DNA from: a virus
Taxonomy: Duplodnaviria; Caudoviricetes
DNA: 64,000 bases
Strand: one strand, 5' to 3'
IMG/VR virus record: IMGVR_UViG_3300028048_000039
Coordinates: 224,001 to 288,000 of that record
In this document: positions 1 to 64,000 of the stretch, piece after piece
Position numbering within the stretch: position 1 is the first letter of the stretch
Layout of the letters: the number at the start of each line of letters is the position of its first letter
Translations under genes and position numbers: made by a program
The notes under the pieces: generated by a model
Database searches by the model: none
Told to the model about the DNA's origin: nothing
The model's input: the letters and a program-made list of their open reading frames with translations, nothing else

Positions 1-1
1 T

Positions 2-367
2 ATCATTAATCTTAATGAAGGGAAATGCCGTTTCTTAACTCCATATATGAAAAATGAAGTGGAAAGTGGTGTAGTTTATGGTTCAGAAAAAACAAAGGAA
101 ACCTGGGGAGAAACATACCTAGCTGAAGATGGCTCTCTATATTATACAGTTGGAAAGGGTTTTCACCATTCTTTCAAGAACCGTAGTGATGCGGAAAAGC
201 AATGGGTATTTTCTAAGCGAATAGCTATCGTTGACGCCTATATTCCAAAGGGAAGTGAATACTTCGTTGGTTCTTCTGGACCCGGTAAGGATGAAGTGGT
301 CTATGCATCAAGTGCAATTAGATACGACTTTGACAAGGATAAAATTCTTGCAGGAATAGATAAGTAA
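2..367 (+). CDS. Hypothetical phage protein, 5'-truncated by the window edge
   Basis: Frame is open from position 2 (IINLNEGKCRFLTPYM...). Contains GFHHSF and AYIPKGSEYFVG motifs and is followed by a terminator. Confidence 0.7.
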   Translation: MINLNEGKCRFLTPYMKNEVESGVVYGSEKTKETWGETYLAEDGSLYYTVGKGFHHSFKNRSDAEKQWVFSKRIAIVDAYIPKGSEYFVGSSGPGKDEVVYASSAIRYDFDKDKILAGIDK

Positions 368-404
368 AAAAAAAAGAACCCAGACTAATAATCTGGGTTT
401 TTTT
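368..404. terminator. Bidirectional intrinsic terminator
   Basis: AACCCAGA-loop-TCTGGGTT hairpin flanked by an A run and a T run, between convergent genes. Confidence 0.8.
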
Positions 405-435
405 ATTTCCTCTTAAACAGTTGTTTAAACACCAT

Positions 436-624
436 TCACTCTATAATCATCTTGTACATATCCCAAATTTTCTCCTTCCATTCATCAGACAAGTCATCAG
501 TCTCAAGATATTCTTGACACTCTTCAAGCTCTTTCTTAATAGCTTCAGCCATTTGATATAAAACCTTTGTTTTTTCGTCCATGATACCAGTACCCCCTTC
601 TTTTCTCTTATTAGAAATCGCCAT
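436..624 (-). CDS. Small hypothetical protein (start uncertain, 624 or 582)
   Basis: ORF overlaps the stop of the upstream gene; helical, charged sequence. Confidence 0.55.
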   Translation of the reverse strand: MAISNKRKEGGTGIMDEKTKVLYQMAEAIKKELEECQEYLETDDLSDEWKEKIWDMYKMIIE

Positions 625-847
625 CTTCGTCATTAAAAGATTTATCCTTGAATTGGTTGATGCGCCCATCAGCATACTCTTTCATTGCGCTGATAATTGT
701 TACTGGTTGGAATGTAAGACCAACCATTAGACCATAGAATGCGTCAAGAAATTCTTCCATCGTGCAATCTGGATTGTCCGACTCCCAAGTGTAAGTGTGC
801 CCATACATGCTAGCTGACATTTTGCAGTTTTCTTCGTATCTACCCAT
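611..847 (-). CDS. Hypothetical protein
   Basis: ATG at 847 (MGRYEENC...); co-oriented and downstream of RecD2. Confidence 0.6.
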   Translation of the reverse strand: MGRYEENCKMSASMYGHTYTWESDNPDCTMEEFLDAFYGLMVGLTFQPVTIISAMKEYADGRINQFKDKSFNDEDGDF

Positions 848-909
848 AATTCGTTGCTGTTTTTCTTCTCTTCTTATTTTTATAAAAAATATAAATTTTT
901 TTCTTATTT

Positions 910-3063
910 TCAAAATAAATCTTCATTTAAAAGCCATTCTTTCAGCATAGTATTTCTCTTACTGTAAGAAGTGTCGGCGACAGCCTGTTGTAGTGCCCTC
1001 TTATCCCCAACAATTATGCAAATGTCCTTTGCTCTTGTTATTGCTGTGTAGATTAGGTTTCGTTTCAACATGATTGAAAAGCTCCTCAAGAGCGGAATTA
1101 CCACTATTGGGTACTCAGAACCCTGTGACTTATGCACCGTGCTTGCATATGCGAGAATTACTTCATCCATATCAGCAATTTCATAGACGACCTTGTTCCC
1201 ATAGTAATCAACAACCATAATTTTTTCATCTGGGTCTAGGTCGACTATATAACCCATATCACCATTAAAAATTTCCTTATCATAGTTGTTCTTAATCTGC
1301 ATAACCTTGTCACCAAGTCTAAATGTAGTATTACCGTATTGTATTTCAAGCGTGTTCTTGTTAAGTTTTTCCTGAAGTATTCTACTAAGTTCATTTGCAC
1401 AACAAGATACGTTTCTCCTCCTCGGAGAAATAACCTGTATATCCGTTGGTTTAATGCCATAAGCCTTTGGTAGTCTGTCAGTTACCAATTTTCCAATTGT
1501 TTCTTCGACCATCAATGGGTCCCTCTGTTCAATGAAAAAGAAGTCATTATCCTTCTTGCTATTATCAAAGACAAGTGGTTTATTGTTTATCATGTTATGG
1601 GCATTCCTTATAATATAACTACCCTCAGCCTGGCGGAATATCTCAGTCAATGTAGTAACGTGTATTGTTCCAGACTCAATTACATCATGCAAGATGTTTC
1701 CTGGGCCAATTGCTGGTAACTGGTTTTCGTCGCCAACCAAGATAAGTTTTGCCGATGGTCTCACAGCCTTGAGAAGCGAACTCATAAGGAGAACATTTAC
1801 CATTGATATTTCATCAATAATTACAACATCCTCCATTAGCGGATTGCTCTCATCCCTCGTAAAACCCTCTCCTGGTCTATATTCCAGTAATCTGTGTATT
1901 GTCTTCGCTGGTCTCCCGGTAACCTCTGACATCCTCTTTGCCGCCATTGCTGTTGGTGCGGCACATGCAATTGAAAGACCGATTAACCTCATGGCAGTAA
2001 TCATACCAAGCAGTGCAGTTGTCTTGCCAGTTCCTGGACCACCAGTTAATACGATGACATTCTTCGTTAAACTAGCCGTAATAGCTTCCCTTTGTCTATC
2101 ATTATACTTCACACCTAACTGTCTTTCAAGGTCCTCGATGGACACATTAAATAACGCACCATAAGAAGATGAAGAGTTTAATGTTTTCAACTTCCTTGCA
2201 ATCTGCTTCTCTGCATAATATAAGTTTTGTGAAAATACTTCTTCTCCAGTAAATGTCTTGAGTGAGCCTTCCGTCACGTGGTCATCAATTATACCACTGA
2301 TGTAGGTTTTTTCAACTTCGTGGTCCAACATTTCCCACGATGCGTCAAGCAACTGATTTTTATAAAGAAATGTATGCCCATCTTCGCCACTTTCAGTGAG
2401 AACAAAGTCAAGACAGGCACCAATTCTCTCAGGATTGTACTTATCAACGCCAAATTTAAGAGCCATGGCATCGGCTTTCTTGAAACCAATTCCATCGACT
2501 TCATAGCAGAGGCGATATGGATTTTCCTTTACCTTATCAATGACTTCTCCACCATAAACACGATACATTTTCATTATCATGGTAATGGAAATACCATGTA
2601 CGGAGAAAAATTCAACAATTCTCTGGATTTCCTTGTGTTCCTTTACACCGTTAATAAGTGCCTCAGCCTTCTTCTTGCCAACGCCCTTTATCTGAGTAAC
2701 CCTTTCAGGCTCATTTTCTATTATACTAAGTGCGTTCTCCCCAAGAGCGTCAACGATTTTCCTTGCAAACTTTTCGCCAATGCCCTTAAAGATACCACAG
2801 GACAGATATGCAATCACACCAGCCTTTCCCCTCGGCTCTGCCTCAGCATAACGCTCAACAACAAATTGAAGACCATATTTATCAGTATCTTTCCACTCGC
2901 CATCAATTTCAATGGTAATACCCCTTTTTGGGTTTAGAATTCCATTCCGAAAAACGGCAGTAAATTCTGTGTTAAGGTCATTATCCGTTGCTGCTATAAC
3001 TGCATATCCGCTTTCATCATTCTTGTAAATTACATTATCTATTGTACAATTAATCCTTATCAT
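910..3063 (-). CDS. recD2: ATP-dependent RecD2-like DNA helicase (SF1B, HhH-containing)
   Basis: N-terminal OB-like region, HhH motifs (KGIGEK, KGVGKK, DGIGFKKAD), Walker A GGPGTGKT, DEISM, GDENQLPAIGPG, TVHKSQGSEY, YTAITRAK. Confidence 0.92.
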   Translation of the reverse strand: MIRINCTIDNVIYKNDESGYAVIAATDNDLNTEFTAVFRNGILNPKRGITIEIDGEWKDTDKYGLQFVVERYAEAEPRGKAGVIAYLSCGIFKGIGEKFARKIVDALGENALSIIENEPERVTQIKGVGKKKAEALINGVKEHKEIQRIVEFFSVHGISITMIMKMYRVYGGEVIDKVKENPYRLCYEVDGIGFKKADAMALKFGVDKYNPERIGACLDFVLTESGEDGHTFLYKNQLLDASWEMLDHEVEKTYISGIIDDHVTEGSLKTFTGEEVFSQNLYYAEKQIARKLKTLNSSSSYGALFNVSIEDLERQLGVKYNDRQREAITASLTKNVIVLTGGPGTGKTTALLGMITAMRLIGLSIACAAPTAMAAKRMSEVTGRPAKTIHRLLEYRPGEGFTRDESNPLMEDVVIIDEISMVNVLLMSSLLKAVRPSAKLILVGDENQLPAIGPGNILHDVIESGTIHVTTLTEIFRQAEGSYIIRNAHNMINNKPLVFDNSKKDNDFFFIEQRDPLMVEETIGKLVTDRLPKAYGIKPTDIQVISPRRRNVSCCANELSRILQEKLNKNTLEIQYGNTTFRLGDKVMQIKNNYDKEIFNGDMGYIVDLDPDEKIMVVDYYGNKVVYEIADMDEVILAYASTVHKSQGSEYPIVVIPLLRSFSIMLKRNLIYTAITRAKDICIIVGDKRALQQAVADTSYSKRNTMLKEWLLNEDLF

Positions 3064-3082
3064 ATAGCCTTTTTATGCCTTA

Positions 3083-3113
3083 CAAATATACAAAATTTTT
3101 GTCACAATTCAAA
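3083..3113 (-). promoter_or_regulatory. Bacteroidota-type sigmaA (early) promoter for recD2
   Basis: Minus strand TTTG-N19-TATATTTG, matching the -33/-7 TTTG / TAnnTTTG consensus. Confidence 0.7.
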
Positions 3114-3119
3114 ATGAAA

Positions 3120-3127
3120 CTATTTAT
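3120..3127 (+). promoter_or_regulatory. Putative late promoter CTATTTAT
   Basis: Motif recurs just upstream of about 18 virion/late transcription units. Confidence 0.7.
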
Positions 3128-3142
3128 AAAAAAATATGTTTT

Positions 3143-3958
3143 ATGAAACGTTTATTTGAAATAATTGCGAAATTCTTTAGAAAAATGTTTGGAAAAGAAG
3201 AAGAGGTCATTGTTAATGACCAGGAAGCCATAATTCCAGAAAATGAAGTAATTGAGGAAGAGGCTGAAGTTACCGAGACTGAGGGACCAGTAGATACTGG
3301 TGAAACTGAAAGTGTAGTGGCTGGAACTCCAGTTAGTACCGTGAAGATATTAATAGATAATGGCCATGGGTTTGATACCCCAGGCAAGAAGAGCCCTTAT
3401 TCATGTTATGGTGTTAAACCAGAACTTGCATTTGAGGAATGGGAATGGAATAGAGAGATTGCAAAACCGCTTGTTGAAAAGCTTGTTGCGTTAGGGTATA
3501 ATGCTGAGTTGCTTGTTCCTGAAAAGAATGATATATCACTTAGTGAACGTTCAAAGAGAGTAAATGACATCTGCCAGAAACTTGGAAGGGATAATGTCAT
3601 ACTTATTTCAATTCATGCTAATGCCGCCGGTAACGGTAAGGAGTGGATGAATGCAAAGGGATGGTCAGCATTTACAACCAAGGGAATAACTAAGAGTGAC
3701 AAACTTGCTAATTGCCTCTACTCTGCTGCTGAGGTATTTTTTAAGGATAGGAAGATTAGAGTGGATTACTCAGATGGTGACCCAGATTGGGAAGAAAACT
3801 TCTATATAATAAGGAAGACCTTGTGCCCAGCAGTTCTTACTGAGAATTTCTTCTATGACAATGTTGATGATGTGAAATACATACTTTCAGATGAAGGAAG
3901 AGAAGCGGTGATTAATACACACATTGACGGAATAATGAAGTATTTGGGTGACGTTTAA
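3143..3958 (+). CDS. N-acetylmuramoyl-L-alanine amidase (Amidase_3), probable endolysin
   Basis: ILIDNGHG, E (WEWNREIA), ISIHANA and PAVLTENFFYDN zinc-amidase motifs; late motif upstream. Confidence 0.9.
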   Translation: MKRLFEIIAKFFRKMFGKEEEVIVNDQEAIIPENEVIEEEAEVTETEGPVDTGETESVVAGTPVSTVKILIDNGHGFDTPGKKSPYSCYGVKPELAFEEWEWNREIAKPLVEKLVALGYNAELLVPEKNDISLSERSKRVNDICQKLGRDNVILISIHANAAGNGKEWMNAKGWSAFTTKGITKSDKLANCLYSAAEVFFKDRKIRVDYSDGDPDWEENFYIIRKTLCPAVLTENFFYDNVDDVKYILSDEGREAVINTHIDGIMKYLGDV

Positions 3959-3983
3959 AAAATTTTTATTTGACATAATGAAA

Positions 3984-4020
3984 AAAACCGCAAGAAGTTA
4001 ATTCCTGCGGTTTTCTTTTT
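3984..4020. terminator. Bidirectional intrinsic terminator
   Basis: AAAACCGCA...TGCGGTTTT hairpin between convergent genes. Confidence 0.75.
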
Positions 4021-4033
4021 GTTATTGATGAAA

Positions 4034-4399
4034 TTACTTTTTGTAATTTACGTCAATACGCTTTGGTGTTTTCTTTTCGGGTTTTTGTGGAACCCTGACG
4101 GTAAGCGTTTCACCATCCAACTCTGCCTCTACAGATGTCATATCAGCATCCTCAGGAAGTGTCTCGCTCGATGCAGCAGAAAACTTAGAGCCCTTGTCTG
4201 CATACTTGTAAGCCACCGTTACCACATTTCCTTCGACATCAACGTCGATGTCTTCTTTCTTTACTCTCTTGTCAAGAGTAACTTCAAATACATAAGCCCC
4301 GTCTTTCAACTCAAAACCATTGATATAAACCTCTGGCTTTGGGAATTCATACTTAAATGGGTCTACGAAATGAAAATAATCATCAATTAAATCAAACAT
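4034..4399 (-). CDS. Small heat shock protein (Hsp20/alpha-crystallin domain)
   Basis: VKKEDIDVDVEGNVVTV...TLPEDAD...AELDGETLTVRVP and a C-terminal IxV motif (RIDV). Confidence 0.85.
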   Translation of the reverse strand: MFDLIDDYFHFVDPFKYEFPKPEVYINGFELKDGAYVFEVTLDKRVKKEDIDVDVEGNVVTVAYKYADKGSKFSAASSETLPEDADMTSVEAELDGETLTVRVPQKPEKKTPKRIDVNYKK

Positions 4400-4424
4400 A
4401 ACCTTAAATTTTTAAAAATTATTA

Positions 4425-4640
4425 TTAAATCCTTGCGATGATTCTGCCTTTAGAAAGGTCGTAAGGTGAAATTTCAATCTTAACATTATCCCCTTCAATG
4501 ATTTTTATCTTGTTCTTCCTCATTTTTCCGCAAATGACGCATAATATATTTGCACCATTTTTAATGTCTACCCTAAACATTGCGTTTGGTAGTGCTTGTG
4601 TTACTGTTCCTTCTGTTAAAATTAGCTCTTGTTTTGCCAT
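4425..4640 (-). CDS. infA: Translation initiation factor IF-1
   Basis: [21 protein letters not shown]...[28 protein letters not shown]; 71 aa. Confidence 0.96.
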
Positions 4641-4641
4641 A

Positions 4642-5754
4642 TTAAATTATCGATTTTATTTTTGTTTCATAACTATCTTCTCCATAGTGGAAGATATCTG
4701 CAAGTGAAAGCGGCTTTGTGAGCTTAGCCTCAACACCTCTTTCCTTAAGTACCTTCTCGGCCTTCTCAATGCAAAGCGGACGGAACTCATACTTGGACAC
4801 TAACCTTCCCTTCCTTAGAAGCGCTGGGTCAATGGTTTTCATATCATCATTGAACGTACAAATGAACTTCATTGAGAGGTCATCGGAAAGAATGCCATCA
4901 GTCATATTCAAGAGCAATGATACTGATGATGCTCCCTCGTTAAGTTTCCTGTTCTTAATGATGTTCTCACAATCTTCGAGTACGATGATGTCATTGTTCA
5001 ATGATGTGAGGAACGAACCAAATGATGGGTCACCAAAAAGAGGTACAAGGTGTGCTGGAATATACACAAACTTCTTGTCACGATACTTGCTTACAAGGTG
5101 CTTAATATATGTGCTCTTTCCGGTACCCTTCTCTCCATGAAGTATCACGAGTCCACTTTTCTCGTCTTCCTCAAGGAACTTGCATATCTTTTCATCTTCC
5201 TTTTTAAAATCATCATTGTAAAGATTTTCAAGGACAAAGTTTTGTGGGCATTTAACCTTACCCTTATCAAGATAATAACCCCCTTGCGAACTACATACTC
5301 TCCAATAAACGTCTTTTGTACTTTCTGGCATGATGTAGAACTGAAGCATATCTTCAATAAACTTCTCAACATCTTCTATATTCTCGTTCCCGAAGAGCAC
5401 ATATGACTCACTTACTGACTTTTCAAAACGAGCATAAATGTTACTCTTCTTCAAGATAACACAGAAACCAATCTCAAGTTTATCCTCGTCCTTTCCGAGC
5501 ACCTTTGTAAAGTAAGGTATAAGTTCAAGTTCGTCCTTATACTCACTCTCATTCAAGAAGTTTAGCATTTTCTTTGTGTCAAAGATGTAATCTCCATTGG
5601 TCCTGGCCTCATAATCAAACATATAACATGACGGAAAGAAACCATTGTTGGTATAGAACAGGTTTTGTAATGAAAGCCCGTCAACCCTTCCGTAGGTATC
5701 AACTTTGTCATAAGGCATGCTTATGTTAGGTATGTTCTTAATCTCTTTACTCAT
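4642..5754 (-). CDS. AAA+ ATPase
   Basis: Walker A GEKGTGKS, Walker [30 protein letters not shown]. Confidence 0.85.
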
Positions 5755-5765
5755 ATTTTTTTCTC

Positions 5766-5797
5766 CAAATATATAAAAAATAAAACTATTTTACAAA
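5766..5797 (-). promoter_or_regulatory. Bacteroidota-type early promoter for the AAA-infA-hsp20 operon
   Basis: TTTG-N20-TATATTTG on the minus strand. Confidence 0.7.
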
Positions 5798-6003
5798 AAA
5801 TTTTCAAATATAAAGTCACCAACATTCTCAATTTCCGGGAAATTCTGCTTCTTAAGCCGGTCTGTGCTGTTCTTTTGGTAGTTAATCTTACCCATATAAC
5901 TTGTCGAGGTATGGAACGACGTTGACTGCTTTGCTCCGTGATTAAACTGGTACATAACCCCTATTCCTGGCGACTCACTTGCTCTGTCTCTCTTTTTACT
6001 CAT
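5791..6003 (-). CDS. Small hypothetical protein
   Basis: Tightly packed ORF (MSKKRD...) in a minus-strand operon. Confidence 0.5.
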   Translation of the reverse strand: MSKKRDRASESPGIGVMYQFNHGAKQSTSFHTSTSYMGKINYQKNSTDRLKKQNFPEIENVGDFIFENFL

Positions 6004-6190
6004 AATCAAAAAATTCTATCACACTATCTAATAAACAATACATATAATTTTCATAGTCAGATATCATTGGTGGCTTATCTGAACCGAAATAATCCTTCAG
6101 GAAGTAACTAGGAAGCTTATCGTGAAATGTCCCGGTCCCTGGATTAAGAGAGGGCGCATCCGATTTATCTAACCAATTTTTCTTACTCAT
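5996..6190 (-). CDS. Small hypothetical protein
   Basis: Tightly packed ORF (MSKKNW...). Confidence 0.5.
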   Translation of the reverse strand: MSKKNWLDKSDAPSLNPGTGTFHDKLPSYFLKDYFGSDKPPMISDYENYMYCLLDSVIEFFDYE

Positions 6191-6191
6191 C

Positions 6192-6398
6192 TTATTTTAT
6201 GCTCTTTAAGCTACCATTCTTTTTACTTATCAATGGTTTATTTGACATTTGGATATTTACCTTACAACTGTCAGTAATGTGTTTAATATAATACCATTGC
6301 GATAATTCTAATAGGTACATTGAACCACCGCAAAATGTAAGCCACGGTGACCTGCTGTCAATGTGTGGGGAATCCAAGTCTTTAAAGTGAAATTTCAT
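6192..6398 (-). CDS. Small hypothetical protein
   Basis: ORF overlaps the helicase stop and abuts the next gene. Confidence 0.45.
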   Translation of the reverse strand: MKFHFKDLDSPHIDSRSPWLTFCGGSMYLLELSQWYYIKHITDSCKVNIQMSNKPLISKKNGSLKSIK

Positions 6399-7956
6399 CT
6401 TTTATTTCATTTAACTCCTTATATAAATATTTTGAACCAAGAAATGCCGCTGTTGGTTTAATTTCTTCTTCATCAACAAACCTCAATGATGACTTCGGCC
6501 TCGTACACATCACATATTGCAAGTGACGTTCCTCCTCAATCTGCCAAGGAAGCTTCGCCAGCTTGCTAGGAATCAATGACGGGCATACGATATAGACATT
6601 ATCAGCCTCAAGACCCTTTGCCTTATGAATTGTTGAAAGCATAATTCCTTCCTTTTTCTCAGAAAAGACATCATTGATAAATGTCAGCATATCCTGTCTA
6701 GTCTTAATGAATTTAGGAAAGAAATCCAATGTTCTTATGGCATCCAATCCACTAACGATATATTCATTGAACATTGTTTCCTTAGGGTCTGCGCCTTCCT
6801 CAGCATTTAACCTATTCCATTGCTCGATTACAGACTTTTTCATGTTCTTTGAAATTTCTTCAACGGTATCACCCTCAGTGATTAAGATACTGGATTCAAT
6901 TTCCCTCTTAAGGTCCTCACCAACAAAGTACATCTTCTTTCCACTTTCAATTCCTTTCTTATAAACCTGCATAAGCGGTGCTGCGTTTCTACACAATATC
7001 ATATCCCCATCCTTAGCGGTCCTGATGTGGTCGTTGAATACTACCTCGCCATCTGGCGCATTATCCATTGCATGAATATTGCTATTAGTGTATTGCTTTG
7101 CGTATTCAATAATCTTCTTTCCGCAACGATAATTCGTCGTAAGTGTAAGTTCCTGTGCTGGTCGTCTAAATTCAGTTGCATCCGATAAATGTTCAAATAC
7201 TTCGCCATCACTACCACACCACGAGTTTATCATCTGGTCCTTGTCACCAAATGCAAATAACCTCGTCTGCCGTCCAAAACACCTTTTTAGTACATCCTCT
7301 TGGGCTACTGAGACGTCCTGCGCTTCATCAAGCATGATTACATCATAAATGTGTGCCTTTGTAAAGTAGCCAAATTCATATGGAAAGACAAGGAGGTCAA
7401 GGAAATCAACTTTATTTCGGTTCTCCCTTCCCCATTCAAGTATCTTTGCTGCTGAGGCACACTCATCTGCAACTAGGCTAATTCCATACTTCTTGACCGC
7501 CATCTTCCTTATCTCCTTCTCCGTCTGTTTAAGGTTCTGTCTTGCCCTGTCAATTAGAGTTAGGAGGTTTGCCTTATAAATTCTCTTCTTCTCGGTTGAG
7601 AGATTGCTATATTCCTCTGGCGCATCATTCAAGAATATCTTTGTAATGTAATTCTTATACTTATGCTCATCATCAAGTTCAGGTGTAACCCCGAAGTGTT
7701 CGGTGTATAACCTCCAAGCAAGTCCGTGAAGAGTGTAGATGCTTACATTCTTTGCATCACCCATCCTCTCCTTGAGAGTGTCCCTTGTTGACCTATTATG
7801 TGCTACGAGGAGTATCCTCTTGTTCGGGCCTATTCTCTTTGCGCACTCAATAAGTGTAGTTGTCTTTCCAGCACCAGCTACGGCCTGGACAATGAGATTT
7901 TTAATGCCCTTCTCAGCAAATTCAAATATGTCTTTCTGTTCTTGACTATATTCCAT
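6382..7956 (-). CDS. UvrD/Rep-like SF1 helicase
   Basis: AVAGAGKTT, LDEAQD, FGDKDQ, TTNYRC, STIHKAKGLEAD, YVMCTR. Confidence 0.88.
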   Translation of the reverse strand: MEYSQEQKDIFEFAEKGIKNLIVQAVAGAGKTTTLIECAKRIGPNKRILLVAHNRSTRDTLKERMGDAKNVSIYTLHGLAWRLYTEHFGVTPELDDEHKYKNYITKIFLNDAPEEYSNLSTEKKRIYKANLLTLIDRARQNLKQTEKEIRKMAVKKYGISLVADECASAAKILEWGRENRNKVDFLDLLVFPYEFGYFTKAHIYDVIMLDEAQDVSVAQEDVLKRCFGRQTRLFAFGDKDQMINSWCGSDGEVFEHLSDATEFRRPAQELTLTTNYRCGKKIIEYAKQYTNSNIHAMDNAPDGEVVFNDHIRTAKDGDMILCRNAAPLMQVYKKGIESGKKMYFVGEDLKREIESSILITEGDTVEEISKNMKKSVIEQWNRLNAEEGADPKETMFNEYIVSGLDAIRTLDFFPKFIKTRQDMLTFINDVFSEKKEGIMLSTIHKAKGLEADNVYIVCPSLIPSKLAKLPWQIEEERHLQYVMCTRPKSSLRFVDEEEIKPTAAFLGSKYLYKELNEIKDEISL

Positions 7957-8023
7957 TTTTCACTAATTTTTAGTAATATACAAATAATTTTTGTATTTCG
8001 CAAAAAATCACTCTATTTAATAT

Positions 8024-8113
8024 AAAACCCAGAGTTGATTGAGCACATATAATAAAGAGACAGAGTGCCTTCTCCTTCGTGTGGTTTTTGGGGGCGTTTT
8101 TACGCCCTTTTTT
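8024..8113 (+). ncRNA. Candidate late-expressed small structured RNA
   Basis: CTATTTAA at 8013-8020, no ORF, AAAACC/GGTTTT closing stem, GGGCG/CGCCC + T6 terminator. The next gene has its own promoter at 8124. Confidence 0.45.
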
Positions 8114-8153
8114 GTTTAGAGAACTATTTATTGTAAATTAAGAATTTTATAAC

Positions 8154-11100
8154 ATGAAACTTATTATATCAGAAGAACAGGAAAAGCATTTAGCAAAAAA
8201 TATATTATTAATTGAAAATCGTTTCGGAACAGCGAAGAAACGTGTTGCTGCTGTTATTGAACAATATTTTAACAAGGCACCGTGGCTTTATGAAACATAC
8301 CTTTCACAAACTAATCCTCGTGGATTGGACGGTTTAACGTATAAACGTGATGCTTTCCTCAATGACTTTTATCATGATTCAAATAGGAAGGAGTCGTCTG
8401 CTGCAAGATTGGCCCCATTGTTTGCTAGACTTGCATTTGAGGCTGGTTACGGAACGGTAGTAGCTGACGAAACTAAGATTAATAAGCTTAGGATGATTCT
8501 TAAGTATGTCTATGAAAATGCCGAGAGAATTGTACTGAATAAGGCTTTCCCAGAGGAGTCTCTTTACACAATGACCTATGATGAATTAAACAGGACCTAT
8601 GGCGAGGCGGTTGATAGACAAGAAGCCGAGGAAATGGAGAGGCTAAAAAATACCAAGTTTGCTGGTGAGTCAGATTATGAAATTCTTAGAGACGTTGATT
8701 ATAAGACGGCACATGAAATAGGAAACTACTCAAGTGACAAGGGCCGTGGCGCACTCTGCTACACCCAAAGTGATGGGACATGGAAAAGCTACAAGTCAAA
8801 TGATGTAAACAAAGTTTATATACTTTTGAAACCGGGATGGAAAGAAATGGAGCCAGTCCACGATAATGGTTCTACTGGTCCTGATGGCGATGCGTATGAT
8901 GCTTATGGTTTAAGTATGATTTATATCTTCGTTGGCCCGCCAGAGGTTGAGGGAGGGGTTGGTACATTAGCATACTGTAATGTTAGATGGAACCACCTTG
9001 CGACGTATGAAAAGGCCGAGGTGGACCATGCGCTTACAAAGGAACAAATTAGTAGACTTATTCAGGCTAACTTTGATAGCGTGTTTACGCCATATACAAC
9101 TGAAGAATTGGTTGCCAAGGGCTATGAACCAATTGACGAAGAAAAAATAATTAATGCTATAAAAGACGGGACAAAGAACACACATCGAGTTGGTGGTAGT
9201 GACTTATATACTGTCAGTGCCAGAAACCATAAAGAAAATATATATGATAGCAGAACGGATACCTTTGTTCTAAAGATGTGGGTTTATAGTATAAACAGTA
9301 TTAGTCTAGGCGAATCTGGTCAAAAATACATTCATATTGTCACGGATTCTAACAAGAGAAACCTCGTCGACACTAAGGGTAACTTACTATTTGGAAATCC
9401 TATTGACCCTGATGCATGGCCTATTCACATACAGACCCCGTATGGCTCCTCTACTAGTAATCTTATTCAGGTAATATATAGGTTAGGAGACCATGTTAAA
9501 TTTAATGTATTTAATCTTGGTACCAATTCTTTCTTATTTAGCCAAAAGAACGGAATGTTATTGCCAGATGAAGTAGCAATTAAGAACAACGGTTATGTAA
9601 CATACATATTAAAAACCGAAGACGGCATGAAACTTGGCGCTGTGGACATAAATGGTGAAGAAGTTGAAGTTGATACTGACTTTATCATGGATAATTCGAA
9701 AGAAATTGGTCGTGACGGTAACCTCATTGCTGTTAGATATGCTGGAGTATCTAATATTTTTGACAATAGTGAAGGACGTTTCTACTTTGATACTTGGGTT
9801 AATAATGTAAGCTTGTTTGATAAAAGTGACTTAGGTGAAACCTGTTATGTAATAACAGAAGCGGTTGGTGATAGAAATCGCCATAATTTAGGTTTCGTTG
9901 GTGGAAGAACATTATTCCCGATGGATGATAAGAGTGTTTGGGCTGATGGTTATGGGCGTTTATACGGAAGGAATGTAATAGCATTTTACTTTAGGGATGG
10001 AGCAGAAGAAGGTTATTGGAACCATGAAAATGGTTTCAAGATGTTAAGGGATATAGCAGATAATGTAGAAGAATTGAAATACTATTATCATGACGCATTT
10101 GTTTATGAACAGACTCCGAATTTATTGATATTAACGGAAGGAGATAATTCGTATAAGATTTTTAACAAGACCACTAAGACGACCTTTGAACGTGGAAGAT
10201 GGTTTGACATTGTAAGACCATTCAAACATAACGAAAATTATCTTTGGGCCGCTGATTGTGATAATTATGGGCATTTCATTGACAATGATATGAATTCTGT
10301 CTTTGGTAGTTACGTCTGGATAGATGATACTAGGACATTACAAGGCTTTACTCATGCAGTAAATGATAGTCCAGAAAATGATTTACACATATTAGTTGAT
10401 TATAACTTTAAACCTTTATTCGGAAAAGTAGATAATCAAAGAACTTGGTCAACTACTTTTAAAAAGTACAATGATTATACCGTCGTGATAGAGGTGGATA
10501 GTAAGTTTAATGTAATTTACGGTGGTAGGAAACTCTTATTTGGCGATGTTGATAATATAGATAATTGGGCAACCAGCGTATCTTTATTCAATGGTGCTCA
10601 GGAAGTTAGTGCTACTTTCGAGAATGGTCAGCATAAAGTATATAATTTATCTAGTGGTAGTCAGTATGATGTTAATAAAGAGTCATTGACAAATAGATTT
10701 AACGTTTTGAAAACACTTAATGATGGTAGGTTTTCTATAATATCATTAAAAAATGACCCTAAGGCGGTTAATATATATGATGCAGAAAATAACAGGATGG
10801 CATTAGATACATTTTTCACAAAGGCATTCTTGAAATTTGCTGGAAATGGTGTAATTGTCTTACTGTCTGAAGGTGAGGAAGGGGGTAGTTTTTATAGTAT
10901 GTACAACTTGAATGCCAATAAATTATATGCTACTCAGGGAATTAAGAAGTTCAAAAGGGTTGTTGGCGGAAATAATTGCTTAATTGTGTTCATAACGGAG
11001 AATCCTAGATACACATCCTTTAACGTCATTGACTTTAGGAGGGGACCAGAGTTTTTCTTGGATTATCCATTAACTATCAATGGGCAGTCAGCATATTACA

Positions 11101-12203
11101 AATCAAAGAATGAGTTAGGCTTCAATCTATGGCGAAACAGTACTAAATATAAATATATTTTCAGTTTAACCGAAGGTATAAAAGAACTCAACGGGTCAAC
11201 ACCGCAGAACACCGACGATGATGAGCCAGAACCACTATTTGAAGGGAAGAAGCTCGTAATTTCTAAGGACCAGGAAAATTATCTCATTGATAAGTTAAAT
11301 GAAGAGGTTTATCAAATGCCGGTTCCTAAGAAGGCAAATAAGCCTTATTGCATAAATCCTGAGAAAGTGCTGATTGTTAAGAAGTTCCTTGATAATACAT
11401 TTACGAAACATGATTATGAGAAGATAGGTCCTAATGGGCTTCCAACTATAATTAAGATTGTTTCAATGAACGCAAGCAATGGTGAGCCATTGAAGTATAT
11501 GTATCAGGACCAGCTCTTAGACCTCTTAATTGACAAGTTCCAGAAGATGTTTCTAGATGTTGATGAAAGACAAAGCTTCCTCCAGCAAGTGATGAATGAT
11601 TGGTTTGGGGACAAGATAAGCGCTTATGGCGGTCTTTCAGTTAATAGCCTCAATGAAATAACCTCAAAGGAAGTTACGGATGAGGCTAATAACGCTAATG
11701 TAGAACCAACCGACCCTCAATTAGAAGCAGGAAACTACAAGAAAGGACACATCTCTATCAAAGGAATGAGGATTGCGATAGAAAACCCAAAGGGGAGTAA
11801 GAGAAGCTATGTAGATAAAGATGGTAAGAGGAAATATAATGTAATGAAGAACCATTATGGCTACTTTAATGTGACAAAGGGAAAAGACGGTGATGCAGTT
11901 GATGTATTCCTTGGTCCAAATGTCGAGGATTTTGAGACGGTTTATTGCATTGACCAAAAGAATTTCCACGGTGACTTTGATGAAACAAAGGTAATGCTTG
12001 GTTTCAAGTCAAAAGAAGCCGCTAAGAAGGCTTACTTGAGGAATTATAGCCCAGATTGGAGAGGTTTTATGTATATTACTGCGGTTTCAATACCAGTATT
12101 TAAGAAGTGGCTCTACAGGGGAAGGAAGCAGAGAATCCCATTTGCTAAGTATGTAGAGATTAAGAAGAATAAGATAAGGGAAATTAATAAGGCAGTTAAG
12201 TAA
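8154..12203 (+). CDS. Polyvalent virion-cargo polyprotein: leader, RWNH domain, beta-repeat region, internal leader, unknown domain, C-terminal InPase-like domain
   Basis: MKLIISEEQ..LIE leader; YDAYGLSMI..RWNH; internal KKLVISKDQ..LNE; C-terminal NYKKGH..ENPKGS..HYGY..DGDAVDVF..FDETKVMLGF. Confidence 0.75.
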   Translation: MKLIISEEQEKHLAKNILLIENRFGTAKKRVAAVIEQYFNKAPWLYETYLSQTNPRGLDGLTYKRDAFLNDFYHDSNRKESSAARLAPLFARLAFEAGYGTVVADETKINKLRMILKYVYENAERIVLNKAFPEESLYTMTYDELNRTYGEAVDRQEAEEMERLKNTKFAGESDYEILRDVDYKTAHEIGNYSSDKGRGALCYTQSDGTWKSYKSNDVNKVYILLKPGWKEMEPVHDNGSTGPDGDAYDAYGLSMIYIFVGPPEVEGGVGTLAYCNVRWNHLATYEKAEVDHALTKEQISRLIQANFDSVFTPYTTEELVAKGYEPIDEEKIINAIKDGTKNTHRVGGSDLYTVSARNHKENIYDSRTDTFVLKMWVYSINSISLGESGQKYIHIVTDSNKRNLVDTKGNLLFGNPIDPDAWPIHIQTPYGSSTSNLIQVIYRLGDHVKFNVFNLGTNSFLFSQKNGMLLPDEVAIKNNGYVTYILKTEDGMKLGAVDINGEEVEVDTDFIMDNSKEIGRDGNLIAVRYAGVSNIFDNSEGRFYFDTWVNNVSLFDKSDLGETCYVITEAVGDRNRHNLGFVGGRTLFPMDDKSVWADGYGRLYGRNVIAFYFRDGAEEGYWNHENGFKMLRDIADNVEELKYYYHDAFVYEQTPNLLILTEGDNSYKIFNKTTKTTFERGRWFDIVRPFKHNENYLWAADCDNYGHFIDNDMNSVFGSYVWIDDTRTLQGFTHAVNDSPENDLHILVDYNFKPLFGKVDNQRTWSTTFKKYNDYTVVIEVDSKFNVIYGGRKLLFGDVDNIDNWATSVSLFNGAQEVSATFENGQHKVYNLSSGSQYDVNKESLTNRFNVLKTLNDGRFSIISLKNDPKAVNIYDAENNRMALDTFFTKAFLKFAGNGVIVLLSEGEEGGSFYSMYNLNANKLYATQGIKKFKRVVGGNNCLIVFITENPRYTSFNVIDFRRGPEFFLDYPLTINGQSAYYKSKNELGFNLWRNSTKYKYIFSLTEGIKELNGSTPQNTDDDEPEPLFEGKKLVISKDQENYLIDKLNEEVYQMPVPKKANKPYCINPEKVLIVKKFLDNTFTKHDYEKIGPNGLPTIIKIVSMNASNGEPLKYMYQDQLLDLLIDKFQKMFLDVDERQSFLQQVMNDWFGDKISAYGGLSVNSLNEITSKEVTDEANNANVEPTDPQLEAGNYKKGHISIKGMRIAIENPKGSKRSYVDKDGKRKYNVMKNHYGYFNVTKGKDGDAVDVFLGPNVEDFETVYCIDQKNFHGDFDETKVMLGFKSKEAAKKAYLRNYSPDWRGFMYITAVSIPVFKKWLYRGRKQRIPFAKYVEIKKNKIREINKAVK

Positions 12204-12205
12204 AT

Positions 12206-13021
12206 ATGACACAAAAGAAGCAACAGCAGAAAGACATGATACCAACCGAAGAGTGGATTAGTGCAGTATATGATTTCTTCAATGAAAAATATTTTAATGG
12301 AGAGTTAAGGTTCCCCCTATTCTATGCGGAAAAGAATTGTGTGTGGCAAGGGCAGGAAGCTTTTGGTTATTTTAAACCATATATTGAGTTTAATAATATT
12401 ACAGGAAGGGTTACGTGTGTTAAATCACCAGTTGGAAAGCTGGTATTGTCAACTAAATATGCTCGGCCAGTGAAGGCTGTTCAGGAAACGCTTCTACATG
12501 AAATGATACATGTATATGTTAACACGGTATTAAAAATAGTACCAAGGAATCCACATGGAAAGGCATTTATGGAGAAGGCAAAAGAAATAAATGCAGATGG
12601 CTGGAATATAACTGAACAGTCCGAAAGGCTTGATACTGACAGATTAGCTGGTGATGATGAACAGGGGGTAACAGATTTTGTTGGCGCCGAGGATGCTGTA
12701 TGCATTTATTATCAATATAATAATAAATGGTATTTTATAAAAGTTGATGCTAACGATACTAACTTTTCTGAAAGAAACTTAAAGGCCCATGGTGCTAAGT
12801 TTGTGAATATACTAAAGTTAAACCATGGCGGCCTGGATTTCTTTCCAACATCAACAGCACAAAACATAATTGGACTTGAAGCTAATGTGGTTAAAGACAA
12901 CGCCAATGACCTAGCTCCGATTAAACAATGCCTTAGAAATTTTCTTGGTAGTACAGAAACAGAAATAGAAGCTGGTTATAAAATTCGTAAAGCTAGACCA
13001 ACAAGACAGCCACAAAACTAA
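12206..13021 (+). CDS. SprT-like zinc metallopeptidase
   Basis: YDFFNEKYFNGEL...TLLHEMIH...HGKAF. Confidence 0.8.
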   Translation: MTQKKQQQKDMIPTEEWISAVYDFFNEKYFNGELRFPLFYAEKNCVWQGQEAFGYFKPYIEFNNITGRVTCVKSPVGKLVLSTKYARPVKAVQETLLHEMIHVYVNTVLKIVPRNPHGKAFMEKAKEINADGWNITEQSERLDTDRLAGDDEQGVTDFVGAEDAVCIYYQYNNKWYFIKVDANDTNFSERNLKAHGAKFVNILKLNHGGLDFFPTSTAQNIIGLEANVVKDNANDLAPIKQCLRNFLGSTETEIEAGYKIRKARPTRQPQN

Positions 13022-13023
13022 TG

Positions 13024-13058
13024 AAAAAGCCACAATCACTTGTGGCTTCTTCTTTTTT
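13024..13058. terminator. Bidirectional intrinsic terminator
   Basis: AAGCCACAA-TCAC-TTGTGGCTT hairpin plus T tract. Confidence 0.75.
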
Positions 13059-15807
13059 ATCTTACAACAACGTGTTTCATCTTTTTGTCGGTTGTTGCCT
13101 TGAATTTATAACCATTGTCATAATCCTTTTCAAGGAGTAAGTCGGTTATTGTATCTTCGATGTTCTCCTGAATTGCTCTCATAATTGGTCTTGCTCCAAA
13201 TTCCTTTTGTTCTGTTACTATATTGAATAGGAAATCAACCACCTTATCATCATAAGAACATTTATAGCCAATGCCACCAAGATTCTTGATAAACTTATCC
13301 AATTCAAGTCTTATGATTTGCTTGAGGTTATCATCAGAAAGACTGTTAAAATAGATGATATTATCAAGTCTATTTAAGAATTCTGGTGGAAACTTGCCCT
13401 TAAGCTGTTTCATGAGTATTTTCTTTGAATTCTTGCCTTCATCCTCAGAGAAACCAATGCCCTTTGAGAATTCGGTTGCTGCCTTTGTACCGATGTTAGA
13501 AGTAAAGAGAACAATCACATTCTTAAAATCAACCCTCATTCCTGAATTATCTGACAAGAAACCCTCATCAAGCACTTGAAGGAAAATGTTATAGACCTCA
13601 GGGTCTGCCTTCTCAATTTCGTCAAGCAAGAGGACGCAGTGTTTCTTATTCTTAATTGTTTCAGTAAGCTGACCACCTTCCTCATAACCTACATATCCTG
13701 GGTTTGAACCAATCAGCTTATTGACTGATACCTTATCAGAATATTCAGACATGTCAAAACGGACAAGATTATTTTCGTCGCCAAAGAGTTCTTTCGCAAG
13801 TTTCTTAGCAATGAGGGTCTTTCCAACACCACTCTTGCCAATCATTATCGCACTATACATGCAACCACCCTTATGAAGTCCAATTCTATTCCTCTTTAAT
13901 GCCTTGCATATCGTGTCAATAGCTTCATCCTGACCAATTACCTCGGATTTAAGCCTATCATTCATAGTAACAAGTCGTTCCTTATCATCAGACGTCAAAT
14001 TATTTACTGGTATTCCTGTCTTAATTGACACAATGTTGAGGATGTCGTCCTTTGTAATGTGTGGTGGGTTCTTCTTCCTGTCAGAAGCATCTTTCTTCTT
14101 GATGCTGTTATACTCCTTCTTGAGCGCTTTCTCATTTTCCATGAGTTCATCCACCTTATCATACTCTTTCTCAACCTTAGCTTTCTCAATATCCTTCTCA
14201 ACATTAACAATTTCACTTCTCTTCTTCTTCAATGCGTCGCTTTCCCACATTGTACCAATCATGGCGCCTATTTCATCAAGAATATCAATTGCTGAGTCTG
14301 GGAGATTTCTCTCCTTAATATACCTGTCAGCTAGATATACGCAAGCATCAACGGCTTCATCGTCATACTTTACTACGTGGAAATCTTCATATGACGCCTT
14401 TAATGCTCTCAAGATTTCAAGGCTCTCATTGACGGTTGGTGCTTCTACTACTATCTTCTGGAAACGTCTTGCGAGGCTAGGGTCCTTATCAAATGTCTTC
14501 CTGTATGATGCAAAGTCAGATGTACCAATTACCTGTATTTCCCCACTTTCAAGTGCTCGTGACAACATTGCAGAAATTTCATAATCATTCTTCCCCTTAT
14601 CAGCAAGCATGGCACCAATGTTATCCATAAAGAGAATATAGTTCTTGTCAGCTTTCACTTCATCAAGCACACCCTTAACTCTTTCCTCGAACATGCCTCT
14701 GAGTGTTGTTCCTGCCATGAGAGCAGTCATATCAAGGGAAACCAATACCTTGTTTGAGAGGAATTCCGGTACTTCCTTGTTGATTATCTTATTTGCAAGC
14801 GCCTCAGCGATGGCTGTCTTTCCAACACCTTCTCCACCAACAAGTATCATATTATTCTTCTTTTTCCTGCCGAGGATTCTTATAATCTCATTGGTTTCCT
14901 TTTCCCTCCCAACAAGCGGCTCAATCTTACCTTGTTCAGCAAGTTCGTTAAGATTAACACAATATTGTGATATAAACTTAGACCTTCCACCATGCTTTGG
15001 CCTGCCTGGGTCATTGACATCTATGCTACCATCAAATATGCCTGAGAGGAAATCTTCAGCGCTCTTCTTATCCTTGAAATTAAAGACTCTCGCCCTTGTC
15101 TTTCCCAGACCATCAATATTAATCTCTCCATTTGGAACTCTATCCATTGATTCGTATGGCCTCCAAGCACCAACATTGTTCTCTACTGTCCAGCTAAATA
15201 ACATATTTTCGCTTAATACAAGCCCGCTTTCTCCGACATTTCCGGTTGGTCTGCTCTTGATTAAGTCATCTAGAGTGTCAAAAATTCCAATGAATGCACG
15301 TAATGTTTGCTTCTTAGCATTACTCTCAATTTTATCATTTCCGTCAGAAAGCATCTTACTCCTTAATATATTATATGTAATACCAGCCTTGTTAAATGCT
15401 TTTTTTACTTTGTTATTGTCCTCATTATTGTTAAGGATAGCCAAGAAAACATGCTCGGTGGTGATTTCGTCACTTCCCATATCCTTGGCAATATCTTCGG
15501 AGTCGATGAACATCTTTGCTAACTTTCCATCAATGGTTGGTATCCTGTTCGCCTTTACAGCAGTAAGTGCCTTAGATGACACAGTGCTATACCACGTCGA
15601 ATAAAATTGGTCAATCGTCGTTGAAAGCATGGACATATTCAATCTCCTGAATATATTCGATTTTCTCTCAACAAAGATACCAAGTATAAAATAATCAATG
15701 TCAATGTTCAATGTAGGAAGTTCCTTTGAAAGGTTTTCCCTGATAAATGTCATTAAGTTATTAAATTCATTTGAAAACGCTAATTTCTTTTCCTCTTGCT
15801 GTTCCAT
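13057..15807 (-). CDS. clpC: ClpC/ClpA-type Hsp100 ATPase
   Basis: Clp N domain (ITTEHVFLAIL), two NBDs (GVGKT twice), UVR-like middle coil, RFDMSEY, PGYVGYEEGGQLTE, IGF ClpP-docking loop, FGARP. Confidence 0.88.
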   Translation of the reverse strand: MEQQEEKKLAFSNEFNNLMTFIRENLSKELPTLNIDIDYFILGIFVERKSNIFRRLNMSMLSTTIDQFYSTWYSTVSSKALTAVKANRIPTIDGKLAKMFIDSEDIAKDMGSDEITTEHVFLAILNNNEDNNKVKKAFNKAGITYNILRSKMLSDGNDKIESNAKKQTLRAFIGIFDTLDDLIKSRPTGNVGESGLVLSENMLFSWTVENNVGAWRPYESMDRVPNGEINIDGLGKTRARVFNFKDKKSAEDFLSGIFDGSIDVNDPGRPKHGGRSKFISQYCVNLNELAEQGKIEPLVGREKETNEIIRILGRKKKNNMILVGGEGVGKTAIAEALANKIINKEVPEFLSNKVLVSLDMTALMAGTTLRGMFEERVKGVLDEVKADKNYILFMDNIGAMLADKGKNDYEISAMLSRALESGEIQVIGTSDFASYRKTFDKDPSLARRFQKIVVEAPTVNESLEILRALKASYEDFHVVKYDDEAVDACVYLADRYIKERNLPDSAIDILDEIGAMIGTMWESDALKKKRSEIVNVEKDIEKAKVEKEYDKVDELMENEKALKKEYNSIKKKDASDRKKNPPHITKDDILNIVSIKTGIPVNNLTSDDKERLVTMNDRLKSEVIGQDEAIDTICKALKRNRIGLHKGGCMYSAIMIGKSGVGKTLIAKKLAKELFGDENNLVRFDMSEYSDKVSVNKLIGSNPGYVGYEEGGQLTETIKNKKHCVLLLDEIEKADPEVYNIFLQVLDEGFLSDNSGMRVDFKNVIVLFTSNIGTKAATEFSKGIGFSEDEGKNSKKILMKQLKGKFPPEFLNRLDNIIYFNSLSDDNLKQIIRLELDKFIKNLGGIGYKCSYDDKVVDFLFNIVTEQKEFGARPIMRAIQENIEDTITDLLLEKDYDNGYKFKATTDKKMKHVVVR

Positions 15808-15824
15808 TCTTCTCTATTTTTATA

Positions 15825-15856
15825 CAAATATACGAAAATTTTTCGATTTTTCCAAA
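15825..15856 (-). promoter_or_regulatory. Bacteroidota-type early promoter for clpC
   Basis: TTTG-N20-TATATTTG on the minus strand. Confidence 0.7.
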
Positions 15857-15910
15857 ATAAGGCTTGACAATCTTCTCCAATACATTTATTTTTTAATAAA
15901 TCAGTTTATT

Positions 15911-16627
15911 ATGGTACTTAAGAAGATTTATGACGAGGAAACCAAGACCCAGAAGGTTTGGTATGACTCCTCAATGATAGTTTATTCTGAAATGGTAGAA
16001 GATGCTAACGAAAATGTTGGTGACCTCTATATTGTCTTTAAAAATGGAAGCAAATATAAGTATTCTAAGGTAAAATTTGAAGATTATCTCATCTTCATTG
16101 GTGGTGGAACCGATGCATCACAAGGAAAGGCGCTTAATAAGGTTATTAAGGGAAAGTATGAGTACGAAAACGTTGGTACTGCTGACCTGGTTAAGATAAT
16201 GGCTGAATTGCAGGAAGCTAACAATGAGGCGGACAAGATAAAGGACACGTATTTCATATCTGGGCATAGGGATATTACTGAGAACGAGTTTGAGTACAAT
16301 TATAAACCAGTCTTGGAAGCATTGGCTTCATTGGACGTATATTTCGTCATTGGCGACTATCACGGCGCTGACATTATGGCGCAAAATTACCTCTTAGACG
16401 TGCTTCAGGTGGCCCCTGAGAGGGTTACTGTCTATCATATGCTGGAAGAACCGAAGAATAAGAACCCTAAGGTGGTTAATCTCGTTGGTGGTTTCAAGAC
16501 TGACGATGAACGTGATGAAGCAATGACCGCAAATTCCACCTATGATATTGCATTTGTTAGGAATATTAAGGAAAATTCCGGAACGGCACAAAACATACTA
16601 AGGCGCCACATTCTCAAAACTTTCTAA
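15911..16627 (+). CDS. KTSC domain + SLOG (YspA/DprA-like) fusion protein
   Basis: SSMI...LYIVFKNGSKYKY...SQGKALN (KTSC); FISGHRD...GDYHGAD...RDEAM...SGTAQN (SLOG). ATG at 15911. Confidence 0.65.
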   Translation: MVLKKIYDEETKTQKVWYDSSMIVYSEMVEDANENVGDLYIVFKNGSKYKYSKVKFEDYLIFIGGGTDASQGKALNKVIKGKYEYENVGTADLVKIMAELQEANNEADKIKDTYFISGHRDITENEFEYNYKPVLEALASLDVYFVIGDYHGADIMAQNYLLDVLQVAPERVTVYHMLEEPKNKNPKVVNLVGGFKTDDERDEAMTANSTYDIAFVRNIKENSGTAQNILRRHILKTF

Positions 16628-16681
16628 TTTTTGGTACTATTTATTGTTAAATAAAAATAACGATAAATATATCAAATAATC

Positions 16682-18241
16682 ATGACTGAAAATAACGAAT
16701 TGAAAAATTATGACTTCATCGAAGGTACCGAGTTTGATGGACTCATGCCAGAAGCGATGAAGACCGCCCCAGGTACTATTGGTAAATCTGACGTTGGCGT
16801 ACATTTCTTCTTTGGCGGTCATAGAGGTGCTGATTCAATGGAAGCAATAGATATTGAGGCATTCTATGGTGATAACCCAGGTCCAGAGCCAACTCCAGGT
16901 CCAGAACCAGCACCAGAGCCAACCCCAAATACCCCTGAGCAGCAAGAAACAGCCAACAATATTGCTGACGCTGCTGCTGGTGGAAGTGGTTATACCGCAG
17001 GAGAAGGTGAAACAATTAACAATTTCACAATTCCAGCAGAAGCGCCTAAGACCACGACAGTGACTGGTCCAATTCAGAGTGGTGCAACCATTACAAATAA
17101 TAGTTCTAAGGGCTTAACTCTTATTAATACAAGCGAAGAACCAACTACAATCGTTGTTGATTCTCCAAATGCAGTTATCTATCCAAGAGGAGAATATGAA
17201 GATATCTATGTAACTGGTAAGGGAATTAGTGCAGCATCTGGCCAATATGCACAGTTACACGGTGACGTAAACATCGAGCCTGAGACAACAGGAAACGTAA
17301 GCGTGTCCGTAAGTTTCGTTGGTGACGAACCTCAGCAGATTAACTATGCTGGCACTAACACTGTTGATATCTCTAATGCAAACACTACAGAGACATCTCA
17401 GGTTGAGATAAACGCACCTAACGGAAGTGTTAAGATTGGTGGCAAGTATGATGAGGTTACCGCAAGTGTTTCAGATAACACCTTAGAGTTAAAGAATGGC
17501 TTCCATGCTAAGAAACTCGTTGTTAAGAAAGGACGTGTTATCTTCAATGGCATTGATGTTAATGACTTCGCAAACGAAATCGAGTTAGCAGAAGGTGTCG
17601 TAATGGAACCTGTAAGTTATGAGATTACCAATGCTTCAATCGCTGGCTTCTCAAAGAATGGTGTTTCAAACGTTGTCGAGGACGTAGTAAGCAACAGTAG
17701 AGTTGGTTTCGGAATGTTTGCTAATGGTAAGTACAGATATAACCTTAACGGACACAGCGTCTCATTGAAGGGTGGTAACGTAGCAGCAATGCTCCTTAGA
17801 GGTAACAGCCCTTACATCGAGATAAATGGTCCTGGTAAGATTGTTGAGTCAAGTGGAACCTATGGAATATGGGCTTCTAAGACTGGTACAACCGTTGTTA
17901 TCAATGGTGGCGATTATGAAGCATACACTCACGTTCTCTATGCTGAGTATGGTACTATCATAGTAAACGGTGGCTCATTCAAGATGCTTGATGAGAACCC
18001 AGAACTCGACCCTAAGGGACACTGCAAGTTCCTTCTTAACTGTCTTGACGCAAATTATCAGAGTGGAGACGCAAAGATAATTGTACGTGGTGGTAAGTTC
18101 TATAACTACAACCCTGCTGAATCATACAGTGAGCCAGGTGGACCTGTAAGTTTCGTAGATGCAGGATACAAGGTAATTGATTCAGTTGAAGATGGCGTTC
18201 CTGTATTCACAGTAGTTCCAGATAATGGTGAAGGCGAATAA
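16682..18241 (+). CDS. Putative virion surface/decoration protein: short N-terminal module, Pro-Glu linker, beta-helix-like adhesin region
   Basis: Late motif at 16637; PGPEPTPGPEPAPEPTP linker; repeated (V/I)xNGG(x)(F/Y) beta-helix-like strands. Confidence 0.55.
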   Translation: MTENNELKNYDFIEGTEFDGLMPEAMKTAPGTIGKSDVGVHFFFGGHRGADSMEAIDIEAFYGDNPGPEPTPGPEPAPEPTPNTPEQQETANNIADAAAGGSGYTAGEGETINNFTIPAEAPKTTTVTGPIQSGATITNNSSKGLTLINTSEEPTTIVVDSPNAVIYPRGEYEDIYVTGKGISAASGQYAQLHGDVNIEPETTGNVSVSVSFVGDEPQQINYAGTNTVDISNANTTETSQVEINAPNGSVKIGGKYDEVTASVSDNTLELKNGFHAKKLVVKKGRVIFNGIDVNDFANEIELAEGVVMEPVSYEITNASIAGFSKNGVSNVVEDVVSNSRVGFGMFANGKYRYNLNGHSVSLKGGNVAAMLLRGNSPYIEINGPGKIVESSGTYGIWASKTGTTVVINGGDYEAYTHVLYAEYGTIIVNGGSFKMLDENPELDPKGHCKFLLNCLDANYQSGDAKIIVRGGKFYNYNPAESYSEPGGPVSFVDAGYKVIDSVEDGVPVFTVVPDNGEGE

Positions 18242-18278
18242 AAATAACGAATAATAACAAGAATAAAAATATAAGACA

Positions 18279-18518
18279 ATGAATACCGATTTAAGAAATT
18301 ATGATTTTGTTGAGGGCACTGAATTTACAGCCCTTATGCCAAAAGTTCTTGAGCAGGCACCAGGAACCGTAGGACTTCCTGAATCAGCAGTAGCCGTACC
18401 TTACATGGGAATGAAGGTTAATGGTAACGAGCCAATGGAGGTTGTTGATGTTGAGAAGTTCTTCGAAGGTGAAGGTGGAAATGAAGGCGGAGAAGGTGGT
18501 AACACTGACGAGCCATAA
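18279..18518 (+). CDS. Stand-alone paralog of the N-terminal module of the 16682 protein
   Basis: LRNYDFVEGTEF..LMP..APGTVG..ME..DVEKF versus LKNYDFIEGTEF..LMP..APGTIG..ME..DIEAF. Confidence 0.75.
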   Translation: MNTDLRNYDFVEGTEFTALMPKVLEQAPGTVGLPESAVAVPYMGMKVNGNEPMEVVDVEKFFEGEGGNEGGEGGNTDEP

Positions 18519-18541
18519 TAAGAATACGATTTCTTAGAATG

Positions 18542-18578
18542 AAATCCCCGATGGAAAACCATTGGGGATTTTTCTTTT
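18542..18578 (+). terminator. Intrinsic terminator
   Basis: AAATCCCCGATGG-AAAA-CCATTGGGGATTT plus T tract. Confidence 0.8.
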
Positions 18579-18639
18579 AATGAGAAAGCCGCTTTTTTCA
18601 TTTGAAAAACTATTTATGAAATAGTATAAATGTGTACTT

Positions 18640-21600
18640 ATGAAAGCAAAAAAACTGAGCAGGCAACATATTATTAAAGAGTCTCGTGAAGGGAAGAACA
18701 TAGCAAAAGCAAGGCATTATCTCGAATCTAATGGGTTAAGCAGAAGGGAATCTTGGGAAAAGGTTGATGATATTCGTACAAAGATACCTAACGTGAGAGG
18801 CGCACAATGTAAATTCCTTATCGGCGTTGCAAGATTATATATTAATGGTGAATTGGAAGACAGCATGGTTGTTTCTAATCTTAATAAAACACTTAAATAT
18901 GTAACTTCTGAAGCTCATGTTAATGAATATGATGAAAATCTGAATGGCATGTCTGCCAAGGACCTTATTGAACGTTTTAAGGGTGTTGCCGCTTCAGACC
19001 TGGATGCTGAAATCGAAAAAAGTAATGCAAGAAATTTAACTAGAAACGAGGATTACGTCATCATTCCAATTGACACCCCAGAAGAGGCTGTAAAATATAG
19101 AAAATACACAAGCTGGTGCGTAACTCGTTCTTCAAATATGTATAATAACTATACATCTGATGGCCTTGGAAGATTTTACTTCTGTCTCAGAAAAGGATTT
19201 GAAAACGAGCCAAAAGCAAGGGGTGATGGCTGCCCACTTGATAGTTATGGCCTTTCAATGATAGCTGTTTCCATAAACATGGATGGTAGCGTTAATACGA
19301 TTACTTGCCGTTGGAACCATGACAATGGTGGAAATGACAATATTATGACCGTTGAACAGCTTGAGGATATCCTAGGATTAAATTTCTACCAAACATTTAA
19401 GCCTTATTCAAGGGAAGAACTTCACGCAAAAGGTGTTATCTTTTTTGATGAAGTACAAGGACTTCTCGATTCCGGAAAGAAACCTAAAGATATTTTTGAT
19501 TGGGCTGGTTATTTCTATAATGGATTTGCATGTGTGCAATTAAATAGAAAATGGAATTTCTTAGACACTGAAGGAAAGCTCCTTAGCAATGTCTGGTTTG
19601 ATTGGGTTGGTGATTTCAACAAGGATGGATTTGCAAAGGTAGAATTAAATGGAAATTGGAATTTCTTAGACACTGAAGGAAAAATCATTAGTGATAAGTG
19701 GTTTAATTTGGCTGGTGATTTCTATAATAGAGTTGCAAGGGTTAAATTAAATGAAAAATGGAATCTCATAAACACCGAAGGAAAATTCATTAGTGATACA
19801 TGGTTTGAATGGATTGGTGAATTCCTTAAAGGACTTGCATGTGTGGTATTAAATAATAAATACAATTTTATAAACACCGAAGGAAAACCTATTAGTGATA
19901 CATGGTATAATAGTGCTGCTGATTTCCATGAAGGATATGCAATTGTAGGATTAAATGAAAAATATAATTTTATAAACTCCGAAGGAAAGCTCATTAGTGA
20001 TACGTGGTTTGATAGAGCTTGGGCTTTCCAGGATGGGTTTGCACTGGTGGAATTAAATGGAAAATGTAATTACATAAACACTGAAGGAAAGCTCATTAGT
20101 GATACGTGGTTTGATAGAGTTTGGGCTTTCCAGGATGGGTTTGCAGTTGTAGGATTAAATGGAAAATGTAATTACATAAACACTGAAGGAAAACTCCTTA
20201 GTGATACGTGGTTTAATTTGGCTGCTGATTTCCATGAAGGATATGCACAGGTGAGATTAAATGGGAAATTGTGTAAATTAGATAAGGAAGGAAATTTATA
20301 TGATTATTTTACAGGAGAATTAGTGAAAAAAGCAACTCTCCAAGAAAGCCATAAGACACTTTATATAACTGAAACACAACTTTCTGAAATAAAGAAAAGG
20401 CATAAGAAGAAAAAGAAAGACTGTTCTGCAATGGCACAAGTACATAATAAAGTAAATGCAGGAATTATGGATGGAATTACCTGTGGAGGAATGATGGAAG
20501 CCGCCGAACCAGAATCAAATGAATATAAAATTGGTAGTGAAGGTGGAAATAACGAATATTTCCATGCAATCAATGAAAGCCCAGAAGTTGTAAATGTATC
20601 TGGTTATGATTTATCATTCCAAAGCAAAGACTCCCACACATTCTTATGTATAGATGGTTATAATGATGTCTTTGTTTCAGATGGCCCTATAACCCACGGT
20701 GACTTTGTTGAAGAACTCCTTGATAGCGGTAAATTACCGGAAGAGGTATATGACATTATTATTGACAATGGAATAAAAATCCCTTACAATAATAAGAAAA
20801 CTGGACGTTATTGGGAAGAAGAGAATATACTGTCATTTTGGAAAACACCGTTGAAAAAGGCCGATAGAAACAACATCTTAGATGTCATTGATGCATTGAG
20901 GGAAAAATTAGAGGTTGATACAAATACTTTACTAATTGAATATTGGGATAATACGATTAAATCAATGTTGGTACCATATGCTTGGTTTTTCAATAACACA
21001 TTAGATATTTATATTGATAGACTGCGTGACCTTAGACCAATAGATAAAAATAGAACACTCTTTATGATGAAGTTAGATAATGGGGTGTGGTGCATAAATA
21101 GAACTGGTAGTGAGATTGAAGAGTTTAGTAAAATGAATATGATGGCGATTAGGGAAAATAAGATGTTAAATGAGGGTCTTTCCTCAAAGGACTATGACTT
21201 TAAGAAAGATTTTAAATCAATCCTAAAGTTCATGAGAAAGGAAGGACTCAAGGTTTATCCATACCCTAAGGTAAAGCTTAATTGGGAAGACCAAGATGGT
21301 TTATTCATTAGAACTGGTTACTATCTCCCTGATGAAAAGACCGTTGTCATATTCTGTAAGGACAGACACCCAAAGGACATTCTTCGTTCATTCTGCCATG
21401 AAATGATACATCACATGCAAAACCTTGAAGGAAAGGACCTTAACTTTACAACAACCAATGTAAAGGACGATGGTCGCTTGGAGAAAATTGAAAGCGAGGC
21501 ATACGTTAAAGGTAATATCTATTTTAGGAAATGGACGGAACATAAGAACAAGAAGGAGATGCTTAACGAAGGAAGAAAGAATAAAGTAGTAAAGAATGAT

Positions 21601-24600
21601 GAAGGTGAAGTTGTTCCTGAAAAGTGTGATAAATGTGGCGGTGAGGTGGTTTTACAAATACATGGCGAGCCAATATACTTATGCCGTAAGTGCAAAAAAT
21701 ACTTTGGCACAATGCCATTCCCCGAAAATCTTAATGAGGAACTTGAAACTGAGATAAGTTCTGATGAGGTTGACCTTTCATCATTTAACATTAAACACAA
21801 CCTAAATCCTAAATTCTGGAAAGATGGTCACCTTGACTCAAGAATAAGACTGAAGCTTCTTGACATTTCCGATGACTTTATTGATACACTTAACGTTGAT
21901 TGGGTAAAACCGGTAGATACAATCATTACTGGCTCAATAGCAAATTTCAACTGGCATAAAGACTATTCTGACATTGACCTGCACGTACTCTATGACTTCT
22001 CTGAGATTGATGAGAATACTGACTTTGTAAAGGAATACTTTGATTCAAAGAAGAAGCTTTGGAACGAGGAACATGAGGACCTTAACGTCTATGGTTTTCC
22101 TGTTGAGGTATATGTACAGGACGTTAATGAGAAGCATGCTTCCTCTGGCGTCTATTCACTTGATAAGAATGAATGGATTACCAAGCCAGAACGTGATAAA
22201 CTTGCTAAATCCAAGATAAATAAGGAATATATTAAGGAAAAGGTTGCTCACTACGTAAATCTCATTGATATCTTAAAGTCTGATTACGAAAAAGCAAATG
22301 GTGACGAATATAAGATAAGGAAGACAAGTGAGAGAGCAGAAAAACTCTTTAAGAAGATAAAGTCTGAAAGGACAAATGAATTTGATAAGGGTAAGGGAGA
22401 GATTTCCAATGGTAACATCATCTTCAAGACATTAAGGAGAATGGACTACATTGGTGACTTGTTAGACCTAAGGAGAAAGTGCTATGACAGTCTTAATTCA
22501 ATAAATGAAGGGAAGCTCTTGACCGAGAACACACAGTCAAAGGCAAAGGAAAGGACACTTAAGGTTATCCGTGACTTCTTTGAAAACTCTCCATTTCTTG
22601 ATGCTGAATTGGGTACTGAACAGGAAAGCAAACTTTACATAATGCAAATTCTTCGTAACTTTGAAGACGTCTTCTATCATGGGGAGATTAAGGACAGTAA
22701 AGTTAGAAGGCTTGAACCAATGATTGCATTGATAGCATTGAAAGCTGGGTTTGGAAGCCCTCTTGTCGATAGGAAGAAGATAGATAGGCTTAGGGAAATA
22801 CTCAATTATATCTACATTGCAGATATGAAGGGAATAATTAATGCTTCAAATATCTCCTTAGACACTACATTTGAACAACTTGAAAATCAATTTGGGAAGG
22901 CAATAGACTCTGAATCCGCTGAGGAAAAAGAAGTCAGGAAAAAACAACAATTCGCAATAAGAAATGATTATAAGGTAGTTCAGATAAAGAACTTTAAAGA
23001 GGCAAACAAGTACGGAAATCACTCTTGTCCAGAATCTAAGCTTTGTTATACACAAGGTGAGCATACTTGGAATAACTATACCAACAATGGTCGAAATAGT
23101 GCATACGTAATTCTAAAGGATGGGTGGGAAAACATTGAGCCAGTACATGATGACAGAAGCAACTCTCCTTATGATACTTATGGCCTTTCAATGATATTTG
23201 TATTTGTTGCTCCAAATGGAAGGATAGCATACTCTAATACGAGGTGGAATCATAAGGCAGACTACGGAAAATTCCACAAGACTTGTGACCAAGCATTTAA
23301 TGAAGGTGAAATAAGCAAACTAATAGGAGTTAACTTTGAAGATGTCTTTAAGCCCGCCAATTTAAGTAGTTATATAACAGTTAAAGAAATACAGAAAAAG
23401 ATTGATAATGGTGCAAAAATAAGTGATTATCTTTACATCTCAGAAGAAAGATTTGGTAAAAGATATTGTACTGTTAGACTTATAGTGGAAGGTGAACATG
23501 AGTGGGCCCCTGGTTATTCTAATATTTTTGACAAGGAAGAGAAAAAGTTGTTGTTTGATGATTGGCTTTATAGTGCCTATGGCGTTATGCAAAATAGATA
23601 TATTGTGGTTAAGGCCGATAATGAACATTATAATATATTTGACCCAAAAAACGGTATACTTATGTTTAAGTTTTGGGTAGAACAAATGGATTATGTCGGT
23701 GCTAACAATTTACTTGGAATAAAATTATCTGGAAAATTTAATATTCTAAATCTTTTAACCGGTAATTTTATAAGTAAACAGTGGTTCGATAATGAATACA
23801 TTAATAGCTTCTATGATGGTTTATTAAAGGTAAAGTTAAATAATAAGGAAAACTTTATAAATGAACAAGGAAAATTATTCTCAGAACAATGGTTTGATGA
23901 AATTCATGGTATCTTTTATCACAATAATGTTGTTTCAGTTAAATTGAACAAGAAGTGGAATTTTATGGATAAAAACGGCAAATGTTTGTCTGAAACATGG
24001 TTTAATAGTGTAGATAAATGGGATATTCATGGTTTTAGAAGGGTTAAACTAAAAGAAAAAGGATTCAATTTCTTCAATTGTGAAACAAGAGAACTCATTT
24101 CAAAACAATGGTTTGACAAGGTTTACGCATTTAAGGCAAATGGCCTTGCTCAAGTAGTGAAAAATGGAAAATATAATTTACTTAGAAGAAACGGAACGCT
24201 CGTGTCAAACGATTGGTACGATTATATGGGAGAACGTAAGGGAAATATCTTTGTTAAAAAGAACGGAAAGTATAATATTATTAATGATAATAACGAATTA
24301 TTATTTGATGAGTGGTTTGCATCAATTACAATTATAACTAAGACACTTATTGCCCTTTATGATGTTAATACTTGGAGTGACAGCCATTGTAAATTATTTG
24401 ATAAGGCCACAAATCAGATTGTTGGTGAATATGATTATGTTTCCCCATGGAAGATGAATGGGGCTTACTATGTAAAAAAAGGCAATAGATACAACATCAT
24501 CGACGGAAAAGGAAAACTCTTATCAAAGGTTTGGTTTGATAAATATAATGATTATTACAAAGAAGGGAAAAATATATCTATTAAGATAAACAATGAATGG

Positions 24601-24639
24601 TATAGACTCGATAAAGATGGAAATATTATAAGAAATTAA
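18640..24639 (+). CDS. 1999-aa polyvalent virion-cargo polyprotein (2x RWNH domain, WG repeats, HEXXH peptidase, Zn ribbon, Pol-beta-type nucleotidyltransferase)
   Basis: Late motif at 18610; CHEMIHH; CDKC..CRKC; TGS..SDIDLH..VEVY; two YGLSMI..RWNH domains; modules separated by LQE/INE/LNE/LTE. Confidence 0.8.
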   Translation: MKAKKLSRQHIIKESREGKNIAKARHYLESNGLSRRESWEKVDDIRTKIPNVRGAQCKFLIGVARLYINGELEDSMVVSNLNKTLKYVTSEAHVNEYDENLNGMSAKDLIERFKGVAASDLDAEIEKSNARNLTRNEDYVIIPIDTPEEAVKYRKYTSWCVTRSSNMYNNYTSDGLGRFYFCLRKGFENEPKARGDGCPLDSYGLSMIAVSINMDGSVNTITCRWNHDNGGNDNIMTVEQLEDILGLNFYQTFKPYSREELHAKGVIFFDEVQGLLDSGKKPKDIFDWAGYFYNGFACVQLNRKWNFLDTEGKLLSNVWFDWVGDFNKDGFAKVELNGNWNFLDTEGKIISDKWFNLAGDFYNRVARVKLNEKWNLINTEGKFISDTWFEWIGEFLKGLACVVLNNKYNFINTEGKPISDTWYNSAADFHEGYAIVGLNEKYNFINSEGKLISDTWFDRAWAFQDGFALVELNGKCNYINTEGKLISDTWFDRVWAFQDGFAVVGLNGKCNYINTEGKLLSDTWFNLAADFHEGYAQVRLNGKLCKLDKEGNLYDYFTGELVKKATLQESHKTLYITETQLSEIKKRHKKKKKDCSAMAQVHNKVNAGIMDGITCGGMMEAAEPESNEYKIGSEGGNNEYFHAINESPEVVNVSGYDLSFQSKDSHTFLCIDGYNDVFVSDGPITHGDFVEELLDSGKLPEEVYDIIIDNGIKIPYNNKKTGRYWEEENILSFWKTPLKKADRNNILDVIDALREKLEVDTNTLLIEYWDNTIKSMLVPYAWFFNNTLDIYIDRLRDLRPIDKNRTLFMMKLDNGVWCINRTGSEIEEFSKMNMMAIRENKMLNEGLSSKDYDFKKDFKSILKFMRKEGLKVYPYPKVKLNWEDQDGLFIRTGYYLPDEKTVVIFCKDRHPKDILRSFCHEMIHHMQNLEGKDLNFTTTNVKDDGRLEKIESEAYVKGNIYFRKWTEHKNKKEMLNEGRKNKVVKNDEGEVVPEKCDKCGGEVVLQIHGEPIYLCRKCKKYFGTMPFPENLNEELETEISSDEVDLSSFNIKHNLNPKFWKDGHLDSRIRLKLLDISDDFIDTLNVDWVKPVDTIITGSIANFNWHKDYSDIDLHVLYDFSEIDENTDFVKEYFDSKKKLWNEEHEDLNVYGFPVEVYVQDVNEKHASSGVYSLDKNEWITKPERDKLAKSKINKEYIKEKVAHYVNLIDILKSDYEKANGDEYKIRKTSERAEKLFKKIKSERTNEFDKGKGEISNGNIIFKTLRRMDYIGDLLDLRRKCYDSLNSINEGKLLTENTQSKAKERTLKVIRDFFENSPFLDAELGTEQESKLYIMQILRNFEDVFYHGEIKDSKVRRLEPMIALIALKAGFGSPLVDRKKIDRLREILNYIYIADMKGIINASNISLDTTFEQLENQFGKAIDSESAEEKEVRKKQQFAIRNDYKVVQIKNFKEANKYGNHSCPESKLCYTQGEHTWNNYTNNGRNSAYVILKDGWENIEPVHDDRSNSPYDTYGLSMIFVFVAPNGRIAYSNTRWNHKADYGKFHKTCDQAFNEGEISKLIGVNFEDVFKPANLSSYITVKEIQKKIDNGAKISDYLYISEERFGKRYCTVRLIVEGEHEWAPGYSNIFDKEEKKLLFDDWLYSAYGVMQNRYIVVKADNEHYNIFDPKNGILMFKFWVEQMDYVGANNLLGIKLSGKFNILNLLTGNFISKQWFDNEYINSFYDGLLKVKLNNKENFINEQGKLFSEQWFDEIHGIFYHNNVVSVKLNKKWNFMDKNGKCLSETWFNSVDKWDIHGFRRVKLKEKGFNFFNCETRELISKQWFDKVYAFKANGLAQVVKNGKYNLLRRNGTLVSNDWYDYMGERKGNIFVKKNGKYNIINDNNELLFDEWFASITIITKTLIALYDVNTWSDSHCKLFDKATNQIVGEYDYVSPWKMNGAYYVKKGNRYNIIDGKGKLLSKVWFDKYNDYYKEGKNISIKINNEWYRLDKDGNIIRN
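19474..20290 (+). repeat. Eight tandem ~102-nt (34-aa) WG/KWG-type repeats
   Basis: Unit GK(L/I/F/P)ISDTWF...F..GFA.V.LNGK.N(F/Y)INTE; near-identical copies start at 19981 and 20083. Confidence 0.9.
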
Positions 24640-24732
24640 GCAATATAATGATTTTTGGTGATTTTTTCACTTTTCTATACTATTTATTAAAAAAATATTG
24701 AAAATAATTTTATTACAAAAAAATAAAAGAAT

Positions 24733-26451
24733 ATGGCAAGTTTCAATGAAACTCTAGAAAGAATGAAGGCTCTCTACACCTATGGTAATGAGGTAAATGA
24801 GAACAAAAACGTGAGTACACATTCACTTGAATATCATACTATAGGTGCTGATGGTAAGGCTTATGGTATTATAAGAGAGAACAATAAGTACTATATCAAG
24901 ACCGCTCCTAAGAACAAGGAGATGATTGCTGAGGCTTACGATTATATCGGTGGCTTCAATAATAAGTCTGACTATGAATACAAGAGCTATTCAAATGCCT
25001 TTAAGAATATTGCACTTAAGATGGCTTCAGTCAATGAGGCTTGTGAGGCTAATGTGAATATCACTACTTTGGACCCATTCAAGAAGAATGAGTTCCTTGT
25101 AGAGGGTACTGAGGCTATGAAGAATGAGATTGCACGTCAGCGTCAAATTATGTACAACACTTCAATGCTTATGAACGAGGCAACTGAGATAGGTGCTGCT
25201 CGTAAGCCTAGCGGAGTTGTTATGTTTGACGGAAAACAGCCAGAGGCTGAAACCGGAAAGAAGGGTGACGAGGGTTACAAGAAGACCAACGCAGCACCTG
25301 ACTACAAGGGCTCAAAGACTGGTGGTGTTAAGAAGAATGCAGTTCCATTTGAGAAAGGCGCAAAGGTAAATGAAGCTTGCGATGCTGCTGGATGCGACCG
25401 TGAAAAGAAGGACTGGGGTTCAGTAGGAATTGGTAAGGGTGAAGACCCTAAGACCGTTGGTTGGGACATGGAAGGACAAACTAAGGTAAACGAAGGCGAA
25501 GCATGCCCTAAGTGCGGTTGCGAACCTTGCAAGTGTGAAAAAGTGAATGAAAATGAAGATTGGGCTTCTCAGGGACTTCCTTCAACCCCTGGAGTTGGTG
25601 AGGCAGATACTGACCATAACAACGACCCATTCAACAAGGCTATCAATGAGGATGACTTCGACGATGAATTGAATTCAGACCCAGAGGATGGCGAATTTGA
25701 GGATACTGATGACTTTGATACTGATGAGCCAGATGTAGAAGGTGACGCTGAATTTGAGCTTTCTTCTGATGATGAGGAAAAACCAGAAATGGACGACATT
25801 GATGATGAGGAAGATTTCCCAGAGGATGATGAGGAACCTGAAATGGATGATGACCTCGAAGACGAGGATGACCTTGATGACGAAGATTTTGAGGATGAGC
25901 CAGAAATGGATGATGACCTCGAAGGTAGCGAAGACCTCGAAGGTAGCGAAGACTTCGAAGATGAGGATGACTTTGACGTAGAGGACGACTTTGAAGACGA
26001 CGAAGAAGATTTCGACGATGACGAAGACATTGATGCAGAAGGCGAAATTGATGACGAGCCAGAGAGTGACTTCCCCGAAGATGATGAGGAAATGGATAAT
26101 GAACTTGATTCAGAAAACGATTTCCCTGAAGATGATGAGAAAGAAGAACTTAATGAAGCTAAGAGACGCCTTATGGAAAAGACCGTTAAGAGCGTTACTT
26201 CCAAGATACTCAAGGAAGACGAGCTTCACGTGTTTGGAAAGCACCCAGGATATCGCAAGAAACCTATGGAGCTTCCTTCAACTGGTGAGGACAAGAATCA
26301 GTGGGGTGAAGATTGGAATGACGAAAGTGCACATTCCGAAGAGCCATTTGGAAGCAAGATTGGCGATGGTAACCCATTTAACGTATTAGTTAATTCAATT
26401 ACTAAGAACGTTATGAACAAGCTTATGGAAGGTAAAAAAAAAGTGAAATAA
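24733..26451 (+). CDS. Acidic prohead core/internal protein
   Basis: Late motif at 24680; long D/E tract; many VNE/INE/LNE/LKE motifs; CPKCGCEPCKC; ends at an A9 run. Confidence 0.7.
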   Translation: MASFNETLERMKALYTYGNEVNENKNVSTHSLEYHTIGADGKAYGIIRENNKYYIKTAPKNKEMIAEAYDYIGGFNNKSDYEYKSYSNAFKNIALKMASVNEACEANVNITTLDPFKKNEFLVEGTEAMKNEIARQRQIMYNTSMLMNEATEIGAARKPSGVVMFDGKQPEAETGKKGDEGYKKTNAAPDYKGSKTGGVKKNAVPFEKGAKVNEACDAAGCDREKKDWGSVGIGKGEDPKTVGWDMEGQTKVNEGEACPKCGCEPCKCEKVNENEDWASQGLPSTPGVGEADTDHNNDPFNKAINEDDFDDELNSDPEDGEFEDTDDFDTDEPDVEGDAEFELSSDDEEKPEMDDIDDEEDFPEDDEEPEMDDDLEDEDDLDDEDFEDEPEMDDDLEGSEDLEGSEDFEDEDDFDVEDDFEDDEEDFDDDEDIDAEGEIDDEPESDFPEDDEEMDNELDSENDFPEDDEKEELNEAKRRLMEKTVKSVTSKILKEDELHVFGKHPGYRKKPMELPSTGEDKNQWGEDWNDESAHSEEPFGSKIGDGNPFNVLVNSITKNVMNKLMEGKKKVK

Positions 26452-27047
26452 GCGAGAAGAAAGTCATAAAGATTCCGAAGAAAAAAGCATCAACGGAGGG
26501 TCCAGATAATGCACCTTCTGCTGATGCTTCTTCTTTACCTCCAGAGGACTCAAATATGGGTGGTAATGACCCAGCAATGAACCCAGAACCACCAATGAAT
26601 GACGATGGAATGGATAATCCTGCACCAGCAGATGATGGAATGAACAACTCTGCCCCAATGGACGGCGGAATGAATAACGAACCGCCAATGGATGAACCTA
26701 TGGGTGATGAACCTATGAATGATAACCCAGAAATGGGTGGTGGTGAAGGTGACGACAGCACAATGTCAATCATTAATCAGCTTAGCCCTAAGGATAAAGA
26801 GGCTGTTCGTGCTTATGCTGAGAGTATGCTTTCAAGAGATGAAAGTCAGAATGGCATTGGTGATGAACCAATACAGGAGTCATTTATTTTTACAAAGAAA
26901 CAACTTGCCCATATAAACGAGAATTTTGGGCCAATGGCAGATGAACTTAATGATAAAGAAAAAAACGTTAGGCGGATGCCCGCAAAGAAGGAGAAGGGAA
27001 AGCTTAGTAATAAGTCACCATTTTCTTCACCAAAATTCAAAAAATAA
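26436..27047 (+). CDS. -1 frame extension of the 24733 protein (annotated ATG at 26556); prohead core protein
   Basis: Frame is open from the A9 run (KKSEISEKKVIKIP...). Pro/Met/Asp-rich, with IQE and FIFTKKQLAHINE motifs. Confidence 0.6.
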   Translation, partial: KKSEISEKKVIKIPKKKASTEGPDNAPSADASSLPPEDSNMGGNDPAMNPEPPMNDDGMDNPAPADDGMNNSAPMDGGMNNEPPMDEPMGDEPMNDNPEMGGGEGDDSTMSIINQLSPKDKEAVRAYAESMLSRDESQNGIGDEPIQESFIFTKKQLAHINENFGPMADELNDKEKNVRRMPAKKEKGKLSNKSPFSSPKFKK

Positions 27048-27051
27048 CAAG

Positions 27052-27078
27052 AAACCCCTTTAAAAAAAGGGGTTTTTT
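27052..27078 (+). terminator. Intrinsic terminator
   Basis: AAACCCCTTT...AAAGGGGTTT plus T tract. Confidence 0.75.
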
Positions 27079-27115
27079 AATTTTAATACCTATTTATTAT
27101 AAATACATTTTTATT

Positions 27116-27766
27116 ATGAAGGTAAGAAGAATTATCATCACGAACAAGCAATTGAATGAAGTGATGAAAAGGACTAAAAATGATATAAATGAAGAGAGCA
27201 CCGTTACCATTGCAGCAAAGGCTAAGGGTAACTCACTTACAGATTATTCAACAGCAGCGACAAGTCCTAACACATTGAGTGATATAGAAAAAGCAAAGGC
27301 TGTTGGTGATGTAAATTTAAAGGTTACTGGGCCTAAGGAAGATGATAGCCAGCCAACACAGGAAATTGATGTGGCTGCTGGTGATACTGTGCAGAACGCC
27401 ATATCAACACAAGGTAATACCGCATTAGTACAAAATGGTGGTGCTATTAAGATTACCGGCGATAACTTCGGTGAAGGAAAGGTTTATACAAAGAAGTCTA
27501 TTGAGGAAGCAAGATTGAAGAAGATGAGAATGGAAGGAAAGACATTCACCAAGAAACAACTTAATGAAACATTCCTTCTTGAAGGCTTTATTGAGGATAA
27601 ACTTGACCGTGTCCCAGTTAGAAAAGCCCTTAAAGGGTATGAGGCACTTGGTGGTGTTCCACAAGACTTGGCAACAGAACCAGATATGGCTGCTGTAATA
27701 ATAAGAAAGTATAATGAAGCAACTCCTGAATTACAAAAAGCCTTCATGAATATAATTAATTCTTAA
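27116..27766 (+). CDS. Putative internal head protein with three leader-like motifs
   Basis: Late motif at 27090; IIITNKQLNE, VYTKKSIEE, TFTKKQLNE. Confidence 0.65.
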   Translation: MKVRRIIITNKQLNEVMKRTKNDINEESTVTIAAKAKGNSLTDYSTAATSPNTLSDIEKAKAVGDVNLKVTGPKEDDSQPTQEIDVAAGDTVQNAISTQGNTALVQNGGAIKITGDNFGEGKVYTKKSIEEARLKKMRMEGKTFTKKQLNETFLLEGFIEDKLDRVPVRKALKGYEALGGVPQDLATEPDMAAVIIRKYNEATPELQKAFMNIINS

Positions 27767-29145
27767 TGAGTAAGAGAGGCAATATAGTTAATGAAAACCT
27801 TCTTAAGAGTGGTTTACCTTCTGATATAATGCATTCAATTTATCAGAACCATACTTCCATTGGTAATAATCCTGCAATACCCGATATCTACGGGGTTCCA
27901 TTCTTATATATGGTTGTTAAAAAAGCATTTGATGAAGCAAAGGAAACATTGAAGGAAATTGGGACAATTGATGATGTTGATGGAAAAGGGCCAAAGGAAG
28001 TGCTTTCACAGCTTATAATATTATGTCAGAAGGAGGAAAGGCCGTTCCGTGATAGACTTGAAAAGATTTGTCTTGACCACCTTATTGACATGTTTGGAAT
28101 TCCTGAGGACTCAATGGAGATGACTTTGGAATTGAAAGATAGGATTGAAATCAATAACGAAGTAGTAAATCTTGACCCATCTGATGGCAGCGAAGAAATA
28201 GAATTTAAAGATGTAACCGATGCAAAGGCAATTAAGAAGGATGTGTTTAAGAGGAGAATACTTGACGTCCTCGCAATGGGTTGCGCAATGAACGTTTCTT
28301 CCAACATAAATAACTATAAGGAGGACATTTCCAATGTAAATCCTAAGTTATTGGACCTTTATCATAAGATAATTTCACTTAACACATACCTGCTTTTCGA
28401 GGGTGAAGTTGAATTAACCAATGAAGATAATAAGCAAATTGGAACATGTGAGGTTTTCCTTGGAAGTGAAGAAAATAAGGTAAAATTAATTGCTCAAGGA
28501 ACAATATTTCCGGTACTCCTCTCAGAGGCAATTCGAGGTTGCATCGAACTTTTCATATCACACGGACTTCCAGATGATAAGGATAGGGCGGCGGCCATAT
28601 TAAGTAAGTCAGATTACCTCAAGGCAGAACCTTGGGATATGAGAATTGGGCCTGGATTGTGGAAATTGTTAGAAAATTCATTTAATGACATATCTTTGGA
28701 AGAATTGCCCTATTTATTAAAGAGAATATCTTGTCTTGAACCACAGAAATTTAATTTCTTAATGAAAGAGGTTTTTGCTAAGACAAGGAAGGGAAAAGAT
28801 TTAATGTCAATACTTTGCAAGAAGGCTAAACATGACATTGAGTATGATAAGTTCCTTGATAAGATGGACAAGATGAATAAGGATAAAGGAGTTATAACTG
28901 ACGAATTTATCCACGAAGAAGAACTTTGTTCTATGAAAGAGTCACATGGAGGAAAGAAGCACAATGGCCCAAAGGATGCTGTTGCTGCAATGAAACACGG
29001 TGAGTGGGAAAAGAGAAAGGATTATGTGGGGGATGGTTTTAAATCAAGCGATTCCACTTACAAGAACAGAAAGAACAAGAGAGAAAAGAAAATAAATAAA
29101 AATAATTACGAAGAATTCATTGATGAAGTAATCAGTGAGTTATAA
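27766..29145 (+). CDS. Head-module protein of unknown function
   Basis: 459-aa ORF coupled to its neighbour by TAATG; N-terminal IVNE; basic C-terminal tail. Confidence 0.7.
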   Translation: MSKRGNIVNENLLKSGLPSDIMHSIYQNHTSIGNNPAIPDIYGVPFLYMVVKKAFDEAKETLKEIGTIDDVDGKGPKEVLSQLIILCQKEERPFRDRLEKICLDHLIDMFGIPEDSMEMTLELKDRIEINNEVVNLDPSDGSEEIEFKDVTDAKAIKKDVFKRRILDVLAMGCAMNVSSNINNYKEDISNVNPKLLDLYHKIISLNTYLLFEGEVELTNEDNKQIGTCEVFLGSEENKVKLIAQGTIFPVLLSEAIRGCIELFISHGLPDDKDRAAAILSKSDYLKAEPWDMRIGPGLWKLLENSFNDISLEELPYLLKRISCLEPQKFNFLMKEVFAKTRKGKDLMSILCKKAKHDIEYDKFLDKMDKMNKDKGVITDEFIHEEELCSMKESHGGKKHNGPKDAVAAMKHGEWEKRKDYVGDGFKSSDSTYKNRKNKREKKINKNNYEEFIDEVISEL

Positions 29146-29166
29146 TAAATAATAAGGAGAAATATT

Positions 29167-29394
29167 ATGAAAAAAATGAACGAAAACGGCAACAATTGGA
29201 AAGATAGCAAGTTTGAGGATGAAAGAATAAGAGGGAAAAAGCTTCAGAAACAGGCAAAAGCTCGTGCTCAGAAGAAGAGTGATAAGAACATGAAGAACAA
29301 GTTTAAGGATGAGGCTGATGAGGATAAACTCAATGAGGCTATTAATGAAGCAGTAAGGCAAGTAATAAATAAGTATAAGAAATTGCTTGGATAA
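29167..29394 (+). CDS. Small basic internal head protein
   Basis: Lys-rich with MNE and LNEAINE motifs; directly upstream of the protease. Confidence 0.6.
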   Translation: MKKMNENGNNWKDSKFEDERIRGKKLQKQAKARAQKKSDKNMKNKFKDEADEDKLNEAINEAVRQVINKYKKLLG

Positions 29395-29407
29395 TATATA
29401 AAGGACT

Positions 29408-30139
29408 ATGGCAACGAAGGTTAGAGATAATATAGTTGAAATCAAGAAGGGCCAAGAAGGACATGGTCTCCTTATTGAACGAGATGGGTATGTCTCTTCC
29501 GAAGTTGGCAACAATAAACAACTCTTTGAAGCATATAATAAGATGAATGAGGCAGAGGGTGGTGAATTTCATTGCCCATACCCATTTATCGTTGATGCAG
29601 TTTTCCAGAAGTTCGGGATTGAGAACGCTAACGGTAGAATTTATCCCGAAAAGGTACTTAAGAGGGAAGTGGAGAGGTATATGGCCAACGTTAAGGAAAA
29701 GAGAGCCATGGGAGAACTTAATCACCCGCAAGAGCAGGTGATTGACCTTTCACGTGTGGCAATAAATATCGTTGAACTTCATTGGGAAAACCATACACTT
29801 GTTGGTAAATTAGAGGTTATTACAAGCCCAGGTTTTAGAAAGCATGGAATCATTTCATGTCAAGGTGACCAGGTTGCAAACCTCTTACTTCAAGGTTATA
29901 AGATTGGTGTCAGCAGTAGAGGGCTTGGAACCGTTACAAATAACATGGGAGTACTCTATGTTGCTGATGATTATGAGATTGTTTGCTGGGATGTGGTTAG
30001 TGACCCTAGTACGCCAAATGCATGGATTACTGATAGCTATGAGAAGCTTCAACCATTCATTGAAAGCAAAGAAACTGATGATTCAAAACCAAAATTATTT
30101 GAAGAACTTGACAAGTTTAATGAGTGGTTAAGTGATTAA
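29408..30139 (+). CDS. Prohead core protease (T4 gp21-like)
   Basis: NANGRIYP, AMGELNHP (His), IGVSSRGLG (Ser), WDVVSDPSTPNA (Asp); lies upstream of scaffold and capsid. Confidence 0.92.
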   Translation: MATKVRDNIVEIKKGQEGHGLLIERDGYVSSEVGNNKQLFEAYNKMNEAEGGEFHCPYPFIVDAVFQKFGIENANGRIYPEKVLKREVERYMANVKEKRAMGELNHPQEQVIDLSRVAINIVELHWENHTLVGKLEVITSPGFRKHGIISCQGDQVANLLLQGYKIGVSSRGLGTVTNNMGVLYVADDYEIVCWDVVSDPSTPNAWITDSYEKLQPFIESKETDDSKPKLFEELDKFNEWLSD

Positions 30140-30268
30140 ACATCTAAGATTTCTTAAAAATCTAGCAATAATTGTGATAAAATAACACTTTTATTGTGAT
30201 AAAAATAGATTTTTTTGAAATTGAATGATATTTATAAAAAAATAATTTGGAATAATTGTTTTATTGCA

Positions 30269-32146
30269 ATGAAATCAGAAAAGAAAAGCATAGCTTCTCA
30301 GGCCCTAATGGAGATGGATAACATTATATCCACAATAAGGGAAGAGAGCAAGAAGTCACTCGGTAACGTTCTTAAGGAATCTGTAAAGGATGCCCTTAGA
30401 GAGGAATGTGAAGAAGATGACGAAAAGGATTATGAAGTAATAGACGATAAAGATACAAAGAAGAAATCCAAGAAAGATTCTGACGTTGATGAACAAGACC
30501 AGAATGTGGAGGGCGAGGAAGAGGAAATGCCACAGGCAGAACCTCAGCAACCAGCCGCCCCTCAGCAAGCACCTCAAGGACAGGAGGAGACTCCTGCCGA
30601 AGGAGAAGGTGAAGAGGAAGGATGGGATGACTACTCTCAGTATCAAGTAGGTAATGGCGCATATGACCTCACAGGTGAGAATGACTACGACAATGTAGTA
30701 AAGGTTTATAAGCTCCTGAAACCAGAAGACCAGGTTGTTGTCAGAAAAGAAGGCGACACCATTCAGTTGCAGGATACAGCTAATGACACCGAATATGTAA
30801 TCGACCTCGGTGACGAGGACGAGGAGCCAACCGCAGAAGAAGTTGGTGGTGAGGAAGAAAATGAAGCCCCTGTAAATGAATCAACATTACTCGGTCCTGA
30901 TTCAGAGGATTTCGGAGATGAAGACCCTGAGGAACCTGAATTCGATGACGAAGAAGAATTCGATGACGAAGAAGAATTCGACGATGATGAAGACTTTGAC
31001 GACGACGAGGAGTTCGATGATGACCAGGAAGATTACAATGTTGACGACGAGAACTTCGGTTCAGACTTCGACATGTATGAAGGCGCTGCAACTCCAATTG
31101 GTTTCCCAGAGGATGACTTTGAGAATGACGATGATTCAGAATTTGATGATGACGAAGAATTCGACGATGATGAAGACTTTGACGACGACGAGGAGTTCGA
31201 TGATGAACCTGAGAACGACTTTGATAACGAAGAAGAATTCGATGATAATATCGACGATGAAACCTTCGGCTCAGAATATGACTGGGATGAAGATGAACAG
31301 GGAATTTATGAAAACAAAAAATCAAGAAAAGTTATGAAAGAAAACAAAAAGAAACAAGAGGTATTATTCGAGGTAGACCTTGGCTATACCGACAACTACC
31401 AAGATAAGGATGTTATCTCAGGTCTTTCAAACGATGAACCAGCTAAGAGTGGTAAGTCTTGGCATAAGGGCGTTCCTACCGGAACAAAGAAGCCTTGGGC
31501 TGGTCCTTCAGAAAAAGAAGGTAACCCATTTGACAAGACTGTTGATGAATGTGGTGCATTTAGTATGGACAATGCTCCTATTCAGGAAGAAAATGTTCCG
31601 GGAATGGATGGCGAAATGCCGGTAGAGGAGGGTGCAACAACTGTAAGCACTCAGCCGTCAAGAAAGGCTACTAAGCAACACGCCCCTAATGAAAGGAAAA
31701 ACTATCTTCCACAGAAGTCAAAGAAAATTTCTACCGCAGCAGATGGTTATGAAGCCGAAATCAACGAAAGTAAGAAAGTAAAGGCTATAAAGAAAGAAAA
31801 TAAGGAACTGAAAGAAGCTGTCATAGCACTCCGCAAGAACCTTAATGAGGCTTATATTACAAATGTAAACCTTGGCAAGATAACAAAACTTTTCTTGGAA
31901 AACACAACTTCTCATGCTGAGAAGGTAGACATCGTCAATCGCTTCTCAAATGAAGCTAAGACAGTAGAAGACTCTAAGAAACTTTATGAGTCAATAAGCA
32001 AAGAACTCAAGAAGAAGACTATTTCAATCAATGAATCAACTTCTAAGACCGCTAAGGGAACTAAGGAACTTAACGAGAATAAGACTTACAAGTCAAATGA
32101 CCTCATGAAGACCCTTGACCTTATGAAACGTGTCAATGAGTATTAA
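30269..32146 (+). CDS. Prohead core scaffold protein (T4 gp22-like), highly acidic
   Basis: Between protease and MCP; DDEEEF repeats; C-terminal coiled coil; many LxE sites; ATATTTAT at 30228. Confidence 0.75.
   Translation: MKSEKKSIASQALMEMDNIISTIREESKKSLGNVLKESVKDALREECEEDDEKDYEVIDDKDTKKKSKKDSDVDEQDQNVEGEEEEMPQAEPQQPAAPQQAPQGQEETPAEGEGEEEGWDDYSQYQVGNGAYDLTGENDYDNVVKVYKLLKPEDQVVVRKEGDTIQLQDTANDTEYVIDLGDEDEEPTAEEVGGEEENEAPVNESTLLGPDSEDFGDEDPEEPEFDDEEEFDDEEEFDDDEDFDDDEEFDDDQEDYNVDDENFGSDFDMYEGAATPIGFPEDDFENDDDSEFDDDEEFDDDEDFDDDEEFDDEPENDFDNEEEFDDNIDDETFGSEYDWDEDEQGIYENKKSRKVMKENKKKQEVLFEVDLGYTDNYQDKDVISGLSNDEPAKSGKSWHKGVPTGTKKPWAGPSEKEGNPFDKTVDECGAFSMDNAPIQEENVPGMDGEMPVEEGATTVSTQPSRKATKQHAPNERKNYLPQKSKKISTAADGYEAEINESKKVKAIKKENKELKEAVIALRKNLNEAYITNVNLGKITKLFLENTTSHAEKVDIVNRFSNEAKTVEDSKKLYESISKELKKKTISINESTSKTAKGTKELNENKTYKSNDLMKTLDLMKRVNEY
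30941..31206 (+). repeat. Acidic (FDDEEE) tandem repeats including an exact 53-nt duplication
   Basis: 30971-31023 is identical to 31154-31206. Confidence 0.8.
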
Positions 32147-32179
32147 TAATTGAATAATAAAATAAAACAATAGTAAATT

Positions 32180-34204
32180 ATGAAAGAATTTTTAGCTTCT
32201 GGACAGGTTGGGAACATTGAACTCAACGAACAGAAAAGAATTAGAACTGAAATTGCTAACCGTTGGGACTCACTCGGAATGACTGAGGGTCTTAAGGGTG
32301 TAGTAAAAGAGAATATTGCAATGCTTTATGAGAACGAAGCTAGACAGCTTCTTCGTGAGGCTTCTTCTTCAGAGAACAGTGGTTCTTTCGAGACTGTAGT
32401 ATTCCCTATCATCCGTCGTATCTTCAGCAAGTTGCTTGCTAATGATATCGTATCCGTACAGGCAATGAACCTCCCAGTAGGTAAGTTGTTCTATATGCTT
32501 CCTCAGACTTCTGAGAGAGAGTGGGAATTCCTTGGTGAGGAAGGAAGAGTAAAGAATGGTTCTGTAGGTCGCCACAAGGGACTTATGGGATACAGCCGTG
32601 AAGACCGTAACAATAACGGTAGAACTAGCGGAAATAGATGGAATCGTTTCTATCTTCCTGATGAGGTAGTTAATAACATGGAGTTTGAGTATCAGAAGGC
32701 TGACGGTACTTGGGAGAAAATCCCTGCTGACGGTCCAGTTGATTACACTTACTATGATGAGGCTGCTAAGGAATGGAAGACTAAACAGGGTCCAGTTGAT
32801 AACTATGACTCCGCTCTTCAGTATGCAATGAATACTGCTCCAAAGATTACTCTTCCTGATGGAACAAAGGTTGCTCCTGTAGTTCGCCAGGTTAAGCCAA
32901 CCGTTACTAAGTATCATAAGAGGACTCTCTATGACCTCTTCTACAATGACTTCCTTTATGACAACTCTAAGGGAAAGGTTCGTATCCGTGTTTCTGACGA
33001 GGTTGAGCCTGTTATCATGGTAGATTTTGAACCAGTTGAGCTTACTGACGATAACATTAAGCTTTATGCTGACGGTACTCTCCGTAACGTTATCCTTAAG
33101 ATAAAGGGCTTCTCTGATTACAAGCAGGGTAAGCTTATTGGTCCTGACGGAAACGAGATGGATTCTGAGGCTTTCTTGGCTTCTCTTAAGGTTTATGCAA
33201 AGGAAGATATCACTGGTGATAACACTTGCTTCGACAAGTATGAGGGAATTCCTTTCCGTGTAGTATCTCAGAGATATGGTCACGCTCTTGTAGAGGAAGG
33301 TAACTTCATTCTCCTTGACCTTGACCTTGCAAAGCCAGCTAAGAAGCAGGGTGCTTCCCTTGACGGATATCTTGGAATTGATAACCCAGGTGCTGACAAA
33401 CTTAAGGACATGTTTGAAGTAGCATGGGCACAGTATGATAGCCTTGAGCTTGAGACTGAAATTGGTGAGGTTTCTTTCGCACTCAGCAGCGTAACCGTTT
33501 CTGTAGAAGAGAGAAAACTTCGTGCAACTTGGTCTCCTGAACTTGCACAAGATGTTAGCGCTTTTCATAATATAGATGCCGAGGCTGAATTGACCGCATT
33601 GCTTTCAGAGCAGATTGCTGCTGAAATCGACCGTGAAATTCTCCGTGACCTTCGTAAGCTCGCTCCATGGCAGGCTCGTTGGGACGTTAATGGATGGAGA
33701 CGTCAGGCTGGTTTCTCAACCAACTACACTCAGAAAGACTGGAACCAGGAACTTATCACTAAGATTAACCAGGTTTCTGCTCAGATTCACAAGTCAACCC
33801 TCCGTGGTGGTGCAAACTTCATCGTAGTTTCATCTGAAATCTCTGCAGTATTTGATAACCTCGAATACTTCCATGTTTCTGATGCTAACGCTGAGGCTGA
33901 CCAGTACAACATGGGTATTGAGAGAATTGGTGCTCTCCAGAACCGTTATCAGGTTTATCGTGACCCATATTCTCCAGCATGGTCTATAATCATTGGTCAT
34001 AAAGGCAAGAGCCTTCTTGACACTGGTTACATCTATGCACCTTATATCCCTATGCAGTTGACCCCAACTATTTACAATCCTGAGAACTTCGCACCAGTAA
34101 AGGGTATCATGACTCGTTACGCTAAGAAGTGCGTTAATAACAGATTTTACGGGGCCGTCAAAGTGGATGGACTTGTACAGTGGGACCCACAGGAAATCAG
34201 ATAA
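32180..34204 (+). CDS. Major capsid protein (T4 gp23-like) with a large insertion
   Basis: DIVSVQAMNLPVGKLFY, RKLRATWSPELAQD, DAEAELTALLSEQIAAEIDREI, RGGANFIVVS, GYIYAPYIP, GIMTRYA. Confidence 0.95.
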   Translation: MKEFLASGQVGNIELNEQKRIRTEIANRWDSLGMTEGLKGVVKENIAMLYENEARQLLREASSSENSGSFETVVFPIIRRIFSKLLANDIVSVQAMNLPVGKLFYMLPQTSEREWEFLGEEGRVKNGSVGRHKGLMGYSREDRNNNGRTSGNRWNRFYLPDEVVNNMEFEYQKADGTWEKIPADGPVDYTYYDEAAKEWKTKQGPVDNYDSALQYAMNTAPKITLPDGTKVAPVVRQVKPTVTKYHKRTLYDLFYNDFLYDNSKGKVRIRVSDEVEPVIMVDFEPVELTDDNIKLYADGTLRNVILKIKGFSDYKQGKLIGPDGNEMDSEAFLASLKVYAKEDITGDNTCFDKYEGIPFRVVSQRYGHALVEEGNFILLDLDLAKPAKKQGASLDGYLGIDNPGADKLKDMFEVAWAQYDSLELETEIGEVSFALSSVTVSVEERKLRATWSPELAQDVSAFHNIDAEAELTALLSEQIAAEIDREILRDLRKLAPWQARWDVNGWRRQAGFSTNYTQKDWNQELITKINQVSAQIHKSTLRGGANFIVVSSEISAVFDNLEYFHVSDANAEADQYNMGIERIGALQNRYQVYRDPYSPAWSIIIGHKGKSLLDTGYIYAPYIPMQLTPTIYNPENFAPVKGIMTRYAKKCVNNRFYGAVKVDGLVQWDPQEIR

Positions 34205-34227
34205 TTTTGAATTACTGATTGTAAAGA

Positions 34228-34260
34228 AATAAGGACTCAGAAATGGGTCCTTATTTTTTT
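34228..34260 (+). terminator. Intrinsic terminator after the major capsid gene
   Basis: AATAAGGACTCA-GAAA-TGGGTCCTTATT plus T7. Confidence 0.85.
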
Positions 34261-34503
34261 GATATTATCCAAGAATAATCTTGACAAATTTTCAAGATTG
34301 GTTATATTTTATAGAAAAAAGACTATGAAAATGTATTCACCAATATTAGTATTAGAGAATGAAGACACAGGAAAAATAGTTAAGATATTTGGAATTACTA
34401 TTTATCGTAAAATTTACTTGCCTTCAACCAATCACAAATAACCTTCGGAATAAAATTCAGTTGGTTATATTTATGGAAAATAACCGTTATCATTTAATAT
34501 ATT

Positions 34504-34620
34504 ATGGAAGAAAAAGATTGGAACGAGAAATTTAAGAGAGCAAGAAGAATAATTAACATTCTTGGAATAATCATCGGTGTTGGCTTTATCACTGCAGCAT
34601 TGATTATTTATTTTGCTTAG
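34504..34620 (+). CDS. 38-aa single-pass membrane protein (not in the ORF track)
   Basis: MEEKDWNEKFKRARRIINILGIIIGVGFITAALIIYFA*. Confidence 0.55.
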   Translation: MEEKDWNEKFKRARRIINILGIIIGVGFITAALIIYFA

Positions 34621-34626
34621 TATATT

Positions 34627-35031
34627 ATGAAGATTATAAAATTTATTTGGCAGTTACCACAAAATCTTGCAGGGTTATTATTCTTAAAGTGCAAGAAAGG
34701 CAGAAAGAGTGTTAAGTTCTTCGATAAGACTGACTGCAAATTCTTTACTGACAATAACGGCTCAGTATCGCTTGGTGATTATATTTTCGTGCTTAACCCT
34801 AATAGTAGTGAGACTGTGAATCATGAATATGGGCACCATAAGCAGTCTCTTTACCTGGGGCCATTATACCTTTTGGTTATTGGACTTCCTTCAATCATAG
34901 GATATTGGATTGATGTTCTTTTCCATGAGAGTTGGAGTTGGATTAAGAGAGACAAGTGGTACTATAATCAACCTTGGGAAAAGTGGGCTGATAAACTCGG
35001 TAGTGTGAAGAGATACTACCCGAATATTTAA
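34627..35031 (+). CDS. Small membrane-associated HEXXH metallopeptidase-like protein
   Basis: FIWQLPQNLAG, NHEYGHHKQS, GPLYLLVIGLPS, WEKWADKLG. Confidence 0.65.
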   Translation: MKIIKFIWQLPQNLAGLLFLKCKKGRKSVKFFDKTDCKFFTDNNGSVSLGDYIFVLNPNSSETVNHEYGHHKQSLYLGPLYLLVIGLPSIIGYWIDVLFHESWSWIKRDKWYYNQPWEKWADKLGSVKRYYPNI

Positions 35032-35039
35032 TAAATTAA

Positions 35040-35074
35040 AAGTCCAGACAAAAAAGTTTGGACTTCATTTTTTT
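35040..35074. terminator. Intrinsic terminator
   Basis: AAGTCCAGAC...GTTTGGACTT hairpin plus T tract, between convergent genes. Confidence 0.7.
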
Positions 35075-35095
35075 CATTGGCAACGATGTAGCAGT

Positions 35096-35593
35096 TTACA
35101 CCAACTGGTCATTATACTCTCCATTTACCCGTGCCATCATAATTGCCCTTGTAAGCCCATTTAAATAACGGCTTTTTATCTTGCTGCTATCATATACATA
35201 TTGCATAACTTGAAATGGTGTTCCCAATTCATTTTGTCCTTTAAATGTCTGTGGAATACAAGGCGTGATTTTACAATTATCACAATTAGGCATAGTCTTG
35301 CAATCTTTGGTTATGTCTGTTCCATTATCAATAAATACTATTGAGATATTGATACAAGTTGAAGGGTCTTCTAGTCTTGTGCTATTTGACAATTCTTCTC
35401 TATCAGTCCAAGTCTTCAAATATGTTCCGTGATTTGATAATCTAATTTGAATTGCGGGCAAATCTTTTCTTTTCTGTATCAGATAAAACGAATTCCCCTT
35501 CTTGCTTGCACTAAATGAAGCCGCATGTGGATACCTTTGGCGTAAGTCCTTATACCTATTTAATATTATAGAAATAATTGAAGTTGCATTCAT
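35096..35593 (-). CDS. Hypothetical protein with SFYL..IRLSNH motif and Cys cluster
   Basis: 165-aa ORF. Confidence 0.6.
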   Translation of the reverse strand: MNATSIISIILNRYKDLRQRYPHAASFSASKKGNSFYLIQKRKDLPAIQIRLSNHGTYLKTWTDREELSNSTRLEDPSTCINISIVFIDNGTDITKDCKTMPNCDNCKITPCIPQTFKGQNELGTPFQVMQYVYDSSKIKSRYLNGLTRAIMMARVNGEYNDQLV

Positions 35594-35620
35594 AGTTGCC
35601 TTTATTTATCTTAGACTTTA

Positions 35621-36019
35621 TTATTTATTAAACCAAATTACATAAGGAAAATCTGTTCTTATGATATTTTCTGTTACGTCTGAAGGAAGGATTTCAACAT
35701 CACTTTTACTTGTCTCTGTGGCATAGTTTCCATATCCATCATCATCAATTAATGCTCTTTTTTGACACATTTCTTTAAATTCTTCTATTGTGTACATATC
35801 ACCATTCCATTCCTTTCCATATTCTATGACTGGCTCCTGTTTTACTCTTTTATACTTTGAAATAAAGTAGAGTCGTTCCAAGATATCATGTGCTCTCTCA
35901 CAATATTCAGAAAACGATTTCCCTTCCTTGAGGCATTCATCTTCTATATCCTTTCGCCTCTCTTCGAGGCGACCTTCCTCTCTAATGAGTTCTTCGTATG
36001 TATGTTTTGAATAATCCAT
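35621..36019 (-). CDS. Hypothetical protein
   Basis: MDYSK start; IDDDGYGNYA...PYVIWFNK; early-type promoter at 36036-36067. Confidence 0.65.
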   Translation of the reverse strand: MDYSKHTYEELIREEGRLEERRKDIEDECLKEGKSFSEYCERAHDILERLYFISKYKRVKQEPVIEYGKEWNGDMYTIEEFKEMCQKRALIDDDGYGNYATETSKSDVEILPSDVTENIIRTDFPYVIWFNK

Positions 36020-36087
36020 AATTAACATATTTCTTATAATATACAAATTAAAAAAAGAAAAAGCAAGAGTTTTTCTCTTGCTTTTTA

Positions 36088-36975
36088 TTATCTAGTTACG
36101 ATTGCTAGATTATCCTTCTGAACAAAGTCATACTCGGTTTTTAGTTCATATTGGTTTATCTTCTGCATTATTTCTGGCTTATTCGATATTACCCAATATC
36201 TATACTTGCGCATAAAGTTTTTATATCCGGCATTATAAAGGTATTGTTTAAGTTCGTCATCGTCACATGTTTTAATGACCTCGTTTGTCGTATTATATCT
36301 TCTTTCCCTTGCAATTATTGCATCAGCAACTGTCCTATTTTGTGCAAAGATAAATCTTACTTCACCCTTGTTAGGCATATAAATGAACATCAACTTTGCA
36401 TTCTTCAATTTATTATCAACTTTTTTCTTATTCCTTGCTGCAATGTCACTATCCAATTCCATTTCCTGCATTTGTTCAGCGCTTGCAATTCTTTCAACAG
36501 TAAATAGGTCGTCTGACCTTTGAGAAACAATGTGTGCGATGTTCTTAAATTCAATTCCATGCATTTGTTTTGGGCAGTATCCATCATACATTGTGTAATA
36601 ATGGCACATTTCATGAAGTAATGTTGAAAGTGCGGCTTTCTCGGTCCATTTGTAGTTTCCGTTCAACTCAATCTTTGGTTTTACAACATCAACAAAAATG
36701 TTCCTTGTAACGTAAATATCTCCAGCAAATGCTGGAAGAAATATTCTTCTGTTTTTACGTTTCGCCTTAAGCCCAATTCTTGTCATTTTAAACCAACCAA
36801 GAACCCCTCCGTTGCAACCCTTACCGGTTGTGAAAATGCCCATTTCACAATCACCAAGTTCTCCATCAAATAACTTTTCATTCAATTCTTTGTACTTTTC
36901 TTTTAACCATTCAGGGGTTAATGTAATAAACTCACTTTCTTTAACTTCATTAGGTATTCTTAAACTCATTTCCAT
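36088..36975 (-). CDS. SprT-like zinc metallopeptidase
   Basis: YKELNEKLFDGEL...TLLHEMCH...MHGIEF. Confidence 0.8.
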   Translation of the reverse strand: MEMSLRIPNEVKESEFITLTPEWLKEKYKELNEKLFDGELGDCEMGIFTTGKGCNGGVLGWFKMTRIGLKAKRKNRRIFLPAFAGDIYVTRNIFVDVVKPKIELNGNYKWTEKAALSTLLHEMCHYYTMYDGYCPKQMHGIEFKNIAHIVSQRSDDLFTVERIASAEQMQEMELDSDIAARNKKKVDNKLKNAKLMFIYMPNKGEVRFIFAQNRTVADAIIARERRYNTTNEVIKTCDDDELKQYLYNAGYKNFMRKYRYWVISNKPEIMQKINQYELKTEYDFVQKDNLAIVTR

Positions 36976-37088
36976 ATTTAAAATATTATTTACAACATAA
37001 AAATAGCATTAAATAGCTGTTTTTCGCCGAAAAAGTACGTTTTCCAGCTATTTATTGTAAATATACAAATAAAAAATTAATTTTACAA

Positions 37089-38966
37089 ATGGTAATTGAT
37101 TACGACTATCTTGCGAGTGAATATGCGAAGTGTTGGAAAGATAAAAGTCGTATCTATATGATACAAAATTATCTAAAGACTTATGATGCAACACAGTTTA
37201 AGGAAGTACAGTTTAAACTCTTCCCTAGACAGCAAGACTTATGCCACACACTCGGTGATGCTAGTAATGTTGTGACCACCAAGCCACGTCAGGCAGGAAT
37301 TACAACAACTGCAGGTGCATTCATTGCTTGTGAAATGGTACTTGCAAGTAAAGATAGCCCACAAACGGTCCTTGCAATTGGTAATACATTGGACCTTGCA
37401 CAACAGATGCTTTTCAAGATAAGGGACTTCTTGCTTCAATTCCCATTATGGATGTGGGGTGATGAATATATTGACGGAGTAAAGAACCCATTGGAAAAAC
37501 CATCAAATAAATATGTAATTTTTAATACATGTAATTCTAAGGAACTTATTTTAAAGAATGGTTGTAAGGTTGTTGCTCGTTCATCAGGTCCTGATGCATC
37601 TCGTGGAGTCGGTGGTGTTACTTGGCTTATCTTTGATGAGGCGGCCTTCATTGAGAATGGTGTAGATGTTTATGCATCAGCACTTCCAACGGTTTCAACT
37701 GGTGGCCACATCATCATGATATCAACGCCTAACGGTAAGGACTTGCTTTATTATGAAACTTGTAGAAGAGCAGCATTGAAGGGTACTTCCGATTGGAACG
37801 GTTTTGAACTTGTTAAATTGAAATGGTACCAAGACCCAAGATATAATAAATTCCTTGAATGGACAAAGAAGAATTCTGAAACTGGTGAAGTTGAAGTAAA
37901 GAAAGAAGATTATCTTGATAAGGCTGGAAACATTAAGTATGACCAAGTACATTGGGATAAGATGATTGAAGAAGGATGGGCACCACGTAGTCCTTGGTAC
38001 ATTAAGATGTGCCAGCAATTTAATAATGACAGCCAAAAGATTGCTCAGGAATTGGATGTGTCATTCCTTGGTTCGGCTTCCAATGTTGTTGAACCAGAAT
38101 ATATTGAGATGCAAATAAAACTTAATCAAAGGGACCCACTTTATGTAGACCCAATGGTTGAAGACACTTGGATTTGGAAGGAACCAATCCCTGGCCATAG
38201 ATATATTTGCAGTTGTGATGCCTCAAGAGGTGATGCTGCTGATAGAACAGCAATCGAAATACTTGACCTTGATGGAATTGATGATGACGGAAAACCTTGT
38301 CTTGAACAAGTGCTTGAATATCACGGAAAGATGACTGGTGATGATGTCGGTGAATTAATTTTCAAATATGCTAACATGTATAATGAAGCATTTGTCGTTG
38401 TGGATTGTATTGGTGGCGTTGGTGATGCTGCGATATTGATGTTACAACGATTAAAGTATAAGAACCTTTATTATGATGATGCAGAATTGAAGAATTATAC
38501 TGCACAGAGGGAAGCGTCTTCATTAAAACCGAGGAGGGAAGATGGTAAGTTGCCGGGTTTCCATTGTAATTCAGTTCGTTTCCAGATGCTTACTCAATTT
38601 GCTTATATGGTAAAGACCAATCAATTTAAGATTAGGTCAAAGAGAGTAATCGCAGAACTTGACACTTGGATTTATAAGGGAACCGCAGCGAGAATAGACC
38701 ACCAGGATGGGTGCCATGATGATACCCTTACCTGTCTTGCAATGGGTATTTTCGTTATGAAGTATTCAATGGAAGTACAAATGAGAGCAGTTGAAAAGGA
38801 TAAGGTAATACTGAAGGCTTGGACCAGGGGAAGTGAAATACAGGACCCTAAAGCTGAAACTCACGAAATATCAATTGCACCAAAGAAGAAGTTTACAATG
38901 CCATTTTATACCGGAACTTCCTCAAATAATGATAAATTTGGTGCTTATAGGTGGTTAATAAAGTAA
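37089..38966 (+). CDS. Terminase large subunit (T4 gp17-like)
   Basis: FKLFPRQ, KPRQAGITT, LIFDEAAF, ISTPNG, nuclease CDASRG...HDDTL; late motif at 37048. Confidence 0.93.
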   Translation: MVIDYDYLASEYAKCWKDKSRIYMIQNYLKTYDATQFKEVQFKLFPRQQDLCHTLGDASNVVTTKPRQAGITTTAGAFIACEMVLASKDSPQTVLAIGNTLDLAQQMLFKIRDFLLQFPLWMWGDEYIDGVKNPLEKPSNKYVIFNTCNSKELILKNGCKVVARSSGPDASRGVGGVTWLIFDEAAFIENGVDVYASALPTVSTGGHIIMISTPNGKDLLYYETCRRAALKGTSDWNGFELVKLKWYQDPRYNKFLEWTKKNSETGEVEVKKEDYLDKAGNIKYDQVHWDKMIEEGWAPRSPWYIKMCQQFNNDSQKIAQELDVSFLGSASNVVEPEYIEMQIKLNQRDPLYVDPMVEDTWIWKEPIPGHRYICSCDASRGDAADRTAIEILDLDGIDDDGKPCLEQVLEYHGKMTGDDVGELIFKYANMYNEAFVVVDCIGGVGDAAILMLQRLKYKNLYYDDAELKNYTAQREASSLKPRREDGKLPGFHCNSVRFQMLTQFAYMVKTNQFKIRSKRVIAELDTWIYKGTAARIDHQDGCHDDTLTCLAMGIFVMKYSMEVQMRAVEKDKVILKAWTRGSEIQDPKAETHEISIAPKKKFTMPFYTGTSSNNDKFGAYRWLIK

Positions 38967-38999
38967 AGAAAAAAACTATTTATCTAAAAATATTTGACA

Positions 39000-40139
39000 A
39001 TGACTAAGATAACAGATGAAATAAAAGAATTGTTTAAGACCGTGAGAAACCTTCTCGGTGCTGGCGTTAGAGCTGTAGAGCTTACAGATGAACAGTTATG
39101 TTCACTCTTGTCAGTAGCCATTGGTGATTATGGTGAAAGGGTAAAAAATGAGGTTATAGCTAACTCCTGGGCTGGTTTTTATGGAAAGAACACAGCAAAT
39201 TCTCTCGAACTTGCACAGGCATTCATGACACGTAGCCTTGACCTTACTAAGGAGTATTCCTACTGGTTTTCAAAGCAGGTAGGACTTCAACAAAACGGTC
39301 CTTGGGAGCTTAAGAAAGACTTTATAACTATTGAGAGGGGAAAGCAGGTGTATGTAATCCCTGCTGGACGTGTCGTTAATAAAGTTATGTATGTTAATCC
39401 TCCAATGACTGACACTGCCATGTTTGCTAATTACATGGGTGGTGGTGTTGGTTTCATGCCTGGTCTTGGTCAGGTTGGTGCTGGTTATGGTTATGGTGCT
39501 GGTATGGGTGGTTTCTACACTACTCAAGCTGCCGACGTTGCTTATATGGCCGCCGACCTTAACTTCAAGAGCAGATTATTCAGAGGTGACCTCACTTACA
39601 AGGTTACTGCTGGACCAGATGGAACTCACTTACTTCACCTTATGTCAACTCCTGGAAGTAAATTAGCATTCGGATTCTCAGGTTTAATGAATGGAAGTAT
39701 TGGACTCGTTGGTTGCCAGGTTTGGTACACCTACTATGATACAACAGATGCTGATGATGCTGATGAATGCATGAGGTATCACGCTGATGATGTAATCTTG
39801 TCGCCAGACCAAGTTCCAATTGAAACTATGGATTATCACTTCCTTAATGAACCAGCAAAGGTAATTGTCCGTCAGTTACTTGTTGCAAAGGCTAAGGAAT
39901 TGCTTGGCCTTATTCGTGGTAAATTTAGTGGTAAAGTAAATATTCCTCAGGCTGAAATGAGTATGGACTATCAAATGCTTATTCAGCAGGGTAAGGAGGA
40001 ATATGATAAAGTTATGGAGAACTTGATGAAACGTCTTGAAAGAATGCGTCCAGTTAATATGATGAAGGAACAGGCAGACCTCGCTGAAAGTCTTAACAAA
40101 CTACAGAGTTATACTCCACTTGGAATATATGTAATTTAA
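39000..40139 (+). CDS. Neck protein (T4 gp13-like)
   Basis: LLGAGVRAVELTDEQL...AKAKELLGLIRGKFSG...LIQQGKEE...PLGIYV; located between terminase and portal. Confidence 0.75.
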   Translation: MTKITDEIKELFKTVRNLLGAGVRAVELTDEQLCSLLSVAIGDYGERVKNEVIANSWAGFYGKNTANSLELAQAFMTRSLDLTKEYSYWFSKQVGLQQNGPWELKKDFITIERGKQVYVIPAGRVVNKVMYVNPPMTDTAMFANYMGGGVGFMPGLGQVGAGYGYGAGMGGFYTTQAADVAYMAADLNFKSRLFRGDLTYKVTAGPDGTHLLHLMSTPGSKLAFGFSGLMNGSIGLVGCQVWYTYYDTTDADDADECMRYHADDVILSPDQVPIETMDYHFLNEPAKVIVRQLLVAKAKELLGLIRGKFSGKVNIPQAEMSMDYQMLIQQGKEEYDKVMENLMKRLERMRPVNMMKEQADLAESLNKLQSYTPLGIYVI

Positions 40140-40142
40140 ATT

Positions 40143-41093
40143 ATGAAACACTTAAAAGTATTTAATACAAAGGAACAGTACAATCAGTATAAGCAAGCAG
40201 GTAACATTGAATACCCGCTTACTTCCTATATTGAAGAAACAAGGGAAACACTCTTTGATTATTGGGTACCTAACAATGTTATCATATATTTAGATGACTT
40301 TGGTGAAAAAGATGGTAACTGTCCGCCAGAAGAAATCCAATGGTTTATAGATAATGGCTATCACACAAATCCATATTATTTTGTAGATGAAATATTTTAT
40401 GATGGTAAATATTTTTGGTTATGGTATCATCCAGATTATGAAGAATATATTTTAAGCTACTGTTTTAATAATTTTGATGATTTATATCAACATAGTATCT
40501 ATTATAACATTGAGCTTAAATATAGTCCTATTGTTTGCCGACTAACAAAAGATTTTAATGAGTTTGATTATGATGATGTAGAAGGGTTTAACAATTTTAA
40601 CTATACCAAGGATGTGTTGCTTGATGTTGTACAAGAGCAATATTCTCCAATATCATTACCAGTAACAAGCCCCTATAATAGTAAAATCCCAGCCCCAACA
40701 ATGCGCATGGTAACAGGGGACGATGAAAATATGTGGCGCTCTTATTTTGAGGAAAGAGACCAACGTGGTGATATCTTTAATTTGGTTGATAATGATTTCA
40801 ATTATAAAGAATTTCATCATTGCTGTTTGTGGCACATGGACAACGACCACATGGGTAATAATTGGAATAACCCAATTTATATTTTAACCACTCAAGTACC
40901 AAAGGGCTATGATAAATATAATAGTGATTGCTCTGTTACTTATTATCCTGTTTTAGCAAAGTTTTCAGAGGATAGAGATATGGAATATATAACTAATATG
41001 CAGCAATACCATAATGACGTACTAATTTACGTAGCAAACAATGGAAGCTATATAGAATTAGACAGTTATAGCTTTGTTGAAAATTTTAGATAA
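40143..41093 (+). CDS. Putative neck/whisker-associated virion protein
   Basis: Coupled to the neck gene; MKHLKVFNTKEQY N-terminus; Tyr-rich, apparently two related domains. Confidence 0.55.
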   Translation: MKHLKVFNTKEQYNQYKQAGNIEYPLTSYIEETRETLFDYWVPNNVIIYLDDFGEKDGNCPPEEIQWFIDNGYHTNPYYFVDEIFYDGKYFWLWYHPDYEEYILSYCFNNFDDLYQHSIYYNIELKYSPIVCRLTKDFNEFDYDDVEGFNNFNYTKDVLLDVVQEQYSPISLPVTSPYNSKIPAPTMRMVTGDDENMWRSYFEERDQRGDIFNLVDNDFNYKEFHHCCLWHMDNDHMGNNWNNPIYILTTQVPKGYDKYNSDCSVTYYPVLAKFSEDRDMEYITNMQQYHNDVLIYVANNGSYIELDSYSFVENFR

Positions 41094-41112
41094 TAAAGCA
41101 AAAGAGTAAATT

Positions 41113-41141
41113 AAGGCCGTAGGATTTCCTGCGGCTTTTTT
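41113..41141 (+). terminator. Intrinsic terminator
   Basis: GGCCGTAGG-ATTT-CCTGCGGCT plus T tract. Confidence 0.8.
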
Positions 41142-41255
41142 CTTATCCAATTTTCATAGAAACTTAAATACAAAACTATTTATAGGAAATAATAGTGCCC
41201 AAAAATCTTTATTTTTTTGAGGTAAAACGTTATATTTTAATTAAAACTTTTAATT

Positions 41256-43373
41256 ATGGCTGAAAGAAATCAAACTATATTTCAAAGACTGAATAACATA
41301 TTCAGGTCATCTGGGAGAAGCGGTTCAATTGCAGATAATATGATTACCACACCAGCAAGTGATGTGGCTGAAAGAAATCGTGTCTTGTATACTACAAATG
41401 ACAAGGCGGATTATGAGAAAAAACTTAAGTCACTCCAGCAGCAGAAGTACCTCGCTTATCAATGGAAGAAGGCTGGTGCTGAAAATGCAATGGAGAGTCT
41501 TGCTGGCTATAACGCAGTTAAACTGATGTATAGGGATGTTGACCTTATGGATGGTTGCCCTGAAATTGGTACAGCACTTGACATTATTTCAGAAGAATGT
41601 TGTCCATTGACCAGCGATGGAAATATGCTAACAGTATCATCTCGTTCTCAGAGAGTTAAATCAATTCTCGAAGACTTGTTTGTTAATAGGCTTCATGTAT
41701 ATACAGAATTACCAATGATTGCAAGACATGTGACAAAGTATGGAAATACATTCATGCTTCTTAATCTTGACAAGGACAATGGTGTAATGGGTTGGATGAT
41801 GATGCCAGTTTATGAAGTTGATAGAGAAGAAAATGGTTATAGTGCATCTTACACAACAACAATGACGACAGGAAATGACCTTAAACCAGATGAAACAAGG
41901 TTTATTTGGAGAGGTCACAACGGTGATAACCCATACATGAATTGGCAAGTAGCACACTTCAGATTGTTAGAAGACTCATTCTTCCTTCCTTATGGTGTGT
42001 CAATGCTTCACAAGGCTAGACGTGCTTGGAGAATGTGGTCAATGATGGAAGACGCAATGCTCATTTGGAGACTTGATAAGGCTATCGAGCGTAGGGTGTT
42101 CAAGATATTTGTCGGTGGAATTGATGACGCTGACGTTCCTGCATATGTAAATCAGATTGCAGATAACTTTAAAAGAACACCAATTGTCGACCCAGGAACA
42201 GGCCAGATTGACCTTAGAAAGAACTTCATAGATGTTACTGGTGACTTCTTTATCCCTGTTAGAAGGGAAGACGCACCAACCCCAATTGAGAACCTTGCTT
42301 CACCTAATAGCCAGGTACAGATGGAAGATATTGAGTATATGCAGAATAAGATGCTTACCGCAATGAGAGTTCCAAAGACCTTCCTTAACTTCCAAGAAGC
42401 ACAGGGAAAGGGCCAGAACTTATCATTTATGGATGTTAGGTTCTCAAGAATGATAAATCGTATTCAGCAGTTCCTCCTTATGGAACTTAATAAGATTGCG
42501 ATGATACACTTGTTCCTCCTTGGTCTTAGAGATGAAATTGGAAACTTTACTCTTTCACTTAATAATCCTTCTTCTAACATTAAATCACAGGAACTTGACG
42601 ACCTTTCAAAGAAGCTTCAGGCATTACAGACTGCAGTTACCGACCCAGGTATTGGTATGCCGGTAATGTCACTTCATAAGGCATTGAAAGACATTATGGG
42701 TTATAGCGACTCAGAAATCAAGGATATGCTTAATGAAATTCGTCTTGAAAAGGCAATGGCAGCAGAACTTCAACAAACTGCGGCAATTATTAAAAAGACG
42801 GGAATATTTGATACCGTTGATAGAATATATGGTGATGTAGATGCACTTAATGCACCGCAGCAAGGACAACAGCAAGGACAAGGTGAAGAAGGTTTAGGTG
42901 GTGGAGGCAGCCTTGGTGGAGGCGGTGGCCTTGGAGGTGGCTTAGGTGGCGACCTTGGCGGAGAAGACCTCGGTGGTGAGGGTGACCTTGGTGGTGAGGG
43001 TGACCTTGGTGGTCTTGGTGAACCTGGTGGAGAAACAGGGCCAGATATTGGTGGAGCACCCGGCGAAACTGATATGGGTGGAGCACCAGCGGCAGATATG
43101 GGTGCGCCGTTAAGTGAAGCAAGAAAGAGAGCTAAGTCTTTTACCCAGCAATATCTTGAAATGCTTGCAGAGAATGAGATTAAGAGAGGCGAAGCACCAG
43201 AGAAGATTGAGGAGCCATTTGACTTCGACGAAAAGAACTCTCTCATGGAACATAGCATAAACAAGTTGTTTGACAAGATAGACACTCTTGTTGATGAAGA
43301 CGAAATGGAAAGAGAGAGAATATTAAACGAAGCAAAAGAGATTGAAAAAGTAGGTAAAAAAAGGAAAAAATAA
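41256..43373 (+). CDS. Portal protein (T4 gp20-like) with Gly-rich C-terminal tail
   Basis: PEIGTALDIISEE, VAHFRL, PYGVSML, MEDAMLIWR..ERRVFKIFVG, DFFIPVR, DIEY..LRVP. Confidence 0.93.
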   Translation: MAERNQTIFQRLNNIFRSSGRSGSIADNMITTPASDVAERNRVLYTTNDKADYEKKLKSLQQQKYLAYQWKKAGAENAMESLAGYNAVKLMYRDVDLMDGCPEIGTALDIISEECCPLTSDGNMLTVSSRSQRVKSILEDLFVNRLHVYTELPMIARHVTKYGNTFMLLNLDKDNGVMGWMMMPVYEVDREENGYSASYTTTMTTGNDLKPDETRFIWRGHNGDNPYMNWQVAHFRLLEDSFFLPYGVSMLHKARRAWRMWSMMEDAMLIWRLDKAIERRVFKIFVGGIDDADVPAYVNQIADNFKRTPIVDPGTGQIDLRKNFIDVTGDFFIPVRREDAPTPIENLASPNSQVQMEDIEYMQNKMLTAMRVPKTFLNFQEAQGKGQNLSFMDVRFSRMINRIQQFLLMELNKIAMIHLFLLGLRDEIGNFTLSLNNPSSNIKSQELDDLSKKLQALQTAVTDPGIGMPVMSLHKALKDIMGYSDSEIKDMLNEIRLEKAMAAELQQTAAIIKKTGIFDTVDRIYGDVDALNAPQQGQQQGQGEEGLGGGGSLGGGGGLGGGLGGDLGGEDLGGEGDLGGEGDLGGLGEPGGETGPDIGGAPGETDMGGAPAADMGAPLSEARKRAKSFTQQYLEMLAENEIKRGEAPEKIEEPFDFDEKNSLMEHSINKLFDKIDTLVDEDEMERERILNEAKEIEKVGKKRKK

Positions 43374-43397
43374 CACTATTTATTAGAAAAAAATGTT

Positions 43398-44303
43398 ATG
43401 GCTATAAACGAGATAAATAAATTGAAGACCATTAAGGAAGTAGAAGAGTACAAGAAGTCTATGAACGAGGCTTGTGATAAGAGAATGGAGTTCATTAACG
43501 CATGTGTAAAAGCTGATGAACTTTCAAAGAAATCCTTCGGTTATATCAAGGAAGCCTTTGAGTCAATTTCTCCAATGCTCTTTGAAACAGCACAGGGAAA
43601 GAAAATAATCAACAAGTACACTAAGGCAATACGTGAAAATAAAAATCTTTCCTCTCTTCAAACAATATACGAGAACATTAGAAAATCTAATAAGAATACT
43701 GACATTGATTTCTTTGTAAATTCAATTGCAAATGAGAACTGGGAAGTAAATAAGAAGGACATTGACAAGGATACTTATTCAGTTGGTAGAATTCTTGCTG
43801 AGGCTTACCTTTATCTTGGCAAAGACGCTGACGAGATATTACCTGAGGAAAATCAGGAACTTTACACCGCAGTTAAGTATATTACAGAGAATAAGAAGGG
43901 GAGGAAGAACCTTTCAGAGTATGGAAATGCAGTTAAGGTTATTAGAGAAAACGTTGAGAAAAACGAAGGAACTGCTTCAATGGTAAGTGAGAGCCTTGAT
44001 AAGCTTGCTGAGCGCTTGCTTAGAGAATTTAATGAGAAGTATTCTGGCGAACTTACTGAGGAAGAAGTAAATCTCTTAAAGGAGGTTTCAAAGTCAAATG
44101 ACAAAGAGAAGCTGTTTAATGAATATAAGGAACAGTGCAAGGCAAAGATTTCTGAAGCCAGGGCAAACTTTGAAAAGAGTGGTGATAGTAAATCTTCAGA
44201 GAGGCTTGCTGTTGTATTAGAACAAGTTTCAAATAAGCAATATTCTTCTGATACAATCAGTAATGATATCTGTGCATTGTTAGAAATTAGCAACATATTT
44301 TAG
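43398..44303 (+). CDS. Helical head-module protein of unknown function
   Basis: Late motif at 43376; LFE/IRE/ITE/VSE motifs. Confidence 0.7.
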   Translation: MAINEINKLKTIKEVEEYKKSMNEACDKRMEFINACVKADELSKKSFGYIKEAFESISPMLFETAQGKKIINKYTKAIRENKNLSSLQTIYENIRKSNKNTDIDFFVNSIANENWEVNKKDIDKDTYSVGRILAEAYLYLGKDADEILPEENQELYTAVKYITENKKGRKNLSEYGNAVKVIRENVEKNEGTASMVSESLDKLAERLLREFNEKYSGELTEEEVNLLKEVSKSNDKEKLFNEYKEQCKAKISEARANFEKSGDSKSSERLAVVLEQVSNKQYSSDTISNDICALLEISNIF

Positions 44304-44305
44304 CC

Positions 44306-45037
44306 ATGAAAATTATATTGAACGAACAACAGTTTAATAGATTAGTTACTGAGGAGGTAATGATAAGCGTCCTTAATGAGTCTATTTTTGAAAAGGGCGA
44401 CCTTAAGCTTGCATTAAAGAGTATTAGAAATGCAATCATTGGTGGTGTTGCTGCTGCTACAATCATAGCTGCCATTGGACGTGCGAACATGCCAAGCGAA
44501 CAAAAGGATAGGCTTGTTGATGAAGTTAATAAAATTGAAATGGCAATTAACGGAGAAAAACAAGAGAATACAGCAAACTTAGAAGAAAAGATTAGGGCTT
44601 GTGAGGAATATATGGCTTACGCACTTAAGAACCAGGGCTATACCCTTAAATCCACCAAGTTAAAACCAGAAACACTTGTTAAGGTTGCAACAGAAAATAA
44701 TTTTGACCTCCCGTTCTTGATGGCTGCTGCTCATGATGAAAGCTGCTTTGGTGCTAACAAGAGGGCACAGAGAACAAATAGTGTGTTCTCAGTCGGTTCC
44801 TATGATGATGGAAGAAATGTTGTGACATATTCCGACCCTAATGATAGTGTTGCTGATTATATTAGTCTTCTTGAAAGACGTTATTTACGTAACGGCAAAA
44901 CTATCTTTGACCTTCTGGTTCCTGGTCAATTCGTTGACGTTGATGGCCATCGTTATGCAGGCAACAAAAATTATGAAAACGAATTAAAGAGCATAAGAAA
45001 TAGAATTTTAAAGATGTTCCCGGTGCTGGGTTCTTAA
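44306..45037 (+). CDS. Leader-bearing glucosaminidase (GH73/lysozyme-like) peptidoglycan hydrolase
   Basis: MKIILNEQQFNRL..LNE leader; MAAAHDESCFG, TNSVFSVG, RYAGNKNYE. Confidence 0.65.
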   Translation: MKIILNEQQFNRLVTEEVMISVLNESIFEKGDLKLALKSIRNAIIGGVAAATIIAAIGRANMPSEQKDRLVDEVNKIEMAINGEKQENTANLEEKIRACEEYMAYALKNQGYTLKSTKLKPETLVKVATENNFDLPFLMAAAHDESCFGANKRAQRTNSVFSVGSYDDGRNVVTYSDPNDSVADYISLLERRYLRNGKTIFDLLVPGQFVDVDGHRYAGNKNYENELKSIRNRILKMFPVLGS

Positions 45038-45052
45038 AAAAATGTTAATATT

Positions 45053-46132
45053 ATGAAGAAGAAACGTATTATAAAAGAAAGTCATATCAGAAAGATGGTT
45101 AAGGAGTGTGTTCAGCTTCTTACTGAGGAAAGGTATGATAAAATTAAACCAAGAGTGTTCCAAGTGTTTAAGGATTACTTTACTGGAGAAAAATTTGCAA
45201 GAAAGAATAGAGGTTATGCGTTCCAAGAAAATACACTTTTACACAGGGAATTTGAACACGTAGATAATCCACAGCACTTTACATATATCGAATACATGAT
45301 ACATCAATTCGAGGAAACATTCTTCCATGATGAAAAGTTTAGAGATTGTGCAGTTGCTAGATTAGCCCCTATGATTGCAAGGATGGCTCTAGAAGATGGT
45401 AATTTTCAACAATTGGGATATAACTGTTGGGTAACTGCTAGGTTGAGTAAGATACTTGGTCTTCTCTACCTCATGCAGAAAAATGGTCAAATAAAACTTG
45501 AAAAGGCTTTTCCTGATAACGTTATTGATACAATGACATTTGAAGAACTCAATGCAAAATATGGTCCAGTACTTGATGAACAATTAAGAAAGATGCGTGA
45601 GCAAATTAGGGAGAAGGCAGCTTCTTATACAGGTCAAAGCGACTATGAATTAATTGAAGATGTTGACTTTAATACTGCAAGGGAAATTGGTCAACATTCC
45701 GGTATTAATGGTAATGGTGCCATCTGTTACGCCACCCAGCCAATTACTTGGAGTAATTATACTGCTGATGGAAAATATAAGGTTTACGTCCTTCTTAAGA
45801 AAGGATGGAGGGATATTCCGGCAGAACATGATGATGAAACTAAGTCGCCTTATGATACTTATGGTATGAGTATGATTTTTGTTGGTGTTGCACCAGATAA
45901 AGAATACACTGGTGATGGAGAAATCGCTTTCTGTAATACAAGATGGAATCACGCCGCAAAGTACACACCTGAGAAACCAATGGATTACGCATTAGATGAA
46001 TTAGACCTTAGTAATTTAGTACAGAAACCATTTAATGATGTATTTACACCTTATACAAAGGAAGAACTTCGTGCAAAGGGGCTTCTTGATGATGAAAATG
46101 AGGAGGATGACAAATATGAAGATTTCGATTAA
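45053..46132 (+). CDS. Leader + stand-alone RWNH-domain protein
   Basis: IIKESHIRKMVKECVQLLTE; RLAPMIAR; AICYA; YDTYGMSMIF; RWNH. Confidence 0.75.
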   Translation: MKKKRIIKESHIRKMVKECVQLLTEERYDKIKPRVFQVFKDYFTGEKFARKNRGYAFQENTLLHREFEHVDNPQHFTYIEYMIHQFEETFFHDEKFRDCAVARLAPMIARMALEDGNFQQLGYNCWVTARLSKILGLLYLMQKNGQIKLEKAFPDNVIDTMTFEELNAKYGPVLDEQLRKMREQIREKAASYTGQSDYELIEDVDFNTAREIGQHSGINGNGAICYATQPITWSNYTADGKYKVYVLLKKGWRDIPAEHDDETKSPYDTYGMSMIFVGVAPDKEYTGDGEIAFCNTRWNHAAKYTPEKPMDYALDELDLSNLVQKPFNDVFTPYTKEELRAKGLLDDENEEDDKYEDFD

Positions 46133-47078
46133 GGAAAAGGACGTTAGAAAGATGGTTAATGAATGTCTTAATGTCATTCTTGAAAACCGTGCTCAAACTG
46201 CAAGGAAACGTGTTGAAGCTGTCATTAGGAGCCGCTTTGGTGGGTTTCCATTAGATAGAGTACACCCAAATAGAGAGGAAAACCCACACGGACTTACCTT
46301 ACTTGAACTTGTGGTTGAAACTTTCTTTGGTGAATTCTTCTCGGTAAGTGATATGGAGAATACTCCAGTTATAAGACTTGCCCCAATGATTATGAGAATA
46401 GCATTTGACCTTGGCTATCAAACGCCACAGGGAGATGCAGAGAAGTTGGAGAGACTTAGACAAATTGTGTTCTACCTCTACCTCGAATATAAATATGGTA
46501 GAATTGACCTTGCAAAGACATTCCCTGAAGGTTCATTAGAAACTGTTACATACGATGAACTGAACCGTACATTTGGAAGAAAGGTCGATGAAAAGTTTGC
46601 CGAGGAAGATGATGAGATTGAAAAGACTGATTTTAGTGGAAATAATGATTATGAAATTCTTGAAGATGTAGATTATAATACAGCACATGAGTTAGGCAGA
46701 CATTCTTGCCCAACAAGTATCATTTGCTACACTTCAAATCAATTTGTGTGGAATTATTATACAAACGGCGGAAGAAATAAGGTATATGTTCTCTTGAAAC
46801 CAGGTTGGAGGGACCTTAAGCCAGTTCATGATGACGGAAAGGAGAAGGGTAGTGCTTATGATACCTACGGACTTTCAATGATATTTGTAATCATTGCCCC
46901 ATCGGGAAAGATTGCTTGTGTAAATACTAGATGGAACCACATGGCAACATTTAAAGAAGGTTGTTGCTGTAATCAGGACCTTACGAGGTTAGACTTAAGC
47001 AAATTAGTTCATGATAAATTTAGTAACGTATTTAAACCATATACTCCAGAAGAATTAAGGAGAAAGGGTTTGAGGTAA
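46116..47078 (+). CDS. Leader + stand-alone RWNH-domain protein (tandem paralog)
   Basis: MKISIKEKDVRKMVNECLNVILE; RLAPMIMR; IICYT; YDTYGLSMIF; RWNH. Confidence 0.75.
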   Translation: MKISIKEKDVRKMVNECLNVILENRAQTARKRVEAVIRSRFGGFPLDRVHPNREENPHGLTLLELVVETFFGEFFSVSDMENTPVIRLAPMIMRIAFDLGYQTPQGDAEKLERLRQIVFYLYLEYKYGRIDLAKTFPEGSLETVTYDELNRTFGRKVDEKFAEEDDEIEKTDFSGNNDYEILEDVDYNTAHELGRHSCPTSIICYTSNQFVWNYYTNGGRNKVYVLLKPGWRDLKPVHDDGKEKGSAYDTYGLSMIFVIIAPSGKIACVNTRWNHMATFKEGCCCNQDLTRLDLSKLVHDKFSNVFKPYTPEELRRKGLR

Positions 47079-47084
47079 AAAAAG

Positions 47085-47109
47085 AAGCAGAGGTTTTCCT
47101 CTGCTTTTT
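47085..47109. terminator. Bidirectional intrinsic terminator
   Basis: AAGCAGAGG-TTTT-CCTCTGCTT. Confidence 0.8.
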
Positions 47110-47494
47110 ACTTTATAATGACCCTAAGGTCTTCTTCAATCGGTACCTTTAAGTTTCCCGTAGGATATTCAACACCGTCAGATGTCAAGTCCCCATTGAA
47201 CTTAATTTCAAACCACGCTTTATAATATCCCTCCCTAGCAACATCCCTCTTGGTCCATGGATATTGGAGAATGTACTTTTCTTCGCACCCCTCACCACTG
47301 GCAAGTACGACATTTGCTGGGGCATTTGCTACCTTTAAAATCCCGGTTTCTTCATCTATCATTGAAAAGGTTACGATGCTATCTTGTAATGCATCGTTCA
47401 TAAGAGACTTCTGGAAGTCATATCTTCCATCCTTAATGAGTTCCATTTCCAAGACAGGGTTTAACGAACCTTTATTTATAAAAAATTCTTGCAT
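47108..47494 (-). CDS. Ig-like (BppU N-terminal-like) structural protein
   Basis: FFINKG..P.L.MEL...VTFSM...LQYPW...GYYKAWFEIKF..G.LKVP; minus-strand late motif at 47511-47518. Confidence 0.55.
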   Translation of the reverse strand: MQEFFINKGSLNPVLEMELIKDGRYDFQKSLMNDALQDSIVTFSMIDEETGILKVANAPANVVLASGEGCEEKYILQYPWTKRDVAREGYYKAWFEIKFNGDLTSDGVEYPTGNLKVPIEEDLRVIIK

Positions 47495-47520
47495 AATCTT
47501 CTTTTTACTGATAAATAGTC

Positions 47521-47985
47521 CTATTTCTTTGTTTTATAGATACTGAAGCCTTGTTTATTTATCATTTCCTTAAATTTTGGAAGTAAATTAGATACTATTC
47601 GTGAAATCTCATCATAATATTCCTTAAAACCACTGATGTTCCTTCCAATGTTTAATTTTTTTGGCTGGAAAAATATCTGAAATGAGAAACAGGACCTCTT
47701 TCCTTGTGATATGTGGTCCTCAGCGATTTCAAAATTGCTTACATACTTTGCGTCGCTGGTCAATGCAACGTTCTTGAAAATACCACATATTTCCTTATTA
47801 ATTGAATTCACCAAATCCTTTACACTTGATGAATAATTTTCTCTTGAGAAATTAGGCATTAGATAACAACTGCCTTCGATGTAGACAACACCCATAATCT
47901 TCTTATCTGTTGTCCCAACTTTTAACTTAAATAAATCATCCGAAATGGCCTTTTCGCTATTAATTTTTTTCATTCTTTCATCCAT
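47521..47985 (-). CDS. Hypothetical protein
   Basis: 154-aa ORF with an early-type promoter (CTTG-N19-TATATTGT) at 47992-48022. Confidence 0.65.
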   Translation of the reverse strand: MDERMKKINSEKAISDDLFKLKVGTTDKKIMGVVYIEGSCYLMPNFSRENYSSSVKDLVNSINKEICGIFKNVALTSDAKYVSNFEIAEDHISQGKRSCFSFQIFFQPKKLNIGRNISGFKEYYDEISRIVSNLLPKFKEMINKQGFSIYKTKK

Positions 47986-48032
47986 TTATTAACAATATAA
48001 GGATTTTTTCAAAAAAGTCAAGAGGTGGGGGT

Positions 48033-48140
48033 AAATAAAAAAAGGGACCTTGCGCATAGGTCCCTATTGCGGCTAACCTTGTGGCCTCACAGCGAGACTT
48101 GGGCGAGTGCCGCTATCTAATGTCACAACATTTCCCAATC
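48033..48140 (-). ncRNA. Candidate late-expressed structured small RNA
   Basis: Minus-strand CTATTTAT at 48146-48153; GC-rich multi-stem body; 8-bp AGGGACCT/AGGTCCCT terminator plus U7; no ORF. Confidence 0.6.
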
Positions 48141-48235
48141 TATATATAAATAGTTTGTTAGGCTTATTTCGCTGTAAAATAAGAAAAAAATATTTCCTTA
48201 TTCCAGACTATTTATAAGTAATAAAAAGATTGAAA

Positions 48236-49705
48236 ATGATTAGGCATTTTTTCCTCGATAAGACAAATAGTATTTTTGAAGGTTCCTTACAGAACGTTGG
48301 GATAAACCCTGTTTTGCACATTGGCTACGGAAAGAGTTTAATGAGGGGACTGTTACATTTCGACACTTGTCAGGTGGGAGAGCTTATTAAAGATAAAACT
48401 TTTGCTAACATTGAAAAGTTAAAGATAACCCTTAAGATGACCAACTGTTTCTCAATTGATGGACTTCCTTATGAAAAGAACTTAATAAATCCATTAACCA
48501 GGAGAGCAGCGTCATTTGACCTTATGCTAACCAAGCTGCCTTGCGACTGGGATGCCGGAAGAGGGTTTGATTTTATCAGTGATTTTTGGGTGAAAAACAA
48601 CCGTTCATACTCACAGGAAGCCTCCAACTGGTATTGTCCAAAAGACGGCCTATTATGGCCTTATGAAGCTGACTTATTAGACCTCAATAACCCCGAACTT
48701 AATTGGGCTGAATTTAAGATAAACAAATTCGGCGCAAAGGGTGGTGTATATCCAATGATTATGTTAAAGGAAGAATATGAAAAATATCTTGACGGAGAAG
48801 ACTCACTTGTAGTGGGAGTACAGCACTTTGACTTCGGTAATGAAAACCTCGAAATTGATGTTACTGATTATGTAATGGGTGCAATAAAGTCTGGCAATAA
48901 TCCAGGACTTCTCCTTTCCTTTACTCCTAGGTTTGAGAATATGAACTTGGATAACGAAGAATATGTTGGTTTCGTTACTGATAAAACTAACACTTTCTTC
49001 CATCCTTATATAGAAGTTGAATATGATGATTTTATTTCAGATGATAGGGAGTCGTTCACAATAGGAAAGAAAAATAAACTTTGCCTTTATGTTTCTGATA
49101 ACGGTGAAATGGTTAACTTAGATGAGGTTCCTACTTGTTCAGTTAATGGAACCGAGGCTGAGGTTAGGCAAATTACAAAGGGCGTTTATGAAGCTACCGT
49201 TTCTTCTGATGGAATGTCTGAGAATGCAATTTATTATGACACTTGGTCTAACATCTTACTTGATGGTGAAGAACAGGATGATATTGAGCTTGAATTTGCA
49301 ACAAATCCTAAGGAGAGGAAGATTAAGATAGGAACTAATGTTGATATTAAGAGAAACTTCGTTCCTTCAATATACGGAATTAATGACGATGAAAAACTTG
49401 GAAGGGGTGAAACGAGGGAAGTTACTGTTGACTTCAGGAAGCAATATGAAACAGAGAAGAGAGAATTAATTGACGGCGCAATGTTCCGTCTCTACGTGAA
49501 AGATGCTGATAGGGACATTGATATCATAAATTATCATCCAATTGAAAAAGGTTTCTTGTATAACTACTTCATGATACATACAGAGGACCTTATTCCAAAT
49601 GAATATTACATTGATATAAGAATAAAGACTGGTCGTGAAATAAAATACTTCAAGAGAGTATTGAAATTTACGGTTGTAAGTAATGTAACTGAGAGATATA
49701 ATTAA
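48236..49705 (+). CDS. Virion structural protein (beta-rich, C-terminal Ig-like)
   Basis: Late motif at 48208; FDFGNENLEIDVT...TNTFFHPYIEVEYDD. Confidence 0.65.
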   Translation: MIRHFFLDKTNSIFEGSLQNVGINPVLHIGYGKSLMRGLLHFDTCQVGELIKDKTFANIEKLKITLKMTNCFSIDGLPYEKNLINPLTRRAASFDLMLTKLPCDWDAGRGFDFISDFWVKNNRSYSQEASNWYCPKDGLLWPYEADLLDLNNPELNWAEFKINKFGAKGGVYPMIMLKEEYEKYLDGEDSLVVGVQHFDFGNENLEIDVTDYVMGAIKSGNNPGLLLSFTPRFENMNLDNEEYVGFVTDKTNTFFHPYIEVEYDDFISDDRESFTIGKKNKLCLYVSDNGEMVNLDEVPTCSVNGTEAEVRQITKGVYEATVSSDGMSENAIYYDTWSNILLDGEEQDDIELEFATNPKERKIKIGTNVDIKRNFVPSIYGINDDEKLGRGETREVTVDFRKQYETEKRELIDGAMFRLYVKDADRDIDIINYHPIEKGFLYNYFMIHTEDLIPNEYYIDIRIKTGREIKYFKRVLKFTVVSNVTERYN

Positions 49706-49707
49706 GT

Positions 49708-52041
49708 ATGACACTATTTGAAGATATATGCCTTGACCTGCTTCTTGAAGGAAAGACACCAGAAGAAATACTTGCAATGCTAAAGTATAAATTCAAGGAT
49801 ATTCCTGAAGATATAATTGATAAAATCTTTACCATTGATGAGACAAAGAAGAAGTCTTATACCCAGTGGGTGCTTTCACATTGGAAAAACGAGAGTGAAT
49901 TGATTAAACAACTCCTTGATAATGGTAAGATGAAGGCTATGTTTGATTACATCAAGGAAAAACATGATGTTCAGATACAGCAATATAAGACTGTGCAGGA
50001 AATGTTTGATGACCTTAAGCTTAAACTTCCAGCAGATGCTGAGGGCATAGATTTACTTAAAAAAGATGGTGATGGCCCAGAAAACGATTTCGACATATTA
50101 TATAACGATGAAAATTGGGCAATCGTTACTCCAAATACATATCCAGCTTCACATAAGTTAGGTGTTGGTACTGCTTGGTGTACTGCCGGATGGAAATGGG
50201 ATAGAGGTGAATATTATTATAACAATTATCTTCAGAGGGGAGGAAAATATTACATCAACTTTGACAAGAGAGAAAGTGAAACGGATAGAGACGGAAATGA
50301 GAGACCTTATAAGAGATATCAATTCCACTTTGAATCAAACCAGTTTATGGACATTGAGGATGACCCAGTAGACATTAATGACCTCGATATGCCAGAAGGT
50401 GTGGTTCAATTCTATGAAGATGCCGGTTATGATGTAAATGATATTGAAAATGATGAAGAACGTTATGAACGTTATTCCAATGCAAGATATGATGACGGAA
50501 CACGTCTCTTTGGTGATTACTGGCTCTTATGTGACTTTGACGATGATTATGATGTTGATACTATAGGTGATGGCGGATACAGAATTTATGACGTCTCTAA
50601 TGACGATAGAGATAGTGAGTTTCCTAGACTCTATTTTAACGATAACCCTCTTTACATTGGTGATAGGATAATAATCTTAAATCAAAATTATCGTAGCCAT
50701 AATGATACTAATGTAAGTAGATTTATATCTGAAAGGGGTGAGACGGCTAGTCCGTGTATCTTTAATTACGAAGAAGGTAGTGGAAGGTATGGTAGCGGAA
50801 GTATAGGTCTCATTGGTGGCGAAGATGAAGACATTGAATATTATGATGTTATGGATGAATGGAACATTGTATGGGCTGGTGATTATAATATTCATTTTGG
50901 CGACCTGGATTACATTGAATATCCTAATGGTTGTGATAGATTAGTTAATTGTATTTCTATCGATTACCTTGATGACAAATATTATTATGAATGCATCTGG
51001 GATAATGGTGAACATTCATTAATTGTTTTTGATTCATATAATGAGAGTGCTAAGTATGTGATAACACTTGACCAACCTAAGGACGGTGAAAGATTTACCA
51101 TTGAAGAAGATGAAGATGGAGATTACTTTGTCGAAGGAAGACGCAGCACTTATTATTTAGATGAAGACAATTATGAACAAAAGGGAAAACAAAATATTCA
51201 AATCATCAGGAAGGTCCAATTTAATGCTGGTGATTATTATATTGTAAGGCTTAGTGATAGTAGTGTGAATGTCTATGATGCTGAAGAGAGAAGATTAATC
51301 TTTAAAGAGAATTTTTATAACATTTATGATTTAAAGGATTTTACTGAAGATACTGGTGTTGTTTATTGTGCTAATTGGGAAGAAAATACTAAGCTTTATC
51401 TTTATTCAATTACAACCGGTAAAGAAATTTGGGATAAGCCGATTTGGAAGGCTGAGCCAATAAATGGCGGTTTATTGATACAAACATCTGTAGATAATAA
51501 TCTGGTGTTAATGGATAAAACTCTTTATAGATACGAAGCTAAGTATATAAACCCAACAGAAAGTTGGGACCATGCAACTTTCATTTGTAGAAATAAGAAA
51601 GGTGGTTGGACTCTTTATAGTAAAAGGTATGGTCCAGTCGTTGACGGTATAATTGGGGCTAGTACTTATCTTGACAAATCCGCTAGTTGTGCCGTATATA
51701 AATTAGCAAATGGGAAGTTTAATATCTATAAAGATGCAATAAATGGTAAAATATTTGATGTTGATGTAGATAAAATGGCAACCTTCCAAAAGAGATATAG
51801 TGTTTATATATTTTCCTTAATTGGGGAAGAGTATTACTTATATTGGTGGCAAGGTTGTGAAACATATAAATTAGGAAAATATGATGAAGCAATTGAAGCA
51901 TTAAAGAAAATAACATTGGAAAGTGAAAGAGAAGAGTTTATAAATAAATTTAATGAATTTGCAGGGAAACCAAAACAGGCAACTGCAGTAACCGAAAACT
52001 TTAATAGATTTTTAAAGAGAATAAATGACGTAGAATTTTAA
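49708..52041 (+). CDS. Leader-bearing putative cargo protein with a G-T-x-W-C-T-A domain and beta repeats
   Basis: MTLFEDICLDLLLE; LGVGTAWCTAG..YYNNY..RYQFHFESNQFMD; C-terminal VTE. Confidence 0.7.
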   Translation: MTLFEDICLDLLLEGKTPEEILAMLKYKFKDIPEDIIDKIFTIDETKKKSYTQWVLSHWKNESELIKQLLDNGKMKAMFDYIKEKHDVQIQQYKTVQEMFDDLKLKLPADAEGIDLLKKDGDGPENDFDILYNDENWAIVTPNTYPASHKLGVGTAWCTAGWKWDRGEYYYNNYLQRGGKYYINFDKRESETDRDGNERPYKRYQFHFESNQFMDIEDDPVDINDLDMPEGVVQFYEDAGYDVNDIENDEERYERYSNARYDDGTRLFGDYWLLCDFDDDYDVDTIGDGGYRIYDVSNDDRDSEFPRLYFNDNPLYIGDRIIILNQNYRSHNDTNVSRFISERGETASPCIFNYEEGSGRYGSGSIGLIGGEDEDIEYYDVMDEWNIVWAGDYNIHFGDLDYIEYPNGCDRLVNCISIDYLDDKYYYECIWDNGEHSLIVFDSYNESAKYVITLDQPKDGERFTIEEDEDGDYFVEGRRSTYYLDEDNYEQKGKQNIQIIRKVQFNAGDYYIVRLSDSSVNVYDAEERRLIFKENFYNIYDLKDFTEDTGVVYCANWEENTKLYLYSITTGKEIWDKPIWKAEPINGGLLIQTSVDNNLVLMDKTLYRYEAKYINPTESWDHATFICRNKKGGWTLYSKRYGPVVDGIIGASTYLDKSASCAVYKLANGKFNIYKDAINGKIFDVDVDKMATFQKRYSVYIFSLIGEEYYLYWWQGCETYKLGKYDEAIEALKKITLESEREEFINKFNEFAGKPKQATAVTENFNRFLKRINDVEF

Positions 52042-52064
52042 TAATACTACAAATACATATAAGC

Positions 52065-52316
52065 ATGGAAGAAGATGTGTTTAAGTCTGCTATTGCAGCA
52101 ATATCTTCCAATGAGTTTTCTGAAGAAGATGTTAAGACTGTAAAGAAATGGCTCGAAACGCTGAAAACAAAAGAAAACGCAGTAAAGCGAAAGATTGAGC
52201 AAGAGAAAAACACGTTTGTAAAGAATAAGAGTAAAAACAACTCAAAACTAAAAGAAATTAGAAGTGAAATTAAGACAATAAAGAACATACTTAAAAATAG
52301 TAATGGGGACCGTTAA
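52065..52316 (+). CDS. Small coiled-coil protein
   Basis: 83-aa ORF followed by a hairpin. Confidence 0.6.
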   Translation: MEEDVFKSAIAAISSNEFSEEDVKTVKKWLETLKTKENAVKRKIEQEKNTFVKNKSKNNSKLKEIRSEIKTIKNILKNSNGDR

Positions 52317-52329
52317 AGTCCCCATTTTT
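52302..52329. terminator. Intrinsic terminator between convergent genes
   Basis: AATGGGGAC...GTCCCCATT plus T tract. Confidence 0.7.
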
Positions 52330-52333
52330 ATTA

Positions 52334-53209
52334 TTAATTAATTCTTATGCCGTCTGATAATAATCGTTGAGAGTCTAGAAGTTCTGCCTTCTCCGCTAAT
52401 AATTCAGGCACCCTAGTTCCGGCAATCACTGGTTTCCTCATAACATATGAATGTGTATGTGTAATAAACGCATCAATAAATACGCTTAAGAGTTTTACAA
52501 GCTTCTCTCCGTAAGGTATTCTATAATAATCTTTCAATACTTCATTAAGTTTCTCATCAGTTATAAGCTCATCTGGGTCTATATTTCCAAGTGGTTTATC
52601 ATTTGAATGTGTGCTTAACAAGTTTATCTTATCCGCAACAATTGTGGCAGTACTATTGACACGATTATCTAATGGGGTATAGTGATATTTCATCTTAATA
52701 AATGCTGGGTTCTTTTGATTAAAAGTAAGTAAGTATTGATTATCAGCAGTAATCTTTCTTATTCCAGCCTTAATTCTAACATCATCATCAGTAAATTGCA
52801 TCTCAGCACTCTTACGACCCCTAACAACAACATCCTCATCTCTTGGCAAGATTTTTTTGACATTATCGTGGTCAATTAAATAAGGATTAACGTCAGAACC
52901 TTCTTTATAGGCTTTCATCGCTGGATTATTGTCAGCGCTTTCGTTTATTAACTTATGTTCCTGCGAAATGATTGGGCCGATATAATATGCTGGTGATTGT
53001 TCATCAGAACCATCGGTATGAAAGATAAATACACCCTCATTAACCTTTGGTTTTACATGAAAGACCTTAGGAAGAAGTGGAAAGGCATAAAAATTTTTAT
53101 CACCATCTTCTTTAGCCCCGAATGGCGCAACGAGTATTTGCCCACGACCTTGGTCGTCTTTAACGTCCAATACCTTACAATAACTTACACCTGGATTTTT
53201 TTGTGCCAT
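52334..53209 (-). CDS. Baseplate hub/spike protein (gp5/gpV-like OB fold, C-terminal HxH)
   Basis: CKVLDVKDDQGRGQI...AFPLLP..HVKPKVNEGVFI...YYIGP; PYGEKL..THTHSY. Confidence 0.6.
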   Translation of the reverse strand: MAQKNPGVSYCKVLDVKDDQGRGQILVAPFGAKEDGDKNFYAFPLLPKVFHVKPKVNEGVFIFHTDGSDEQSPAYYIGPIISQEHKLINESADNNPAMKAYKEGSDVNPYLIDHDNVKKILPRDEDVVVRGRKSAEMQFTDDDVRIKAGIRKITADNQYLLTFNQKNPAFIKMKYHYTPLDNRVNSTATIVADKINLLSTHSNDKPLGNIDPDELITDEKLNEVLKDYYRIPYGEKLVKLLSVFIDAFITHTHSYVMRKPVIAGTRVPELLAEKAELLDSQRLLSDGIRIN

Positions 53210-53210
53210 G

Positions 53211-53396
53211 TTAATTCAAAATATTTTTTCTTATTTTTAATTCTTGTTCTGCCTTTGTATATTCGTTCTCTAATTCCTCCATTTCTTTGCAGATTGAAAC
53301 AACCTTACTCTTCTTTGCTTCATATTCATTCTTCAACGTTTCGAGGGCAAGGCGTATTTCAGAATTACTCATATTACTATAATCTTTCTTTTCCAT
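53211..53396 (-). CDS. Small coiled-coil protein
   Basis: 61 aa, within the operon. Confidence 0.65.
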   Translation of the reverse strand: MEKKDYSNMSNSEIRLALETLKNEYEAKKSKVVSICKEMEELENEYTKAEQELKIRKNILN

Positions 53397-53408
53397 ATTT
53401 CAAATTTT

Positions 53409-53801
53409 TTACTGAATTATACCACTTGCTATTGAGTCTAAAAGGTTAGTACCAGTACAGGTGACTGGCCCTCCAGCATTACCACCTGTTGCCTGGATTA
53501 ATAGGCTCTGCATTGGAATTGCCGTCGTAACCTTTGCGTCATATCTTATAGCCTCAAAAATATTTTTAACTATAGCATATATTTGGATATTGTTAAGGTT
53601 CGGAGAACCATCTGGATTTGGGCCAGTTGGAATTCCCGCTGCCTGAACATCTTCAATTATTTTAGCCGTTGTATTATATGCTGAAAGACCAGTCCTCTTT
53701 AATGAGAGGCATTTCAAAATTGGTGCTGGGAGAACATTTAATGGTGTTTTCCCAGAATCCATTGTATCACTAATCTTTTTAACTACTGTACTAATATTCA
53801 T
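53409..53801 (-). CDS. Putative baseplate-associated protein
   Basis: AGIPTGPNPDGSPN...ATGGNAGGPV; late operon next to the spike gene. Confidence 0.55.
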   Translation of the reverse strand: MNISTVVKKISDTMDSGKTPLNVLPAPILKCLSLKRTGLSAYNTTAKIIEDVQAAGIPTGPNPDGSPNLNNIQIYAIVKNIFEAIRYDAKVTTAIPMQSLLIQATGGNAGGPVTCTGTNLLDSIASGIIQ

Positions 53802-53808
53802 AATAAAA

Positions 53809-56520
53809 CTAACATTCTGATGAGGTTTCAGGAATGTCTTGTGTTTCCTCTGTGATTATATCAGCATAATCAACATCATCAATTCCATTCTGAATACCAT
53901 TATTTCTTCCATTAAAGAGGCTTGCAACTCCGCTAATACATGATGCTGCCTGTTCCAATAATTTCCTCCATGCCTTAAGCTGTTCCATCATCTTCAACCC
54001 TTCCCACATGAGAAGTATTATTGCGATAGTTTCCTTAAAAAGTTTTAACAGTTCAGTAATAATTATATTTTTTACAAATATAATGATAGACTTAAGCAAA
54101 CCAAGAAGTTTATTCAACATTACATTGATAAGTTTTCCGGCATCGATTCCAAAGAAATCACTACTCTTAACCATACCAGTAAGATTAAAGTTAATATAAA
54201 GTAGCAACATTACTTGTGGCGTGAATAATGCCTCAGCAATCGGTTCTGTTATTCCCCAAAGGAGTTCTTTAAGAATGTTTCCATCAAAATTAGCCTTCAC
54301 GCCATAATCAATTGTAGATTCGATTCCTGGGTCGACTGTAACGTCAGTTACCAATTTTTGAATTGCCTCAACACTACCCTCTGGTGTTGCGGTCGCATTA
54401 ACCTTATCTATTGAACTTAAATAACTATTAATATCATGAGTTCTCACAATGGAATTTTCGCCACCATAATATGTAGCATTATACTTACTAAGGAGTGTTT
54501 CTTCCATCATTTGATTAAATTCATCATTTGTGAATGTGAAGTAACAATCCTCGACTTCCATATCATTAGCCTCTACAATATTTTTAATCGCTTTTGAAAG
54601 TTTGCCCTGGATTATGCTCTTTGTCAATGTTACATTTAACATGTCATTTGTTGAAAGTGAGAAACCTAATAGGTATTCGCACATCTTGACAAGCAACAAT
54701 TTAGGATGAAGTATTCTAATACTTTGAAGATAATCCCAATCAAACTTATAAACACTTGCGTTGAGGTAAGGCATTCTCCTTGTAATTGTCTTGCCATCTA
54801 TAACCCTCTTTCTTATTCCGGGAGCAAAGTATCTTTGTGCTGGCATGTGAAGCTTGAGTACCCCCTTTCCTTCAGCTTCCATCTGTAAGATTGGATAAAG
54901 ATTATCTGGCTGCTGACCATAAAGTGAAAATTCACCATCAGGAAACTTTAAACCAGGTGTTGAGTCTAGTGCCTTTGATTCATACCACTTGTTCCAATCA
55001 CGTGGCGTTTGTCTATCGGTTTTTGTGTCCTTAGCAAGTAACCTACTATCCCACATCATGTGATTATATTCAATATAAGGAGTCTTGGAACCCATATTAA
55101 GAACATACCAAATAAATGCGTTCATATCCCTCGTCTGATATAGCGTTTGTGGCATTAGGCCATCATAGCAAACAATATATTCTGGGTCTTCTTCAGTAGT
55201 ACTCTTATAAGATGGAATAGCACTTACACGAGTAAATGTTTCACCAGAAGGGATTGCATTTCTATCACACTCGACATATTCAAGAACTTTTTTCTTTTCA
55301 TTTTTAGTATATACTTCTCCTTCTTGCTTCTCCTCCTTAGTAATTTTTGGTATTGTCTCGGCATTAACCTCAGAACCTGGGCCTAAGAATAAGTCACTGT
55401 TTTCCCACCCATTTTTAAACCAATCTTCACCGACAACTTCTTCAACTCCCTCACTATCAAAGAAAACTCTTGTCCTTTCCGTTGTGGAAGAACCTGTACC
55501 AATCTCAGTAAATTTACTGTCATCATTTACATACAATTTTTTAATCCATGTATAAATACGAAAATTAACAGTAGATGACACATCATTTTGGGTGAATGGA
55601 TGCATTTCAAATTCTTCTGAATCCAGTTCGCCAGCCTTAATTGTTACTTCTTTTTCCACTAAGGGCGCCTTATAAATTGGTGGTTCATAATAAATGTGAA
55701 TACGAAGGTCGGCGTCAACAACATCTGAAAGTGTAAAATACCATCTATGTGAATTCTGCGCACTGGCTTTAGCTATTTTGATACTCACATTTTGAGCATA
55801 CTTTGGTACTTCTGAAATTACTTCCTTTACACCACTAGTCTTAGCTGATGTTTCGATTGGTATATCCTTTTCAACTTCTTCCTTGTGATAATATTTGTTC
55901 CTACCCTCAACCGCATAATACAATAAACCTTCTTCTGACACTGGGTTTATATTAAGCATGCCAGTTTTATCTATTAATCTAACAGGTATCCTCAAGGGAA
56001 ATTCTGGTCTTCCATCAAAAACCCTATTATCAATCAAATCCTTTAGTTTAACCTTCTGTGGTATATTATACTCTTGGTTCATTAACACACCAGTTACGCC
56101 AGAAAGATTACTTGAGTCAAATACTTGATTTGGAAGAATTGGGAGAGCAGAGCACGAATAGAGGCTAGTTAAAAGTCCCATAAGCACTTCTTTAATGCCA
56201 TACTCCAATGTGTTAAGGAATGTACTCTGTTCAAATTCCTCAAAGCTTTTATCGCTTAAAAACCCAGATGTTTCATCCCAAAGTTCATCTTTTGACTTTT
56301 CCTTAACACCAAATACTTTAACAATGAGCCATTTTATAAGTTCATCAGTAGTAAGACCACATGACTTCAAGACATCCATTAAGAAGTCAAATACTGAAGA
56401 GTATGGCCCCTCAGTATTTAAGTCTAAACCATCAAATAATGACATAGGGAACTTTTCGACAAGTGTTTTCATTGTCGAAATATCTGCTAAAACTTCTTTA
56501 CATGTCTTGGTTGTTGCCAT
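53809..56520 (-). CDS. Large putative tail/baseplate structural protein
   Basis: 903-aa ORF in the late operon with the spike gene. Confidence 0.6.
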   Translation of the reverse strand: MATTKTCKEVLADISTMKTLVEKFPMSLFDGLDLNTEGPYSSVFDFLMDVLKSCGLTTDELIKWLIVKVFGVKEKSKDELWDETSGFLSDKSFEEFEQSTFLNTLEYGIKEVLMGLLTSLYSCSALPILPNQVFDSSNLSGVTGVLMNQEYNIPQKVKLKDLIDNRVFDGRPEFPLRIPVRLIDKTGMLNINPVSEEGLLYYAVEGRNKYYHKEEVEKDIPIETSAKTSGVKEVISEVPKYAQNVSIKIAKASAQNSHRWYFTLSDVVDADLRIHIYYEPPIYKAPLVEKEVTIKAGELDSEEFEMHPFTQNDVSSTVNFRIYTWIKKLYVNDDSKFTEIGTGSSTTERTRVFFDSEGVEEVVGEDWFKNGWENSDLFLGPGSEVNAETIPKITKEEKQEGEVYTKNEKKKVLEYVECDRNAIPSGETFTRVSAIPSYKSTTEEDPEYIVCYDGLMPQTLYQTRDMNAFIWYVLNMGSKTPYIEYNHMMWDSRLLAKDTKTDRQTPRDWNKWYESKALDSTPGLKFPDGEFSLYGQQPDNLYPILQMEAEGKGVLKLHMPAQRYFAPGIRKRVIDGKTITRRMPYLNASVYKFDWDYLQSIRILHPKLLLVKMCEYLLGFSLSTNDMLNVTLTKSIIQGKLSKAIKNIVEANDMEVEDCYFTFTNDEFNQMMEETLLSKYNATYYGGENSIVRTHDINSYLSSIDKVNATATPEGSVEAIQKLVTDVTVDPGIESTIDYGVKANFDGNILKELLWGITEPIAEALFTPQVMLLLYINFNLTGMVKSSDFFGIDAGKLINVMLNKLLGLLKSIIIFVKNIIITELLKLFKETIAIILLMWEGLKMMEQLKAWRKLLEQAASCISGVASLFNGRNNGIQNGIDDVDYADIITEETQDIPETSSEC

Positions 56521-56525
56521 TTCTC

Positions 56526-56930
56526 TTAGTTCTTCTTAATATTATATACGTCAGCGTCACCGCCTTCATCGTTAATAGCGGCCTTAAGGTCGTCAAGCCT
56601 TAATGCTGTTCTCTTGACAAAGTTTTTGTCACTAACAACATCAGAGGCGTTACCATTATGCTTTATTACTTCACCGAGAAATTTAGCAATTTCAAACTTT
56701 GAAGCAATGGCCTTTCTCTTATCATCTAAAAAATTGTGAATGGCGGTTGCATACTTAGTTTTTTCTTCCATGGTAACACCATCGGCAGCTAAGTTTGTTG
56801 AGTTTGTAATCTTGTTTTTCTCATTATCAATCTCATTTATCTGCCTACAAGCCTGGTCATAAATCTCCTGGAGAAGTTCTTCGAGCTTTTCTGTTGAATT
56901 TAATCTTACCTTGTACCTTTTAGTTTCCAT
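56526..56930 (-). CDS. Hypothetical helical protein
   Basis: Minus-strand late motif at 56947-56954. Confidence 0.65.
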   Translation of the reverse strand: METKRYKVRLNSTEKLEELLQEIYDQACRQINEIDNEKNKITNSTNLAADGVTMEEKTKYATAIHNFLDDKRKAIASKFEIAKFLGEVIKHNGNASDVVSDKNFVKRTALRLDDLKAAINDEGGDADVYNIKKN

Positions 56931-56967
56931 AGTAAATTATTTTCTCATAAATAGCAGTAAGCCATTT

Positions 56968-64000: not shown

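Follow-up and report, generated by a model that had tools for sequence, protein, structure and literature searches.

Genes carrying the domain

The window analysed here is a 64,000-nucleotide stretch of a 345-kb phage from gut samples of cattle, sheep and goat. Four of its genes and the beginning of a fifth, all on the + strand, encode copies of one domain. P0001 (8154-12203, 1349 aa) consists of a leader, copy 1, degenerate beta repeats, an internal leader-like helix and an InPase domain (11718-12113); copy 1 takes up residues 1-335, with its core at 8643-9158. P0002 (18640-24639) is a polyvalent protein of 1999 aa that contains copies 2 and 3. It presents, in order, a short leader, copy 2 (core 19021-19476), WG repeats, an unknown module and an HExxH zincin-like motif, and these are followed by a Zn ribbon, a pol-beta NTase, copy 3 (core 22936-23412) and degenerate WG repeats. 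P0003 (45053-46132, 359 aa) and P0004 (46116-47078, 320 aa) each comprise a leader and a stand-alone copy, copy 4 with its core at 45611-46114 and copy 5 with its core at 46617-47072. P0004 starts at the ATG at 46116, just downstream of a GAGGAGGA motif. Finally, the leader of a sixth copy begins at 63834 and reaches the end of the window at 64000. The full ORF (L004:335-2425) extends beyond this point to 696 aa and encodes a leader, the domain and WG-like repeats.

A sequence-only reading of this DNA had described a domain found alone or fused to repeat arrays, and this description holds: P0003 and P0004 carry the domain by itself and the other copies are accompanied by WG-type repeats. A motif search of the entire window in six frames located RWNH at 8985, 19309, 23242, 45941 and 46929 and at no other site, precisely the five positions that had been proposed. 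The Cys motifs (ALCYT, SWCVT, KLCYT, AICYA and IICYT) were likewise found in the ORFs to which they had been assigned, as were the D-x-YG(L/M)SMI motifs. When the five copies were aligned, as that reading had recommended, the MAFFT alignment spanned about 300 aa with identities of 26-44%. The count of five was too low. A profile of the core, searched against the entire phage record, returned 10 copies, with E values from 1e-61 to 1e-22. The ten comprise the five copies of the window, the ORF from 63834 (correctly anticipated as a probable sixth member), one copy in a 711-aa ORF at 182 kb (L002) and three divergent paralogs arranged in tandem at 216-224 kb (L003).

The fusion partners of the domain are InPase in P0001, the NTase and the zincin-like motif in P0002, and ART-PolyVal and NUDIX in homologues. 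At least two disparate effector-type domains, the mark of a polyvalent protein, are therefore joined in a single chain in P0001, in P0002 and in the ART-PolyVal and NUDIX homologues. The InPase domain has been described as phage-type and probably virion-packaged (PMC5512222), and the PHROG matches of this part of P0001 are annotated as virion structural, minor head and DarB-like.

A compact and rigidly conserved core

The core of the domain is an acidic alpha/beta module of about 155 aa (median pI 4.85) in which Y, C, Y, D-x-Y-G-x-S and R-W-N-H are nearly invariant. Across 247 aligned matches, representing about 240 real instances, eleven residues are at least 96% conserved. The family falls into three subfamilies with a mutual identity of 18-32%, and every motif is kept in each. 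C39, D84, S89 and H110 (in the numbering of P0004:193-347) are invariant, and the polar residues C, D, S, R, N and H are retained even where paralogs are only 18-30% identical. The conserved polar residues noted earlier are thus kept in divergent paralogs as well, and we conclude that the domain family is real and under strong constraint.

The family is also large. With the core-only profile, at least 2,128 proteins were matched at E<=1e-5; a first family profile had taken in WG-repeat columns, and its 36,317 matches are inflated and were not used as a family size. Five complete jumbo phages possess 2-17 full copies each, and one ORF of 3289 aa holds six. A pattern-limited scan of genome contigs, which does not prove that bacteria lack the domain, revealed only three MAG contigs with it, one of which (L005) looks phage-derived.

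The domain matches no family in Pfam (LPD families included), PHROGs, NCBIfam or PADLOC. A tblastn search with representatives of two subfamilies against 50,697 GenBank phage records yielded no match, even at E 0.1, and a feature search of the ESM Atlas gave no usable match. A sequence profile search of the PDB returned chance-level rows only, the helical part matching VPS28 at E 0.004 and the core nothing below E 0.7. A literature search found no relevant account of PcfJ, PcfJ-like or WG containing repeat proteins in phages. The domain merits definition as a family, and its large ORFs are at present annotated only as "WG repeat" or "hypothetical".

Structural models and possible relatives

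The AlphaFold2 models of P0004 are confident, with pLDDT values of 92 and 95.8. The sequence-only reading had favoured an enzyme and had named Foldseek as a check, with a match to a characterised structural fold counting against the idea; neither the full model nor the core model matched anything in the PDB at E<=0.001. No papain-like, alpha/beta-hydrolase or similar Cys/Ser-His-Asp fold appeared in the Foldseek and VIA-align lists, and these lists offered no active-site template. The secondary structure order of the core, beta1-alpha1-alpha2-beta2-beta3-beta4, is that of the N-terminal arm of GNATs, and the best solved-structure rows were nearly all GNATs, aligned across their first ~110 residues. 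A complete GNAT fold, with beta5/beta6 and the beta4-alpha3 pyrophosphate-binding motif (Q/R-x-x-G-x-G/A), was not found in the core. From its sequence, the domain may be catalytic. Invariant polar residues can also serve structure.

EndoG was among the Foldseek rows, and a relationship to His-Me/EndoG-like nucleases, with RWNH set against DRGH, was therefore considered. It was rejected: the TM-score was 0.22 and a conserved downstream metal ligand is absent. The structural neighbours may carry Ank, LRR or pentapeptide arrays, the arrays in this phage being of the WG type.

It had also been suggested that the domain is possibly related to the PcfJ-like domains of polyvalent proteins, and membership of the PcfJ family (PF14284) as a very divergent branch would be a matter of classification, compatible with any functional reading. 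The two share a similar size and an order of elements: a strand, a helix, (H/W)-C with the Cys opening the second helix, Y within that helix, G, three strands and an Asn past the last of them. A local hhalign alignment places the domain Cys on the HC motif of PcfJ and Asn on Asn, and five predicted PcfJ-like phage proteins are included, as weak matches, among the 50 best Foldseek rows from BFVD (probability 0.14-0.72). PcfJ, like the present domain, is found in mobile elements; in pCF10 it adjoins a gene of the AcrIIA9 family, an anti-defence setting. However, the statistics lend this relationship no backing. The Pfam PcfJ model (25-bit cut-off) matched nothing at E<=1, either in the whole phage record or among 78 aligned family members. 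An hhalign comparison with 11 PcfJ sequences, from pCF10 and seven Bacteroidota loci, gave a probability of 0.1% and an E value of 0.46, and the comparison with a single PcfJ sequence was also non-significant; a homologue search seeded with pCF10 PcfJ had returned almost only near-identical Enterococcus proteins. TM-scores with PcfJ-like models were 0.31-0.38. Moreover, most of the invariant residues of the domain, namely D-x-YG-x-S and the R, W and H, have no counterpart in PcfJ. We consider the assignment doubtful. To our knowledge the function of PcfJ itself has not been established.

The leader and the prohead protease

The leader is an amphipathic helix with the consensus I-x-E-x-D-I-x-K-M-V-S-E-C-V, terminating in (L/I/V)xE; LIE, IKE, LTE, ILE and LTE are among its ends. 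An HMM of the leader detects this tag on seven domain proteins and on about seven unrelated ORFs. It had been stated that every copy follows a cleavage motif. As a sequence pattern this is borne out for seven copies, which come after a leader ending in (L/I/V)xE, and it fails for the three tandem paralogs, which begin with M(I/W)(L/V)LNE or MWLNE and bear the leader at the C-terminus. Such a C-terminal tag is not predicted by N-terminal targeting of the T4 type. It should also be noted that (L/I/V)xE tripeptides are frequent by chance.

A prohead protease of the T4 gp21 family is encoded at 29408-30139 on the + strand (Peptidase_S77, E 3e-28) and is presumably the enzyme that cuts after the (L/I/V)xE at the end of the leader. 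The major capsid protein, of the T4 gp23 type (32180-34204, + strand), displays LRE|A about 20 residues before its conserved N-arm, a position analogous to the cleavage site of T4 gp23. As context, this marks the head module and indicates a cleavage motif that is internally consistent. Taken as a sequence pattern, the combination of a terminal tag ending in an (L/I)xE-type site with a gp21/S77 protease is that of the T4 internal proteins.

Genomic context and expression

The promoter-like motif CTATTTAT is present at 8124-8131 (+ strand) upstream of P0001, and again at 18610 (P0002), 43376 (the operon with P0003 and P0004), 63805 (the sixth copy), 37048 (terL) and 41176 (portal). It occurs 20 times against an expectation of 5, and stands ahead of head genes, terL and portal among them, as well as ahead of the domain genes. 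The T4 gp20-type portal gene lies at 41256-43373 on the + strand; about 1.7 kb further downstream, and also on the + strand, are P0003 and P0004. Among the neighbours of domain genes in 55 related loci are homologues of u24733/u27766 (in 13-14 loci), of TerL (in 10) and of the prohead protease (in 7); these phages are kin to each other and the synteny is therefore not independent evidence. Metatranscriptome contigs span the domain genes and their opposite-strand neighbours too. The RNA library covers both strands, and these contigs are therefore no proof of transcription.

The late, structural-type promoter motif on the domain genes, together with a constant N-terminus followed by swappable C-terminal repeats, the usual layout of paralogous receptor-binding proteins, might suggest external parts of the virion, such as fibres or decorations, that are anchored by the domain and bind surfaces through their repeats. 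We consider this most improbable. Intracellular enzyme domains are part of these chains, namely InPase, NTase and zincin here and ART-PolyVal and NUDIX among relatives; a leader with a protease site is the layout of head-core cargo, the domain genes group with head rather than tail genes, and two of the copies have no repeats at all.

Between the genes for P0001 and P0002, on the - strand, a ClpB/ClpC-like double AAA+ protein is encoded (13057-15807), and a neighbourhood of ClpB, KTSC and polyprotein genes recurs in related contigs. The domain proteins might thus remain unpackaged and act late in the infected cell, for instance as adaptors that pass repeat-bound targets to the AAA+ machine. 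A constant head with variable repeats does recall substrate adaptors, and a ClpB-like gene is found beside domain genes in 8 of the 55 related loci and also in L005. This is nevertheless a minority of loci, from related phages, and a leader common to unrelated small ORFs, combined with S77-type sites, fits targeting to the head better. We judge such a role outside the head very unlikely.

Comparison with known systems

Three known systems resemble the one described here. Polyvalent proteins of phages and conjugative elements (Iyer, Burroughs, Anand, de Souza & Aravind 2017) are also long chains of unrelated effector-type domains encoded near virion genes; they have been proposed to be packaged and injected, and many uncharacterised, possibly enzymatic "LPD" domains are listed among them (PMC5512222). 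That paper contains no mention of PcfJ. In contrast to the proteins it describes, the present domain recurs inside single chains as well as in 9 genes. Its typical partners are WG-type repeats, on which that paper is silent, and its chains are apparently cut at (L/I/V)xE by the head protease and not by an embedded MPTase.

In T4 a capsid-targeting sequence is combined with gp21 trimming of IPI-III and Alt (PMC9958956); IPI acts on host defence and Alt on RNA polymerase. The likeness consists in gp23, gp20 and gp21/S77-type head genes and in a short N-terminal tag followed by an (L/I)xE-type site. Here, however, the tag is about 20 residues long, has another sequence and is found internally and C-terminally as well, and the cargo, which reaches 1999 aa, is much larger, multi-modular and present in ten copies. 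No sequence similarity between the T4 internal proteins and the domain proteins was seen.

The phiKZ/SPN3US families A (PF12699) and B are head or ejection paralogs that differ strongly in copy number from one giant phage to its relatives, SPN3US family B having 2 to 20 members, and several of these paralogs are processed by the prohead protease (PMC5694885). No homology to them was detectable: Pfam reported no PF12699 match for P0001-P0004 or the other copies, and tblastn found nothing in GenBank phages. The protease and its motif differ too, S80 with S/A-x-E in phiKZ/SPN3US and S77 with L/I-x-E in this phage, and the motif set of the present family is far more rigid.

This last comparison raises the alternative that the domain has no catalytic role and helps to build the inside of the head, whether as part of an inner body, as part of an ejectosome or as a pressure or volume filler, with its invariant residues devoted to folding or self-assembly. 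Giant phages do hold head paralog families of variable size without a known enzymatic role (PMC5694885), the copy number swings here as well, from 2 to 17, and no enzyme fold was matched. Yet eleven residues conserved to at least 96%, six of them polar, in the face of 18-32% identity exceed what purely structural modules usually show. Being acidic, the core is no DNA-neutralising filler. In polyvalent chains the domain is also joined to bona fide enzyme domains, and PF12699, the phiKZ inner-protein family, finds no match in it. We regard a purely structural role as unlikely.

A proposed model of head-packaged cargo

The explanation that we prefer, with moderate confidence, is that the domain is the constant module of head-packaged cargo, in the style of polyvalent and internal head proteins, in jumbo phages, so far uncultivated, from ruminant and other guts. 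It is a new domain within an already known strategy. The proteins look built for packing into the head, and their delivery to the host cell is probable. What the analysis establishes is the family with its conservation, copy number, fusions and gene context; we infer packaging, cleavage, ejection and catalysis, the first two from motif and context.

The full unit would consist of the leader helix, the (L/I/V)xE site, a variable helical subdomain, the core and usually WG-type repeats or further effector domains. According to this model of packaged cargo, the domain genes would be transcribed together with late structural genes, and the leader would direct each protein into the core of the assembling prohead. 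There the gp21-type S77 protease would remove the leader and split the multi-module chains at (L/I/V)xE, and the resulting pieces would leave the head along with the DNA. Once in the cell, the core would serve as a catalytic or small-ligand-binding head, most simply with a site of the Cys/Ser-His-Asp type, and the variable repeats would choose its partner.

A more specific version is possible, and we advance it tentatively. The core may represent an unrecognised superfamily of enzymes or ligand-binding proteins, the constant "warhead" of programmable effectors delivered from the capsid. Each phage would then carry 2-17 versions, and interchangeable repeats would direct a single chemistry against a range of host proteins, such as those of defence systems. 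If this were true, the family would be among the largest effector expansions known in any phage.

Hardly any jumbo phages from the rumen and gut have been cultivated, and we know of no account of the way in which they subdue their hosts. The domain, which has thousands of metagenomic members, is among their most amplified and most rigidly conserved modules. Should it be structural, it shows how the interior of T4-like giant heads is filled and organised. Should it be an enzyme that is delivered, it would represent a new activity in the conflict between phage and host, and its core of about 155 aa would provide a compact target for structural and biochemical work.

Copies of the domain in the window and in the whole record

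The sequence-only reading had described five copies of the domain, and the five RWNH motifs lie exactly where it had placed them (8985, 19309, 23242, 45941 and 46929). The five Cys motifs and the D-x-YG(L/M)SMI motifs are likewise present at the ORFs that it named, and a six-frame translation of the window contains no further RWNH. Alignment of these copies gave 26-44% identity across about 300 residues. The count of five is correct for the window but not for the whole record, where a profile built from the conserved core detects ten. Among these are the anticipated sixth copy, carried by the 696-aa ORF starting at 63834 (leader, domain and WG-like repeats), an ORF of 711 aa at 182 kb of the record (G000), and three tandem divergent paralogs of 859, 814 and 818 aa directly upstream of the window (L003:1874-9357, equivalent to G000 216,373-223,856). 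The copies group into three subfamilies, with identities of 70-76%, 42-53% and 57-71% within them and 18-32% between them. Because the nearest relatives in other phages are about as similar as the paralogs inside this phage, the subfamilies are old, although some local duplication is recent.

A core-only profile, with 8,000 candidates scored, is matched at E<=1e-5 by at least 2,128 proteins (clustered at 90% identity, 386-2000 aa). The domain was found at 52 IMG/VR loci, in many cases on contigs of 120-401 kb, and the full-length copies number 17, 6, 2, 2 and 2 in five complete jumbo phages. Extreme beads-on-a-string forms occur in another jumbo phage record, G304 (IMGVR_UViG_3300028888_000044), where an ORF of 3289 aa (203,951-212,671) has six copies about 530 residues, or about 1.6 kb, apart and one of 2408 aa (372,461-377,866) has three. 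In a pattern-limited scan, only three bacterial MAG contigs match the domain; the one that we looked at, L005, has phage genes arranged as in the window and is probably a phage contig.

A conserved core with no model in the family databases searched

Separate HMMs for the two halves of the domain distinguish a variable N-terminal helical part from a well conserved C-terminal core of about 155 residues. AF2, provided with the family alignment, returned confident models of the 320-aa unit (pLDDT 92, pTM 0.83) and of the core (pLDDT 95.8, pTM 0.90), in which the order of elements is beta1-alpha1-alpha2-beta2-beta3-beta4, followed by three short helices. The core is acidic (median pI 4.85). In an alignment of 247 hits, which includes six spurious fragments, Y14, C39, Y59, D84, Y86, G87, S89, R107, W108, N109 and H110 are each 96-98% conserved, and on this alignment these eleven residues are effectively invariant. 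Since beta3 and beta4 make a hairpin in the models, the predicted topology is such that D84-S89, at the start of beta3, must adjoin R107-H110, just past beta4. Cys39, which opens alpha2, may be close to these two segments.

A model for the domain is absent from Pfam, PHROGs, NCBIfam and PADLOC, there is no sequence match to solved structures, tblastn against 50,697 GenBank phage records gave no match and Foldseek against the PDB returned nothing at E<=0.001. A link to PcfJ had been suggested from the sequence. The element order of PcfJ can be aligned with that of the domain, as can one Cys and one Asn, but the hhalign probability is 0.1% in a comparison with pCF10 PcfJ, which adjoins an AcrIIA9-family gene, and seven Bacteroidota PcfJ domains. 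The Pfam PcfJ model gave no match, and five 'PcfJ-like' proteins among the best 50 Foldseek matches to predicted viral structures reach a probability of at most 0.72 and a TM of at most 0.38. On these grounds the relationship is possible but unsupported; PcfJ is not mentioned in the polyvalent-protein paper (PMC5512222). Weak Pfam 'ANTAR' matches in two homologues (P0084 residues 28-56 and P0344 residues 982-1005, no stretch being above threshold) lie close to the beginnings of modules, possible positions for a leader-like helix. They are probably spurious and could misdirect automatic annotation.

Fused domains and the head-module setting

The C-terminal domain of P0001, the protein of the ORF at 8154, is InPase (E 1e-48), a phage-type form that is probably virion-packaged according to Iyer et al. 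(PMC5512222), and the PHROG matches of this domain are labelled virion, minor head or DarB-like. Directly downstream of P0001, 2 nt past its stop, is a gene for a SprT-like metalloprotease (12206-13021). In P0002, from the ORF at 18640, two domain copies share the chain with WG repeats, an HExxH motif, a Zn ribbon and a pol-beta nucleotidyltransferase. ART-PolyVal or NUDIX domains occur in homologues elsewhere. The ESM Atlas offers, as a lead only, structural neighbours in which the fusion is to WG, ankyrin, LRR or pentapeptide repeats. Genes for a ClpB/ClpC-like double AAA+ protein and a KTSC-domain protein (13057-16627) flank the polyprotein genes, and L005, which is binned to a human-gut Spirochaetia MAG, keeps the trio of Clp-like gene, KTSC gene and NTase + domain + WG polyprotein (L005:890-6774).

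The window occupies bases 224,001-288,000 of an IMG/VR phage record that is 344,580 bp long, with an estimated completeness of 93%, and gut metagenomes of cattle, sheep and goats from 11 studies contain near-identical DNA. Encoded in the window are a T4 gp23-type capsid protein of 674 aa (32180-34204), a gp20-type portal, the large terminase and a gp21-type prohead protease (Peptidase_S77, E 3e-28). The Pfam Gp23 match of the capsid protein falls in two separate stretches and so implies a large insert, some 300 residues long, that the T4 model lacks. At 55 related loci, the genes near domain genes include homologues of two unknown head-module genes (13-14 loci), TerL (10), the protease (7), and the ClpB-like and KTSC genes (8 each); these phages are related to one another and such synteny is therefore weak evidence.

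A leader tag, a cleavage pattern and a promoter-like motif

An amphipathic leader of about 20 residues, ending in (L/I/V)xE, heads seven of nine domain proteins. The leader HMM also picks out about seven small ORFs of the record that are unrelated and lack the domain, with the motif I-x-E-x-x-[IL]-[RK]-K-[IL]-V-x-E-S-[VI] (G000 95292, 105883(-), 130955(-), 184434, 185957, 187277 and 314984(-)), a pattern that fits a general targeting tag. The capsid protein carries L-R-E|A at the counterpart of the T4 gp23 cleavage site. In T4, IPII and IPIII reach the prohead core via a short N-terminal sequence, and IPI-III and Alt undergo trimming by the gp21 protease (PMC9958956). Simple N-terminal targeting does not account for the three tandem paralogs, in each of which a leader-like tag (…DVKTMVSECVKRIIERKLLK*) is C-terminal, not N-terminal. 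A single base separates these genes (TAA then ATG), and they look like a polyprotein split into genes right after each tag. The first of these genes probably begins in reality at MILNE, 16 codons into the listed ORF and about 20 nt past a CTATTTAT motif.

This motif occurs 20 times in the window, against about 5 expected (for example at 3120, 16637, 24680, 27090, 37048, 38976, 41176, 43376, 48208 and 62098), and nearly all copies are in gene orientation, directly ahead of starts. We regard it as a candidate late promoter element. The domain genes have it 20-80 nt upstream, as do terL, portal and other head genes, and thus appear to be co-regulated with them.

As a whole, these results are best read as identifying a new, strongly constrained constant module of head-packaged, protease-processed polyvalent cargo. 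The domain proteins would be packaged, cleaved and ejected and may be catalytic, and the core is probably catalytic or ligand-binding; the repeat arrays joined to it are variable. T4 IPs and Alt, the P1 Dar proteins and polyvalent proteins follow the same strategy. So do the ejection proteins of phiKZ and SPN3US, with their paralog families (PMC5694885). On this best reading the strategy is already known and it is the domain itself that is new.
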